From Protoeuglena noctilucae (lineage: Eukaryota), in contig OY253688.1 of NCBI GenBank assembly GCA_958009085.1, forward strand, positions 558,001 to 622,000: a stretch of 64,000 nucleotides of DNA. Direction: 5' to 3'. The notes under the pieces are model-generated. The model was not told where the DNA came from. It saw nothing but the letters and a program-made list of their open reading frames with translations, and searched no databases. Made by a program: the position numbers and the translations under genes. How positions within the stretch are numbered: the stretch's first letter is position 1; every line of letters starts with the position of its first letter. This document shows, piece by piece, positions 1 through 64,000 of this stretch.

Positions 1-428
1 GCTGCCCGGCCTGCACTGCGTCCAGACCGCCGACCCGTCGTTTGCACGAGCGAAAGGTGCGCCGGGGCCCCTGCAAGCTCGCTGCCCTCACTGACATCGA
101 CACGATGACATGCTCTCGCTTCCATCGCCCGCTCTGGGGGGCGCTGTGACCCCTGCGCCGTACGTGTCTGCCCCGGCCTGGCCCCTCGCCGCTTGCCGCT
201 GGCGCTCGAGGAGCAGGGTCTGCCCGGGGTGGCGAACTCGTGTCGCTGGCCGCTTTGGGCCGGGCAGCGCGCACAGGGATGGCGTGTGCACCCCGCCTCA
301 ACTCTCGCCCGCGTTTCCTCCGCCCGCGCGCGCCAGGGCCGCCCAGGCCACCCCGTTGCGTTCCATCGCGTACCTCTCGCTCGTGCTTTCAGGCGGCAGA
401 CGCCGTGGACGCGGGGGGGCGACCGAAG

Positions 429-872
429 ATGTCGGGCGAGGGCGGGAGCGCCTTGACGGAGATCAAGACGGCGCCGTACGATTACCGGTGCGTAGCTGTG
501 GCCGCGGACGCAGCTGAGGGCCCGGCGTCCGCGCAGTGGGCCCGGAACCCGCGCTGGACGTCGCTCATGATGGTCCCTGCAGGTTCCCCACGCAAAACCA
601 GGCCCGGCACTGCTTTGCGCGCTATTGCGAGTACTTCAAGTGCATGGAGCAGACGAGCGACGAGGAGCGCTGCAGCTTCTACAAGAGGGCGTTCAAGCAG
701 CTGTGGTGCGTTGCAGGCGTGCGGGCATCAGCTGCCCGGTCCTGCTGCAGTGACTTTGGGCACGACACAGAGCCGCCAGTGCGTCGCTTTCCGCAGCCCG
801 AACGACTGGATCGAGAAGTGGGACGACGCTAGGAGCAAGGGCATCTTCCCCGTGGGCAACGGCATGGAGTGA
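429..872 (+). CDS. COX6B: Cytochrome c oxidase subunit 6b (3 exons: 429-487, 583-705, 797-872)
   Basis: Spliced product MSGEGGSALTEIKTAPYDYRFPTQNQARHCFARYCEYFKC...CSFYKRAFKQLCPNDWIEKWDDARSKGIFP carries the TAP-D-RFP-QNQ and twin Cys motifs; GT-AG introns keep the frame. Confidence 0.95.
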   Translation: MSGEGGSALTEIKTAPYDYRCVAVAADAAEGPASAQWARNPRWTSLMMVPAGSPRKTRPGTALRAIASTSSAWSRRATRSAAASTRGRSSSCGALQACGHQLPGPAAVTLGTTQSRQCVAFRSPNDWIEKWDDARSKGIFPVGNGME

Positions 873-1003
873 CAGGCCACGGCCCACGCGCCGCAAAAGC
901 GACCGCCGCCCTTCCTCTAGACTTCTCTCTCGCGTCCCTGCCACATCCGGAGTAGGAGCTGGCGTCACTGACGCTGTTCAACATCGAAAACACTGGGAAC
1001 AAA

Positions 1004-1863
1004 TCATTGAAGCACCGCCATGATAGACCCCTCGCTAACGAACGTGACCTTGCCGTCCGCCAGCTCCACATCCGACGTGCCGTACTTGGAGTACATGACT
1101 GCGAAAGCGGTCGCGGAGCCAGTCACGATGCCGGAGCAGCTGGACAAGCGGGGGCTCGCATGCAGTCGCGGCGCGCGTGGCACGCACCCGTCTCGCCCGG
1201 CTTGACCTCAATCTTCACCTTCCCCCCGACGGCAATCACCTCCCCCACGAGGCCCTCGGACATGTCAAAGTCGTTCGAGCTCGTCGACGCCAGGATGATG
1301 CCCCCGGCTGCGAGTGGCGGGATGGAGAGCCGCGCTCAACATTAAGCATCTCGCTGCAGCCCCAGCCGTGGGACGTGCCCGCCGTATATCAGAGGTCTGT
1401 CTCGCTCATTCGCTCTCACCAGTCTTCTTCTCGTTCTCGCGCGGCTTGACGAGCACGCGGTCCCCCAGCGGCGCCATCTTGGTGATGTCGAGCTGCGCCC
1501 GGTCCGCCGTGACCGCCTGCGTGAGTGGACACGGCCGAAGAGACTGTTACGCCAGCGTGCGGAGGTCGGGTCTGGCTGATATATCCAGCCGAGGAGCTAT
1601 GCCGCGCCGCGCAGGCCCCGGTGTGCGCGGGAATGTGGATGACGGGGCGACGCGCGCCAGGAGCCCCCTCCGCCCCAATCCGACGACTAACGGGGTCGCG
1701 ACTCAGGCACCGCGGGCTATTGCTCCCCAAAGGAAGCCCCGGGATGCACTCTCGGTCCCTCCCGTCAACCGAGTGCGCCGGGCCGGGAACGTTCTCGAGT
1801 GGGTCTGGCGGCCCCGCTCCCGACGCGCCCACCGCGAGACGCGACGGAAGTGCTGCAGCGCAT
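1004..1863 (-). CDS. CPN10: Plastid co-chaperonin of the GroES/CPN10 family, multi-exon
   Basis: Exons read KMAPLGDRVLVKP, GGIILAS...GEVIAVGG...EVKPG and VMYSKYGTSDVELADGKVTFVSEGSIMAVLQ*, which is the GroES signature. The putative first exon MRCSTSVASRGGRV... looks like a transit peptide; the start is less certain. Confidence 0.85.
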
Positions 1864-2656
1864 TGTAGCGAATTGTCGCGCAACGCACCTGGGCGCGCAC
1901 GCATCGACTCCCCGCCGCGCACGGCGCCACGCGCCCCGAGAAGGAGGTTGCCTGCATTCTCTCCGCGGTTGAGCCAGCCAGCCAGGTGATTTGCACGAAG
2001 AACAGACAATGCACTCGCTATCGCCGCCGACGACTGGGGCCCTCGCACGCGACCCCCGGCCCTTGAGGGCTGCCTGGCGCAGGACACGCCAGGTTCCTGC
2101 GATGCAGGAAGGCCGTCCGGGGAGCCGCTGCGAGCCCAATCTCTTCTTCTTTCCCTGTACCTCTCCATGCATGTGGCCACGGAGCACACGCAGGGCGAGT
2201 GTGGCACTAGATACATCACCGAGGCAGCCCGCCCGCGCATGCACAGCGCTACGACTCAGCTGGGCCAGCAGGTGACCGCCTGGCGCAAGGCGATGGGTGC
2301 TTCCTCGTGTTGCCAGCGCAGGAGCATCACGCTGCCCCGTCCTGCTGCGCGCAGGACGATGTTGGGGGGAAGCGGCGATTTACGGAGGTAATATCAGTGC
2401 ATGCCAACGCGATCGCCGCCGACGACCTGGAGTTCACACACCTAAGGATGCGGCAGACGTTCCCGGCTGATCCAGAAGGGCGAGAGGCGCGCGAGAGGTC
2501 GAGAGCGATGGCCCCGGAGCCAGCGCCGCTGCCGTGCGCCGATGCCCTCGGCCCCGGCCCCTTTCGCGCAGCCAAGCGTCCGGATCGGCCACCGCGGATC
2601 CGGTGGCCGCAACGACCACGCAGCCGCGCCAGGCGAACGGGGCGGGGCCGAGCGCC

Positions 2657-5600
2657 ATGCCGGCTGCCCCTCCGCCGGCCGCCGATCCCGCCGAGCCCCG
2701 CGCGCTCTCTTCCACAGCCGGTGGAAAGTCCGCGTCCTCCATCCCGGTCTTGCTGGCCCGGCTGCAGCGGGAGGAGGCGCTTCTCAGGCAGGCTTTAGAC
2801 GGCAAATTGCAGGTCCCGGACGGCGGAAAGAAGCTGGAAGAGACGATCGCGAAACTCAAGCGGGATTTGACGGACGCGGGTTTCGACCCGAGCTACGCGA
2901 CGAGCCCTGCGGCGCAAGGTGGCACCTCGACACGCACGCGTATGGCCAACCCTGCCGAAAGACCCCGCCCCCGCCGCGGCGCTGCGCGACCGTCCCTGCC
3001 GCGCGCTCCGCGCCCGCAGAATCTAACGCCCCGTCCGCGGGCAAGCACCCCGCGGGCCCCGTGAAGCTGAGCCAGGCTTTGTCAACGGAGCTGCGTAAAG
3101 CCCTCAACTCCGGGAGCTTGCGCAAGAAGATCCCCAGTTCGATCCTCTCCGGCCTCGCGGCCCTTAAAGACGAAGGCGATCGCGCGCTCTCGCCGCGGCG
3201 CGGGCGCCCTTTCTCTCTTTGCCCCAGCGACGACTGCGCCGCAAGGCCCGAACGCCCCTCGCCCTCCCGCCTTGTGCAGATGCCATGGCTTTGATGGCCA
3301 AGCTCAGCGACGCGCACGCCAAGCACCCTCACGACCTCACAACGTGGTTCGCGACCCTCGTGTCTACGACCGTGGCTGGCACACGAGCTGCGGCGGCACC
3401 GCCCGCCCCCGCAGCCACGGGCGCGCCGGCCACCGCGCCACCGCAGGCCCAGACTCACGCGCAGGCACCCGCCGACCCTTCCGTCCAAGCTCCAGCGCAA
3501 CCTTCCGTTTTAATCCCTGCCCAGGGGCCAGCACTTGCGCATGAGTCGATGGGTGGTCGCAACATCCGGGAGCACTTGCGGGAGGTGGAGCGGCAGATGG
3601 GTTGGGATTTGGCGCGTCTCAAGCAGGAAGCGGCGGCGGGCGGCGGAGTCAACCCAGGCGTGCTTCAGCAGATGGCGGGGGCGGGGGCGTCGCAACATCT
3701 CTGGACGGTGGTGCGGCACGGGGGCTTGGACCCCTTGGGACCTTTTTCGGAGGCGGAGTTGCGCGAGATCGATCGGGAGCAGTTGTGGAGAGCGATCGGC
3801 GCCGAGTCGGACCCCTTGGTGGCCCCGGCGGGCGGCGGCGGCGTGGACGTCAGTATGCGCGTGTCGCAGCTGTGGCCGGATTTGGGCAAAGGGCGAGGCG
3901 GGGCTGGGACGCAGGCAACCGAGGTGCTGGAAGACGGGGAGATAATTGAGGAGATAGACATGGCTGGGCATGGATCGGGGGATGCAAGGGACGGGGGTGC
4001 TGTGGCGGCAGGGAGCAAGGCGGGAGCTGTGACTGGGGCTGGCGTTGCAGGGCGTGGCGGGGCTGTGTCTGGAGGTTTTGCGCAAGCGGGGGAGGAGGAG
4101 CTCGAGCCTACGCTGCCCGTGGAGGAGGACTTGACACAGGCGACACTGGCGCCGGTTCTGGCGCCCACTCTGGCGCATGCTGGGGTGCAGGGCCGCGCGA
4201 GCGACGGGGGTCTGGCGGGGAGCGCGGCGGGACTGGGGGGCCCGAGGCCGCCGCCGGGCACCCCAGGGGCGATGTCGGGGGCGGCAAGGCCGACTGTGCA
4301 GGTGCTGCGGCAGCTGATAGGCGGGGCGGCTACGGAGGCGGCGGGAGCGTTTGCGGTGCAGGGCGCGGCGGGGGTGGCGGGTGCGGGAGGTGCGCCTGCT
4401 GACCCGCGTTTGCGCGCTGGGGGGGTGCGGGGTTTGCCCACAGCGGTGGCGGCGGATGGGGCGAGGGCGAGCACTATCGCACAGGCGGGAGTGCAGGGAG
4501 TGCCAGGGTCTGTGGGGCTGCAAGGGTTGCATCAGGAAGGGCAAGGGCATTTGTCGCACAAGGGATTGCCAGTGTTGCAGTCAGCAGTGGGGCAGCCCAG
4601 CAATGGCGTGGGAGCGGACAAGGGAGCGACGTTGGTGGCTGTGGCAGGGCACAACACAAGCGCAGCGGTGCAGGGAGGGGCGCAGGGCAGGCCGGGCATC
4701 GTAATCGCAGCCGGAGGCGCAACGGTGCAGGGCGGGGGGGGTGCATTGGGCGGGGCAGGTGGCGCGGCAGGTGGCTTTGTGGTACCGCCACCCCCTGCGG
4801 ACTCCCCAACGCCAACAGACCCCAGGAAGCACCCCAGCGCTGCGGACGGGCGCACAGGGGGCGCCACGGATGTTGCTGCGAGGGCTGCTAACGCCTCAGC
4901 TGCCCAGCCCTTTGCCTGGGGCCCCACCAGCGTGTTGCCGTCCAAGTCGGGTGATGACGGTCACACCGGCCACGCCCCTCCCCAGCAGCCAGGGGCTCAG
5001 CAAGCGCCGCAGGATGCTGGGAAGAGGGCTGAGGGGTCTATGCCCACGTCCCCCGCTGCTGTGTCTGCAACGGGGAGCTCTCAGGGCCAAGCGAGGGGCG
5101 AGGGGCGTAGCGCAAAGAGCGACGGGCAGGGGCAAGAGAGAGGGCCAGCTATGGACGCTGAGCGGGACAGGGAGCGTGAGAGGGAGAGGGATAGGGAGAG
5201 AGGGAGGGAGAGGGAGCGGGTGGGGGGCCAAGAGAGGTGGAGGGACCGTGGGGGTTCGCGTGACAGAGACCGGGATAGGGAGAGGGAGAAGGATGGGGAG
5301 CGGCGAGTGAGCCGAGAGAGGGGAGCGGGGAAGGTGGAGGTGGCGGAGAGAGACAGGGATAGGGACAGGGGTTTGCGCAGCCCAAGTTACCGGGACAGGC
5401 GTACGGGCACGGGCAGCCCTCGGGATAGGGACGGTCACGCTATCAGGGACCGGCACGCCAGCCGGGAGAGGGACAGGGAGCGCGAGGGGCGCGCGGGCAG
5501 TCCGAGGGAGCGTGACAGGCACATAAGCAGGGAGCGGTACGCTAGCCGGGACCGACACGCCAGCCGTGAGAGGGAGAGGGAGCGCGAACGCCGCGGGGAG

Positions 5601-7415
5601 TCGCCCCCGCGCCGCAGGGCCGGCGGCGCTGAGCCAGGGGCCAGGAACGGGCCAACAGATGCCCTCCGCGCGGCGCCGAGGTGGGGCGGGCCCTCCTCGC
5701 CGCCCCCACGCAGACCTGAGGGCAGGCCCGATGGCATCGCCACTGGTACTGATGATGGGGCACGGCGCTACGGCACCGCCCACGCGAGCCCCGCGCGCAA
5801 TCGGGGCCGCGACTCGCCCCCGCGACACGGCAGGCGCGTGGAGCTGTTACCACCCCCGCGCCCCGCCCCATCCCGCGCCCCACCCAACCGCGGCACGTCG
5901 CCCCCGACCCACCGCCCGCCCATCCCGGCGCCGCCGCCCGGCCTGGCCATTGCGGTGCGCCCCGGGATGACCGCCGCGGACGTCTACGCGGAGGAAGCGC
6001 TTGCAGAGGCTCTGGCAGATGCACCCCCGCCGCCAGTCGCGGGCTACTATGCCCCAGGCCCCGCCACAGAGGACGCCCCGCCCCCGCCCATCCGCGCCAG
6101 CATCGGCGTCAATGCGCGCGCGGGCCCGCCCTCCGCTCCCGCGCCTGTGGGCGAGGCGGTGGCTGGGCCGGGACAGGCGGCGGCAGCAGGGGCGGTCGCT
6201 GCAGCGGTCCCTACGCCCCAGCCGCCCCCGCCAGCCATTTCTCACATGGACTTGGGATTGCAGAACCTGCTGGATCTCTACATCAAGGCCGGTGAGTAGG
6301 GTGTTGTATGACCGTGTTGTGTTGTGTCAGATGGCATGCAACCACGCTCTGCGCCTAACTCGACAGCCCATACATGATGCCCTCTGCCCCGCCTTGCCTC
6401 GCCCGCAGGCCAGATCCCGCCCGCCGCCATCGACTACAACGTGCTGACCCTCATGGCCGCCCTCCCCAAGGCAGCATGTACCGAGGCGCTGATGGGTGCC
6501 GCCGCAGCTGGCCTTACCAATGGACCCGAAGCTGCCCGGTGGCTCCAGGACCGCCTCAACGCCGCAGCGGGACGCACAGCAGCCGCCCAGGCACCCGCCG
6601 CCGCGACCGCCCCAGCGCGCCCCCTGCAAACGTCGCAACCACCCCACGCGACATCGGCACCCACGCGCCACGTGCCAGCGTCCTACCAAGCCCCGCCCCA
6701 CGCACAGATCGTCCGGGGAGGTCCCGTGGCGCCCGCGCCTGCTTCCCTCTTCCCAGCACCCACCTCGCTGCCACCCCGCACGCTCGCACCAGCCCCCGTG
6801 TCTGCACCAGCCTTCATGCACGCGCCCCCACGCATGATGCCGTCTGTGCCGGCTGCCTACGACCCCGTCGCTGCCACGGAGGCCATCGGATCGCCGGAGA
6901 GGCAGCCCCACGGCCCGAGACCGCCCACCATGCCCACGCGCCCCGCCCCGCACATGCCGCACCCCACGCACCACCGCCCCGGCGACGCAGACGGCGACCG
7001 GCGCTTAGTGCGCCCGGGACGGTACCTTCCGGAGTTCCGCGAGCGCGCCGACCCTCGCCCCGCGCCCGACTTTCGTGCTCCGGCCCCCGCTGACCCTCGT
7101 GCTGTGATGCCGGGGCAACCCCCGGGCTTCCGGCCCTTGCCGGACCTGGGCGAGCCGGAGCGCAATCCCATATTCAGCAATCGCCGGCGAGCGCGGACGT
7201 CGGACAACGGAGGGGGGCAGTCCGGGAGTGGTAGCGATGCGGGGAGGGACCGTGATGGCGATCGTGGGTACGATAGGGGTGGTGGTGGGCACGTGCCTGG
7301 GTGGAGGGACCGGGAACGGCAGGGGGAGAGGGGAGCGGAGGGTGTGGTGGGGCAGAAGCGGGGGAGGGAGGGGGTTGGGGAGGAGGAGCGGGGGTGGAGC
7401 CGGGTGCGGCGTTAA
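2657..7415 (+). CDS. Large low-complexity protein (Gly/Ala/Pro-rich with an RD/RE dipeptide tract), possibly nuclear RNA processing
   Basis: 1026-aa ORF (3219-6299) followed by GT donor 6292 and AG acceptor 6408, joining ORF 6441-7415. It contains an RE/RD/RS region at about 5150-5600 and a GYF-like W..GPFS..EL segment. The 5' exons are approximate. Confidence 0.65.
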
Positions 7416-8876
7416 TGGGAGGGGGTGGTAGTTGAGAGGGGTTGGGAGAGAGGGTGGGTGTGAGCGTGTGGGGATGTGAGAGAGTGGGAGTGGGGTGCGC
7501 AGTGGCAAGGAGGGTTGTAGTGCTGCTGCTGCTGCTGCTGTGAGGGGCGCCTGGCACAGGCAGCGTGGGCGGTGTGGACCGAGGCAGGAGCGAGCAAGGT
7601 CGTCACGCGAGATTGGAGTGGAGAGGAGAGGCGAGGCCGCTAATTCAAGCACTCAGCGCTTTGCACGGCACCAATCGGTCACGGCGAGCTGCACTGCGAG
7701 AGGTGGAGGCGGCGACAGGTCAAGCACAGCGACACTTCAAGCACGGCATGATGGGGCGAGGCGCGGAGATGAGAGGCGAGTTGTCAAGTGCAGCACAGCA
7801 CAGGACGCGAGGAGGCGAGTTGAGGAGGGGAGCGCGAAGCTTGGAGTGAAGCGCAAGGCATGGACTGGAACGCTGCTCAAGGTTTGGAGTGGAGTGAAGT
7901 GCAAGGCATGGAGTCAAGATCCAAGCATGGAGTGGAGCGAAGCTCATGGCATGAAGTGGACCCGGCAGGGCGACGTGTGGGCGAGGCGAGATGGGTCATG
8001 GCTGCTGGGATGGATGGCGACAAGCACGGAGCGCAAGGCGTGGCAAGATGGCCTGCCGAGGAGCTGTGACGCCGAGCTGTGACGTGGAGCTATCGGGTCG
8101 AGCTGTGGCGACAAGCGAAGAGGAGAAGCGGCGAGGTGGCGAGGTGGCAAGGCGTGGCCGTGGCATGGGCGGTCGCTGCACTGCGATGTCGGGTGGCGGT
8201 GCATCAGGGTTCTTTTCAGTGCACGGAGCACCCGTGCATGACGAGTAACAACCAAGTTAGCCCTAGCCCCTTTGTCTCACTGCGCCCTTTGGGTATCCCT
8301 TTCACTCTCCTCACTGTTGGTGCCATGGTACTTTCACACGCATCGTGGTGTGTTTTGTCGTTCACACATAAGTTAGTACAACAGCGGTGTGCTCTGTTTC
8401 AGCGCCGCTGGGGTGTGGGGGAGAGCGTTTCCGGGCGTTGGGCGGAGCCTGCTGTGATTAGCTTTGCGAGCTCTCTGTAAATGGCTTTGGTGTTAAAAAC
8501 AATCTGAATGCAGTGCGCTTTGTCAGAGAAACGTGCTGGGACAAAGCTGACGCACCCTTGACGACGTCTCAACTATTAATGAAGCCCATACTTTGACATG
8601 TCTCAATATCTTCCTTCAAACGACCCTTGCTGCCGGGCCGCGCCAGTACACACACCCTCTCCACCCCCACCCCACTCCCATCACCTCCAAACCACATATC
8701 TCCCTCCTCCTCTCATCATCTCCAATCCTCTCATCTCAACCCAACCCCCATCTCCACGCAACCAACCGCGCTCGTCGCCCATCCCTCCATCACTACCACC
8801 ATCGCCACCACCACCACACCCCCTCACATCTCCCACCACACCCCCACATCATATCCCTTTTGAAACCACCCCTCAT

Positions 8877-11195
8877 TCACGCCTTGACGTTCTTGACCGA
8901 GTCCACGATGGCATCGGCCAGGTAATCGGACTTGGCCTGGCTGAGCCCGGCAAGCGAAATGCGGCCGTCGCTAGTCATAAAGACATTCCACTTGTTGGTC
9001 ATGTTGTCGCACTGCGCCTTGCTGAGGCCCGTGAAGGAGAACATGCCGATCTGCCGGAGCACGAACGACCAGTCCTTCTCGGGCATGCGCTTGGCCAGGG
9101 CGTCGTGCAGGACCTGGCTGCGGGGGGAGAAATGGAGGGGAGGGCAGTTAATATTTTTACTAATCATGATGGTTGTTTCGCAAAAAGCTGCGGTGACATA
9201 CACAAAAAAACATAACACAACTTATCACAAAAATCACAATATTATAATAAAATTACAATAATTGTAACAACAACAACACCATAACGAATGTTTACCCAAC
9301 CCCTTCCTCATGTCAACAAACCCCGTCCTCACCGCACGGTGGCGATGCGCCCGGCCATCTCCCGCATCTCCTCCTTCCACTCCTGGAACATCGCGGGGTC
9401 CGAGATGACGTCCCTCGCGATCCGGGCGCCGTGCGCGGGGGGGTTGGAGTAGATGGCGCGCGCGATGCGCTTCATCTGGCTCAGCACGCGCCCGGCCACC
9501 TCCTTGCTGTTGAGCACGGCCACCAGGGCGCCCACGCGCTCGCCGTACAGGCCCAGGTTCTTGGCGTAGGACTGGGGGGGAGGTGGGGGGGTGTGGGGGT
9601 GGGAGTAGTGGGGGTGGCAGTTGGGGTGGGAGTGGGGGTGGCGGTGAGGGTGGTAGTGGGAGTGAGGGTGACGGTGAGGGTGGGGATGACAGTGGGAGTG
9701 AGGGTGGCGCTGTGACGCACAACACGATACACCCCCCACTCACCTGGGTGCAGAAGTACTCGATGCCCATGTCGGCGAACAGCCGGGGCGCGTAGGCGTC
9801 TTGGTCGAGGTCCCCCGTGGCGAATCCCTGGTAGGCGACGTCGAAGAAGGGGAGGTGACCCTTCTTCTGGCACAGCTCGGCAATCGCCTTCCACTGCTCC
9901 TTCGTCGGGTCGATGCCTGGGGGGGGTGAGATGGTGGGGGTGGGAATGGCAGCGGGGGTGGCAGTGGGGGTGGGAGTGGGGGTAGCAGTGGGGGTGGGAG
10001 TGAGGGTGGCAGTGGGGGTGGGAGTGCGGGTGGCAGGGAGGGTGGCAGTAGGGGCGAGGGTGGGAATGAAGGCAAGGGCAGTATGCGCAGCCGACCACAT
10101 CACTGCCTGATTGTCACCACCACCGCTACCCCGCTCATCTATCCCCACCTCCCTCCCTCCCCAAAACCTCACCCGTGAATGGGCGCAGCCATATACAGCG
10201 CACTTACCCCTGCACACCTCATCTCCCCCCCCACATTCCCCTCCCTCTCACTCCCACAAACTCACCCGTGGGGTTGTGGGCGCAGCCGTGCAGCAGGATG
10301 ACCGACCCGTCCGGGGCGTTGCGGATGTCCTCCATCATCCCCTCAAAGTCCAGGCCAATCGTCTTGGGCTCGAAGTAGCGGTAGTGCTTCCACTCCACGC
10401 CCGCGTCCGCGAAGATGTTCTTGTGGTTGCCCCAGGTCGGGTTGCTGATGTAGCACTGCTTGCCGGGCATGAAGCGGTCCACGAACGCCGCGCCGACGCG
10501 CAGCGAGCCGGTGCCGGAGAGCGACTGGACGCACGCCACGCGGCCCTCCTGGATCGCAGGGTGGCCCTCGCCCAGCAGGAGCTTGACCGTCGCGTCCTTG
10601 AACTCCTGCAGACCGTCGATCGGCAGATACTCCTTATTCTCGTTCTTCTCCAGCAGGCGCTGCTCGGCCTTGCGGACCACGCGCAGCACGTAGGGCTGCA
10701 GGTCCTCCGTGCGGTACGCCCCCACGCCCAGGTTGAGCTTGGTCGGGGCCGTGCACTTCTTGAATGCCTCCGTCACGCCCAGGATCGGGTCCGGGGGCGC
10801 CTGCTCCACCGCGTCCAGCTTCGACGCGGCCGGGACAATGTGCCCGCGCACCGTCTCGAGGCGCCGGGCCCCGGAGACCTGCGGCGGACGCGGCGCGGTT
10901 GTTCGGCACCGGGGAGCGGCGGAGGGGGGCGGGAGGGGTGCGCAGCGGCAGATTCCGGGACTGGTTCGTGAAATCTATCGAGCGCGATCGAGACGGGGGA
11001 GGGAGACAGCGAGGAGCGCCGCAATTGCCGCGGCTAGCAAGGGACAGCTACGTGACGGCGCCGCGACCTCGAGGGCCCGCAAATTCGGGTGCGGGCTCGC
11101 CAGCGAATCGGAACATCGACCATCTATCGACGAGAGGAACTGTCTCGGCGCAGGCGACGGCCTGCGCGGCCCACCATACGGTCCTCGACCGACAT
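8877..11195 (-). CDS. Aspartate aminotransferase, multi-exon
   Basis: Motifs [67 protein letters not shown] (PLP lysine), [21 protein letters not shown] and DGRISLAG. The first exon 11195-11175 is inferred. Confidence 0.95.
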
Positions 11196-12149
11196 GACGG
11201 CGAGGGCGGGGATCTCGGGCGCGGGTCGCTCGAGAGCAGAAAGGAAGCGGCAGTGCGGCTCGCGGGAGGGAGGGCGCTGGGGATGGCGCGGCGAGGTTCC
11301 GGAAGCAGCGAAAAGGGCTCCCGGCGAGTCCAAGGCGAGCGAGATGGCCGTGTCCGCAGCACGATGAAAAGCGACGTCTGCAAGGCGGGCGCTCGGCGCG
11401 CCCCAATGAGGCTCGCCCGAGAAACACTAAGCCTCTGACTGACAGCGAATCCGAGGCGCCTAAGGCCCGGCGCGCGGCGGGGTCAGCGAGTGCTGGATAA
11501 ATAGGGAACGTGAACATCGGCGGTGGAGCCCCCAGCGGTCCCGGGGCGCCGAGCCCGTGGCTTCCACGAAAGCGGACCGTCGGGGCGTGGATGGGGAACG
11601 ATGGGGCCTCTGCTCGCCAGCGGTGGACCGTGGGAAACACGCGATGCCATCGGGGGGTCCAGGGCACCGAGATCGCGCAGGTGCGCGGGGTGCCATGGAC
11701 CGCGCGCGACGCAGCGGGGCCGCGCCGAGATCGCGTTGCGCATAGGGAAAAATGGAGGCACCACCGAGGAGACTGGGGAGCAAAGACAGCATCCGCGTGG
11801 CAAGGCAGCCTGCCCGGTCCCACCTTGCGGCCCGGCAGCGCGGGCGCGACGCGGAGAGCGCCAGCCATGGTTGTTGCGGTGTCCTTCTCGAGCAAGCAGC
11901 GCACGCGAGGGGAGGAGATCGATGTGTCGCGGGGGACCGGCCCGCGACGGGCGACCTCGCCGCGCTGCACGCCTCTGGCATCTTGGGTGCGCGTGTCTGG
12001 CATGCAGGGCGGGGCGCTGTTGAAGCCACTCCAGGGTCGCTGGGGAGCAAATCAAGACCTCCATACTCAACTGAACGCAAGGCATACGACAACGGGTAGT
12101 TTGGGAGCGCAGGCAAGCCCCTTTGGGGGACCGGGGGTTTTGTGCAAGG

Positions 12150-14530
12150 ATGGCCAACACGGAGGTTCAGGGGCGAGTGGACGAGTTTCTGAAGCTTCTG
12201 GAGACGAAAAATGTCTCAAGGAAGGAGGATGAGGAGGCCGCTTCCCTCGCCGCCCTGCGGCTGGCGTACTGCTGCTCTGGAATGACTTCGGACGAGTTCC
12301 TGGCCGCCTTTGCGAAGGGTGGCCTCAACCGCGACGCAAACAGAGCCAAGGAAGTGGTCAAGTCGGTCAAAGGTTGGGAACCGTTGCAGCGGAAGCAACG
12401 GGGGCCGTTCGTCAACGGTGTACTTGCCAAGGAATTTGAGGTGCAATGCAGCGCCTCGCTCGGCTTTGCAAACGTACTCATTTTACTGCAATGACGTTCC
12501 AAACGCTTCAAGCTACGCAGGTGCGGCAAGGTTTCACAGATGCCGAAAAAAAAAAAACATCAAGGCCGTCAAGTTCCGGGCGTACGCGTATCTCTACTGC
12601 AGGAACCTGGATCTGGACTGCTTCCCTGAAGACGAGGTGTACGTACTGTTTGGTGTCCAGGAAATGCATGACATGTCGGGCAAGGTCGTCCTGCGTCACC
12701 TGCTGGACGAGGCTGGGGAGTTCGGGAAAGTGGCGCAGAATCTGGGCGAAACGGCTTTCAATAACGATGGGGAGGTCACCAGCAAGCTGAGACTCGACCC
12801 GCGCAAACTGGGAAAGGAGCTGGGTGCCATCCACCCTCAAAATCCGACCTCGGGCGGCAGGCGAGGCAACAGCCCTCGGCCACGTGCTGAGTGAGCATAC
12901 AAGTATGCTGGGTGGCCGAAATGCCCATCTGTTTGTCTGCTCACAGGGTGGGCGAGCCAGAAGGGCCCACAGACCATGCCGGCGACCGTGCTACGGAGTC
13001 GCAGATTTGCGTCGACGAGACTAGACACGGAGCGCAGAACAAGGCAGCGACCGCGGAGGGAGAGGGCTCAGCAGTCGAGAAGTGAGTGGCACGCCGCATA
13101 GTCTGTTTTTATACTTTGTGCGAAAGCAAATGTCAATATGTTGCTCATATTATCACCTTTGACCAAAGCCCTGGAAGCTAATGTGGAGTACATGGCGTAC
13201 TTTACTTCTCGCACACAGGACGTGCAATGCGCCGCAGCAGAAGGAGTCCCGTGCATGGAAGCTTTTCATCGATGTCCATCAAAGGGGCATGAATGACGGG
13301 TAAGACGAACGAGGGCATTGATGGCAAATGTCTTATGTTACTAATTTTGCCTTGTCAAGTTGCTGTATTTTACCTATGCCTATTCTAACCCGATCACTGG
13401 TTATGTCGCTGACTGTATTGTTTCCTTACTCGTTCTCAGGACCTGTGATGCCAGTGTCACGTTCCCAGGCGAGCAAGACGCCCTTATCCTGCACATCGAG
13501 TGCAAGACTGTGACCGTGGCTGAGCGCGCCACGACGCCACCCAAGCTTCAGAACAAGAAAGAAGGCGTGGACCTTTTGGGACAGTACTTCACGACGATCT
13601 ACTTCTGTGTGTGTGCGGAGAAAGAGAAGTGAGTTGAGAGGTGACAACATAGTATGCAAAGATTAACTTCAATTATATTTCGAATAAAATTCATTTTTTT
13701 TACCCCTGGTCTGCAGCCTTGTGAGGCTGAGGGAGTTCAAGTCGCTCGCATCTACAATCTTCCTGGCAGAGGCGTCGTTGCTAAGTGAGCAAAAAAACCT
13801 CATAGCTAACGAAAGCGTCATTAAGAGGAAGGCACAAAGGGGCGCATACTGCAGGATATGGTTTGCAGAGAAAGATGGACCTCAGACAAGTCACACGTCG
13901 CTCACTTCAAGTATGGCGACAGAGCTAACACCAAGAGCATACTCCTCAACATTCAAGCGAGGTGACGGCTCCAGGGACGATTTTTCAGAGGGCATCCTGT
14001 TCGTCATCAATGGCGTCAAAGACCTGCATGGGCATAAAAAGTCCAAGGAATGCATCAATGATTTTCACGAGTGGGTTAAGGCAAGGAGGGAGCTGGGCGA
14101 ATACGTGGCAGCTGCTAGAGACTATACAGAAAAAACCGGCGATACTCTGGGTATGCGCAAGACATGGGTCAGGGTCGTGGTCAAAGGCATTCTCAAGCTC
14201 AAGGGGAACAGCATGGACGGCCTCGAGGGGGACAGCATGGACGGCCTCGAGGGGAACAGCATGGACGGCCTCGAGGGGAACAGCATGGACGAAGAGCTCA
14301 AACGCGAAATACGTTTTTGCAGATACATGCTTCATTTGGTGGGCAACAATGTGTTCAGGGAAGTGGCAGTTGCTGTGGCTGAGGAGGCAGCGAAAACGGC
14401 CGATTTCCAAACAACGGATGGCGTGGGGAATTTGGGGGATGTGAAGGCGGCCCTTGCAGAGCCACTGAAAAAGTTCCTTGCCCTCAAGATGATGGAAGCC
14501 GAGACCCAGGCGCAGGTGCGGAATTATTAA
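12150..14530 (+). CDS. Orphan multi-exon protein with a possible PD-(D/E)xK nuclease motif; frameshift at the A12 run
   Basis: Phase-consistent exons approx. 12150-12440, 12521-12860, 12947-13081, 13219-13299, 13440-13628, 13717-14530. One frameshift at 12546-12557 is needed. TGTAA motifs lie just downstream (about 14563 and 14600). Lower GC than neighbouring genes. Confidence 0.55.
14203..14291 (+). repeat. Coding tandem repeat, 24-nt unit GGGAACAGCATGGACGGCCTCGAG, about 3.6 copies (GNSMDGLE)
   Basis: Directly visible near-perfect tandem copies. Confidence 0.9.
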
Positions 14531-15666
14531 GTTTTTTGTGCTTTTGAGTAATTTATTTCATTATGTAACGCTTGCTAAATAACTTAGTTCCGAACTCTCT
14601 GTAATAATATCTTCTGCTTGCAGGAGTAACATGTGCATGTGCCGGGTACGATGTGGGCCAGCCAATCCAGCAACCCGTGGCAGGGCTCCACTAGCTTACA
14701 TCAAGGCTGTTCTAGAGCCCAATAACCACCCACCGAGTGCCCACGATGCTTCTTTATAAAGATTGTAGTCAAGCCCTCCCCACGCTTATCGTCTGGTAGT
14801 GGCAGTGATACGGGCTGTTGTTACAGCAGACATATACATGATGTTCTCTTGGCTTTACATATAGAACCATGTTGTGCTTTTGCGTTGGTGTAGTCGGATA
14901 TATGGAATAAACCGGGCTACATGGACACCTTTTCATAACCCCAGTTTCGTTTCTCAGCCCATCATAGTATCACGGTGCACATGTTCGCTGCAACTAGAAC
15001 GCGCCTCGCTCTCACCGTCTTCGCGGGTGACCTGCTCAGCAGCATCTGGTGTACTGGCCTAGCTTGCAAATCGTAGTACAAGCTGCCTTTCAAGCGCGAC
15101 CCGACAGCAGCAGACGCCCTGGCCTCTCCCAGCATTGGCGTGCACCGATCCAAGGAAAGCCACCCACACGCGCAAGACAACCACAGCTGCAACCACATCG
15201 ACATGCAACAACGCGCGGCAAGCGACGTTCATGTCGCCGCTCATCGGCCTCCGCCGATTGGAGCGTCAGTTGCCTGTGAGGGGCCGAGGCCTGGTGGGCA
15301 CATGGGTGCATGGATGTGATCTCGCACTCGCACACAGCTGCTGCGCTGCACTTGACATCACGCCGCCCATGACAACACGATGCGCGGATCACGGGTCACG
15401 AGGTTAGGTGGTGCTTCACATGACGGTGCATCGGCAGGCGCCACCCTTCTGCTTCGCTTTGCCGGTGTCCCTGCTGTTGCTGCTCTTGACCTCGGGCGCT
15501 GCGACAGCGGCCCCAGTAGCGTAGAGCGCCACGTCAACATAACATGCATGCCACGCTTACCACATCCCTCACCCACGCAGCGCAGCACCCACTCACACCA
15601 CAGCTCAGCACACGTATACGCCAGCATCATCCACACCCACACAGCACCCCATCATCACAGCTCAGC

Positions 15667-16528
15667 TCAGCGCCCCTCACCCTTCTTCTCCTTGCCCACC
15701 ACGCCGCGCTCCTTGCCCTCCCCGTTGTTGGGGTTCTTGCACCAGATCCAGGCGTTGAGGACCCCGGCGAACGACACCCACGCCAGGTACGGCAGCAGCA
15801 GCTGGCCGGCCAGGGGCCTGCGGGTGCAGAGAAGCACAGGCAGACAGGTAGGCAGGTGCAACATCTACAGAGATAACACGCAGGCACAGACGAGCGCAGC
15901 GACTCGCAGGTCACTGCCAGGCATGCCCAGCGCCACGGCACTGCCCCAGCACTGCCTCATCACATCTCATCACACCTGACGCGCCAGAAGGTGGCGACGC
16001 ATCCGATGCACGTGCCCCAGATGCCCCCGAGCACGCCCAGCGCCGCGCCGAGCTGGTGGTGCTTGAAGAACAGGGGCGACCAGGCGAGGTTGAGGGCCAC
16101 GTTGACCGCGTAGATGCCCAGCGGGACCTGCTGCTTCGCCAAACCGCCCTCGCGGAAGACGAGCCACGAGGCGACGCCCATCGTGACGTACAGGAACGTC
16201 CAGACGGGCGCGAACAGCCAATTGGGCGGGTTCCAGCTCGGCTTCTTAAGCTTCTGGTACCAGGGGCCCCGCACGGCGTCCGCCGTGGACTGCGCGCCCA
16301 GGAATCCTGCGATCGCGAGGGAGCAACGTCGTATCGATGACGTCACCCTGGATCCTGCGATTCCAAGAGAGCATGTCTGCGATTCCAAGAGAGCATGTCA
16401 CATCGATCATGTCCCCGCGCGCTACGCGAAGCCCGGCGCGCGCGGCGCGGAGGGCAGCCCCGACCTGCGCCCAGCGGCACGGCGATGAAGCCCGCGGCCG
16501 CGGCGATCTCCCCGGGCTGGAAGCCCAT
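15667..16528 (-). CDS. TSPO: TspO/MBR translocator protein (3 exons)
   Basis: WYQKLKKPSWNPPNWLFAPVWTFLY, LNLAWSPLFF and LLLPYLAWVSFAGVLN are TspO signatures. Confidence 0.95.
16355..16398. repeat. Perfect 22-nt tandem duplication in the first TSPO intron
   Basis: CTGCGATTCCAAGAGAGCATGT x2. Confidence 0.9.
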
Positions 16529-16860
16529 CACGAGTTTGCCTGTGGACGAGACGAGACGGTCCAGGCATCGATGGGGGCCTCCGGGGCCGCGGCGGGGCCG
16601 CGTTTTGCTTGGCTGTCTCTCTTCTCCTCGCCTGACATCGCTCCCACGGTCGCGTTACGGCCTGGTAGGCTACCGGATGAAGCAATCTCGCTGGTCTCGA
16701 GGAATGATGCGCGGATGCCGCGGTCGCCGAGGACCTGGAGTCGAAGGAAACCCCGAGTGTCTGGCGCCGCGCAGCAGGCCTGATGCCGAGCCAGGCCGGC
16801 GCAGCCGGGGCATTTTACGGCCTGCAGACGATCGGTCCGCGTCACCACCGCGCGTCGAGC

Positions 16861-17249
16861 ATGCCTGAGTGGGTCCCATCGGTCAAGACGGTCATCGCGT
16901 GGGGCACGAGGACGGTGACGGTTCTCAAGTGGGTGGCCCTGGCCTTCTTCCTCACGGGCGTCGTGATCCACGTATGGGAGCCCGTTTCTGGTGAGGGAGC
17001 GGTGCCCTTGTCGCGTCGCGAGCTCGAATGCTGTTCCGATTCGATGCGGCAACATCTCAGCGACCCCCGCACGCAGTGGGATGGCGGCGCGGGTACCTGC
17101 GGCGCATGGGTGACCCTCGCTGGGTGGATGTGAAAATGGGCAGCGCGGCCAGGACCGCGGACGAGAGGGCAGAGCGCGCGGATCCGGGCGGGTCGAGCAG
17201 CGCGGACGCGCCGGCGAAGGACGAGGGGCGCAAGGACAAGCGGGTGTGA
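16861..17249 (+). CDS. Small (about 100 aa) single-pass membrane protein of unknown function (exons 16861-16990, 17077-17249)
   Basis: A GT-AG intron joins the hydrophobic segment VLKWVALAFFLTGVVIHVW to GWRRGYLRRMGDPRW...KDKRV* in frame. Confidence 0.55.
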
Positions 17250-17251
17250 AG

Positions 17252-19319
17252 ATGGCATCGACACCTCATCACAAGCGGCGCAGGGAGGGCGCGGCGGGCT
17301 TGGAGAGCGTGGGCACGGTTCCAAGCGCAGTTCCCTCGCTTCTCCCGCCCACGGGCGCGCCGACCGCCTCGCAGACGGCGTTCCTCCGCAGTCAGCGCAC
17401 CGTCAAGGACTTTGTCAGGTGCGCGCGACCCCGCATTCGCTCTCAGACCCGCGAACAGCACAGCGAGGGGCGCCCGACCCGTATGATGCAGTGCGCTCTT
17501 CAATCCCCGCAGGACCTACTTCCCGCTGTACGGCCTGACTCCGGACGACTTTTTGGAGGTTTGGGCGGTCCTGGCGTGGGTGGAGACGACCATTTACCAA
17601 ATTGGTGGGGGGCGTGGGCTTTGCAGTGCATCGGCTCAGTATCCAGCGCAGCTGCGCGCGATCAGTCTCTTTTTGCGCTTTGCCTTTCGCAGACGAGGAG
17701 AACGAAGCGCATACGAAGCTCCTCCGCGACTCCTCCGGCGCGCATGCGACGCAAGCGCGCGAGTCCGAGGCTGTGACCCAGCTCAAGGCAGCCCTGATGG
17801 ACGGACTGCGGGCCATCGATCCCGCCGACCACCGCATTAGGCGCGTAGAGTCGTCGCGGGAGCCGGGAGCAGCGTTGGCGCTGGCCCGGACCGTGCCGGC
17901 GCGGATCGGTGCAGGGAGCTGCGACGGCAACGGTGGCGGTGGCGATGCAGCCCCTGCGAGCGGGAGCCCCGGCCCTCTCCCGGAGGGTGAAAGCAGCCTG
18001 CTGACGCGAGCGGTCCTGGAAGAGCTGACGTCGGGGTTCGAGTACTGGGACCTCGAACGGCGCATCTGCGGGGCGCTGGGTCGCGAAAGCGGGGCTGGGG
18101 ACGCCGGCTTCACTCTGGCGGACGTGCACGCTGCCAGTGAGCGCAAGAGCTTCGATTATCGAGGTGAAAACACGGGACTGGATTCGAATTGAGGGTGTTT
18201 TACTGCTGTTGATTGCCAAGGTGACGACATTGGTACATTTAGTTACTACAAATGGGATTTGCCATGTTGTTTTTGAAGAGCAGGGTTAGGGTTAGTGATA
18301 AGATTGCTGGGATATCTGCACCTTCCCGGCCGAAGCACCAGTGTTAGGCTTCGCTGGTTTTGCAGCGTCCGTGTCAACCTAGCACTGTTGGCATGGCAGC
18401 TCCAGCATCTGCGAAATTTAACACTGGTGCTTCAACCGGGAAGGTGCGGATGTAACAGCACCCCGCTGCGGCCCCGCAGCGCGGAATTATTACCCACGAC
18501 CGCTGGCGCAGGGTTATAGATATGCTTAACAGTTATGAATACTCAGGTTGCAACAGTTTGCAGCACGGTGTCTTATAGTCGTATATAGTCATTCTTGCGT
18601 CAGGTATGCCCTTTCCTAATTTAAATGCATCCGCAGTGCTCCATCATGTGTTGCTGGCGTTGATGGGCGAGGACGCCGACCCGACACTGCTGGCGTTCCT
18701 CCGAGTGGACGAGATGCTGGTGAGTTATCGAGGATAATTGGTTTATATCTGATGATGGAACTGTTGTTCTGTGAATGATGCTGGTGAGGTTTGGGTTGTC
18801 ATCGAAACCATGTATATTATCAAAAACCCAATGTGTGTCATTTTTTATAATACAAGTATATAATATGTATATACGCCAATTTCCATCAACCACCCTTTTC
18901 TTCACCTCAGGTCGATCTGGGCGACGATTTGGTGGACTACGAGGACGACGTCGAGCGCAACAGCTTCAACGTGCTGCGGTGCTACGTGCGACTGTTCCGC
19001 GAAGACGCAGCCGGGCGCATCGTGGATCGCATTTCTAAATTGGAGGCGGAGCATGCGAGGTTGCTGGCGGCCCTTCGGCCGGAGTGGAGAGACGCGCACG
19101 TGGCGAGGAGGGATGCGGCAGCTGAGGTGATGCAAAGGGGGTAGCTATGAGGAAGTGGCTATGCACTGTTTTATCATATTATAACAAAATGGTTATGTAC
19201 ATTGCTCATTACTCTCGTTTCCACCCCCCCAGGACCCCTCGGCTCTCCGCTGGCACATCCCGCGGCTGGTGATGGACGAGGGGGCGTTCCTGGCATCGCT
19301 GGGGGAGGTGCCAGAATAG
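17252..19319 (+). CDS. Conserved uncharacterised protein with an Asp-rich DDxxD-type motif (isoprenoid-synthase-like fold suspected)
   Basis: Spliced exons give YFPLYGL...EYWDLERRIC...KSFDYR|VLHHVLLAL...VDEML|VDLGDDLVDYEDDVERNSFNVLR. This resembles an uncharacterised plant family that I recall but have not verified. Confidence 0.7.
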
Positions 19320-19844
19320 TATAATATGAATCGGTAATGAATAGCAGCTTTTTATTCATATTTCGTGCTTTTTTTAGAATATGTTTAAGCTGTGAGGGTG
19401 AGGACCCTATGCTATGTAGAAGGCCCGCATATCAGAGGCCACAGAGGGAACCGAAATGGAATTTCACGAACGCAAAATGAAATGGAATATATACACCATT
19501 ATTCCATTTGTGAGAAAGGGACTGCTCAGGACCGCTCAACTGTCAGAGCCCGCGTGTCGGCCGCTGCCCATGCACAGCTGTGTGCACTGGGCGATACTCT
19601 ATGCTGACTGGCACACTGCATGCCAGATATGCCGCCGCTGTGCTACGCGAACAGGGAAAACGACGCGACAATGCTGCGATGCAGGATATCAATGACGCCC
19701 CATGCGTGATAGACAAATAGACTCCATGGTTCGTCTGTGTGACTGCCATGTACCACCCACTGCCAACGCACCACCACCACCACTGCCCAATCCGACCACC
19801 GCACTCCACGCTTCCACCACCCCACAACCACCACAACCACCCCC

Positions 19845-22800
19845 TCACTCCTCCAGCCCACCCCCCCCAACCCCACCCTTCCCACCCCCAACCCTCCTCG
19901 TCTGGGCCAGGAACAGCCTCGTGACGTCCTCCGCAGTGCTGGCGTCCTCTGGGCTCTTGTCCGGCCTCAATCGCAGGAAGCGGGGGAAGCGAAGAGCGAT
20001 GCCTCGATCGGACACGCAGCCGACGGCGGCGCTGGGGGTGAGGGGTGGGGAGAGATGGGTGAGAGGGGAGAGGTGGGTTGAGATGGGGTGAGTGGTGGGG
20101 TGGGTGGTGGGGTGAGTGGTGCGGTGGGTAGGGAGAGATGGGTTGGAGAGAGGTTGGTAGGGGTGGGCAGGGGTGAGAGGTGGGGTGGAATGGAGCTCTG
20201 CAGCCTGCATCACAACCCCTCATGTCCCTTACCGGTGGGTGGGGCTCAAAGACAGGTCCGCCCCGGTGATCTCCCACACTTCGCAGGGATCGAACCAGAA
20301 ACTGCAAGACTCCCCCGTGTCGTAATACGAGGGCTTGGCGGGGAGGCGCTTGGCGAGGAGGCGGTCGGTGACTTGGGCGTAGAAGGCATCGGAGAAGCCC
20401 GACATGCAGCTGCGAGCAAGAGGATAGTATAGTACATTATACATGGGGGGTTGAAGAACATGTCATCTTACTCTGTTTTCTATTATTGTCATTGCAATTC
20501 TTATTCTTTTTCCAGTCCATAAATCCAACATTATCATTTTACACAAAGGTTTTGTCAGTTGTTATATGTTATCATTATAAATACCATGCATCATACCTCA
20601 CGCACTCACCGGCACAGCGACTGGTACTCCTGCCGGTCCGGCTCCCACACGGCCAGCAGGATGGGCGACAGCCACTTGTGCTTGCGGCCCGTCCCGTGCC
20701 ACGCCCCGATGGGAACCACGTCCAAGGTGTCCCGCATATCCGCCAAATAGTCCCTTTTCATCTTCAGCCAGAGGTCCGACCTGGGGGGGGGGGGATAAAC
20801 AGCGATCTAAATTTATCAGTGCTTACAATTATTGAGTTAAGTATAAACAACAATAACGTAAGGCACGCAACCTGAGTCAATACCGATACGCGTGCATTAC
20901 TCAACCCACACGCACACACACACCTCTATACCACTTCCAAACACCCCCCCAATCCACTCACCTCTTGTTTGGCTGATACACCCCCGTTATTGCTTTGATC
21001 ACCAGCCCCTCCGTCCCCGCCTTCCACGCCTCCTCCATACACTCCATGATTGCACCCTCCCCCAGACACCCCTCCTGCACCTCTTCAGCAATGTCCACCA
21101 CCTCCCCACCACCACCACCACCCGCACCCGCACCCGCACCCTCGCCCCTCCCACCCCCATCGTCGCTCCCACTCTCTCCATCGCTCTCCACTCCCACATC
21201 CTCTGCATCACCCTCGCCCTCATTCACTCCCACTACACCCTCATTGCCACCCTCACTGCTACCCGCACCACCACCAGCATCCACACCCGCACCCGCACCA
21301 CCACCCCCACCCGCAATCTCACTGCTGCCCACACCACCACCCGCACCCACCAAGTCCCTCACATCCGTCACCCTCCCGTCTTCATACACCGCCCTCCCAT
21401 CGGCAATCTCCACCACCCCCACCGATTCCTTCACCATTCCGTATGCCAATCGCCGTCTCTCCAACCACGGACGCTCCAACACCACCGCCCCCTTCGCCAC
21501 CAACACATCAAACACCATCAAACACACCGCGCTGTGACTGCTACTGTAAGCATTAGCATTAGATGCTGCGATACTGGTGGTGTTGATCGTGTTAATGTTG
21601 GCACCTTGCATGGCCTCATCAGCACCCCCCTTCCCAATCGCATCGCCACCACCCAAATCCCCACCGTCCCCATTGCCACCCTCACCACCACCCTCTCCAT
21701 CCCCACCCCTCTCACCCCTCCCACTCGCCACCCTACCCACACCCTCTCCATCCCACTCCTCATCCCCCCTCTTGCCCCCCATCTCCCCTGCTTTGCCCCT
21801 CGGCCTTGTCGCCAGCTCCTGGAAGGCACGAAGGCGGTAGGGGCGGGAGGGGCCGGGGGTAGAGAAGTCTGCGAGAATAGGTGGTCATCATAGAACATAT
21901 TATTTAATCCATAAATCTCAAAAGAGAGTTTCGATCTACCCATCCAACACTACCGAATGCTTCTGTAGTTACCGTCAATCGTCATCATACATCATATATT
22001 AAATGCAATACACATGCATTATATCCATATCCCACTCACCCACCGCCACGATCTCCCCGTCCAGCACGCATGGCCGGTGCTCCGCCCCCACCGCCCTCCG
22101 CACCGCATCGGCGACGTCAGGAAACGCGCCAGAAAAGTCGTCGCAGTTCTTGGAGAAGAGCCACACGGCGCCGTCCGCGGCCAGGTGCACCTGCATGATA
22201 GATGCGAGGGGGAAGATTGTGATATGTAATATAGTTGCACTATTGTAATGACAGGTATACTATAAACGATATATTGCACATATTGCCGACTCAATGCAAT
22301 CCATATACACTATAATAATAACATATTTAACTATAACCACATATCATCATACATATCACCACACATCGACAACCCCCCAAAACACACACCTGGCACCTCT
22401 GCCCATCGTACTTCCACTCCCCCACCATAGGCCACCCGACCTTGGCCGCCACCATCCCCGGCCCCGTGCTTGGCTTGGCAAGCATCGGCCGCACAGGTGT
22501 CCCTACTCTCACGCCCACCCTCTTCGCGATATCCAGCACATGTGACAACTCCACATCACGCGCCATCAGCTCCGGCAACAGCACGTCCAGCGACGGGCAC
22601 AGGTCAAAGCACGTTTGCGCGGCCGCAGAGGCTTTGGACAGCACGTCCGCAGGGCACGTTTTCTGAACCTCGGCATAGCGGTGTGAAGCGGCGGCCCTGC
22701 CGAGGGCGGCGATGACGGTGCGGCTGCCGGCGCCCACGCGCAAGTTGCCGATCAGGGTGCGGACGAGGTATCGCATCTCACTCTCGCGGCAGCGCCTGCG

Positions 22801-25800
22801 AGGGTGACAGTGGGATGGGGTGGGTGAGTGATGTAGCGCCTGCGAGGGTAGCAGTGAGATGGGGTGCGATGGTGAGAGTGGGAAGTGCATAGGCGTTGCA
22901 TGTATGCAACGAATCCCAATTACATCGCAACTATGAATGTGAGTGCACCATAATCACCAATAACACGACCACTAACAACCCCACCACGTTCACCATCATC
23001 CTCAATCATTAGTAACAACAATTACTACTAATCACATTGCCCCCACCACCGCCGCCCTAACCTCATGAGCCCGAGCATCTCGGCCTTTCGCGCCTGCTGC
23101 GACCCCGCTCCCTTGGCCGCCGCGATCCTCTTCAGTGCCAGAGACACGTCGCCCACCGTCAGGGCGCGGGGGGGCACCAGCAAACGCTGCCGGGACCGCA
23201 AGTACTGCGCGGCGTCGCCCAGGTCACCCGTGCGCCTGCGATGAAGGATCGCGGACCGGGTTGACTGTTGTTACTTAAAAAGTATGCCCGTGCAATTTTC
23301 CGTATTGGTGAAAATAGTGGAAAAGCGAACGGTGCAGCTGCTCGCGCGCCGCGGCCTCTCTGCAAATACATATTTCTATAAACCCCATTATTATCATTTA
23401 TACATAATAGATTATAATAATCATAAATTACATCATCAAAGCACTCGTATATCGCTCGCCTGTACCCCTCATGCAGCTGCGCGCGCGTCCCCCCCGTGGC
23501 CTCCAGCACCGCCTGGCTGACGGTGGCCGTGCCGACGTTCAGATCGCTGCCAGAAACGTGGCGCGGCCCCACTTTGCCGATGAGCAAGTAGGAGAAGGGG
23601 AGGAGGTCAGAAGGCGAGAGGGCCATGACGGTGCTGCACGGAAGGGGCGGGGCGGGGCGGAGAGACATGGGATGGGGTGGTGTTGCTAGTTGTCAGTAAC
23701 TAGTTATTACATATCCACGCTCCATGATACCGCAACAGTATTGATACCACAGCTCCATGGCATGACAAACACATGCAGTGGTTGTCTATGATATCAAATA
23801 TTTATGTACATCATAACATTACATCGATTCACATCCACCGATGACCCGGCCGCTCACCGCAGCGCCTGGGCGAGTCCGTCCGCGATGCTCAGCCGCTTCG
23901 TCGTGGCATCCAAGGCTCCCAATGTCCTGGCCACGTGCAGGTAAGGCACGCGCTCCCCAGGGGCCCAGCAAGCATCGCCGATATTCGAATTCGCATTCGT
24001 ATTCGAATTACCATCGCCTTTGGAACTTGGTTGCGCACCGCCGTCGTTCTTAGTAGCAGTACTACCACCCCCCCCCGTCGCAAACATGCCCATTGTTCTC
24101 GCAATGCTCGTCAATGCCTTTCCCTCACCCGCTCCACCCCTCGCTGCCTCGCCAGCCTGGCCCTCATTTTCACTCTTATCCCCACTCCCATTCCCACCCT
24201 CACCCACCGCCCCCACCACCACCTCCACCCCCTCATCCCCCACACCCTCACTCTCGCTCTCATCACTCAGCAGCTCGCCCACCACATGACCCCGATGCGC
24301 GTCTCCCTTACCCTTATTACCACCCATCTCCGTCTTTCCCACCCCTCCCCTCTCCCCACCGCTCTGCTTAGCACCAACCCCCACCGTACCACCACCACGA
24401 CCACCACCCTCACCGTCCATTGATGTCCCGCCACCCTTGCCACCCGGACTGCCCCCCACTTTCCCGAAAAACGAAAGCAGCGTTCGCTGTGCAGGGTCAT
24501 CCCGCTTGCGACCCCCTTTGCCCTTGCTTGGGGTGCCGGCCTTTGCCACAGCCCCACCCCTCATGCCCGCACTCTTGCCACCACCACCACTCTTTGCACC
24601 ACCCATTGCAACCTTCCCAGCACCCCCGCCACCACCGCCACCACCGCCACCACCCTTCACAGCCCTACCGCCACTCCCACCCCTCGCCCCCCCAACTGCC
24701 GCCCACCTCCTTGCTTCCTGCAGCACCCCCACACCCCCATCCAACACCGCTGCAATCGCAGCCTGCATGTCCCATTTGTGCTTCTCCAACAACGCACGCA
24801 ATTCCCCATGACCAAACCCCTCCGCCATATCTCCCAACACCAACCCCACTTGCTCCACCAACTCCCGCTGCTCCAATGCAGACAGCGATGCGGGGCCAGT
24901 TTCATCGATAACCTTGTCATCGCGATCCCCATCACCACGACCCCCGTCACCGCCACGACCATCGCTCTTATCGATATCGTTATCGACACCTGCCCTATCG
25001 CGAGCCCCATCGCCAGCACCGCCACCGCTCCTCTTATCAACTCCCACCGACGCCCCTGCCCCTTTCACCCCCACAATCTCAATGTCAGAATCGCTGCTAT
25101 CTCCACCTCTGCTCACCCCACCCCTCTCATCCACACCTCTCCCATCTGCACCCTCGCCCACCCCACCCCTCCCATCCACAAACACCGCACCCACACCCGC
25201 ACCTGCCCCACCATCCTTTATACTCTGTTCCACATCTCCACCGCCACCCTCACCACCAATCACCACCTCCCCACTCCCCTCGCTCTCATCAACACTGCGC
25301 TGTCGCACACGCCGCCGTTTCCTGCCCAATACCCCACCCCCACTCCCACTCCCATCCACACCCTCTCCACCCCGCTTGCCCGCCATCTCACTCCCACCCT
25401 CTCCACCCTGCTCACCCCCACCCGCACCCGCACCCGCACCCGCACCCGCACCCGCACCCGCACCCGCACCCTTTCCCCCCCGCAGCACCCCAGCCAGCAG
25501 ATTGGCCTTCAGCGCCGTCTGATCGACGTACTTCCCAAGCTTCTTCAGCACCCTGGCTTTCGCCTTATCTCTTTCCGCATCGCTACCTCCCACACCGTCC
25601 CCGACTGTTGGTATGAGCTTCTTGGGCCTTATGAACTTGACATACTCGACCAGCTCGTCCGCGCTCGAGTGCTCGCTGTAGGCGCACAGCCGTATTTCGA
25701 GATTTCCCCGGGTGAAGACGTCGCGTCGTTTACTGGCGCTGGTGTGGACCCAGCCGGTGGGGACGAAGCCCACGGCGCGGCTGTAGGGCGTGCCCTGCGT

Positions 25801-27243
25801 GTATTTGAGACAAGAGGAAAGCAAAAGGATTAGCTAAATAATGTGAGAGTGAGGTTGAGCAGCGAGGGTGGCAAGCATCGGCATGAACAAGCATTACAAG
25901 TGTAATCTAACACGACTCAACATTAGCACACAAACTATAGTACATATGCAGAATCAACACCCTTGCTATGCATGCTCACGCTATGCTCACCTCCATGGCC
26001 TTCTCCATGTTGGCGAAGTTGGGCTTGAAAAACGGCCACGTGTTTCCCAGGTAGTTCATATCAACAGTGTGGACGTTGGTCTCGGAGGCGTCGCAGGTGA
26101 AGAGGCGGGACACGACCTCGGGGGGCCTGGGGTCAGGGATGGGTGCCACAGATATATGAAGGTTATTGCATTTTGTTTATGTTCATATTTATATCTTAAC
26201 TATATAGTAATTGTATTTTTTATGTTGACAACATAATATTATTGTAACTGGAGAATATCCAATAATAGCATCACTGTACTGGTCATAATTTGTAGGGAAT
26301 CCACCCCAGCACCCGCACCCACCATGCACCCACCCCACGCACCCACCCCCACCCAGGCTTAACCTCTCACCATATGCACCCCATGACCCTCATGCGCCTC
26401 TCCGACACCATCACTCGCTTCCCGGTTCGATCCCTGACAGCCTCCAACACCTTCTCCTTCCCCAGCCCGTACGTGGCGAGCAAGAACAGCGTGTTATGAT
26501 TCGAGTTAGTACTGTTACCCGGGTCATCGAGCGATGCGACGGCGTCCGCGATCGCGTCGATGCACTCTCGCTGCGGGGGGAACGAGCCGGCCCGGAAGCA
26601 GGCGTAGGTGGTGTCGAGAAAGAGGAAATCGGCGCCCCGGAAGGATTCGATCAGCGGATCGCTCAGCATGGAGGGATCGAAGCGCATGTCGCCCGTGTGG
26701 ACCACGCGGCGGCCGTCGGGGAGCGCGAAGAGGATCTGCGCCGCGCCGGGGCAGTGGTGCGCGTCGACCAGCGTGACTGTCACTGCGGGGAGAGAGGAGG
26801 ACGTTTGTGCTACTATTGACGCAAACAGCCACTGATAGGTGTGCATACGGGTTAATCATAGCCATCGCGACCGCGCATGGGCTCCAAAGCGCGCGCTCGG
26901 CTCACCACCGTCCACAACGACGGCCTCGCGCATCGGCAGAGGCCGGAGCCACTCCTCCGCGACGCCGACGCGCTCGCGGACCACGCGCGCGGTGACTTCG
27001 GAGCAGTATATGGGGCCAGGCGACCAGCGCTCCGTGAGACCCGCGTAGTGGTCGCTGCGCGGGAGACAAACGCGGCGCTCTCGAGACGAGCTGCTGCTGC
27101 GCGCCTGCGACACCGATGCGCGCTGCCACGCGCCTGTGAGCGTGCGTCAGGAAGAACGCGGTGATGGTCGGAGAGCGGAAGCGAAACTCATCGACGGCGA
27201 ACGGGGCTCCTGGCACGGAGCGATGCTCCGGTAGCGACGTCAT
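19845..27243 (-). CDS. LIG6: DNA ligase 6 (metallo-beta-lactamase/beta-CASP DRMBL domain fused to ATP-dependent DNA ligase), multi-exon
   Basis: N-terminal FLTHAHSDHYAGL, DAHHCPGA, HTGDMR, LFLDTTY and YSEHSS; ligase motifs PMLAKP, EWKYDGQR, LDGEIV, EGLVIK, WLKMKRDY, EVWEITGADLSLSP and IALRFPRFLRLRPDK. Confidence 0.92.
25420..25470 (-). repeat. Coding hexamer microsatellite (GGTGCG)n encoding poly-(Gly-Ala) in LIG6
   Basis: About 8 CCCGCA copies on the + strand; similar short tracts at about 21120 and 43205. Confidence 0.85.
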
Positions 27244-27530
27244 CGTGGCATAGTCTACGATGCGTTGGCTTGAGACGGTCCGAGTCCAATGTCTGCGATC
27301 GCGGGGGCAGCGTAATCGACGACATGGATGGAGAGGCGCGGAGCTTTCCTGCGCTGGCGAGTCCGTGCCAGTCGTCTTCTTTCGCGCGCCCACCTTGACC
27401 ATTCCTGCCCCTCCGCGCCCTCCTCGTGTTACTTTCACTAACTTCGTTGCTCGCCAGGTTCGAATAGGCTGCACACCGTGCAGACACCTCTTTCGCGGGT
27501 CCCGCGGCCCTCCTTCACACCGCGGGAGCC
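27244..27530. promoter_or_regulatory. Probable bidirectional promoter between LIG6 and CWC27
   Basis: Divergent start codons separated by only 287 nt. Confidence 0.6.
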
Positions 27531-30180
27531 ATGAGCAACGTCTATCACATGGAGCCCCCTACCAAGGGGAAGGTTGTGCTGAAGACGACGCACGGGGAGC
27601 TGGAAGTGGAGCTGTGGCCGAAGGAGGCGCCGCTGGCGTGCCGAAACTTCGTGCAGTTGTGCCTGGAGGGCTACTACGACAACTGCATCCTCCACCGCGT
27701 CATCCGCGGCTTCATGGTTCAAACGGGAGATCCCACCGGGACCGGGGAGGGCGGAGACTCGATCTTCGGCGCGCCGTTCAAGGTGCGGCCCTGCCGCCCC
27801 TCGTATCTCAGCCCCGGCCCCTCCGCGCGCCCGGACGCCGCCGCGATTGCTTGACGTGATGTATATTCGTGGCATCGCAGGATGAGTTCCATTCCCGGCT
27901 GCGCTTCACGCACCGGGGCCTGGTGGCGTGCGCCAACGCCAACGTGCGGGACACCAACAACAGCCAGTTCTTCATCACGCTCGATCAGTGCCCGTGGCTG
28001 GACCGCAAGCACACGATCTTCGGCAAGGTCGAGGGCGACACGGTCTTCAACCTGGCGCGCATCGGCGACGTCGACACGGACGCGGACGACCGCCCCGAGG
28101 GGGAGCCCCCGGCCGTCTTGTCGGTGACTCTGACGGCCGATGTCGTCGTTATCACGCATGCATTCCATCGCGGTTCTTGTTCGTCGCGCGCGGGCGACGT
28201 GGAATCGATCGGCACGCTTTCCCGTCCACAGGCGGAGGTCGTGTGGAATCCGTTCGACGACATCGTCCCGCGGACGACTCCCGCGGCGCAGGGGCGCGCG
28301 AAGCAGGCGGCGCGGGAGGCGGAGGAGGCCGCGGCGCGGGAGGAGCGCAACCGGGGCCGCGTGCGCGACGCGGCGCTACTCTCTTTCGGCGACGACGAGG
28401 ATGCGCAGCCCGCGCTCGCGCCGGAGCGTCTTACGACGGGCAAGATACGCGCCGCGCATGAGCTGCTGCGCGATGACGCGCGGCTCGCGAAGGGCGGGCC
28501 CCAGGACGACCTCACCCGGGTGAGCGGGGCCCCCGCCGGCGCGCTCGGCGTCCCGATGTCGCAGCGCGTTTGACATAACCTCGATTCGTCTATGAACGTT
28601 GCAGAGAAGCGAAGGCGCGGGTGCAGCGGAGGCGGGGGCGTCGGCTGCGGGGGGCGAGGAGGACGACGGTGGCGCGGGCGACAAAGCGGGGGCCTCTGGG
28701 CTTTCCTTCGAGGCGAAGATGCGGGCAAAGATGGAGGAGAGGCGGAAGGCGCTCGGGAAGGTGCGATGGGATCGAGTGGGAGTGGCATGGAAGTTGATGG
28801 GCTGGGTTGGGAGCTGTGTTGGGACTTGGGGCAGCGCAGCTCGAGCTTAAACCCACCCTGATGGGCTGCATCGCACCCAGAGCATCCTTGTGCCTCCGCA
28901 GGTCCCGGAGCGTCCCGCAAAAGGCGTCGACGCGGATCGAGAGGACTCAAAGGGCGCCGCGTCGGGAGGGCGTGGCGAGGAGGGGACGTCGGGCGACGAA
29001 GGGGGCGGGCGGGCGTCAGAAAACGGGGCGTCGGGGTCAGGTGTTGGTGCGGACGGGTTGTACGATCGTCGGGAAGCCGAGCGTCGCTACGAGGCTCTCC
29101 GGGGCTCGCGTCGTGTTTTCAAGGGGACCGTGCCGGACCGGGAGCTGTTGACGGAGGGGCAGGGGCGGCGGAAGGAGATTAGGTGAGAGGGATTGGGGTT
29201 TGGATGAGGTGAGGTGAGGGGTGGTGAGAGGGGATGGGGATATGGATGTGGTGAGGTGAGAGGTGAGAGATGAGAGGTAGCAGTTTGGATGAGACTGGTT
29301 GAGAGCGCAGAGAAAGGTCAGTAGCCAGCCAGCCAGCTGTTCCTTCCCAATGCTTGTCATGTGCTGCTCCTGTTTCCCAATGCAGGGAGCGCAAACGTGC
29401 TATGGGAGATCGAGAGAAAGACACCCTGGAGCGATTGCAGTCGTTTATGAAGGCTCGAGGGGGGAAGGGCGATAAGGGCACTGGTGCTGGTGCGGATAAG
29501 GGCGGCAGTGGCGCTGCGAGGGAGGCAGCTGCGGGTGGGGGTAAGGGGACTGTCAGTGCTGGTGGTGGCAAGAGGGGCCGGGATGGCGATGCGGGGGGTG
29601 ATGACGAGAGGACCGGTACGGGTGCAAGTGGGGATAAGAATGGCAGTGGCGGCTACGACGGGCGGGTGGACAAGACGGTGGATCACCGTTTACTGATGCC
29701 GGCCCCGTGGCGCGTTGATGATTACTTGGATGGAAGCGACGACGACGACTTGGAGGCCGTCAGGTGATGGGGGCATGGAGAGTGGGTGATGGTTTGGGAT
29801 GTGAGTGAAGGAAGGTTGGTTGATGGATGGGCTTTGGAGAGTAGCTAGGCACTTTCCATCCCTCCCAGGTCCCACCGCCACACGCTCACAACATGATGCG
29901 ATGTGTCCCAATCTGGAAGTGTCTGACCCTGCCGAACCCGACCCATTCAACAGTCAGTCCCACTCTCGCTCACTCCATTCCAACTCTCTCTCACTCTTCC
30001 AGGTCCCACCGCCTCAAGTTCTCCCGCGGCCCCGGCCAGGGCACCATGGACCGTCGCGACGACGCCGACGATTACGTGGTGGTCGATCCATTGCTTGAAA
30101 AGGGCAAAGGGAAGTGGAGCAAGAAGGCGCAGGACGAGAAGAAAAGGAAGACGGAGTGGGCGGGGAGGGCCAGGGATTGA
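27531..30180 (+). CDS. CWC27: Spliceosomal cyclophilin-like protein CWC27/CYP57, multi-exon
   Basis: MSNVYHMEPPTKGKVVLKTT..ELWPKEAPLACRNFVQLCLEGYYD, DEFHSRLRF, NSQFFITLD, NPFDDIVPR, LLSFGDDE and C-terminal HRLKF...DYVVVDPLLEKGK. Confidence 0.93.
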
Positions 30181-31447
30181 CAGAGGAGTGGGGGTGGTTG
30201 GTGCGGGGTGGGTGCGATGGTGGGTTGGGTGCGAGGGTGGGCGGGCAAGCGCGGGGTGGGTTGGGAGGCGTTGGCAGGTGTGAGAGGACTGGTGTTATGT
30301 TTGTTTCTTCTCATCGTGAGGTTGCTAGGCATGGATGTTGACGCTGGCATAATGCTCATAGCTGAGCTAACACGGGGCTGGTTTCAACGATAACGAGGGG
30401 CAGAGCCAGAGCCATGCAGTATTAGCCAATCGCGACAGCCAAGCGGCGCAAGTTAACTGGGAAGAGACAAGCAGAGCCAAGAACACGCACATGACAGGGC
30501 CCGTCCGGGCAAAGAGCGTCACAGGCAGGGGCTTGCAGCTCGCAGCTCGCCAAGCCCCGCGTCAGTGATACCACACCATGTCGTATATCAAACGACCCCA
30601 CAGCTGCTCATCATGGCGATACAACGCGCAAGCGTGCACGCCGGTGCCACAGTGTGCGCGTATCCCTGGCCGATTGATGCGTCCTGTTGGGGAGCACTAT
30701 AGAGTGGGGCGGGGCCGTCCATCCAGACACTGTCGTCACCGCTGCAATGCGGCCCGGTCCCTATGCAGCAGGCAAAGCACTTTGACATGCACAGCACAGT
30801 GCACACTGCAGGATCCGCACGGCCCCCATCCCGCTCTGCCACTGCGCGCGAGCGGCCTGCGCTTGCTAGGTATCGCACCGGTGTCCCCGACGGGGCCAGG
30901 CTCCTGGCCTTGGGCGAGGGGTCCAAATTCCCAAACACGAGTCATCCACTCGTCAGGGCGGTGCATGTCAGGCTGACTGCTAGTTAGAAAAGAGCAAGGC
31001 GATTATTGCGATCGATGTACGTGCGCGGGCACCGAAAGGCACTGGCGTTGCCGCAGGGGGCCCGGTGTCGGTGCAGGTGCGACCTCGTGCGCACTCTAAC
31101 GAAGCGAACTCTACGACGACCTTGACCCGTGACCCTCGTAAGCAAGCTAGTCCCCAGGCCAGACAGCCTGGCCGTGGAAAGACGTGCCGAAAACGCCATT
31201 TGCAGCGGTGGATGCGCGAAGCCCGGGTGGGCCTGGCGGGGCGGATTGTGTGCACGCGCCTGCCGCGTGCTGCGGCAGTGCGGCGCCTGTCTGGTCATAT
31301 ACAGAGCAAGTTGGCGTAGAGAGGCCCGCGCACCCGGGAGGTAACTATACAGCGCGATGGAGTCTCGATAGGGTGTCGCCATGTCACGATGGGAGCCGAG
31401 GGTGCGTGGGGTGGTGCGACCCCCTCTGCGCGAGCGAGTGGTGTCGC

Positions 31448-34400
31448 TCAGAGCCCGAACAGCCCCCGCTTGCGCGTCACGTTGGCCTCGACGTCGCGGG
31501 GGTCGGTGTAGCCGTCGTCGGTGCCCTCCGTGCCGGGGATGCGCTTGATCTCCTCCTTCACCATGGTGCGCAGCTTCTCCTGGGCCTCCTTCAGCTGCGG
31601 GGCGATAGAAGAAGATAGCGACGGTTTGTATGCATTGGAATACGTTACTGGCAGCCGGGGCGCACGTATCGTGCTGTGTGACGTGCTGCGGCCGCGCGCA
31701 ACGTGTTGTGCCAGAGATAGGGGCCCGGGAACTCGCCTTGTGGCGGCACTCCATGTAGGTGGTGAGCCCCCCGACCTTGTTGCCGAGAATGATGGCGGCG
31801 ATGATGACGGAGATGGTCGAGATAACGCTCCATTCGGAGGCGATGGACTCGATCTTGGCCTGGATGGCAATCACGGGGATACACTCGCACACGATCGTGA
31901 TGATGTCGGCCTGCTTCCTCAGGATCTCGCGCTCCAGGTGCTCGACCTGAGTGTAGGGGGGCACAGGGTACGTGTCAGGTACGTAATGGGTGACGGGCAT
32001 GTGACTGGGGCACGTGACAGGAGCATCGAGTGGGCATGATATGGAGGCATGGAGTGGACCATGAACGGCGTCGACTGGCATGCTTCGTGAGGCCAAGTTC
32101 GCAGCAATGCGAGGTCATGGCAGGCGCCGGACTCGCAACGATGTGTTTTGGGTTAGGGTAGGTGCACGACCAAGTGATGCAATAACCACCCCTTACCTCG
32201 TCCATGTGCTGAGTGTTCTCCTTGTGCAGGGCGGACAGCGCCTCGTCGATGTGGCGGCGCTCGACATTGGTCTGCTGCTGCATGGCGCGGAAGGACGCCC
32301 GCTTGGCGATCTGCTTGGCGTGCACGGCCACGAAGCTGCGGAGAGGTAGGCGGTGTATGTTATACCGATATCATGCTCCTGGAGCACGGTATAGGTACAG
32401 TAGAAATAAATAGCAAGGATTTGCAGCAAGTCCCGGCAGCCCTCGATCATGTCATGCATGATTAGTGTAGTATGCATGGTCACTCACTCTGCGGCGTGAT
32501 CCTTCTTCTGGGCCATGATGCGCATGAAGAGACCTGCGGGGGAAGGGAGGAAGAAGCAAGTATGGGTCGGTACGCAACCACGAAAACCCGCACCCACCCA
32601 CCACCCACATGCACACACACACACCCAACACACAGAGAGCACAGCCCAGCACTCACGGATGGACACGAAGGCGGTGGTGAGGGTGGACACGAAGGCGATG
32701 GCCGTGAAGAGCACGGCAATGGGGTAGACGTTCTTGAACGTGACGTCGCCCTGGATGGTGTAGAACGTAGCAAGGGCGAACGCGAGCACGTCGCCGAAGT
32801 TGAAGAAGACGTCGACCAGGATGCACACGGGCTCCGAGAAGAGCAGGGACATGATCTGGTCCAGGTCCAGCTTGCCGCGGCGGGCCTGGGGGGTGGGGGG
32901 ATGCGAGGGTCAGCGGAGCGAGTGATGCGAGGCTCAGTGGGCGAAGAGAGCAAGGTGAAGATGCCATGATGTGATGAGGTGCGCGACAGGTGCCAATCAT
33001 CTCAAAAGTGCTGGCTATTTGCAACTGACTACTGACTGTCCACGGAGTGGACAGTCAAGCTCACCGCGATGAAGAGGGCGATGCCGACACTGAGCACGAA
33101 GCCCCCGATGGCGGCGATGAGGGCGTAGGTGGTGAGGCTGGCGCGAGTGGACGAGGTGGGGGGGTTGTTGATTGACTCGCCGTCGCACGTGAGCTCGTTG
33201 CTGCCGTTGATGCCAACGTTGTTGGTGTAGCCCAGCGGGGTCATATCGGCGTCCTTCAGGGGCTTGGCGAAGTCGATGCTGCTCTGCGAACAGAGGCAAG
33301 GGGCGGTGAGGGGTTGGGCCTCTTCAGTGGCGGCACAGCAAGTCGCGACCATCGAGACCACGCTGCAGGTCGAGGGCTCAATGTTGCTACAATATTCCAC
33401 AGTGCAACATCTAAAGATAACGTTCCTATAACATTCGAATATCCTTCGAGGTCACCTGGCCCTCCTTGAGGTCGGACGGGTTGCCGTACGTCCAGCCCGT
33501 GAACTGTGCGAGGGTCTTGGTGCTGGTGGTGCAGGTGGAGCCCTGGTTCTGGCGCAAGATGAAGTTGAAGGCCACGTTGAAGCCGTCGACGCCGCTCGTA
33601 CCGTCAATCGAGACCTTGTAGACGTTGGAGTGGGTGATCATGGTTGACGAAAGTGGCAAGAATCCTAAGGTGCCGGCCTTGCTGATGACCGAGCTCGTCG
33701 TGAAGCTGTAGTCGATATCCGTGTCCGTCGTGTCCTGGCAGGCTGCCCAGCTGAAGTTGGAGTATGCCGACGTGAGGGCGGTGGTCATCATGACGCGCTC
33801 AGCCGAGGCGCTCGGCGGGCAGAGGATGGTGGGTGCCACGGTGTTGTTGAGGCCGAGGGACGTCCACACCGCGGTGCTGCGGGGGAGGAGGCGGGGAGAG
33901 ACGTGACACAATGCGTGGGTGGGTGGGGGTAAGGGAACTTAGATGCATAATTAGTGTTTGTGACTAGCGTTGGAAGCTGTTACAGCTGAGCCCCCTCACC
34001 CGGAGATGGAGCCGCTGATGATCTGGGCGAGGGTGTTGAGGGAGAGGGTCGCGATGGTCGGGTTGGTGGGGCAGGAAGTGGCGCTGTTGCAGGCGTTAAT
34101 GTAGAGGGCCGTGGTGATCTCCACGAATGGAATGGCCACCGTGTCTGCGATGAGAGATAGCATGTGGCTCATCAGAAGCGAAACTCAATGGCCGTTACGT
34201 ATGGCTGTCACGTAGCGAGCACGTACATGTCACTGGCGCCAATCTAATGCATAGCATACACAGCGTTGCCCCTCACCGGCCTGCCCGATCCACCAGTTCT
34301 CCCCCTCCGACGACTGGGGCGCGATAAGGGGCTGGTTGGCCACCATGGGAGCCCACAGCGCGCGCCAGTCCGCCGATGTCTTGCCAGTGTCAATGGCTGT

Positions 34401-36793
34401 GTAAAGGAGGGTCATCTCGGGGTTCATGGAGATGTAGCTGTTGCCGTACAGCTCCATAATCTTCTGCGTTGATAAAAAGGGGGCGGACGGGAGTGGCTGG
34501 AAAGCCCGCAGCGAGCGCTGCTGCTCCTGTCATGCCCGCGTCCCTATTTGCGTCTATCCATGCCGCCCCAGCTCACACCTCGAGGTTGCTGGGCCCGCTG
34601 TAGTAAATGGGGATCTGCAGGCCGGCGTCCGGCTGGGCCAGGGACCCGTCGGCGCACTTGATGTCCGAAAGCAGGCGCGTGACGACCTTGGTGCTGACGG
34701 ACTCGGGCAGGGGAGAGAAGCCATGCAGCACGGCGAGGGACTTGGCGACGTCGCTGGTGTAGAAGCAGTGCCAGAAGTCGACGGTCGCTTGGCGGCGGGC
34801 GCAGTCGTTGAACACGTCCGTGTCCTTGCGCATCACCAGGTAGGTGTAGCCCGCGGCGGGCCAGGCGAACGTACCCTGTGGGGTGGGTGGGTCTTGTTCG
34901 GGAGGTGAGAGGGGGTTGTAAGGGGCCAGGGGTAGCATGGCAAGTGAGCGGTGCAGCGGTGGAGCACGCAGACTGTGAAGTGGGGTGGTGCAGATGTCGT
35001 CCATGAAGTGTTAAGACGCACTGATTCCTGGCCCTCACCTGTGCGCCCTCGACGGCCGCAGTGAGGCGGTCGGCGGGGTCGCCTGTGTTGCCGAACGACA
35101 GACCCAATTCAGCCACGGCGAACTGCACGGCATCGATGCTGGGCTCGATGATGTTCTTGCCGTTGACGCTGCGCACCCACACGACCGAGGCGCCCGTGTC
35201 GAGGGCGTACCCCAGCACGATGTAGCCGAAGGTGTAGTCGGTGGTGGCGACGTAGGCGGCGAGCTCCTGCGAGTGGTGACGGGGGTGACGAGCGTGATGG
35301 TCATTTCAACATTTGTTTCATCTGAAGCAAATGCGTTGACTGACGACGCACCTCATTGCCGGGCTGACGGGTGTAGGTCATGCTGGGATTGGGCCAGGCG
35401 CCCGTGGGGCTGTCGCTGGCGACGACGTTGCTCGAGGTCAGGCCCGACTGCTCCAGGCCAAGCGTCTGCGTGTCACGCAAGGGTCACGCACAGGTGAGGA
35501 TCACACGTGAGGGCCACGGTCGCTGCTGAGCTGTAGGTGGACCATGCCATATCAGCCTTTTCTACATGCCATGGCTCCCTCACCAGTGCCGTGGTCCAGA
35601 TCTGCGTGGTCCCGGACGTCTCGCCACGCACCACGACCTCAATGGCCTTGCCCGGCATCGACTGCAGGGCCGCAGTAACCTGCATGGCAGCACGACAAGC
35701 GATGCATCGTCAGGAGCGAGTCTTATAATGCTGATTGTCATGGAATGTGTCACTGCTGGCTGCCACTTCAGGAGGCGTAAAACGCAGCAACGAGGCCGTG
35801 GGCTGGACAGCAGCCGTGCCAACCTTCCCACAGCTGTGCCTCACCTCGGGGTGCTCCTGGTCGGCGAGGATGCGGGAGTCGTCCCAGGTCTTGATGTCGC
35901 CACCGAAGATGTAGGCGATGGTGGACATCTTGAGGACCATAGGCTTGCCGGTGGCCTTGACGGCCGGGTGCGAGTAGACGGCCGTCACGGCGCCAGCCAC
36001 CGTGGGGTACATCTGGAGGTCGGGGTAGGACGAGTTGTCCTTGTTAACCAGGAGCGAGTCGGAGCCTGCGAAGGGGGGCGAGTTGGCGACTTGCGTATCT
36101 GGGGCTGACAGCCTACGTCTGGTCGCCCGGCTAGTTGTTGCCACGCAGCGCAGGAAAGACAGAGCACAAAGCACGAACCACGCACCGGCGAAGTCGACCT
36201 TGTAGGGCTCCCCCATGGTGTCGCACGACGACGACCCGGTCTTGATGCGGCACTTGCCGCCGCCCGAGCCTGCGGGTGAATGCAGCGAAGCGTTAAATGG
36301 GCAATAGCAACATCGCTTTGTGTCGCTTTGTGCGTAGGTACTACGGGACTTTAACTTTCAGGACGTGTCGCCAACGTATCGCCAAACGCGTCGCCAATTG
36401 CTACTCAGGTCATGTCGTATCGTGCCGTGCCGTGCCGTGCCATGCCGTGCTGCCGCCGAGGCACCGCTGGCTCACCGGTCGGCAGGTAGGACACGTCGAC
36501 GTTGGTGGTGACGTACTTGTACGAGAACATGGCATCCTGGTAGAGCACCTCGGGGAAGGTGCCGCCCGCGCCCTTGATGCTGTACGTCTTGGTCGATGCC
36601 GCCGAGGCGGGCGTGGACGCCGTCTGCGCGAGCGTCAAGGAGAAGAGGCACGCCGCGAGGGCCGCGGCGGCCAGGAAAGCGCGACGGAGCTGCGGGGAAG
36701 CGGCGGGGCGGGTCCGGGGTGAGCTGGGCCAGCTCGCCGGACTTGGCGTGCCGCACGGCGGGTAGCGGCATGCGGCAGAGGCATGCGCACCAT
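31448..36793 (-). CDS. Signal peptide + PstS-like phosphate-binding domain + degenerate second binding domain + multi-TM C-terminus (about 17 exons)
   Basis: M|LRRAFLAAAALAACLFSLTLAQ signal peptide; PstS motifs IKGAGGTFP, YLPTGSGGG, DFAGSDS, IFGGDIKTWDDSRI, VVRGETSGTT and AWPAAGYTY; several hydrophobic helices in the exons at 33283-31737. Confidence 0.8.
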
Positions 36794-37778
36794 GGGGCCT
36801 CGCTTCGCTGATTCGTGGCTTGGCTTGGATTCACGCCGTCAGTTCGGCGACGGGATCTGCGGGCGGGGATGAGGAGGCCGGTGGGGAGGCGACTTGGCCA
36901 CAAATGTCAGCGACAGCCGCCGAGTCGAGCGCGATCATTTGGGAGTGCGGCAGGCGTGAATCTAACTATATAGGAAATGAAAGCCGAATATAGAGGAATG
37001 GCTGTCAATGGATCCCCGGGCGCACCGAGCCAGGGCCTTGCAAGGGACAGGAGCCTTGCGGGCACTATAACGTCCGCACATCGGCAAATGGCTGACACCA
37101 TCGCAAAGATCATTATATGTAAAAGCATATGCGGAGGCCTCATCCCATGATACCCCTTACTCGCACGAGGCCGGGTTCCGGAGATGTCGGAACGCCGGCG
37201 CGTGCGCAGAGGCTATATGGAGCGGAATGCATCGCCCAGCAGATGCAATAAAGCACCCAAAATCCCTCCTAAAAACAACAGGCTGGATGATCCCCTGCCG
37301 GGGCCGGGAGGCCGCAGCCATCACCCAACTGCCAAGCCCGCACTGTGACCAAACCGCGCAGTAACATCCGGCAGGTGTGGGCTGCCTGCATCTCTTGCAA
37401 CCAATTGCGTTGGAAAAGCGCAGTGCAAGGCCTCCATTCCCCGACGGGAGCAAAAAGGCCCAACAGCCTTGAGCGACCTTGCGAAGATGCTCACCTTGCA
37501 GGGAAGTGGAGGAGATGTCGGCAGGGCTGCAGACGCACTGCGAGCGTCTGAGAGCTCCGGTTGGAAACTCCGGTTGGAAATGCCTGGCCCCTCGCCCGAG
37601 CGCTGCTCATGTGATTCTCCCCCGCTTGAAACGTGCGCCTGACGACTCGTGCCAGTTCTGCACCGGTACCAGCTCCCAGCTGTGCTGCAGCTACGCTATT
37701 GTTTCGGAGTTGGCGAAGCGCCCGCGCCAGTGAAATATTCTACGCCCTGAAGCGCGGCCGGTTGCTTGAAGCAATGGC

Positions 37779-39618
37779 ATGAGCGGCCGAAGCGCGGGCG
37801 AGGCGGGGCCTCGTCCTGGGGTCGTGGATGCATGTCAGTTACCTCTTCTTGCGTTCGGGCTCCCGAAACCCGTCCCAGCGCAGGACGAAACCGTGCTGGG
37901 GGAGCGCTGCGTGCGGACGGCGGTCCTGGAGCCAGGGGAAACCGCGGGTCGCTTGATGAAGCAGGCGAGGGCGCGCGATGGAGTCACACGCATGCGAAGC
38001 TGAAGGCGCTGCCGCGCGCGGCTGGTTCTACCGCGCCCCGCATCCCGGCAAGCACCCCTCGCCCCCGACGGATCCCGCCCGCGCCCTGCGCAGCTGATGG
38101 AAGTCACATCACTTACATCCTGGGGCATGAACCACATGAAGCGCATCCGTCGCGTGCGGGAGAGCGGGGCCGGCCGGCGGGAGGGGCAGCTCGAGATCAT
38201 TTTGTGCCCCACGGAGGAAGAGATTGGCGGTGCGTTTCGCGATTTATACGCGACTGCGATGTCCCTCCGTGACTCACGCATATATCTACTTACATCCGCT
38301 GCGTCGCTTGTCCCGCAGGGAGGCTCCCGGACGCCATCGCGGCTCTGCTGGAGGCGGCGGGCGTCACGGCCGAGGCGCTGCGCGAGGCGCGGGTGCCGCG
38401 GTGGGCCCCATCGACGCGGGAACAAGGCCGTGAATGGAGCAAGTTATGGCCGGTGAATTTCCGGGCCGAGGCGGGGCGCATCGAGGGGCAGGGCGAGGAC
38501 CCCGTCGGCCCCGAACCTGCCTCGACCTTTCTGCGCCGCGCGGCGGCCCTCGCGGGGTTCGATCCGGTACGTCCGGACGCAGCGAGCAGCGCGTGTGTGA
38601 TCGTGGACCCGGCGACGGGCGAGGTGGTGGGGGAGGCGGGGGACGGAAGCGCGTCTCACGTGTTGCACCACGCCGTCATGCGGGCAGTGGCGGAGGTGGC
38701 GGCCCGCGACGTGCGGCTGTGGCCGGACGCGGCGATGGACCGCCCGCCCGACTCGCTGCTTACGAGCACCCGGGAAGCGAGCGTGACGTCGGCAAGCGTG
38801 GACAGCGGGGCGGACGTCCCTTTTGGCCCTGCCAAAAGGCTCAGGACGGATCCGGCGGGGCCGGTGGGCAGCGCGGGGACGGGCGACGGCGTGGTTGGAG
38901 TCTGCAGCGATGGGTCTGAGCCGGGGTGTGGCGGGGCGGGGGGCGACGGGGGGTTGCCGGGGGCGGGCGCGATGGCAGCGGTGGCGGTGCGGATGGCGAA
39001 CGGCGCGGCAGCGGAGAGCGCGGATGTGGATGCTCGGCGGAGCGCTAACGACGAGGCCGGGTGCAGGGACGGCGGCGGGAGGGGGCTTGGCGGGGAGGGT
39101 GGGGGTGGCACGGTGACTCGTGATGCGGACGCGCCTCAGGTTCAGGCTCCGAGGGCGAAGCGCAAGGGCAGCGGCCGGCAGGCAAATCGCGGCGGCAAGC
39201 CCTACATTCCCGAGAAGCCCTATTTGTGCACCGGGTTTGACGCGTACGTGTGGAGGGAGCCCTGCGCGATGTGCGCGATGGGTGAGAGCAGCGAAAGCGC
39301 AGGGCGTTCTTTGCGGGCCGCGACGTGTTCGCTTGATTATTATTACCTCATATTAGCCCTTCGTCGCAGGTCTCCTGCATTCGCGCGTGCGCCGGGTCTT
39401 TTACTGCGTTCCTGACGAATCCCACGGGGCTCTGCACGGCCCCGACCGCCTCCACGGCCTCAAGGGCATCAACCATCGTTACCGCGTCTTTCATGTAAGC
39501 GGCCGGAGCGGCGCGTGCGCCTGGATGTGGCGCGCGGGGACGCTTGTGCCGACGATGCCTGTTCTTGCCTCCCGTTCAGGTCCCCCTCGCGCCAGGGAGC
39601 GACGTGCAGAGCAGCTAA
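37779..39618 (+). CDS. TAD3: tRNA-specific adenosine deaminase non-catalytic subunit TAD3/ADAT3
   Basis: HMKRIR, WSKLWPVNF, LHHAVMRAV (V in place of catalytic E), YLCTGFDAY..EPCAMCAMG|LLHSRVRRVFY and INHRYRVF. The 3' end is 39618 if the last intron (39495-39579) is spliced, otherwise 39653. Confidence 0.92.
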
Positions 39619-40936
39619 GGATGAATCGAGAAAGCAGAGTCACAGCGGGATAGCGAGGGCACCAATGGGCGCAGTTCGCGCTCCCTGCACGCCTTGCGCG
39701 AGCTCTATCAGTTGGCGGGCGCGCCGGGAGCGGGGCTCGCGCTTTGGTTCTTAGCGAGTTGCTGCCTCGCTTTCTCCAACGACTCCTCGTCAACCCAGTC
39801 CTGCGAATGAGACGAAATCGGGCCTTGAACGCTGGTTGAAGCGTGTTCGCGTGTGCCACCCTCCTCTTCATGCTCGATGCGCACCCCGCACCTCCAGCGG
39901 AAGCCTGGTGTCGGGCTTCAGGATCGTGTGGACGACTTGCGATCCCGTCGCGAGCCCCAGCGCCGTAACAGCGTACGCTTTTGCCCAAAACTTGATTCTG
40001 CGCGAGCGTGGATCGAATCTGCAAGCCTCAAATCCGCCGCCCACACCATAGGGTGTGTGGAAGTACTGGCTACATTCCCACCTGTCCCAGGCCCCTGCCG
40101 CCCTTCCTCGCATGACCGTTTCGCCGACCCACGCCCCTTCTGCCCGCTGCCCAGGCGGACCTCTGCGGCGGTCCTACCGCTAGCTCGCGAATAGGCGAGA
40201 TCGAGACAGCTCCCGTCTCCGCGTGCAGGATCCTATGACATCGGGGAAAGCCTCCTGACACGCCTCGAGCGCCAGGGGAGAGGAAGAAGCTGAGGAGCCA
40301 TAAAGAGAGCGTGTCCGCTGGTTCCTTTACTGCTGCACTTTCCGTTGCGATTACCTGCCGGCGCTGCTGAGCGACGAGCTTGCTCTTCCTCGTGCGTGAG
40401 TGGTTGAGCAGCACGACCGGGCTCGCGGGTGGGTATCTGTGGCCCGCAAAGTGGCTGACTCCTTCCTGGCCTCATTCCTGAGGACGTGGCATCGGGCTCG
40501 GGCCTTTGGCATTTCAAAGTAGCGGCGTTCGGGGACGAGCGCTTGCAGGGCCGGCCCTGCGAGCCGAGGCGCGAGGTGAGTCGCCGCTCATGTTCACGTT
40601 AATGCGATCAAGTTGCGACGGGAGGGTGAGTGTCCTGTCCGCTGCGTCCTAGGCGCACGGCGGACTCCCTTGCTGCTTCCGCTGGGGGCCACTCCCTCGC
40701 GAGGGGCTATTTACGCGCCAGATGTCGTGCCAAGCGCACATACCTGTTCTATTACTGCGACCCGCGGCCTGCGGGCGCGCCTGCCGCTCTCCACGCCGCG
40801 GGGGCTGGCGTGGCAGCAAATGCGCCCCTGATTACTGTGCGATGGTATTTTCCCTCACATTAGCCTTCCCCGACCCATCCACGCTTCCTTCGCTGTTTCG
40901 CTGTGCAGGAGGTCGTCCGGGCGCGCGTTTGGCGCG

Positions 40937-43900
40937 ATGTCGGCCGCGAGCTGGGCCCCGGCAGGCCGCCCTGGCAGCCGGGAGGTCGCGCGGCGCCCGC
41001 GGGCCGCTCCCCGGCTGCTCCCGGTAGCCTCGCGCTCTGTTCGACCTGGCGATGCCACATCGGCGGCGCTGGCGGCCCGCGCAGCCGCGCCCAAGCCCTC
41101 CCCTGGTCCCCTGAGCCGCAACGCGTGTCCCATGCCTCCCGCGCCCGCCGCGCGCCGCCCCGCGCGCCGCCTGCCCCCGCCGAGCGCCTCCGCGAGTTCG
41201 AGTGCGCTCCCCGCGCCCGGCCAAGAGCCCTGGCAGCCCCCCGTCTCGTGGAAGGAGCGCATTCGACGCACGATAGGCCAGATGGACGGACTGTGGGGCG
41301 AGTTCGTCCCCATGGTGGCTCTCTTCTTCTTTATGGCATTCGTCAACACGGGTGAGAGATGGTGGAGATGGTAAATGCTACTTTGTTGGGTGTATGGTCA
41401 TCACGTTTGGTTCTCCTCCCCCAATCACTGACTCGCTCATAGGCACCCTCGTCGTCACAGCTACCCTCACCCCCACTGTAGCACTCACCCCCACCCCCCA
41501 CTCTCATCACCCCAGTCATCGACAGCCTCAAGGACACCCTGGTCGTCACGAGCGTGGGGGGCGGCCCCCAGGTCATCCCCTTCCTGACCGTATACGCCGT
41601 CCTGCCCGCCTCCCTCGTCTTCTTCGCCCTCTACTCCCTCGCCACCCAGCGCTTCTCGAGGGCCCAGACGTTCAACGTGGTCATCGCCGCGTTTGTCGCC
41701 TTCTTCGCGGCGTTCGCGTTTCTGGCGTACCCCAACCACGAGGCCCTGCATCTGGCGTCGCTGGATGCCTGGACGCAGGCGGTGCCCACGGGGCTGCAGG
41801 GGCTGATCGGGATGGCCAGGTGAGAGGGAGTGGGGTGGGGTTGACTGCAGGGGCTGATCGGGATGGCCAGGTGAGAGGGAGTGGGGTGGGGTTGACTGCA
41901 GGGGCTGATCGGGTTGGCGAGGCGAGGGAGTGGAGTGGGTGCAAGTGGGGTTGCTGGGATGCCGAGGTTTATTATCGGATACTTATATAATTATCGTAAC
42001 CTTATCGCAAAAATGGACCTTCACGCTCTCCTACTTCGTCATCGGTGCACATCCATTTACCCTGATCTCCCAATCATATATTACCACCCCCATCCTCAGA
42101 AACTGGACCTTCACGCTCTTCTACGTCGTCAGCGAGCTGTGGGGCGACGTTGTGCTGTCGCTGCTCTTCTGGGGGCTGGCCAACGACATCACGAGCCTTC
42201 GCAAGGCGCGCGTGCTGTACCCGCTCTTCGGGATCGGGGCCAACGTCGCGCAGGTCGCCGCGGGGAGGTTCTTGAAGGCGAGTTTGTGATGTAGCTGTAT
42301 GTGTTTGATAATGGCCGTTAGTTGCATTGTGGGATGGGCATTGTGGGATGGGTAGCCGCGGGGAGGTTCCTCAAGGCGATATGGGCGATAGAGCTAGTGC
42401 TCGGTCATTACTGTGTTAATTATCAGTTATTGTTGTTTTGTTATTATACTTTGGCACATCATTGTTACCGTCATGATAACTTTCTTACAGTTCTATCCTC
42501 TCCCTCTCTGAGCAGGTGTGGGGCGCAGCGGCGGCTGCCAAGGGGACGGCCTTCCAATCGCTGCTGCAGGTGAGAAGGGGGGTGTTTGCTTTGGTAGCTA
42601 TAGTTGTTATAGCTGCTATATCGCATTCACACTTGTCGTGTACCATGCATCACCCCTCTCTTTCCCCCCCCCCCACTCTCCCACCCCGCAGGTGCAGATG
42701 TGCACGTGCATCGCGTCCGCCCTGTGCGTCATGCTCACGCACCAGTACATCATGGTGCGATTCCGACGAAGGCAGCCGCCGCAGAGGAAGGACGTGAGGG
42801 TCGCGAGGTGGGTGGTTTGGGGGGGGTTAGCGGCGGGTGGGGGTGGTGTGGGAGTGAGCTCACACATGAGGGTGGCAGTTCACACCTACCCTCACTCACT
42901 CCCTAAACCCCGCCCCCTCCGCACCCACTCCACCCCCACCTCATCCCTCCCACCCTGCCCCCCCCACACCCACTCCACCCCCACCTCACCTCATTTCACC
43001 TCATCCCACCCACCCCGCTCCCCATCTCCAGGCTGATGGCCGAGGGTAAATCCCGGGAGCAGGCAGAGTTTCTGGCGGGCTACGAGTCCGACGCCGACCT
43101 GGGCGTCCTGGGGAGGGCAAAGCCCCGGGGGGACTCTGACAGGGATTCTGACAGGGATCTCGAGTCAGAAACAGAGGCAGATTCAGAAGAGCCGGGGCCG
43201 GCGGGTGGTGCGGGTGCGGGTGCGGGTGCGGGTGGTGGTGTGGGTATGGGTGCGGGTGCAAGTGCCAATGCGGGTGTGGAGGAGGCTCGCGCGGAGTCTC
43301 GTGCGGTGTTGCGGCGCATCCAGGACGGCGGCACGGTGTCTGTCTCAGGTCGGGTGCCGGGCTTTGGCGATGCGGGGGGCGACGGTGGGCGTGCGTCCAC
43401 CAGCGGGCGAGGGGCGGCACCGGAGAGCTCTCTGGGCTGGGGAGAATCTTCGAAAGAATCGAGAGAGTCGAGAGAATCGAAGGATTCGAACCTCGCACCC
43501 GGCGTTGGCGAGGGGGTTGGCGATGGCGACGAGGGCGGCAGCAGCAGCGGCAGCAAGAGTGGCAGCGACGGGAGTGAAAAGAGCGATCGGAAGATGACGG
43601 TATTCCAGGCTTTGCGTTTCGTGGCCAAGTCCCCGCAAGTGCGCTCGCTGGCCGTCATGTCCCTGTCCCAGGGGGTGTGCACAACATTGCTGGAGTTCGC
43701 ATGGAAGACCGAGCTCAGGCGCATGCACCCCACGCCGCAAGCGTTCAGCGCGTTTATGGGCGACGTGGCGTCGGCGACGGGGCTGACCACGGTGGCATTG
43801 ATGGCCGTGTCACCCGCGCTGTTCCGTCTGGTGGGGTGGAAGGGGGTGGCGTCGGTCAGCCCCAGGTGAGAGATGGGGAGGAGGTGTGATGGGTGGTAGT

Positions 43901-45062
43901 GGGTGGCTGTGGCTGTTTCGACCATTTACTTTCAGACACCCACAATCCCTAGCATTCACTTACCCACACCCACGCACCCGACCACTCACCCCCATGCACC
44001 CCCACACCCCCCCACCCCCCCAGCCTCTTACTCACCGCCGGCACTGCCTTCTTCGCCCTCTCGCAGTTACCGCACCCACACTCACTCCCACTCAGCCCAC
44101 TCACAACACCCCCATCACCCCACCCCACTCACCCCACCCCTCCCCCAACCCCCCCTCAGGCTCTTACTCACCGCCGGCACTGCCTTCTTCGCCCTCTCCT
44201 GGTTCCTGAGAGCCTTCGGGTATGCCCTCAGCGGCCCCTACGAGAGCGTCTTGCTTTCCGGCATCGTGGTGATGGGGGCGGCGCTTTTCGTGCTCAACCG
44301 AGGATGCAAGTTCTCGCTGTTCAAGCCGGCCGAGGAGATGGTGTACATCATGCTCGACGAGGAGTCGAGGACCAAGGCGAGTGCGGTAATAGTTATTAGA
44401 TAGTAAATATGTTGTTATAGTTTATGTTATATATGTGTTGTGAGTGTCCAAGCCGGCGGAGAAGATGATGTATTGTCATCATGCTGGACGAGGAGTGGAG
44501 GACCAAGGCATCATAAACGATACATGATGCATAACAAATTGTAATGCTATTGTAATGTATTGTAATGCTACACACACCCTTTGTTCTCACCCCTTAACTC
44601 ATATCTATCCCTTGCTCAGGGCAAGGCGGCGATCGACGTGGTGGGGGCGCAGATGGGCAAGTCCAGCTCGAGCGTGCTGCAGCAGGCACTGCTGGTGAGA
44701 AACGGCAGTGTTTGTATATGTATTGTTATTGCTGTTATTGTCTGTTGTACACCTCACTACCATTCACACTCCCACCCCACAACCCTCACCCCACAACCCT
44801 CAACCCCCACCCCCCGCAGCTCCTCTCCGGCGGCTCCATGTCCCTCATTCTCCCCATCATGACTTTCTTCCAATTGGGCATATTGACCGAGTGGATGAGG
44901 GCCGTCACCAGGCTGGGGGACTTTTACAACGAGTCTGTCAAAAACACGAAGTTCGCCGTGGGGGGCGACGAGGGGAATGGGGAAACCGGTGGGGCGGGGG
45001 GTAGGGGAGTGGAAATGGGGGGGGAGGGGGGAGAGAGAGCGGCGGCGCCCATGGCTGCGTGA
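40937..45062 (+). CDS. NTT: Plastid-type ATP/ADP (nucleotide) transporter, TLC/NTT family, multi-exon
   Basis: FFFMAFVNT|VIDSLKDTLVVT, IPFLTVYAVLP, NWTFTLFYVVSELWG...LLFWGLANDIT, YPLFGIGANVA, KFSLFKPAEEMVYIMLDEESRTK|GKAAIDVVG..GKS. The start codon is uncertain. Confidence 0.92.
41794..41930 (+). repeat. 51-nt tandem repeat spanning an NTT exon end and 5' splice site (about 2.6 copies)
   Basis: CTGCAGGGGCTGATCGGGATGGCCAG|GTGAGAGGGAGTGGGGTGGGGTTGA at 41794 and 41845, with a degenerate copy at 41896. Confidence 0.9.
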
Positions 45063-45457
45063 GACATGAAACATGAGATGAGGAGGGGTGGGTTAATACC
45101 CTGGTGATGAGGGCTGGTTATATGCCTTCGTTATCGTGTGAGGATAGGGTCTTCAGATAATGTTTTCACAAACACAAACAGCGTGCGGAGAGGGGGGCGC
45201 TTGATTGTTGCAGTGGCAGTGGGGCTGTGTCGTTGGGGCAGTGGGGGTAGTTTCGAATCACACCCGTCCTCCGTGTCCCTTTCCTAGACACTCTCAGACA
45301 CTCTCTCGTTTCAAAGAATGAGACGTGCTATGCACTTTGTGTGCAAAACAATTCGAACCGTGCCTTGACACAAAACGTGCCATCTCTTAGCAACAACAAA
45401 CGTGCCATCACACGCCGGTGATGCGATACCATCACCGAAACGTGCTCTCTTAGATTT

Positions 45458-47643
45458 CTAAGGGAATCGGTACAGCATGGCCGTCCCGTCGTCCCCCGCG
45501 GCCACCAGCTGCCCCCCCGACGCCATCGCGACCCTCACCGCAGCGCGATTCGCACCCAACGCGTACAGCCGCTTCCCCGCCCCCACCTCCACGACATGCA
45601 GGGACCCATCCCCACACCCCACCAGCGCGTGCCCCCCCACCACGCACAAATCATATGGAAAGTCCGTTAACAGCACCCGCACAACCTCCCCCAAACTTTC
45701 CCTCAAGTCCAAAACTCGCACTGTCCCATCCGCACCGGCGGTTACTACGTACCCCCCCACCCCGCCCGCACCCTGCTTGATTGCCCCCACCGCCCCGTGA
45801 CCCTTGTCAGTCACATGCACTCCCCTCACGCAAACGGGATCCTGCCACACTCTCGCATCCACCATACACACCGCCCCGTCTTGCCCCCCCGATATCGCCA
45901 CATTGCCCTCCCCATCTCCCCGCACCATCGCAGCTGCCGTGGTGTGGCCGGAGTGCAACGCGTCCCATCTAAGAGATGCGGAACCGGTCACGGTGTCCCA
46001 TAACATCAACGCGCCACCGCGGTCGCCGCTCACCACGCGACTGCCGGGGGCGTCTGGGGGGGTGGATGGGGTGGTATGGGGCGTAAGGGTGGTGGGGTAA
46101 GAGGAGAAATGGTGGCGTGATGTGGTGGGTGGCGGTGATTGGGACAGTCACACCCTCAGCTATAGTTCTGTCAGTGACAGAAATAGTGATTCTGACTTAC
46201 ATGATCTTACATTCATTCCCCTTTCCTCCTCTCACCCACGTCCATGCACAGCACAGGCGCCCGGTGTCCCGTCAGCGTTTGGGCGCAAGCGGCGGTGGAG
46301 TTGCGGGACGAGCAGTCCCACAGCCTGAGAGTGATGGAGAAAGCGGGTAATGTTTGAGTGGTAGGGTAGCAGTGGTGAAGGGAGGGGTGCGTGAGTAGTG
46401 AAAATGGTGGTGGTGAAGAGACCCACCCCACCACACCCACCACCCCCTACCACTTATCAACTCGTTACTAACCCACCCACCCACCCACCACCACCTCTCA
46501 CCTAACCGTCTTGTCGTACCCACACGACGCAACCCACCCCCCCGCCCCCGCCCGCTGCACGCATGAAACAGGGCCCGCATGCCCCGTCAAATCTCGACAA
46601 GCGACACCCGTGGCATTCCACAGGCAGAGCTTCGAGTCCATTGCGCCAGACACGATGCGGCCGTCTGTGTGTGTAGAGAGCATGGGGGAGTAGCTGTTGT
46701 TTGGGACAAAGCATGGTGTCGTGCACCCTCCCTGCCACCCTCGCTGCTAGCCCCACTGCCACCCCCACTGCCACCCCACATGTCGGGGCTCGCTGACATG
46801 TGACTCACCTGGCAAGTAGGTGACGCACGTGACCCATTCCTTATGACCGTGTGCCTTGCTGTGCAGTGTCCGCTTCTGTCTGCCCTTTGCGATGTCCAAA
46901 ACATATAGGGCGTGGTCGGAGCAACCCAAGACACACTCGTTCTAAAAGCAAGGGGCGGAGTGGGAGTGGGGGGCAGCGTGTGCGTGTTGACAAATGCGCC
47001 CATCTCATCCAAACAAAAAGGGACACAAACGCGCATTCATCATGTGAACACCACCATTCAACACGCCCACGTCCCATCCACTCACCTGGCCCCAGTCCGC
47101 GTCTCCACACAGCACCGGACGGTCGGACAGCTGCACGCACGTCCCGGCCGTGTCCTCCGGCCCCGACGCCCAGCCCTGCGGCCAGCAAATGAAGTCCTCG
47201 TTCTCAGGCACATATTCCCACACGCTGCAGGGCGGTGGTAAGGGCGGCGTGAGATGCAGAATTGCTAACTGTGATTGCCTGCGCCTGCGCTTGCGCTTCC
47301 TCGCCTGGCTGAGTGGCACGGATGCCATGCGTCGGATTTGGGCGTTCCGGGCCTCCGCGAGCTCCCCGGTCGCGCCGTCCGCGGGGCTGGTTACGGGGCC
47401 CGCTGCGCTGAGGCTCCGGGAAGACGAGGAGCGCGACGCGAGGCCTCCGGATGACGCGGGGGCGTTGTTCCGAAACGAAGGGCCACGCGCGGCTGGGCGC
47501 GCCGGGCGGAGGTGGCCCAGGGCGGGGGCGGGGGCGCCAGCTGTAGGTGCATGGGGGCCCGCGATTTGTGGCTCCCCCGCGCTCCCTCGAGGGCCGCGTC
47601 TGCTGGTGCCGACCCCTCCGCTGGTAGACGCTCCCGCCGCCAT
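45458..47643 (-). CDS. WD40-repeat protein, multi-exon
   Basis: GHKEWVTCV, IVSGAMDSKLCLWN, GHAGPVSCV..SCGYDKTVRLWD, GHRAPVLCM and VTAGADGTVRVLD repeats. Confidence 0.88.
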
Positions 47644-48226
47644 TGACAGCGCCCTGCAACCGACGAGAGGATGCGTGCGTGGGTCGAAATGCAACGCGCG
47701 AGCTGGCGGCAACTTTGCGGGCGTTCGTCGCCATCAAGCACCTGAAGCCCTCCTCAAAACGCTCCATGTAGGCGTCATTGAGCTCGTGCGAGCGCGCTGC
47801 GTGGTCCCTGCACCACGTGGGAACGCTGTTGCGCGTTTAGCTCCATAGCTGGGCGAGTTTGGCGTGCGCAGTCGTGTCCCCTGTGCAGCACTCACCGCGG
47901 AAGCTGTGTCGGGCGACGCGTGGCCTGGCTCTCGCGCTGCCGCGCCTTCAGACGGTCCAGCGCGCTCATGGCGCCCAGACCGCCCGGACGCGACACCCCC
48001 CGAGGTCGTCCGGGCTTCTTTCTGCCTCTCCTCGCTCCGGTGACGTTCCTATTCCTTCCGCGCGCACGTTTGCGGCCATAACCGCCCGCGGCGAGCTGAA
48101 AGCTGGGGCACTGGCAAGAAGTGCCCGCGAGTATCTGGCGCCCGGGAGCCCCCATGGCTCAGCTCCCGCGCGAATTCCCGTCAGATTAGGAGCCCCGAGC
48201 AGGGATATCGCAATAGACGCCGCACG

Positions 48227-51200
48227 ATGCAGGCGCAGGCCTCGCCGTGCATGGCAGCGGCGAGAAAGCCCCTCCGGCCGCAGTCGCTGGGGCTGACCGG
48301 GCCCGCTCGGCAGGTGCGATGCGTTTCCGGGATCTCGATGGAATGGCGCGCTCCTCCGTTCGGGTCGCCGGGGCACCGCCTCGCCAGGGCGACCTTTTGC
48401 CTTTGGCCCGAGCGGCCGGGGAGCGCCTGGGCGCCGAGGGCCGCGCCCAGCTGGCCGAGGCTCGTTTCCGATAGCCAAGAAGCGGTCGCGACGTCCGATC
48501 CGTCCCCTGGACCCCCCCGGGCTCCTCCCCTGCTCGGCTTCTATCGGGTCTCGGGGATGGATCAGTCGCCCCGCCCCGGGAGGCCCTCCCCGGGGCCGCC
48601 TCCCGCCCGTTCGTTTACGGTTAGACTCTCGCTTCCGTAGGCCCCACCGGCGCGGCGGGTCGCCCTCGACTCCCGCCCCGTCCCGGTACCTCCCTTGCTC
48701 GCGATAGATTCGCGCCTCGCGCAGCTGCCCGTTTTGCGTGCGTCGCTCCCTGGCTTTGATGCGCTCGGAATGCTCCGGAATGCTCGGTCGGGGCTCTGCC
48801 GGGGAGTCTTGGTCGGGACGCGCTGCGCAGGGGGAGCCGTGCCTGGCCATGTCCCCGCCGGGCCCCACCGGTGCCTCGCCTCCCCGAGTCTTTTGCGCGC
48901 GGTGTTTTATTGCGCTAATTCTCGTCGGTCTGGCGGCGCTGCGAGGGACGGCGACGCCGGGGCGCGCCGGGCTGCAACGAACCACTCGGCCCTTTTTCCA
49001 CGCGCAGGGAGCCACGCGTGGGGAGAGGAGGGGTGCTGGCAAGGCCAAGCATGGATCTCGGAAGGTGCGAGCGAGCTCCCGATGGCTGGGACGCTGCAGG
49101 CGGGCCGCGAGTGCGGGGCGGACGGGTGCCACTTTGGCTGTCCCCTCCGGCGCCTCGGGACGCGATGGCGCCGCCGTAGGGATGATAGCCCATGCGCACA
49201 TTCTTACGGCATCGGATGGTGCCGCCTTTGGCGCGAGCAGCGGCCGGGAGCAGTGGGCCGGGGTCGATTTCGGTTCGCGTTGTCCCCCCAGGTCACGGCG
49301 ATGGTGGCCACGGGCCCCAGGCCCCCGGCGGTCAAGAACGACAACAAGAAGCCCGTGAGCGTGTCGATCGGGGACGGGCCCTCAGGTGACAGGCGGTGCG
49401 GGTGGCTCTCGTGCAGTGCTCTCGCTGCGCGGCGGTGCGGGCTCGTGGGACTCTCCACTTGCGCGTGTCGCCTTTGCTCTCTCGTTTCGCCGGCGCGCAC
49501 GCCGCGCCGTCGCTGGGGAGCCCTCGGGGGTCCACGCGCAGGCATTGCGCCGCGCCCACGCGTTGCTCCCCTCCTCGCGACGCAGGCGGCAGCGGCCTCT
49601 TCACGTCGACGTCGCCCGAGATGCGGAGGGTGCGGGTGGACGCGGGCGAACGCCTCAAGCTCAAGCTTGTGTACGTGGTGCTCGAGGCCCAGTACCAGTC
49701 GGCGCTGGATGAGGCGGTCCGGAACCTGAACGCCAACAACGACCAGGCGCGCCGCCGCTCTCGCGACGCGCGCATTATTATTTACATATCTTTCTCCGCG
49801 TCCCGCGCTCATCGCGCAGCGACGCCCCCGCGCGCGCAGGTGTGCGTGGAGATGGTGGGCTACCTTCTGGAAGAGCTGCGCGATGCGAAGAACCTCGAGC
49901 TCTTCAAGAAGGACATTTCGGACGCCAACATCTTCATCGGATCGCTCATCTTCATCGAGGAGCTCGCCGACAAGATCGTGGAGGTCGTCGGCCCCGCCAG
50001 CGACCGCCTGGACGCCTGCCTCATCTTCCCCTCCATGCCCGCCGTCATGCGGCTCAACAAGCTCGGCTCGTTCTCCATGTCCCAGGCGAGTCGAACGAGC
50101 CGAGCAGAGACCGCAGCGTCGCGCCCACTTGCGCTGCGTCCAGCCCAGCGCAAGCCGCAGCCCTGTGCGCCGCCACCATGCTGCGCACCTGCACCCGCTC
50201 CCCAGCACAGCCCCGCTCCCCTGCACATCGCCTCGGCCCCGGCCGCCTTTTCTACCTCAGCCCTAGCCACCTGCACCCCTCATCCCCCCTCGCCCCTTCG
50301 CTCACGTCACCCGCAGCACCCATGCCCACCTCACCCTACCCACCCGCAGCTGGGCCAGTCCAAGTCGATGATGGCCGAGTTCATGCGCAACGCTCGCAAG
50401 AACAACGACAACTTCGAGGAGGGACTGCTGCAGCTGGTCCGCACGCTGCCCAAGGTGCTCAAGTACCTGCCGGCCGAGAAGGCCCAGGACGCCCGCAACT
50501 TCGTGCTCTCGCTTCAGTACTGGACGGGCGGCGACGCGGGCAACCTGCAGAACATGATCCTCAACGTGGCCAAGGCGTACGTGCCGGCCGCCAAGACGCT
50601 CCCGCTGTCGTTCGACGAGCCCTGGGTGTACCCCGACACGGGCATCTGGCACCCGATGGCGCCAGAGATGTTCGAGGACATCGAGGAGTACCTCAACTGG
50701 TACGACAGGCGCAAGGACGTCTCCATCCCCAAGGACGCGCCTGTGATCGGCCTCGTACTGCAGCGGTCGCACCTGGTGACGGGCGACGACGCGCACTACG
50801 AGGGCGTCGTGATGGCGCTCGAGGCCAAGGGGGCGCGCGTCGTGCCGGTCTTCGCGGGCGGGCTCGACTTCTCCGTGCCGGGTGAGTGGACGAGGGGTGG
50901 GTAGTTGGATGGGGTGGGTGGCGGAGCGGTGGGGTGGTAGTGGGTGAGCGAGCGGGGGTGGGGTGGGGTGCAGCTGCGGGGGTGGGTGAGTGAGCGGTGG
51001 TGTACGGTGGGGCAGCGGCGGTGGGCAGAGCGATGCTGTGTGGATGAGCGGGGGTGTAGGCTGGGGAGCAGAGGTGGTGGGGTGGACCTGCGGGTAGCAG
51101 CGGGGCTGTGGGTTCAGGAGTCAGGCACCCCTCCCACGCACCCTCACCTGTACCCATCACGCCCCTCATTCACACCCTCATTTCTACCCGCGTACCCACC

Positions 51201-54200
51201 TTGGCTCACATGCCGCCCTCAACCCCCTTGACTCTCACATACCGCCCCCACCGCCCAACCCCCCGCAGTGCGCAAGTTCTTCTACGACCCCCTGGGCTCC
51301 GGCCGCCCCCTCGTCGACACCGTCGTGTCGCTGACCGGGTTCGCGCTCGTGGGTGGCCCGGCGCGGCAGGACGCGCCGAAGGCCGTCGAGGCCCTCAAGA
51401 AGCTCGACGTGCCTTACCTCGTGTCGCTGCCCCTCGTCTTCCAGACGACTGAGGAGTGGCAGGGGTCCGAGCTGGGGGTGCACCCGGTCCAGGTGGCCCT
51501 GCAGGTGGCCCTGCCCGAGCTGGACGGGGCGATCGAGCCGGTCGTGTTTGCTGGGCGCGAGTCGCGATCCGGCAAATCCCACGCGCTGCCCGACCGCGTG
51601 GACGCCCTGGTGGACCGGGCGATGAACTGGGCGCGGCTGCGGCGCAAGCAGAACCGGGAGAAGCGCCTGGCCATCACGGTCTTCTCCTTCCCGCCCGACA
51701 AGGGCAACGTCGGGACCGCCGCCTACCTCAACGTGTTCGGCTCCATCTACCGGGTGCTCCAGAGCCTCAAGCGCGAGGGTTACGACGTGGGCAACATCCC
51801 GGCCGACGAGGGCGCGCTGATCCGCAGCGTGCTGAACGCGGACGAGGCGCGCTTCAACAGTGAGGAGCTCAACATCGCTTACCGCATGCCGGTGGACGAG
51901 TACCAGCGCCTGTGCCCCTACGCGGACGCCCTGGAGGAGAACTGGGGCAAGCCGCCGGGCACGCTCAACACGAACGGCCAGGAGCTGCTGGTGTACGGCC
52001 GCCAGTTCGGCAACGTGTTCATCGGCGTGCAGCCGACGTTCGGCTACGAGGGCGATCCCATGCGGCTGCTCTTCTCCAAGTCGGCGTCGCCGCACCACGG
52101 ATTCGCGGCCTACTACACCTACCTGGAGCGCATCTTCAAGGCGGACGCCGTGCTGCACTTCGGCACGCACGGGTCGCTCGAGTTCATGCCTGGCAAGCAG
52201 GTCGGCATGTCCGGGTACTGCTACCCGGATACCCTCATCGGCACCATCCCCAACCTCTACTACTACGCGGCTAACAATCCGTCGGAGGCCACGATTGCCA
52301 AGAGGCGGTCGTACGCGGCAACAATCTCATACCTCACGCCGCCCGCCGAGAACGCGGGGCTGTACAAGGGGCTGAAGGAGCTGAAGGAGCTCAGCTCCAG
52401 CTACCAGGCGAGTGGGTGGGGTGGTGGGGTTATGGTGGTGTGAGGGGTGCAAGTGAGGTGGCAGTGGCGATGACAGTTGATGGCTGGGCTGGGGCTGTGC
52501 AGCACCTTGCTGGTCGGCGTGGGGAATGCGCATGTCACTTTTCAGATGGTGGTAAGCGCTGCGATGGTCTGGTCGACTTGCGCACTTTACACTGCGCTGC
52601 CCATGCCTGCCACTGTACCTGGTCACTTACGGTCACTTACGCCTGCTGACCGATCCCCTGGTCACTGACTGACGTTCATGACACTCCCCCTTCTTCCTCC
52701 GCAGAGCCTCAAGGACTCTGGCCGCGGCCCGGCCATCTGCAACTCCATCATCGCCACGGCCATCGAGTGCAACCTGGACAAGGACGTGAAGCTGCCCGAG
52801 GGGGACGCCAAGGACCTCAGCAGCGACGAGAGTGAGTGGGTTACAGGAGGGGATGCGATGATGGGGGTGTGATTTTGATGGCGAGGAAGCGAGCGGTGTC
52901 GAGTGACGGGGGCTGAGGGTAGCGCAGGGCTGCTTGGCTGTTCACAACTCCGCCCCCGCTCTGCTCCCCCACCATCACTCACCAACCCCACTCACCCCAC
53001 CCTCTCCCCCCAGGGGACCTGGTCATCGGCAACGTGTACCGCAAGCTGATGGAGATTGAGTCCCGCCTCCTCCCCTGCGGCCTGCACGTGGTCGGGGTGC
53101 CACCCACCGCCGAGGAGGCCGTCGCCACCCTCGTCAACATCGCGGAGATCGACCGTCCCGAGAACGACCCCCCGATCAAGGGCCTGCCGGGCATCCTGGC
53201 GCGGGCGGTGGGGCGCAACATCGAGGAGGTCTATGCCAACAGCAACAAGGGCGTGCTGGCCGACGTGCAGCTGCTCCAGGACATCACGGAGGCCGCGCGG
53301 AGCTGCGTGCGGGAGTTCGTCAAGGGCAAGACCGGCCCCGACGGGCGCATCAAGACGGGCGACTTCCTTTCGGCGCTCGGGGCGCTCGCGGGGCTCACGG
53401 TCGACCCCTGGCTCAAGGGTGTGCAGAACACCCCGTTCAAGTCGGCCGATCGAGTCGAGCTCAAGACCCTTTTCACCTACCTCGAGTTCTGCCTGAACCA
53501 GGTGGTCAAGGACAACGAGCTGGGCGCGCTGACGGTCGGCCTGGCGGGGCGGTACGTGGAGCCGGGCCCCGGCGGTGACCCGATCCGCAACCCGGGCGTG
53601 CTCCCGACCGGCAAGAACATCCACGCGCTGGACCCCCAGTCGATCCCCACGTCGGCCGCCTGCAAGTCGGCGGCGGTGGTCGTGGAGCGGCTGCTGGAGC
53701 GCCAGAAGGAGGAGAACGGGGGCAAGTACCCCGAGACCATCGCCCTCGTACTGTGGGGCACGGACAACATCAAGACCTACGGCGAGTCGCTGGCTCAGGT
53801 GCTGTTCATGGTGGGCGTGCGCCCGGTGCCCGACGCCCTGGGCCGGGTCAACAAGCTCGAGGTCATCCCGCTTTCCGAGCTCGGCCGGCCCCGCGTGGAC
53901 GTGGTCGTCAACTGCTCCGGGGTGTTCCGCGACCTGTTCGTCAACCAGATGAACCTGATCGACAGGGCCGTCAAGATGGCGGCGGAGCAGGACGAGCCGC
54001 TTGAGATGAACTTCGGTGAGCGGGGGTGGGGGGTGTTAGCATGGATGGGTGTGTGCGCGTGTGGTGGTTGATGAGAGACTTGAGATGACTTTCGGCACAG
54101 ATGGTGGGGGTGACAGGGAGCATGTGACATGGCGACAGCGTGTGCATACGTGCAAAGCGTGCGCGCCTGCGACAAACTTGCAATTCAACCCTTCACCCAA

Positions 54201-55479
54201 CCACCCAACCACCCCTCCCTCACCCCCAGTCCGCAAGCACGCGCTGGAGCAGGCGGAGGAGCTGGGCTGCACCCTCCGCGAGGCCGCCACGCGCGTCTTC
54301 AGCAACTCGTCGGGTTCGTATTCCTCGAACGTCAACCTGGCCGTCGAGAACTCGAGCTGGTCGGACGAGGGGCAGCTGCAGGAGATGTACCTCAAGTGAG
54401 TGAGAGCAGAGTGGAAGGGATGGCGGTGGATTTGGGTGGTGGCTTATGGGCGTAGATGGAGATGGCGAGCGCAGCGCTGGCCCTGCCACCAGCCCCACCC
54501 GCTGTGCACTGCCATTCGCTCTCACGCTCACTGCCACCCTAGCCACGCACCACCATCCCTCTCGCTGACCCCAGTCACCCCACTCTCCCTCACCCTCTCT
54601 ACCTCCCACCCTCACACCCCCAGGCGCAAGTCCTTCGCCTTCAACTCCGACCGCCCCGGCGCGGGCGGCGAGGAGGCGCGCGCCATCTTCGAGAAGTCGA
54701 TGGCCACCGTCGACGTCACCTTCCAGAACCTCGACTCTTCCGAGATCAGCCTGACTGACGTCAGCCACTATTTCGACTCGGACCCGACCAACCTCGTGCA
54801 GGGGCTGCGGAAGGACGGCAAGAAGCCCGCCTCGTTCATCGCCGACACCACCACGGCCAACGCGCAGGTGAGGGAGTCGGGGTGATTGGGGTGGATCTGT
54901 GTGGGTGGGGTGAGGATGCATGGCGGGGGGAGCTGCGACTGGCGCTGGGCTGGCGTGGTTGAGCTGCGGGATGTGTTGGTGACACTGGGTGGGTGTCGGC
55001 CTGCCTGCATGGCTGACACCACAGCTGATGCACTGCAGTCACCCACTCGCCCAACCTGCCGACCGTCTCACTCTCACTCCACCCCCTCTCTCCCCCTCCC
55101 CCAGGTCCGCTCGCTCTCAGAGACGGTCCGCCTGGACGCTCGCACCAAGCTCCTCAACCCCAAGTGGTACGAGGGCATGCTGTCATCCGGATACGAGGGC
55201 GTGAGGGAGATCCAGAAACGCCTCACCAACACCATGGGCTGGTCCGCCACGTCCGGCCAGGTCGACAACTGGGTCTACGACGAGGCCAACGCGACGTTCA
55301 TCGAGGACCCCGACATGGCCAAGCGACTTATGGAGACGAACCCGAGCTCGTTCCGGAAGCTCGTGGCGACCTTCCTCGAGGCCAACGGTCGGGGCTACTG
55401 GGACGCCTCCGAGGACCAGATCGAGCGCCTCAAGCAGCTCTACATGAACGTGGAGGATAAGATCGAGGGCGTGGAGTGA
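48227..55479 (+). CDS. CHLH: Magnesium chelatase subunit H, multi-exon
   Basis: [100 protein letters not shown] and EDKIEGVE*. The transit-peptide exon 48227-48313 is inferred. Confidence 0.98.
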
Positions 55480-56069
55480 GCGCGCGGGCGATCGGACGCG
55501 CGAGGGAGGGAGCTGCGGCGGGTCAGGCGCTGCGGGCGCTCTCTCGCGCGCCGCGCGCGCCGGCCTGCGCCGGGCGCGCTTAGACGTGGTTTGACTTGTT
55601 TATGTCCCCACATGACGTTGTTTTCGAACGTTTCGGAACGCCGGAGCCCGGTTTGGCCGGAAGGGCCCCACGCAGCGCCGTCCCGCGATTTAAGGACGAA
55701 AAGAAAAGGCACGGTGGTGCACCGGGCGCAGCGGCACGCGGCTGCGGCGCGTACGGCTGCTCGGAACACTTTGCTAATGCGGGCATGGCGCACAGGCAAG
55801 CGCTCGGCATGCAGGGTGCCTGAGGTGTGCCGCACCGCTGACGCGGGGCCTGACAGCACCCCGCGGCCCCTCGCCCAGGGCTCAAAAGCCCGGCCGCCGC
55901 CCCTCCTGCGCCATAACTCGACGCCCGTCGCTCCCTCTGAGGCTCCCATCGGCGAGATCGCGCCCGCTGCCGGTCCCCTCAGCCCTTGCCATCCCCCGCA
56001 GCCTCCAGCTCGGCATCCCCTCGTCCACCGTGCCCTCTTTCGGTCGCATCTTCACTCCCTGCGCCCAAG

Positions 56070-59043
56070 ATGACCACCGTGAGCGCCACCGTCGCCCGTG
56101 CCGGGCTCGCCGGTCTGCTGCTGGCCGCCCTCCCGGGGCTGCTGGGCTCGATCGTCGCCGCTGACGACTGGCAAGACGGGCGTGGTTCGTTCTACGGCAA
56201 CGCCGGCAGCGGGTGGTCGATCCACCGAGGTGCGCGGGCGAGGCGCGGCGGCTTCCCGCCCTCGGCATATGATTGCTCGATCTCGCCAGCTGTCCCTCCT
56301 TGCGGCGCGCGGCACCGCGCCATGGCTTGATTCGATAGATCGGACGCGCAGAGCGGGCTCGCATCGCCCCAGCGCGCTCCGGCGGAGAGTGCGCGCCATC
56401 TGGAGCATGCACCCTGCCGCCCCGCTGCGCGCGCCCCGGGGCGGCTGCAGCCCCGCGAGGCCACGCTAACGCGCTCTCGTATCGTCTCTTTGCGCGCAGG
56501 CTCGTGCGGGTACGGCTACATCCGCGGTGAGCGCGGGGGCCGCAGGGTGGCGCGTTGCCGACAGCACCCTGCCTCCCCCGGCCCGCCTCAGCACCCAGCC
56601 GCCCCCTCCGCCCCCGCAGCGGACCGCGGCACCGGCTGGGACGTCACGGCGCCTTCCGACAAGTTCCCTGGCTTCGCCGGGAGGTGAGTGAAGGGGGTGC
56701 GGTGTGGGCGGGGACGCACGCATGCGAGCGCGCTGTGATGTCTCTGATGTATCACACAGACCCAGTGGTGTTTAACACACGCAGCTGCGGGACGTGCTAC
56801 GAGGTCCGCTGCCGCGACGCCGTCATCCACGACGGCTACGGGTGAGCGACGGTGCTGGTGATGCGTGATGTGTGCTGCGTGCTGAGTCTTGGCATATGCC
56901 CTGTGCTTGACAATTGCGATTGCCAATGCGGTCTCGGGACACACGCTATGCTGAAAGTATACATGCCCGGTGCCCCTGTCATGCAATCCATTTCACTCCC
57001 ATGCACGCACTGTGCTACGCTCTCGAATGCCCCATGCCCCAGCACCTGCCACCCTCCAGCAACCTGCAGCCATCATCATCATGACCATCCCACATTCCAT
57101 CTTCTCACCCCATCCCTCGCTCCCAGTGCCGAGATCAACCGCACCAGCGCCTGCCGCGACCCCGAGGCGAGCGTCGTGGTCACCGTCACCGACTCGTGCC
57201 CCTGCTACTACCCCAGCAACGCCTACAGCAACAAGCGGTGGTGCTGCGGGGACATGCCCCACTTCGACCTCTCGGCGTGGGCGTTCGAGAAACTCGCGGA
57301 CCCCAAGAACGGAGTCATCCCCCTGCAGTACCGGAAGGTGAGGGGGCGGTAGCTGGGGTGAGGGGGGGGTTGGGGGTGGGAGTGAGGGGGGTGACAAGGG
57401 TGGGAGTGGGAGTGGGAGTGAGGGGGGTGACAAGGGTGGCAGTGAGGGTGGCAATGGGGGTGGGAGTGTGGGTGAGGGTGAGGGTGGGGGTGGCAGTGAG
57501 GGTGACAGTGGGGGTGGGAGTGAAAGTGAGAGCGCTGGCAGCCCCGGAAGGTGGGGGGAGGGCGCACACCTTGCTCACGCTCACCCTCACCTGCACCCCA
57601 CATTCTTCCCCACCCCCCCCCCTACCCTCACCACAGGTCGACTGCAGCTACGTCCCCTCCAAGCCTCACCCACTCACTCCCACCCCCACCCTCACCCTCA
57701 CCCCTCTCAGGTCGACTGCAGCTACGTCCCCTCCAAGCCCGCCCCGAAGCCCGCCCACTCGATGCCCGGCGAGCCTTATGACGCCTACCACGACGCCCCC
57801 AAGCCATGCGAGAACCCCCAGTGCTCGAATCAGCCCAAGCCCGGTGACCGTGTCGAGGCGTTTGCGAGGGGCAGTGGGGAGGAGGGCGTGCCTAAGGAGT
57901 GGTCGCAGAAGGGGGGAGACGGGGCGGGGAGTGGTGGGGCGTGGCAGGTGAGGGGGTAGTGATGGTGATTGATAAGGGGATGAGAGGGGCTGGTTGGGCG
58001 GCGGTGTTAGTGGCAGGGCGAGGGGGTGGCGCGTTGCTGGTGTGAGTTAAGGGTGTGGCCATAACAGAACCATCGACTCTCATTTCACAAACTCACTTTA
58101 CTACCAACTCACCCCTTCTCATCCACTCTCCCCCCGCAGCCGAGCGTCAAGAGCGGCACGCAGTGGAGCGAGGGCGGCCAGACCTGCGCCGACCTCCAGC
58201 CCCACAGCGCCGGCACGCTCACCTTCCAAGCCCCATCCGCCGACACCATCGCGTCCGGATCCAAGCTGCACTTCTGCGCCAAGTATGAGACTGCAAACGC
58301 CAAGCCGTCGGTCGGCATTGCGGGTGCCAAGGCGGCGACAGGTCTCGTCAAGGTGGACGGGCTAAAGGGTGCGGGGCAGCAGGACGGGACGTGCTATGAT
58401 GTCGGTGAGTGGGAGAGAGTGTGTGTGTCTGGGGTTCTGTATTAAAAGGGCAAGGGTTGGCAGGACGGGACATGCTATGGCGTCGGTGAGATGGGGTGCG
58501 GTTGTTGCTGTGTAGATGGGGCGGCAGAGCACTTCATACCAGTCATACGCACATCACCATTTGACATGACTAATGATACTTTACAGTAGTAACACTCCCC
58601 CTTTTCTCTGCAGACATGGACGGGCAGCTCGCGAGCCTCCAGGGCAGCCCCAAGGTCTCTGACAAGGCCTACGACAGAATCGTGTTCCAGTGCCAGGGGT
58701 GAGTGGATGGGGAGAGAGGGGTAGCAGTGTGCATAAAAGAGGAGGTGGTGGAGTGGGTGAATGGCTATTGTAGAAGTTGTGTTTTAGTGCCAGGGGTGAG
58801 TGGATGAGGAGAGGGGGGTAGTGTGGATAAGAGAGGCAGTTAAAGTGGGTGGGGGGTGGAGTGAGTGGGGGTTGTGGAGTAGGTTTGTGGCATGGAGAGA
58901 GTCGTTACTGCTTCTAATTTAATCAGCTATTTTAGTACATATTTCTATATTTACTTTACTTTCATATCCATATCCCTCCACTCCATCCCCGCAGTGACCA
59001 GGACTGCAAGTTCTGCGTGGGCGGCATCAGCATCGCCAAGTAA
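56070..59043 (+). CDS. Secreted expansin-like (DPBB/GH45-like) protein, multi-exon
   Basis: Signal peptide; GRGSFYG, GSCGYG, SCGTCYEVRC, VVVTVTDSCPC and WCCGDMPHFDLSAWAFEKLA..GVIPLQYRKVDC. Confidence 0.9.
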
Positions 59044-59705
59044 AGGTCTTCAGCCCAGACCCGAGTCAGGGGGGGTCGTGCTGTGAGCGACGCTGCGAGA
59101 GCGAGACACGTGCTTCGTGCTGCGATAGCGGCGTGCGACCCTGCTACAAAGAGAGTCTGTTGTTGTCGGTACTTAAGTACTAACCCTAGTACTACTGAGG
59201 GTATCGTCAACTGGGCCTTCCAACAACTTGCACCTAGTTCCAACAACTTGCACCCCTCGCTTCGTATTATGCTTTGTAGTGTCTAATGCGGATAGCCTTA
59301 GGCTTCTTAAGCTTAGAGCGCTTTGTTAAAACTGAGCCACAGCACGTATGCCGAAGCCTTAGCGATCGCCTTCAACGCACGGCCGGCCCTACGCAGCCCA
59401 CACAGCCTAACACCAAACGACATGTGACACGATAACAAACAGTGAATGACGACACGAATGGCGCAAACGGCCCCTGCTCTGTCTTGATCTGCTCGCTGGG
59501 CTCAGGGCTTACGACGTCACAGCCGCATGCCATCCCATGCACAGCACTCTGGCAAAGCGCTCTGGCAGAGCCACGGCGACCGCTTAAGGACGACGACTGA
59601 TGATGACCGGTAATCAAAAGCCGCGAAGTGACACCTGAGCTTTCGTCACCCACAGCTCAACCCCACTGCACCCCCACCCCCCCACCCCCCCACATCCCCA
59701 CCCCC

Positions 59706-62602
59706 TCACAGCCTCGCCAGATCCCTCATTCCCGGCAGCACCACCCCGCCGCTCCTCCCCGCCCCATTCACCGCCGTCAGTCCCCCCATCGCCCGCGCCA
59801 TCTGCCGCGCCACCCGCGCCGCGTTGACCCACTCCGCAAACAGATCCACCTTCTGCGTGAATACTTAGAGTAATGATTGTCTGTATTATGTAACAATCAA
59901 CCTCACTGCCACCCCCACTGCTACCCTCGCCCCCACTACCACCCCCACCGCTACCCCAACCCCCCCCAACCACCAACTCACCGCACCCAGCTGCCTCCGC
60001 ACGTCCGGGTCGTCCACTTGCAGGTGGTCCGAGTAGTCGATTTTCAAAAAGGGGATGCCCTTAAGCAACAGGTGGGCGTCCCCATGAACAGCGCTGCCGT
60101 CCTCCAGGCTGGCGTTGGCCTGCGGGAGTGGCGGTGGTGATAATAATAAGGGGATTATTTAGGATATTGAAAATAACAGTGATAGCATAAGTTGAGTGAA
60201 CACCAGTTGATAAAACAAGTAACACGCTTTTACTACGCATATATCAACATATATACCTTCATCTATCTGTCACCTTCGGATCCAGCACGAACAGGTGATC
60301 CGCGATCTCCGGCGGCGGCGGGGGCACCGCCAGCCCCGCGGCTGCCGGGTCATAGGGGGCAGGCACGCCCGCCCTCGTCGCAGGCCGTACCCCGCCCCTC
60401 CCGTCCGGGACCACCAGCCCCGGCGGCCCCGACTGGGGCAGCAGCACGTTCCCCGCCATGCCGGGAATGCCCTCCCAGGGCGCCGAACGTGCTCTGAGCC
60501 CAGGGGGCTCCCAGGCCCCCTTTCGTGCTGCGTCCGTGAACTGCCGGATCGGCACCTCCCTCGTGAACCAGTCTTCGTGCTTTTGGTGCAGGCTCTGGAT
60601 GTAGTTGGGGCTCATGTTTTGTTCCTCGGCCCGCCCTCGCTTGCCGATGCGCTGCATGGCGACGTCGGGGTCGACTCGCAAATAGACGAAGCCGTCCGGG
60701 ATGAGGACCTCCCGCTGGTGTTGCACGACGCGGCTGGGGGGTGGGGTGTTGGTGGGGGTGGGGGGTTGGGGTAGGGGGTTGGTGGGGTTGGAGGGAGGTG
60801 CAGGTGGGGTGACGGTGGAGTGGTGGTGGGGTGGTGCAGGTGTGTGGGAAGGCGGCAGTAGTGGTGCGGTGGTAATGCGGGTGTTGTGGTGGCAGTGCTT
60901 ACTTGAACATGTCGTCATATCCACTGCCATCGATCTGTCATCACTCACTTGATCATGTCGTCATATATACAGCCATCCATCTGTTTTCATGAAGTGACTC
61001 ACTTGAACATGTCGTCGTACACCGCCAGCTCCACGTCCCCGATGATGTTGTCCTGCATCATCTGGCGCACAAACACCATACGGTCTGACCACACACTACG
61101 CTCCGTCACCCTGGGGGGAGATTGGGGGATGGGATGCGAGTATAATAATTATGCAATAGTATCTGTAGTACATATGTATTATAATCATGCTATACTTGTT
61201 GTAAATATTGTTGGTAGTAATCATCGCTCCTCACGCTTCCCATCCCTCAACACCTCTCAACATTCCAACACCACATCCCCCACCCCACCCCAACCCACTT
61301 GACCGACTCGGTGAACCCCACCTGACCCTTCACACTACACAACATTCAAATATCCATATCACATCCCAACGCACCTGACCGACTCGGTGAACCCTGCCGT
61401 CTCCTGCACCAGGTTCCACCGCGTCATGAACACATGATTTTGGAACAAATAGGCGTATCGGTGCTGGTCCTTGTAAAACACCTCCAGTGCGTTGATGTTG
61501 CCCTTGAAATAGGGGACCTTGCGCCACTCCTCCACGGGCTGGGGGGGGGAAGGGGTGGGGGTGGGTGGGGGTGGGGGGTGATATGGGGTAGTGGGGTGTG
61601 AGGGGAGAGGGGTGACGTGGTGGGGTGACAGGGCAGTCAAATTGCATGCCAGTGAACCGCCATCCCCCCCTTTCATCCGCACCACATGCCTCCCCCCTTA
61701 TCACCCCCCCTTACAACAAGAAGCACCCCACTCACCTCCGGCACGACCCTCTTCCGATGCGCGTGCAGCCCCGCCTCCTCCTCCCGCCTCCCCTCCACGG
61801 GCGAGTTGAGCATGTCCAGGAACGTGCTCTTGCCCGCACCGATGTTCCCCTCGACCGAAATCGTGACGCGCATGTCCCCCCCCTCGCTCGCACCCTCCTC
61901 GCCCCCCTTGCCCGACCTGTCGTCGTTGGCCTTGATCCAATCAATGATGTTCTGGATATGCCGGGTGTGCTTGATGCCCACGGTCTCGCGAAGGAAGGCT
62001 TTGAATTGGGACTCGTCTCGGCTCTTGTGGAACACGCGGGCGAGGTCACGGGGGCTCGAGACGCCACTCCCGGACAGGCGGGCGCAGTACTGGGGGAGGG
62101 AGAGGGAGAGGGGGTGGTGAAGGGGTGGTGGTGGTGTGGTGAATGCGGGTGAGTGACAGGTGAGACCGGCGCAGTGCTGCTCCTTTCGCAACCGGTCCCA
62201 TCGCCGACCACATATGAGAACAGAAAGCCCCTCTCTGACCCTGTCACTCAGTCACTGATGAAAAACTGACGCCAGCCACGCTCCACGGCTCTACACATCC
62301 CACACAACCCAGCACCACCACTCGCACGCTCGCACCTTGCGCCCGATGCCGTGCACGTCCATCAGCGAGGCCTCCGCGGAGCTTTGCGGGGAAGGCGGCC
62401 GGGGCCTGTTTGCGGCCGATCGCGACGTCCCGATGCGCAGCGCGGGGGACGCGAGGTGCGCGCCGCTGCTGCTGGGCTGCACCGCATCGCCCTCCTCCCC
62501 GTCGCCGCCCGCGTCGGGCGCCGCGTGCGCCGGGACGGACGCCAGGCCCGCAGCGCGCGGGATTAGCGCCGTTCCGCGGAATAGAGCCGCTCGCCGCAGC
62601 AT
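59706..62602 (-). CDS. dNK: Deoxynucleoside kinase (plant dNK type) with N-terminal extension, multi-exon
   Basis: ISVEGNIGAGKSTFL (P-loop), VPEPVEEW, YAYLFQ, ERSVWSDRMVF and PDGFVYLR..QRIGKRGRAEE...HQKHEDWF. Confidence 0.92.
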
Positions 62603-64000
62603 CGGCGGACGGTGCCCGCGCGGAGGGGCACACCGACTGGGGCGGTCCTGCGCGCGCGAGGAAAGCCGAGAAACGTTCCGGAAAGCGCGGGGCGACGCGG
62701 GGTCGGGTGCACGACACGAAGACGAGGAATCGCCGAAGGCGGCGCGGGGCCAGGCGCGCGCGGAGGGGCGCGCGGCGGGGAGGCACCGACGGACGCATGC
62801 GTGGGGGCCCGGGGCGGGCGGGGGCAGCGATAGCCGGGGCCGATAGCGGCATCCTACGTGTCGGAAGGCCACCTCCGAGCGCGCGGAAGCAACCGGGGGC
62901 TCGGCGGGTGCGCGCGGCGCGGCGGGCGCCCTAGCAGGGTGGCGGGAGACTTCCCCGGGCGATGTCGTCCGGAGCCTTTCCCGCGAGGCGCTCACCTGTA
63001 GAATCGCACCGCTGGTTGCCATGTAAGAGCGCTTCCCGTGGGCCAGGCAAGGCGTCCCTTCCTCGTGCCAACGGACGGGCTACCGGCTCGTGGGCCGGGC
63101 AAGGCGGGCCCGCAGCGCTGCCTCGGCGACGATCGTCCTTCGTATACAGCCTTCGCGGCGAATGAGGGCGAAACCGGGCGCGGAGGCGCGCGAGCGGCGC
63201 GAGGGGCGCTAGTGGCAGAGATGCAGGCCCAGGAAGGCGGAAAGGACATCCACGGTTCAGCTGGTAGCGGCGATGTGCGGGGGTTGCGGCTGCGGCGCGT
63301 TCTTTCAGCAAACAACTTTTCTGACACAAGTTCGCGTCGCTTTCATCGGGAAAACCCGGCGATTTGACGTCACTCGGATCAGAAGGATCGCGGGAATCAC
63401 TGGATTCATCCCAGTGATCCCCGGGAATCGCCGGGATCATCCCCGTGATCCCGGCGATTCCCGCCACTGCCGCAGTGATCCCAGCGATCCCGGGCCGCGG
63501 CCCTGACGCGCGTGCGCGTCCCCGCGTTTGCTCAGGGGGCTCGAGAGGAGGCGGAGAGACCGCACATTTGCTAGTTGGTGCTAATGACTGCCTCGGAGGC
63601 CCCTCTCGCGTCCTAAAGCTTGCTCCAGCATGCAGACGGGGGCCGTCGACGCATCCGGGGTCCGCTTCCCCTGCGCCGCCGCTGTTCAACGTGAGATGTC
63701 CATATCTATGCGATGAGCGGGAGCTCGCGGGCTCGCCGGGCCCCCGGGGGCGCCGGGGAGGTCCCCGTGCTCGACCAGGCCTACCGCCGCCGCGGCCGCG
63801 ATCGGGCACGCAGCGCTTGGCCTATGGATTGAGGTGACCTAAATCTCGCTAGCTGCGGCGCCTTTGCCGGCTACGCCGCACGGAGGTGGCTGCTGCATGG
63901 GAGGTGAGCCGTCCCCGCCGTCATGGCGCTGCGGATGGGGGCGCGGGGCTGGCTTCGGAGAATTATCTCGATACAGATGACATCGCCGGCGTCGGGGACC

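Follow-up and report, generated by a model that had tools for sequence, protein, structure and literature searches.

Intronic copies of exon ends and their splice sites in a 64-kb window of the Protoeuglena noctilucae genome: probable footprints of local duplications across existing exon-intron boundaries

The closest analogue of the sequences described here is a 37-bp VNTR in intron 7 of the human F7 gene (PMC1557585), a minisatellite that begins with a unit lying across the boundary of exon 7 and IVS7. There, a tandem unit of exon end, donor and intron start is repeated within the intron, and the resulting donor pseudo-sites are identical to the real one and silent, the most upstream site being used. 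A related process is intron gain as in the Rogers model, where an exon segment carrying an AG|GT proto-splice site is duplicated in tandem, with cases described in Drosophila (PMC2891723) and reported for a potato RdRp gene (PMC4974935): a short tandem duplication gives the second splice signal, splicing restores the original message, and the beginning of the new intron resembles that of the downstream exon, its end that of the upstream exon. Small tandem duplications are also reported to arise at DNA breaks by fill-in synthesis with CST-guided Pol alpha-primase (PMC8355091), and introner elements or transposon-derived introns are reported from Micromonas and others (PMC3879977, PMC4540971 and PMC11282704).

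We analysed a window of 64,000 nt, meaning the whole stretch of DNA under study, from Protoeuglena noctilucae, a marine green alga (assembly GCA_958009085.1, contig OY253688.1, positions 558,001-622,000, forward strand), for echoes, defined as intronic copies of the adjoining exon end together with its splice site. Exon and intron labels are the predictions of a custom gene finder for the whole window, which reproduced 14 of 14 RNA joints in the listed part of a set of 35 and whose models agree with Pfam and tblastn; models beyond ChlH, dNK and parts of NTT, ASP and LIG are prediction alone, and the gene finder called two false mini-exons out of echoes. Two scans were applied: an exon-only test, in which 40-nt exon probes were compared with the adjacent 250 nt of their own intron (score of at least 30) and, as controls, with other introns (74x73 comparisons each for 5' and 3' probes) and with the reverse complement of their own intron; and an unbiased direct-repeat scan of the whole window at offsets of 20-400 nt (ungapped segments, score of at least 17), with six far-offset ranges of equal width as controls. 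Contigs of marine metagenome run X5, from another study, served as an independent check.

All 12 echo sets listed in the original prediction were located, some displaced by a few bases. The direct-repeat scan independently recovered 11 of them; the ASP pair is absent from that scan because of a 5-nt indel, and its probe score of 22 lies at the 99th percentile of controls. The systematic probe scan added a thirteenth, unlisted junction in NTT intron 1, and echoes stand at 13 of 148 predicted junctions (about 1 in 11), in five genes within 64 kb. Own-intron matches scoring at least 30 were obtained with 9 of 148 junction probes against about 0.07 expected (control rates versus other introns, 0.0006 for 5' probes and 0.0004 for 3' probes), and none of the 148 matched the reverse complement of its own intron at that score; the repeat scan returned 89 segments scoring at least 17 at 20-400 nt, as opposed to 5, 3, 3, 1, 0 and 0 in the far-offset ranges. 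The echoes are real and far beyond chance. X5 contigs span seven of the ten imperfect pairs of the window with 0 other letters and 0 gaps: NTT 42010/42100, 42253/42351 and 44318/44445; expansin 58379/58460 and 58682/58779; and dNK 60898-60944/60998 and 61286/61362. The contigs end at the three perfect repeats, which exceed the assembler's word length, so that the perfect pairs are confirmed solely via their unique flanks.

In the ASP and LIG6-like genes, originals and echoes are placed as follows:

10253..10293, minus strand: original exon end and 5' splice site of ASP (class I/II aminotransferase), junction between 10266 and 10265, from the gene model
10160..10195, minus strand: 5' echo of ASP, 93 nt into the intron
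22791..22831, minus strand: original 3' splice site of the DNA ligase (LIG6-like), exon start 22795, from the gene model and repeat scan
22835..22875, minus strand: 3' echo of LIG, a near-complete 44-nt tandem unit, 83% identity

The exon-derived part of the ASP echo is 64% identical to its original, with the 5-nt indel, and its GTGAG donor persists with a score of 5.4; the Pfam Aminotran_1_2 profile runs from positions 2-159 in the ASP exon to 162-214 in the next exon. The LIG original consists of the C-rich tail, CAG and the first 5 exon nt, the echo acceptor has a score of 10.6 and the real one 10.4, and Pfam DNA_ligase_A_N spans the junction (86-140, then 143-173).

In NTT the echoes are placed as follows:

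41427..41462, plus strand: decayed 3' echo in intron 1, versus exon start 41508-41553, probe score 30
41794..41946, plus strand: 51-nt unit in three copies, original 41794-41844, from the repeat scan
42010..42044, plus strand: 3' echo of exon start 42100-42134, 31/35 identical, offset 90, AG lost
42351..42379, plus strand: 5' echo of 42253-42281 (exon end and GC donor), offset 98
44007..44062, plus strand: 3' echo of 44143-44198, offset 136
44445..44509, plus strand: 5' echo of 44318-44378, offset 127-131, donor lost

The intron 1 echo copies the start of exon 2 (41516 onward) and has lost its AG, and an RNA contig joins exon 1 to 41516. The 51-nt unit is made up of 26 nt of exon end followed by GTGAG and 25 nt of intron; the second copy, 41845-41895, matches the original at 100%, and the third, 41896-41946, at 71% and with a GC donor. 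At 42351-42379, 22 of 25 exon-derived bases are identical; at 44007-44062, the segment 44025-44062 matches 44161-44198 perfectly (38/38) and the echo acceptor scores 12.2 versus 12.8 for the real one; and the 65-nt echo at 44445-44509 retains 85% identity with a 4-nt indel.

The remaining echoes lie in the expansin-like gene and in dNK:

57634..57665, plus strand: expansin-like 3' echo, 32/32 perfect versus 57708-57739, offset 74
57666..57707, plus strand: expansin spacer between the 57634-57665 echo and the real 3' splice site
58445..58490, plus strand: expansin-like 5' echo of 58364-58409, offset 81
58779..58821, plus strand: expansin-like 5' echo of 58682-58724, offset 97
60944-60984 and 60898-60938 (array 60898..60997), minus strand: two successive dNK 5' echoes of exon end and donor 60998-61024
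61286..61318, minus strand: dNK 5' echo of 61362-61394, offset 76

The perfect expansin echo comprises CAG and the first 29 exon nt, and within its spacer 57673-57703 is an inverted copy (30/31, E = 1e-10; best match elsewhere, 17/17) of a G-rich array at 57470-57500 in the same intron. The echo at 58445-58490 keeps GTGAG and 32 of 41 exon-derived bases; the real donor there is predicted to be either 58405 or 58369, both in frame. At 58779-58821 echo and original have identical donor contexts (score 7.8 each), and the BLAST match extends to 78 nt at 81%. Across the junction of 57337 with 57711 the protein reads ...PLQYRK|VDC..., which we take to be a conserved expansin motif; for the exons downstream of the DPBB domain no homologue was found. 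The dNK tandem array at 60898/60944 has units of 54 and 46 nt, and the RNA joint from 60733 to 61003 (runs X9 and X12) uses the exon-contiguous site, as does the joint from 61109 to 61374 at the other dNK echo, where 19 of 20 exon-derived bases are identical.

Echo-to-original offsets are 44-136 nt, and at all 13 junctions the unit holds exon end, splice site and intron start, with an exon part of 5-59 nt and an intron part of 25-97 nt. Units that are complete or nearly so are found in LIG (44 nt), at NTT 41794 (51 nt, three times) and at dNK 60898/60944 (46 and 54 nt), and the match at expansin 58779 covers 78 of the 97 nt of its unit; complete tandem units account for 3 to 5 of 13 echoes. 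Among the ten spacer-bearing echoes, the spacer resembles the flank predicted by tandem duplication in six (controls equal or higher, 0.000-0.027) and the opposite flank in none, and spacer homology is undetectable in four (NTT 42010, 42351 and 44445; expansin 58445). The two 3' echoes that are youngest, with 32 and 38 nt of perfect identity, have C-rich spacers that match the expected flank only weakly. Because weak or inverted spacers lie next to perfect echoes, plain tandem duplication with uniform decay is insufficient, and the spacers of the perfect 3' echoes point to complex break repair or to fast turnover of C-rich tracts. In 12 of 12 echoes no more than 0.51 of the unit is exon, which is unexpected from random end points alone and may be explained by selection against long pseudo-exons; the intron part has a minimum of 24 nt among 5' echoes and of 39 nt among 3' echoes, which fits the need for a branch point before the real acceptor.

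Consistent with the earlier proposal that one splice site stays functional and the other becomes a decoy, RNA places splicing at the exon-contiguous site at three junctions (dNK 61003, dNK 61374 and NTT 41516). Pfam positions and homologue residues continue across the ASP, LIG and NTT junctions, and protein homology or profile continuity supports the putative use of the exon-contiguous site at most other junctions; at expansin 58445 and 58779 that site is predicted by the gene model alone. Beyond the three RNA-backed junctions the decoys are presumably silent, with RNA contigs being blind to rare isoforms. Ten of 14 echo sites exceed the 10th percentile of the scores of real sites, three being identical or better, and four are lost or weak; the 12 that retain a splice dinucleotide would all introduce a stop or a frameshift if used. 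The copies do range from perfect to decayed (64-100% identity in exon-derived parts), a spread implying that the duplication process is itself spread over time. Exon-derived substitutions number 12, 12 and 20 at codon positions 1, 2 and 3 (p = 0.19), and the indels in ASP and NTT 44445 are not multiples of three. The intronic copies decay neutrally. Duplicated alternative or mutually exclusive exons were also considered and are ruled out by the stop or frameshift at 12 of 12 testable sites, by this lack of codon-position bias and by the non-triplet indels in two echoes.

The layout of F7 IVS7 recurs exactly in two arrays, the three-copy 51-nt repeat at NTT 41794-41946 and dNK 60898-61024. In contrast to the single F7 locus, the alga has echoes at 13 of 148 predicted junctions in five genes within 64 kb, includes 3' splice-site cases in which the unit carries the C-rich tail and the downstream site is used, and mostly shows one extra copy at varied stages of decay; silence of its pseudo-sites is documented by RNA at only three junctions. 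Whereas the Rogers model has two exonic copies and the birth of a new intron, the duplication in the alga crosses an existing intron and creates none; the echo lies 44-136 nt from the copied site and not at the far end of the intron, and no intron of the window shows the Rogers layout in the probe test. Rogers-type gain was rejected, since what is copied in an echo is the neighbouring exon end along with a splice site already present, and the echo stays close to that site. Fill-in and joining at breaks with complementary 3' overhangs, the CST-Pol alpha-primase route, is a candidate compatible with the end products visible in the alga, which share its tandem layout and its lengths of some tens of bases up to about 100 nt. 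Unlike simple fill-in products, several echoes have spacers or an inverted templated piece. Introners, as reported, share with the echoes the setting of marine green algae, intron-associated repeats and direct repeats flanking inserted sequence, but the repeats of the alga run to tens of bases and include a splice site that was already there. An introner-type repeated family was not found among spacers and introns within the 64-kb window, where inverted ends are not specific to introns.

The echoes are probably footprints of short local DNA duplications, mostly tandem, that straddled existing exon-intron boundaries. Duplications of units of about 44-136 nt would be frequent in the repeat-prone introns of the alga, with some chance of crossing a boundary. 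Each event would yield two copies of exon end and splice site, of which the copy joined to the remaining exon would keep splicing: the upstream copy at a 5' site, and at a 3' site the downstream copy, the duplicated unit also bringing the branch point and C-rich tract. The other copy would become intron, adding the length of the unit and a pseudo-exon-end with a decoy site, and would decay neutrally; an existing tandem pair would be open to re-duplication, as possibly at NTT 41794 and dNK 60898. Duplications wholly internal to exons would be purged by selection, and this would be why surviving copies of complex sequence in genes nearly all touch a junction: with 136,872 possible exon-internal start positions against 118,455 junction-spanning ones, a single exon-internal repeat was found, of low complexity. 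The molecular route may have been repair of staggered breaks by fill-in and joining, or else slippage or unequal exchange involving short repeats, with occasional template switching.

As had been anticipated, echoes lengthen introns (median 269 nt versus 171 nt, p = 1e-4); minus the duplicated units, the median of echo introns is 169 nt, and the duplications make up 36% of echo-intron bases and 7.6% of all predicted intron bases. Growth by junction-spanning tandem duplication, as put forward in the original prediction, holds insofar as the duplications are local and cross an existing boundary, but only some units are clean and a clear junction excess is lacking. Its suggestions of intron sliding and intron gain found no evidence within the window, where protein and profile alignments cross the covered echo junctions without indels.

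A lack of enrichment over repeats elsewhere in introns had been set in the original prediction as grounds for refutation, and the counts largely went that way: no clear excess emerged when all intron-internal repeats were counted (12 junction versus 7 intron-internal clusters, expected share 0.47 under a uniform model, p = 0.11), and probes from intron interiors likewise find repeats in their own intron (14 of 405 with complex sequence, 32 of 108 with low complexity). With G-rich and C-rich minisatellites set aside the count becomes 12 versus 2 (p = 0.003), a figure favouring the idea that junctions are mutational hot spots, where DNA breaks or replication stalls in the G-rich tract that closely follows a 5' site or the C-rich tract that closely precedes a 3' site; given the loss of the excess in the full count, we regard this as unlikely. 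On that hot-spot reading, such quadruplex-type or R-loop-prone DNA would be repaired by fill-in or template switching, giving junction-biased duplications. Quadruplex-type motifs are present in the intron 5' half in 3 of 8 introns with a 5' echo versus 4 of 66 others (p = 0.024) and C-run motifs in the 3' half in 3 of 4 with a 3' echo versus 14 of 70 others (p = 0.036), but the association is confounded by intron length and the numbers are very small. Two junctions with two echoes each and one spacer that is an inverted templated copy also suit a hot spot, although repeat echoes at one site are expected from unequal exchange within an existing tandem pair. We are correspondingly sceptical that junctions, owing to G-run tracts directly after 5' sites and C-run tracts directly before 3' sites, are preferred for breakage or replication template switching and that duplication is a directed, lineage-typical engine of intron lengthening; if this were true, junction-directed duplication would seed full-strength decoys that the spliceosome must ignore by position alone.

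Other readings compete still less well with local duplication across existing boundaries. Selection maintaining the echoes as working elements, either factor-recruiting decoys or sites of regulated unproductive splicing, would suit the near-normal scores of 10 of 14 echo sites and the apparently better preservation of exon-derived blocks than of adjoining intron-derived parts, two perfect blocks beside diverged spacers included; it is nevertheless improbable. Identities fall from 100% to 64%, there are indels, and 4 of 14 sites are either weak or gone. Substitutions have no codon-position bias, and coding constraint on one copy is by itself enough to give exon blocks about twice the apparent conservation of intron blocks. 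Echoes are also missing from ChlH (0 of 9 introns) and from the gene at 31.4-36.8 kb (0 of 17 introns). The block-spacer-block layout, with perfect direct repeats of 32 nt (expansin 57634) and 38 nt (NTT 44025), is what long target-site duplications of a mobile intron-type element (introner or small transposon) inserted beside the junction would leave. That origin is very improbable: the ten spacers have no complex sequence in common, mutually or with other introns of the window (low-complexity matches only), six of the ten resemble their own neighbouring flank, terminal inverted repeats within the same intron are not general (median p = 0.48, 72 introns), and the echo repeats are many times longer than the target duplications of a few bases reported for introners. 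Chance likeness between GC-rich stretches of low complexity, or an artefact of assembly or polishing, gains some colour from introns that open G-rich, close C-rich and contain minisatellites, and from three perfect repeats unbridged by any independent contig among those listed; it is hardly credible against nine exon-only probe matches with 0.07 expected, 89 local segments versus 0-5 at far-offset controls, and seven imperfect pairs within independent metagenome contigs with 0 differences.

In practical terms, echoes mislead gene finders. Should the whole genome have the density of this window (13 of 148 junctions, 7.6% of intron bases), the alga would be a natural library of duplicated splice sites, with some copies that match the real site perfectly along 32-51 nt. 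With it one could test positional choice between equal sites, namely the first donor and the last acceptor behind its own branch point, and could measure the contribution of small duplications to intron growth.

All 12 sets of echoes named in the original prediction, each comprising intronic copies of an adjacent exon end together with its splice site, are present in the sequence. We searched the entire window for direct repeats with offsets of 20-400 nt, using a seed-and-extend procedure of our own, and obtained 89 segments in 28 clusters, compared with 5, 3, 3, 1, 0 and 0 segments in six far-offset control ranges. These clusters include 11 of the 12 sets, and the pair in the class I/II aminotransferase gene (ASP) alone was missed by this ungapped scan because its alignment needs a gap. 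The proposed alignment of introns with their flanking exons, carried out on the window with purely exonic probes (40 nt from the end or start of an exon, aligned to the adjacent part of its own intron), gave own-intron match scores of at least 30 for 9 of 148 probes, with control rates of 0.0006 and 0.0004 and 0 of 148 matches for reverse-complement controls, and exposed a thirteenth echo junction in NTT intron 1.

Echo junctions and introns by gene
NTT: 5 echo junctions, 9 introns (6 with the added intron 1 case)
Expansin-like: 3 echo junctions, 7 introns
dNK: 2 echo junctions, 6 introns
ASP: 1 echo junction, 4 introns
DNA ligase: 1 echo junction, 9 introns
ChlH: 0 echo junctions, 9 introns
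Gene at 31.4-36.8 kb: 0 echo junctions, 17 introns
Three small genes: 0 echo junctions

Seven imperfect echo pairs are spanned, with 0 differences, by contigs of X5, a marine metagenome run from another study, and echoes thus exist in wild DNA; the X5 contigs end where the repeats are perfect (three cases, of 51, 38 and 32 nt), which is the behaviour expected of a word-based assembler, and no read bridges these. Sequence of the window is present in runs labelled with one organism and in marine metagenomes and metatranscriptomes of other studies. A protein scan of JGI metagenome contigs with an NTT exon found no relatives; a 19-nt exon pattern occurs at 112 JGI metagenome loci, and the 80 of these that were listed have a single match each, none aligned to the dNK region.

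The DNA is intron-rich and eukaryotic, with a GC content of 0.54-0.73 per 2 kb. ChlH exon 51271-52407 shares 85-88% identity with the ChlH of Chlamydomonadales, Pedinophyceae and Trebouxiophyceae, and a protein encoded on a metagenome or metatranscriptome contig matches it at 100%. We take the source to be a marine chlorophyte. Chloropicon was rejected as the source: Chloropicon genomes average fewer than one intron per gene and have 57.5% GC (PMC12301720, PMC6731263), against 10 RNA-supported introns in this one gene. Genes were modelled with a 3-periodic Markov coding model, splice-site matrices and Viterbi decoding, the training set being exons established from RNA joints and tblastn; 14 of 14 RNA joints (10 in ChlH, 4 in dNK) among those listed, 15 of 35, were reproduced. 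The models are consistent with the alignment of NTT homologues and match Pfam families (aminotransferase for ASP, DNA ligase, dNK, the DPBB/expansin domain, TspO, cyclophilin and COX6B), and profile positions are continuous across the echo junctions of ASP (2-159 then 162-214) and the ligase (86-140 then 143-173). Homologues of expansin exon 57711-57947 were sought and none found, so the basis for the three expansin junctions, which lie downstream of the DPBB domain, is prediction plus an expansin motif. The final set holds 74 introns and 148 junctions, after two false mini-exons were merged back into introns; 32,449 nt, about half of the window, carry no gene model.

Several features accompany these models. 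Plant LIG6 has a nuclease-ligase fusion layout; here a weak Lactamase_B_2 match (E = 0.004) at 25991-26780 on the minus strand lies upstream of the ligase domains (19644-23626, same strand), and the two were kept as separate genes. NTT contains at 42516-43578 a long low-complexity stretch of Gly/Ala, Ser/Arg/Glu and (GGTGCG)n repeats, the counterpart of which is absent from both homologues compared (P0001 residues 181-266 unmatched). Repeats at 14198-14291 (24 nt, 3.9 copies, 95% identical) and 5160-5600 (84-102 nt, with an Arg/Asp/Glu-type pattern) lie where no gene was called; they could belong to the coding sequence of genes missing from the models.

Each echo block consists of 5-59 nt of exon end, the splice site and part of the intron, and lies inside the intron 44-136 nt from the site copied. 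Echoes of donors (5' echoes) occur at eight junctions, two of them with two copies each, and echoes of acceptors (3' echoes) at five, NTT intron 1 included. Complete tandem units are found in the ligase (44 nt), at NTT 41794 (51 nt, three copies) and at dNK 60898/60944 (46 and 54 nt); the match of one expansin-like echo (EXP c) covers 78 of 97 nt. For the 10 echoes with a spacer between copy and original, we compared the spacer with the flank that tandem duplication predicts as its twin, using the opposite flank as contrast: six of the 10 spacers fall in the top 0-3% of controls with the expected flank, against 0 of 10 with the opposite flank, and no homology was detected in the other four (NTT b, c and e; EXP b). 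In the two youngest 3' echoes the blocks are perfect (32/32 and 38/38), yet the C-rich spacers only weakly match the expected flank. One spacer, in the expansin-like echo EXP a, contains at 57673-57703 a 30/31 inverted copy of a G-rich array at 57470-57500, 170-230 nt upstream in the same intron; this event looks like template switching rather than a simple tandem copy. The spacer formed by this C-rich inverted copy now holds the real 3' splice site's branch region and tail.

The exon-derived parts of echoes retain 64-100% identity with the exon; of the 44 substitutions in them, 12 lie at codon position 1, 12 at position 2 and 20 at position 3 (p = 0.19), and two echoes (ASP, NTT e) carry indels of a length not divisible by three. 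Ten of 14 echo sites have scores higher than the 10th percentile for real sites, including three (41871, 58796 and 57637) that equal or exceed the real site, and four are lost or weak. Splicing at any of the 12 sites with an intact splice dinucleotide is predicted to add 44-136 nt, with an in-frame stop or frameshift. RNA contigs from a single study (two runs), which are blind to rare isoforms, show the exon-contiguous donors in use at both dNK echo junctions. One RNA contig has a loose end at 41515 that equals the final 30 nt of NTT exon 1, which shows that splicing uses the real acceptor at 41516; in the four runs used, RNA from NTT and the expansin gene is too sparse to bear on echo-site use in those two genes.

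The original prediction that introns grow by such duplications is supported by their lengths: the median is 269 nt in 11 tallied echo-bearing introns and 171 nt in the other 63 (p = 1e-4), and falls to 169 nt in the former when duplicated units are subtracted. These units total 1,120 nt, or 36% of the echo-bearing introns and 7.6% of all predicted intron bases.

Enrichment specific to junctions, also anticipated, was not established. When units of the observed sizes are placed at random in genes, 47% of placements avoiding exon interiors span one junction, and the observed 12 junction versus 7 intron-internal clusters do not depart clearly from this (p = 0.11); exclusion of G-rich and C-rich minisatellites leaves 12 versus 2 (p = 0.003). 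Probes from intron interiors also recur within their own introns, in 14 of 405 complex cases (one being the original of EXP b; control rate 0.0017) and 32 of 108 low-complexity cases (control rate 0.029). Together these counts indicate that introns in the window are generally repeat-prone. There are weak hints that junctions are nevertheless a duplication hot spot, all of them confounded by intron length: quadruplex-type motifs in 3/8 versus 4/66 introns (p = 0.024), C-run motifs in 3/4 versus 14/70 (p = 0.036), and an exon share of the unit that never exceeds 0.51. Possible placements number 136,872 within exons and 118,455 across junctions; a single exon-internal repeat was found, of low complexity, and this scarcity fits removal by selection. 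The clearest purely intronic counterpart of echoes is a perfect 22-nt tandem duplication of complex sequence in a TspO intron (16355-16399).

The 74 predicted introns are polar in composition, grading from 50% G over their first tenth into 50% C over their final tenth, and several have AT-rich cores. Their arms could pair strongly (predicted mean -40 kcal/mol), no more so with each other than with the arms of other introns (duplex energy p = 0.20; inverted-repeat score, median p = 0.48). A type of G-rich 12-nt minisatellite (GGTGGGAGTGGG-like) is common to the 5' intron parts of unrelated genes (ASP 9546-10100; expansin-like 57332-57560). GC-AG introns are common, with GC donors in three of 10 RNA-supported ChlH introns and 8 of 74 predicted donors overall.

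GC-donor introns in two genes
ChlH: 49746/49747, 50085/50086, 52407/52408
NTT: 42277/42278, 44376/44377

The likely origin, in our view, is local duplication of short segments, mostly in tandem, within repeat-prone introns; some of these events would extend across the exon-intron boundary. Such a crossing would be tolerated because the exon-contiguous site is still used, and the intronic copy would then decay neutrally. At 3' sites the unit would need to include a branch region and C-rich tract of its own; the intron-derived portion of the units observed there is never shorter than 39 nt. Possible molecular routes are the filling-in and joining of DNA breaks, slippage, and unequal exchange, with template switching on occasion. 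Pol alpha-primase, which reportedly makes small tandem duplications at DNA breaks, is a candidate.

The closest known analogue is the 37-bp minisatellite of human F7 IVS7; its first unit spans the exon 7 boundary, the identical donor pseudo-sites are silent and the most upstream site is used (PMC1557585). Intron gain by exon-internal tandem duplication (PMC2891723) creates a new intron and a different layout, which was not found in the window. Of the interpretation first offered, duplication, tolerance and intron growth are supported; intron sliding, intron gain, lineage specificity and junction-specific enrichment are not shown. The open-access papers searched contain no account of junction-spanning echoes that recur at numerous junctions in a single genome, nor of such echoes at 3' sites.

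The echoes form a dense natural collection of events of a known type, useful for studies of splice-site choice and intron growth. They are also a trap for gene prediction: our gene finder called the echoes at 44024-44065 and 57637-57651 as false in-frame mini-exons, and similar false exons may sit in the automatic annotation of the P. noctilucae genome.

Follow-up and report, generated by a model that had tools for sequence, protein, structure and literature searches.

Gene structure and RNA support

The window, a 64,000-nt stretch of Protoeuglena noctilucae DNA, carries on its minus strand, at 31448-36793, a gene predicted to encode a membrane protein with two PstS-like domains. Placed by coordinate, 17 exons, their splice sites all consistent, make up an open coding sequence of 3000 nt (999 aa), from the ATG at 36793-36791 to the stop at 31450-31448, limits identical to those in an earlier note on this DNA. 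The 16 introns of the spliced model are 85-250 nt long (15 GT-AG and one GC-AG), and at every junction the splice phases are consistent and no stop codon interrupts the frame. Seven of these introns (31595-31736, 31947-32196, 32336-32487, 32534-32656, 32886-33064, 33284-33455 and 33877-33999) are matched exactly by joints in marine metatranscriptome contigs from two runs, X9 and X10, of a single study. They include the GC-AG intron at 31595-31736, whose ends read CT..GC on the plus strand, and two contig loose ends agree with the exon boundaries beside introns 34145-34276 and 32534-32656. The gene, a nuclear one with many introns, belongs to a GC-rich marine alga and is real and spliced, as the RNA confirms.

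A single 767-nt contig spans exon 17 to exon 12, and the contigs together connect the second ectodomain with both the membrane module and the tail, from exon 9 (by a loose end) through exons 10, 11 and 12 on to 17. In X9 and X10 exons 1-8 were met only by unspliced contigs and no spliced contig joins domain 1 to the rest; that connection is drawn from the splice phases and the uninterrupted frame. The proposal of a single gene over the whole span thus gains from the frame, the seven introns and the contig over exons 12-17, but spliced RNA does not reach exons 1-8 or the junction between exons 8 and 9. The coding part of exon 1 is uncertain. Since the ATG at 36793 is in another frame than the signal peptide, a short intron is required between them, either 101 nt right after the ATG (GT 36790, AG 36691-36690), which would leave only the ATG (36791-36793) in exon 1, or 53 nt from 36742, with exon 1 running from the ATG to 36743. 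Spliced RNA over either option was not seen in the contigs of the two runs.

The ectodomain

The protein begins with a hydrophobic, signal-like segment (residues 1-23), followed by domain 1 (about 35-400 of the 999-aa model). All of the motifs listed earlier are present in the spliced protein. Exon 2 (36476-36689, residues 2-72) encodes the signal peptide and the start of domain 1 with GAGGTFP (41-47, equivalent to T10/F11 of PstS), and weakly matches a phosphate transporter subunit (E 0.89). GSGGG (73-77, S38 equivalent), broken by the exon 2/3 junction, is assigned to exon 3 (36186-36269, residues 73-100), and AGSD (100-103, D56 equivalent) to exon 4 (35845-36065, residues 101-174), which holds the conserved PstS core. 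Exon 5 (35584-35679, residues 175-206) encodes VVVRGETSGTT, in which R-GET-SGTT occupies 192-199 and supplies the equivalents of R135, D137 (as E) and S139-G140-T141. Exons 6 (35352-35465, residues 207-244) and 7 (35039-35266, residues 245-320) continue domain 1, which ends in exon 8 (34579-34875, residues 321-419) with WPAAGYTY (325-332).

With exons 3-4 as query, PDB gave 15 matches at E up to 10, every one a PstS or a phosphate-binding protein (E 3.4e-05 for the best, 4.3e-04 for E. coli PstS). Single exons match TIGR00975 collinearly, at profile positions 49-119, 125-149, 182-233 and 252-309, with E values of 1.3e-08, 1.7e-04, 3.7e-03 and 2.4e-03 for exons 4, 5, 7 and 8. With exons searched singly, each score falls below the cutoff, both for TIGR00975 (34.3, 20.8, 16.4 and 17.0 bits against 205) and for PBP_like_2 (15.9 and 17.2 bits against 27). 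The spliced model matches its closest relative, P0016, over residues 38-395 (E 3e-86); P0016 in turn matches E. coli PstS (E 6.2e-27, 18-346 / 4-304) and scores 201.3 bits with TIGR00975 (cutoff 205) and 93.8 bits with PBP_like_2 (cutoff 27). By sequence, domain 1 is a PstS homologue, apparently over its whole length, and the complete PstS-like domain proposed to follow the signal peptide is supported by the PDB, TIGR00975 and P0016 matches. Compared with bacterial PstS (TIGR00975 / PF12849 PBP_like_2; E. coli PDB 1ixh), domain 1 retains the ligating residues, but it is encoded by an intron-split eukaryotic gene, contains an insertion, a Cys-bounded loop, as well as further cysteines of the family, and is followed by a degenerate second copy and fused membrane helices.

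T45, F46, S74, D103, R192, E194, S196, G197 and T198 align with T10, F11, S38, D56, R135, D137, S139, G140 and T141 of PstS, the D56 equivalent being placed by direct PDB alignment and the others through P0016. The numbering of the eight ligating residues (T10, F11, S38, D56, R135, S139, G140 and T141), which we take to be that of E. coli PstS, agrees with the aligned chain positions. All eight are retained, as had been supposed from the motifs, and domain 1 is predicted to bind phosphate. The D137 equivalent is a conservative change to E, found in just 9/140 family rows. Among the 68 family rows with all seven tested pocket positions, 51 keep them and 17 are changed, which indicates that shifts of ligand do happen in the family.

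Domain 2 (about 425-715) starts in exon 9 (34277-34463, residues 420-481), whose end is fitted by a 12-letter RNA contig loose end. Exon 10 (34000-34144, residues 482-529) encodes IPFVEITTALY (486-496) and LSLNTLAQIISGSI (515-528) and is joined by RNA across 33877-33999 to exon 11 (33456-33876, residues 530-670), which encodes the domain core and also has RNA joints. The earlier suggestion of a diverged second PstS copy agrees with the hhalign comparison, in which the family's profile of second domains is matched with a probability of 96.6% (E 5.2e-10), and to judge from its residues domain 2 is a degenerate PstS-like copy that has lost the pocket. The ectodomain ends in exon 12 (33065-33283, residues 671-743) with an LTCDG juxtamembrane motif.

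Four N-X-S/T sequons occur in the ectodomain. C79 and C88 (exon 3) and C345 and C394 (exon 8) match family columns, where cysteine is retained in 66/112, 50/57, 64/68 and 58/60 rows, respectively. The PstS domains probably lie on the cell surface, outside the membrane.

The membrane module

Hydrophobic segments occur at 722-744 (TM1, exon 12), 757-785, 796-820, 895-913 (weaker) and 920-942, giving a TM count of 4-5. TM2, which contains the acidic residues E761, D768 and D775, and TM3 are encoded by exon 13 (32657-32885, residues 744-819), which has RNA joints and no homologue. The helical loop that follows (821-894) begins in exon 14 (32488-32533, residues 820-834), which has RNA joints on both sides, continues as a charged stretch in exon 15 (32197-32335, residues 835-881) and ends in exon 16 (31737-31946, residues 882-951), where the weak TM4 and TM5 are found ahead of the GC-AG intron. 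Exon 17 (31448-31594, residues 952-999) encodes a charged tail and the TGA stop. After the ectodomain the layout is a conserved juxtamembrane stretch, TM1, a TM2-TM3 hairpin, a charged loop, a hairpin of weak TM4 and TM5, and a charged tail, consistent with a type I multi-pass topology in which the loop would be cytosolic.

The segments and the loop composition (74 residues that include 13 K+R and 11 D+E but neither Pro nor Gly) agree with the earlier picture of about five TM helices with a charged helical loop and tail. Of the coiled-coil-like character attributed to the loop, the helical, heptad-compatible part stands, but this is an impression only, with a best a/d hydrophobic share of 0.5-0.88.

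Pfam, NCBIfam and PDB sequence searches found no recognisable signalling domain in the C-terminal exons, and homologue searches found no orthologue of the membrane module. A class C GPCR identity was rejected: no C-terminal exon matches 7tm_3 at E up to 0.1, the score against a profile built from 20 of the family's 7TM segments is -1.5 bits (hhalign probability 1.2%), and there are only about five hydrophobic segments. The module appears to exceed a simple anchor, as relatives such as P0016 make do with a single TM, and it is this module without known relative that sets the algal gene apart.

Relatives and comparable systems

The ectodomain places the algal protein in a widespread family. A total of 229 library proteins match, many of them 700-2400 aa long, and the chassis of domain 1, domain 2 and TM is constant. 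In the 40 relatives scanned, PBP_like_2 was found in 39 and the class C GPCR 7TM domain (7tm_3) in 21; guanylate cyclase, phosphodiesterase (PDEase), PARP, glutaminase and TRP domains were single cases. P0008 and P0090 each align continuously with the model, over domain 1, domain 2 and on into TM1 (query residues 38-747 and 34-813). The signal-like segment, cysteines, domain 2, juxtamembrane motif and TM of the algal protein are features of eukaryotic tandem PBP_like_2 type I membrane proteins. Single-pass members (P0016, P0028, P0029, P0053, P0067, P0112 and P0141) have in common with it the signal peptide, domains 1 and 2, an LTCDG-type stretch and TM1, the juxtamembrane stretch and TM1 being common to P0029 in particular. 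They end after one TM (678-703 in the 746-aa P0016) or with low-complexity tails, whereas the algal protein has four extra hydrophobic segments and helical charged regions.

Sections of two published reports record PBP_like_2 fused to 7tm_3, in the chytrid Spizellomyces (SPPG_06488; PMC3251606) and in Plasmodiophora brassicae (PMC4815078). These receptors and the 21/40 relatives have the same ectodomain family as the algal protein, which lacks 7tm_3 and has about five helices split by a 74-residue charged loop. The architecture, not recognised in the earlier note, is thus in print and widespread in so far as eukaryotic membrane receptors with an ectodomain of PstS type are meant, while the algal membrane module is still unrecognised. 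The family, although its ectodomain architecture has been described in those sections, is not functionally characterised. We place the algal protein in a large family of eukaryotic receptors, so far barely studied, through which algae may detect external phosphate.

Other systems with similar binding domains differ in clear ways. The protein does not appear to be the substrate-binding subunit of a PstSCAB transporter, as it is fused to its own membrane module and PstC, PstA and PstB are missing from the window; in keeping with the earlier note, the window's 87 ORFs of at least 170 aa yielded no ABC permease or ATPase (E up to 1e-4). Ionotropic glutamate receptors carry a type II binding-protein domain outside the membrane, coupled directly to a pore module, and the algal protein resembles them in joining an outer periplasmic-binding-protein fold directly to a small membrane module. 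Its binding domains are, however, contiguous and all precede the TM segments, not split as S1/S2, and such a receptor was rejected, with no Lig_chan or ANF_receptor Pfam match on any exon and no SYTANLAAF-like motif seen. The DING / human phosphate-binding protein group consists of soluble PstS-family binders, reported from eukaryotic material, whose origin is disputed. The algal gene, in contrast, is clearly a eukaryotic one, as RNA confirms spliceosomal introns in it, and no DING protein was among the 19 PDB matches of P0016.

Possible function

According to a passage in a 2024 review (PMC11448323), how phytoplankton sense phosphate, whether with a sensor at the plasma membrane or with one inside the cell, is unknown. 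The algal gene and its relatives place a bacterial high-affinity phosphate-binding domain with an intact pocket outside membrane proteins, making them concrete, testable sensor candidates, and the family is more important than the particular gene. Our preferred but tentative reading is a surface phosphate receptor with a signalling output that we leave unassigned. Domain 1 would close on orthophosphate in Venus-flytrap fashion, the movement would travel via domain 2 and TM1 into the membrane and helical module, and this module would signal external phosphate to a cytosolic partner or through oligomerising. The earlier note had offered a receptor-like sensor or a scavenger; the pair is still sensible, and the sensor side is strengthened by relatives in which this ectodomain is joined to GPCR, cyclase and phosphodiesterase modules.

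As the leading alternative, the protein could be a tethered high-affinity scavenger, handing captured phosphate to a separate PHO4, PiT or SLC34 type transporter much as lipid-anchored PstS passes phosphate to PstCAB in Gram-positive bacteria, with the module only anchoring or clustering it. The intact pocket of domain 1 would suit this role, and several relatives, P0016 for example, cross the membrane once and have a short tail and no signalling domain. In field papers eukaryotic pstS is taken as a marker of uptake or P stress, a use that suits a scavenger equally well: in excerpts of one study it is counted among phosphate transporters, with higher copy number in oligotrophic picoalgae (PMC11409870), and it is induced under nutrient restriction or P stress (PMC11217555; bioRxiv 10.1101/2025.04.09.648040). 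Nevertheless, the five-helix module and long charged helices exceed the needs of an anchor, no transporter gene lies nearby among the 87 ORFs, and more than half of the scanned relatives link the ectodomain to signalling modules; we consider a scavenger somewhat unlikely. If the family members are receptor-like proteins, it is from these, not from ABC transporter subunits, that the 'pstS' reads counted as transporter or P-stress markers in eukaryotic metatranscriptomes would come.

It is improbable that the protein binds another ligand, or is a degenerate non-binding adhesion or structural protein keeping the PstS fold. The altered pockets in 17/68 family rows, the pocket lost in domain 2 and the E at the D137 position would allow it, but domain 1 retains all eight ligating positions, exact GAGGTFP and SGT motifs included. 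That a secreted PstS-like protein and an adjacent separate membrane protein were read as one gene, as the want of spliced RNA over exons 1-8 and the 8/9 junction might suggest, is very hard to credit given the stop-free frame, the consistent phases, the RNA connection from exon 9 to 17, the one-piece alignments of P0008 and P0090 and the likewise arranged family chassis.

The surface receptor reading can be taken further, into more speculative ground that we think quite unlikely to hold: the C-terminal module would be a new type of output device that the PstS flytrap gates directly, and protists would sense external phosphate through the PstS-ectodomain family. In one form, the gated module would oligomerise by way of the long cytosolic helices into a pore for cations or anions, with the acidic TM2 as its lining. 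If true, this would make the protein a channel gated by phosphate, or 'transceptor'. It would then be a candidate for the step at the plasma membrane that lies behind the rapid Ca2+ signals which phosphate is described to evoke in phytoplankton.

Ectodomain and phosphate pocket

The spliced gene, on the minus strand between 31448 and 36793, encodes an outer domain homologous to PstS, its pocket intact, followed by a second, degenerate domain and a multi-span membrane part. A typical signal-like segment (residues 1-23) precedes domain 1, as the earlier note had read it. Comparison of the 141 residues of exons 3 and 4, with the in-frame intron read through, against the PDB gave 15 matches at E <=10, all of them PstS or phosphate-binding proteins; the best had an E of 3.4e-05, and E. 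coli PstS was matched at E 4.3e-04 with AGSD aligned onto the D56 motif. Exon 2 alone (phosphate transporter subunit, E 0.89) and exon 5 alone (repeat proteins on top, PstS3 only at E 1.3) are queries too short to count. Single exons matched the NCBIfam PstS model TIGR00975 collinearly at profile positions 49-119 (E 1.3e-08), 125-149 (E 1.7e-04), 182-233 (E 3.7e-03) and 252-309 (E 2.4e-03), and Pfam PBP_like_2 weakly. The spliced model aligns with P0016, a 746-residue single-pass relative, at E 3e-86 across 38-395, and P0016 aligns with E. coli PstS over almost the entire chain (E 6.2e-27) and scores 201.3 bits against TIGR00975, slightly below the equivalog cutoff of 205.

In the alignments through PDB chains and P0016, residues T45, F46, S74, D103, R192, S196, G197 and T198 are the equivalents of T10, F11, S38, D56, R135, S139, G140 and T141, and E194 occupies the position of D137. 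The complete PstS-like domain and the retained pocket described in the earlier note are therefore both upheld, with eight ligating positions kept. The E. coli pocket numbering is consistent with the printed chain positions. On these alignments domain 1 is a PstS homologue with its pocket intact; we infer that it binds phosphate at the cell surface and transmits binding to the membrane module.

The ectodomain holds 11 cysteines and four of the five N-X-S/T sequons. Four family-specific cysteines are conserved: C79 (66/112 rows), C88 (50/57), C345 (64/68) and C394 (58/60), and the first pair, C79 and C88, is a family feature that E. coli PstS lacks where the printed alignment covers it. This pattern agrees with disulfide bonding of a eukaryotic domain outside the cell.

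Residues 425-715 matched a second-domain profile built from 28 relatives with 96.6% probability (E 5.2e-10, 257 columns), and that profile matched the domain 1 profile with 100% probability (E 3.4e-48). Aligned directly with the domain 1 profile, domain 2 is collinear but weak (E 0.015, 2.9% probability), and the pocket positions are lost. The link to PstS is carried by the family profile only, by which domain 2 is a degenerate second copy, in line with the diverged one of the earlier note.

A family of receptor-like proteins

Searched with HMMER in full, 1.84 billion representative sequences yielded 229 proteins matching the exon 3-4 stretch of 141 residues at E <=1e-3, 29 of them at E <=1e-10. 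Among the best 150 relatives, 47 are at least 600 residues long, most with a cluster of hydrophobic segments beyond residue ~650-800. Pfam analysis of 40 relatives found PBP_like_2 in 39 and 7tm_3 (class C GPCR) in 21; Ephrin_rec_like occurred in three, and PDEase_I, Guanylate_cyc, PARP+WWE, Glutaminase, TRP and ANF_receptor in one each, while several were single-pass with no additional domain. On these counts the PstS-type ectodomain commonly serves eukaryotic membrane receptors as input module, and the protein is a member of this large receptor-like family. A word-index search with exon 8 gave 389 candidates, none of which scored. The metagenome locus L001, from a contig scan with exon 11, was rejected as an orthologue, sharing just 55 residues in tblastn (34.5% identity, E 4.5e-4).

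The class has been described before. In the chytrid Spizellomyces a GPCR of the glutamate family bears a PBP_like_2 domain (PMC3251606), and Plasmodiophora 7tm3 domains fused to bacterial binding domains are termed novel transporters (PMC4815078). The architecture, unrecognised in the earlier note, is thus not new as a class, though uncharacterised; the gene is a new variant with an orphan membrane module. The literature searches turned up no functional work on any eukaryotic receptor with a PstS ectodomain.

We tentatively favour a receptor-like phosphate sensor, at somewhat short of an even chance, because over half of the scanned relatives couple the ectodomain to signalling modules and the protein extends far beyond an anchor. 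The observation of the earlier note is confirmed and its sensor or scavenger interpretation partly supported: the sensor reading gains from the receptor-like family, and the singular architecture that it implied is not supported. A phosphate scavenger tethered to the membrane is a rather unlikely, still serious alternative. Single-pass relatives have the form of such a protein, and eukaryotic 'pstS' is counted among picoalgal phosphate transporters (PMC11409870), is induced by nutrient restriction in a prasinophyte (PMC11217555) and serves as a P-stress marker in eukaryotic communities (bioRxiv 10.1101/2025.04.09.648040); the extent of the membrane part argues against it. That the domain binds another ligand, or has a non-binding role, is improbable. 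The pocket is retained in 51 of the 68 family rows that have all seven tested positions; the 17 exceptions include a subgroup (P0028, P0085, P0067 and P0059) with D56->T, G140->D and T141->I/V, which suggests a different ligand there.

Membrane module

Hydrophobic segments occur at residues 722-744, 757-785, 796-820, 895-913 and 920-942. The second contains E761, D768 and D775, and the fourth is weak and amphipathic. Between the third and fourth lie 74 residues (821-894) that lack Pro and Gly and include 13 K+R and 11 D+E; residues 943-999 form a charged tail. The positive-inside rule makes an outer N-terminus, five spans and an inner C-terminus likely; four spans are the alternative. Of the earlier description, the hydrophobic segments and the charged loop and tail stand, but the coiled coil is a heptad-compatible impression only.

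A 7tm_3 identity of this module was ruled out: Pfam found no 7tm_3 match in the C-terminal exons, the family 7TM profile (20 segments) scored -1.5 bits against the gene, and hhalign gave that profile a probability of 1.2%. In a phmmer comparison of residues 700-999 with the best 150 relatives only P0029 was matched, through the juxtamembrane LTCDG stretch and TM1, and hhalign against the 7TM profile and 15 other C-terminal regions found no match past this part. NCBIfam gave no match for the C-terminal exons, and the PDB sequence search gave none for exon 13 and one, at E 1.2, for exon 16. The only close relative of exon 13 found by word index was P0151, a 100%-identical fragment from the same organism; a word-index search with this exon gave 202 candidates, none scored. 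In the ESM Atlas the best matches of exon 16 were unnamed clusters (0.92 and 0.90), and the best score of exon 13 was 0.88 (recognition 1830), under the tool's mark; no Atlas match of either exon passed the threshold.

Below that threshold exon 13, which carries TM2-TM3, resembled fragments of HCO3_cotransp, Sulfate_transp, Xan_ur_permease and MFS_MOT1 (0.78-0.82), a likeness to anion transporter families that is a lead only. A phosphate-gated channel or transceptor is a long shot; if true, it would bear on the question of an external phosphate sensor in phytoplankton, as posed in PMC11448323. Elsewhere in the family P0002 (2386 aa) combines PBP_like_2 domains, four in tandem, with Ephrin_rec_like repeats and a domain resembling a TRP channel, possibly a fusion of binding domain to channel.

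Gene model and transcript

Seventeen minus-strand exons, with limits placed by coordinate and checked by script, give an open frame of 3000 nt (999 codons) whose ends coincide with those first proposed. They lie at 36793-36791 (coding part of exon 1), 36689-36476, 36269-36186, 36065-35845, 35679-35584, 35465-35352, 35266-35039, 34875-34579 (exon 8), 34463-34277, 34144-34000, 33876-33456, 33283-33065 (exon 12), 32885-32657, 32533-32488, 32335-32197, 31946-31737 and 31594-31448. The introns measure 85-250 nt; 15 of 16 are GT-AG and one is GC-AG (31736-31595). Exon 1 is less certain in its coding part, as the start codon at 36793 does not share the frame of the signal peptide, and either a 101-nt intron right after it or a 53-nt intron from 36742 repairs the frame and retains the signal peptide. 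No second gene copy was found within the 64-kb window. Low-complexity repeats lie inside introns 2 (36404-36455, CACGG-like) and 13 (32589-32640, GT/GGTG-rich), and were passed over as repeats in placing RNA contigs.

The DNA stretch of the gene is present in marine metagenome runs and in runs of a named organism. RNA came from contigs of four marine metatranscriptome runs of a single study, which cover the stretch in part. Contig joints match 7 of the 16 modelled introns exactly: 31595-31736 (in two runs, confirming the GC donor, the sole non-GT donor), 31947-32196, 32336-32487, 32534-32656, 32886-33064, 33284-33455 and 33877-33999, all minus strand. Two loose contig ends agree with adjoining exon ends at 34145 and 32533. 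A 767-nt contig (run X10, record 2) passes from exon 17 through 16, 15, 14 and 13 into exon 12, and further contigs connect exons 12-11 and 11-10; therefore domain 2, all membrane segments and the tail belong to one spliced message. The single transcript expected earlier is thus seen for exons 10-17, but exons 1-8 appear in these four runs in unspliced contigs only, with no spliced contig, so that the join to domain 1 rests on the open frame, consistent splice phases and relatives that align in one piece over the exon 8/9 junction (P0008 at model residues 38-747, P0090 at 34-813). Set against these, a fused gene model is very improbable. Run X11 holds unspliced pieces only, from either pre-mRNA or DNA. 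Intron 14 is spliced in contigs of X9 and X10 and unspliced in one of X11; its retention would bring an immediate TGA (boundary 32488-32490) and a truncated form ending after TM3.

Genomic surroundings

No part of an ABC transporter was found among the 87 ORFs of at least 170 aa in the window, in line with the earlier remark that permease and ATPase are absent from it. The surrounding DNA is eukaryotic, with many introns and GC ~0.6, and its genes are unremarkable nuclear ones for a photosynthetic eukaryote, among them DNA ligase, an SNM1-type nuclease, cyclophilin, an aminotransferase, deoxynucleoside kinase and a WD40 protein. Domain matches place Mg-chelatase H (ChlH; DUF3479 and CobN-Mg_chel, in four ORF pieces) at 49390-55476 on the plus strand, and this nuclear gene marks the host as photosynthetic; its first ORF has a presequence rich in Ala, Arg and Ser, and the stretch read shows no evident signal peptide. 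A TLC ATP/ADP transporter ORF, a plastid-type nucleotide translocator by domain match, lies at 42907-43866 (plus strand). A very strong negative GC skew (-0.494) at 24001-26000 lies over a minus-strand ORF of 659 aa that matches the DRMBL DNA-repair domain in its N-terminal part and no family in the remainder.
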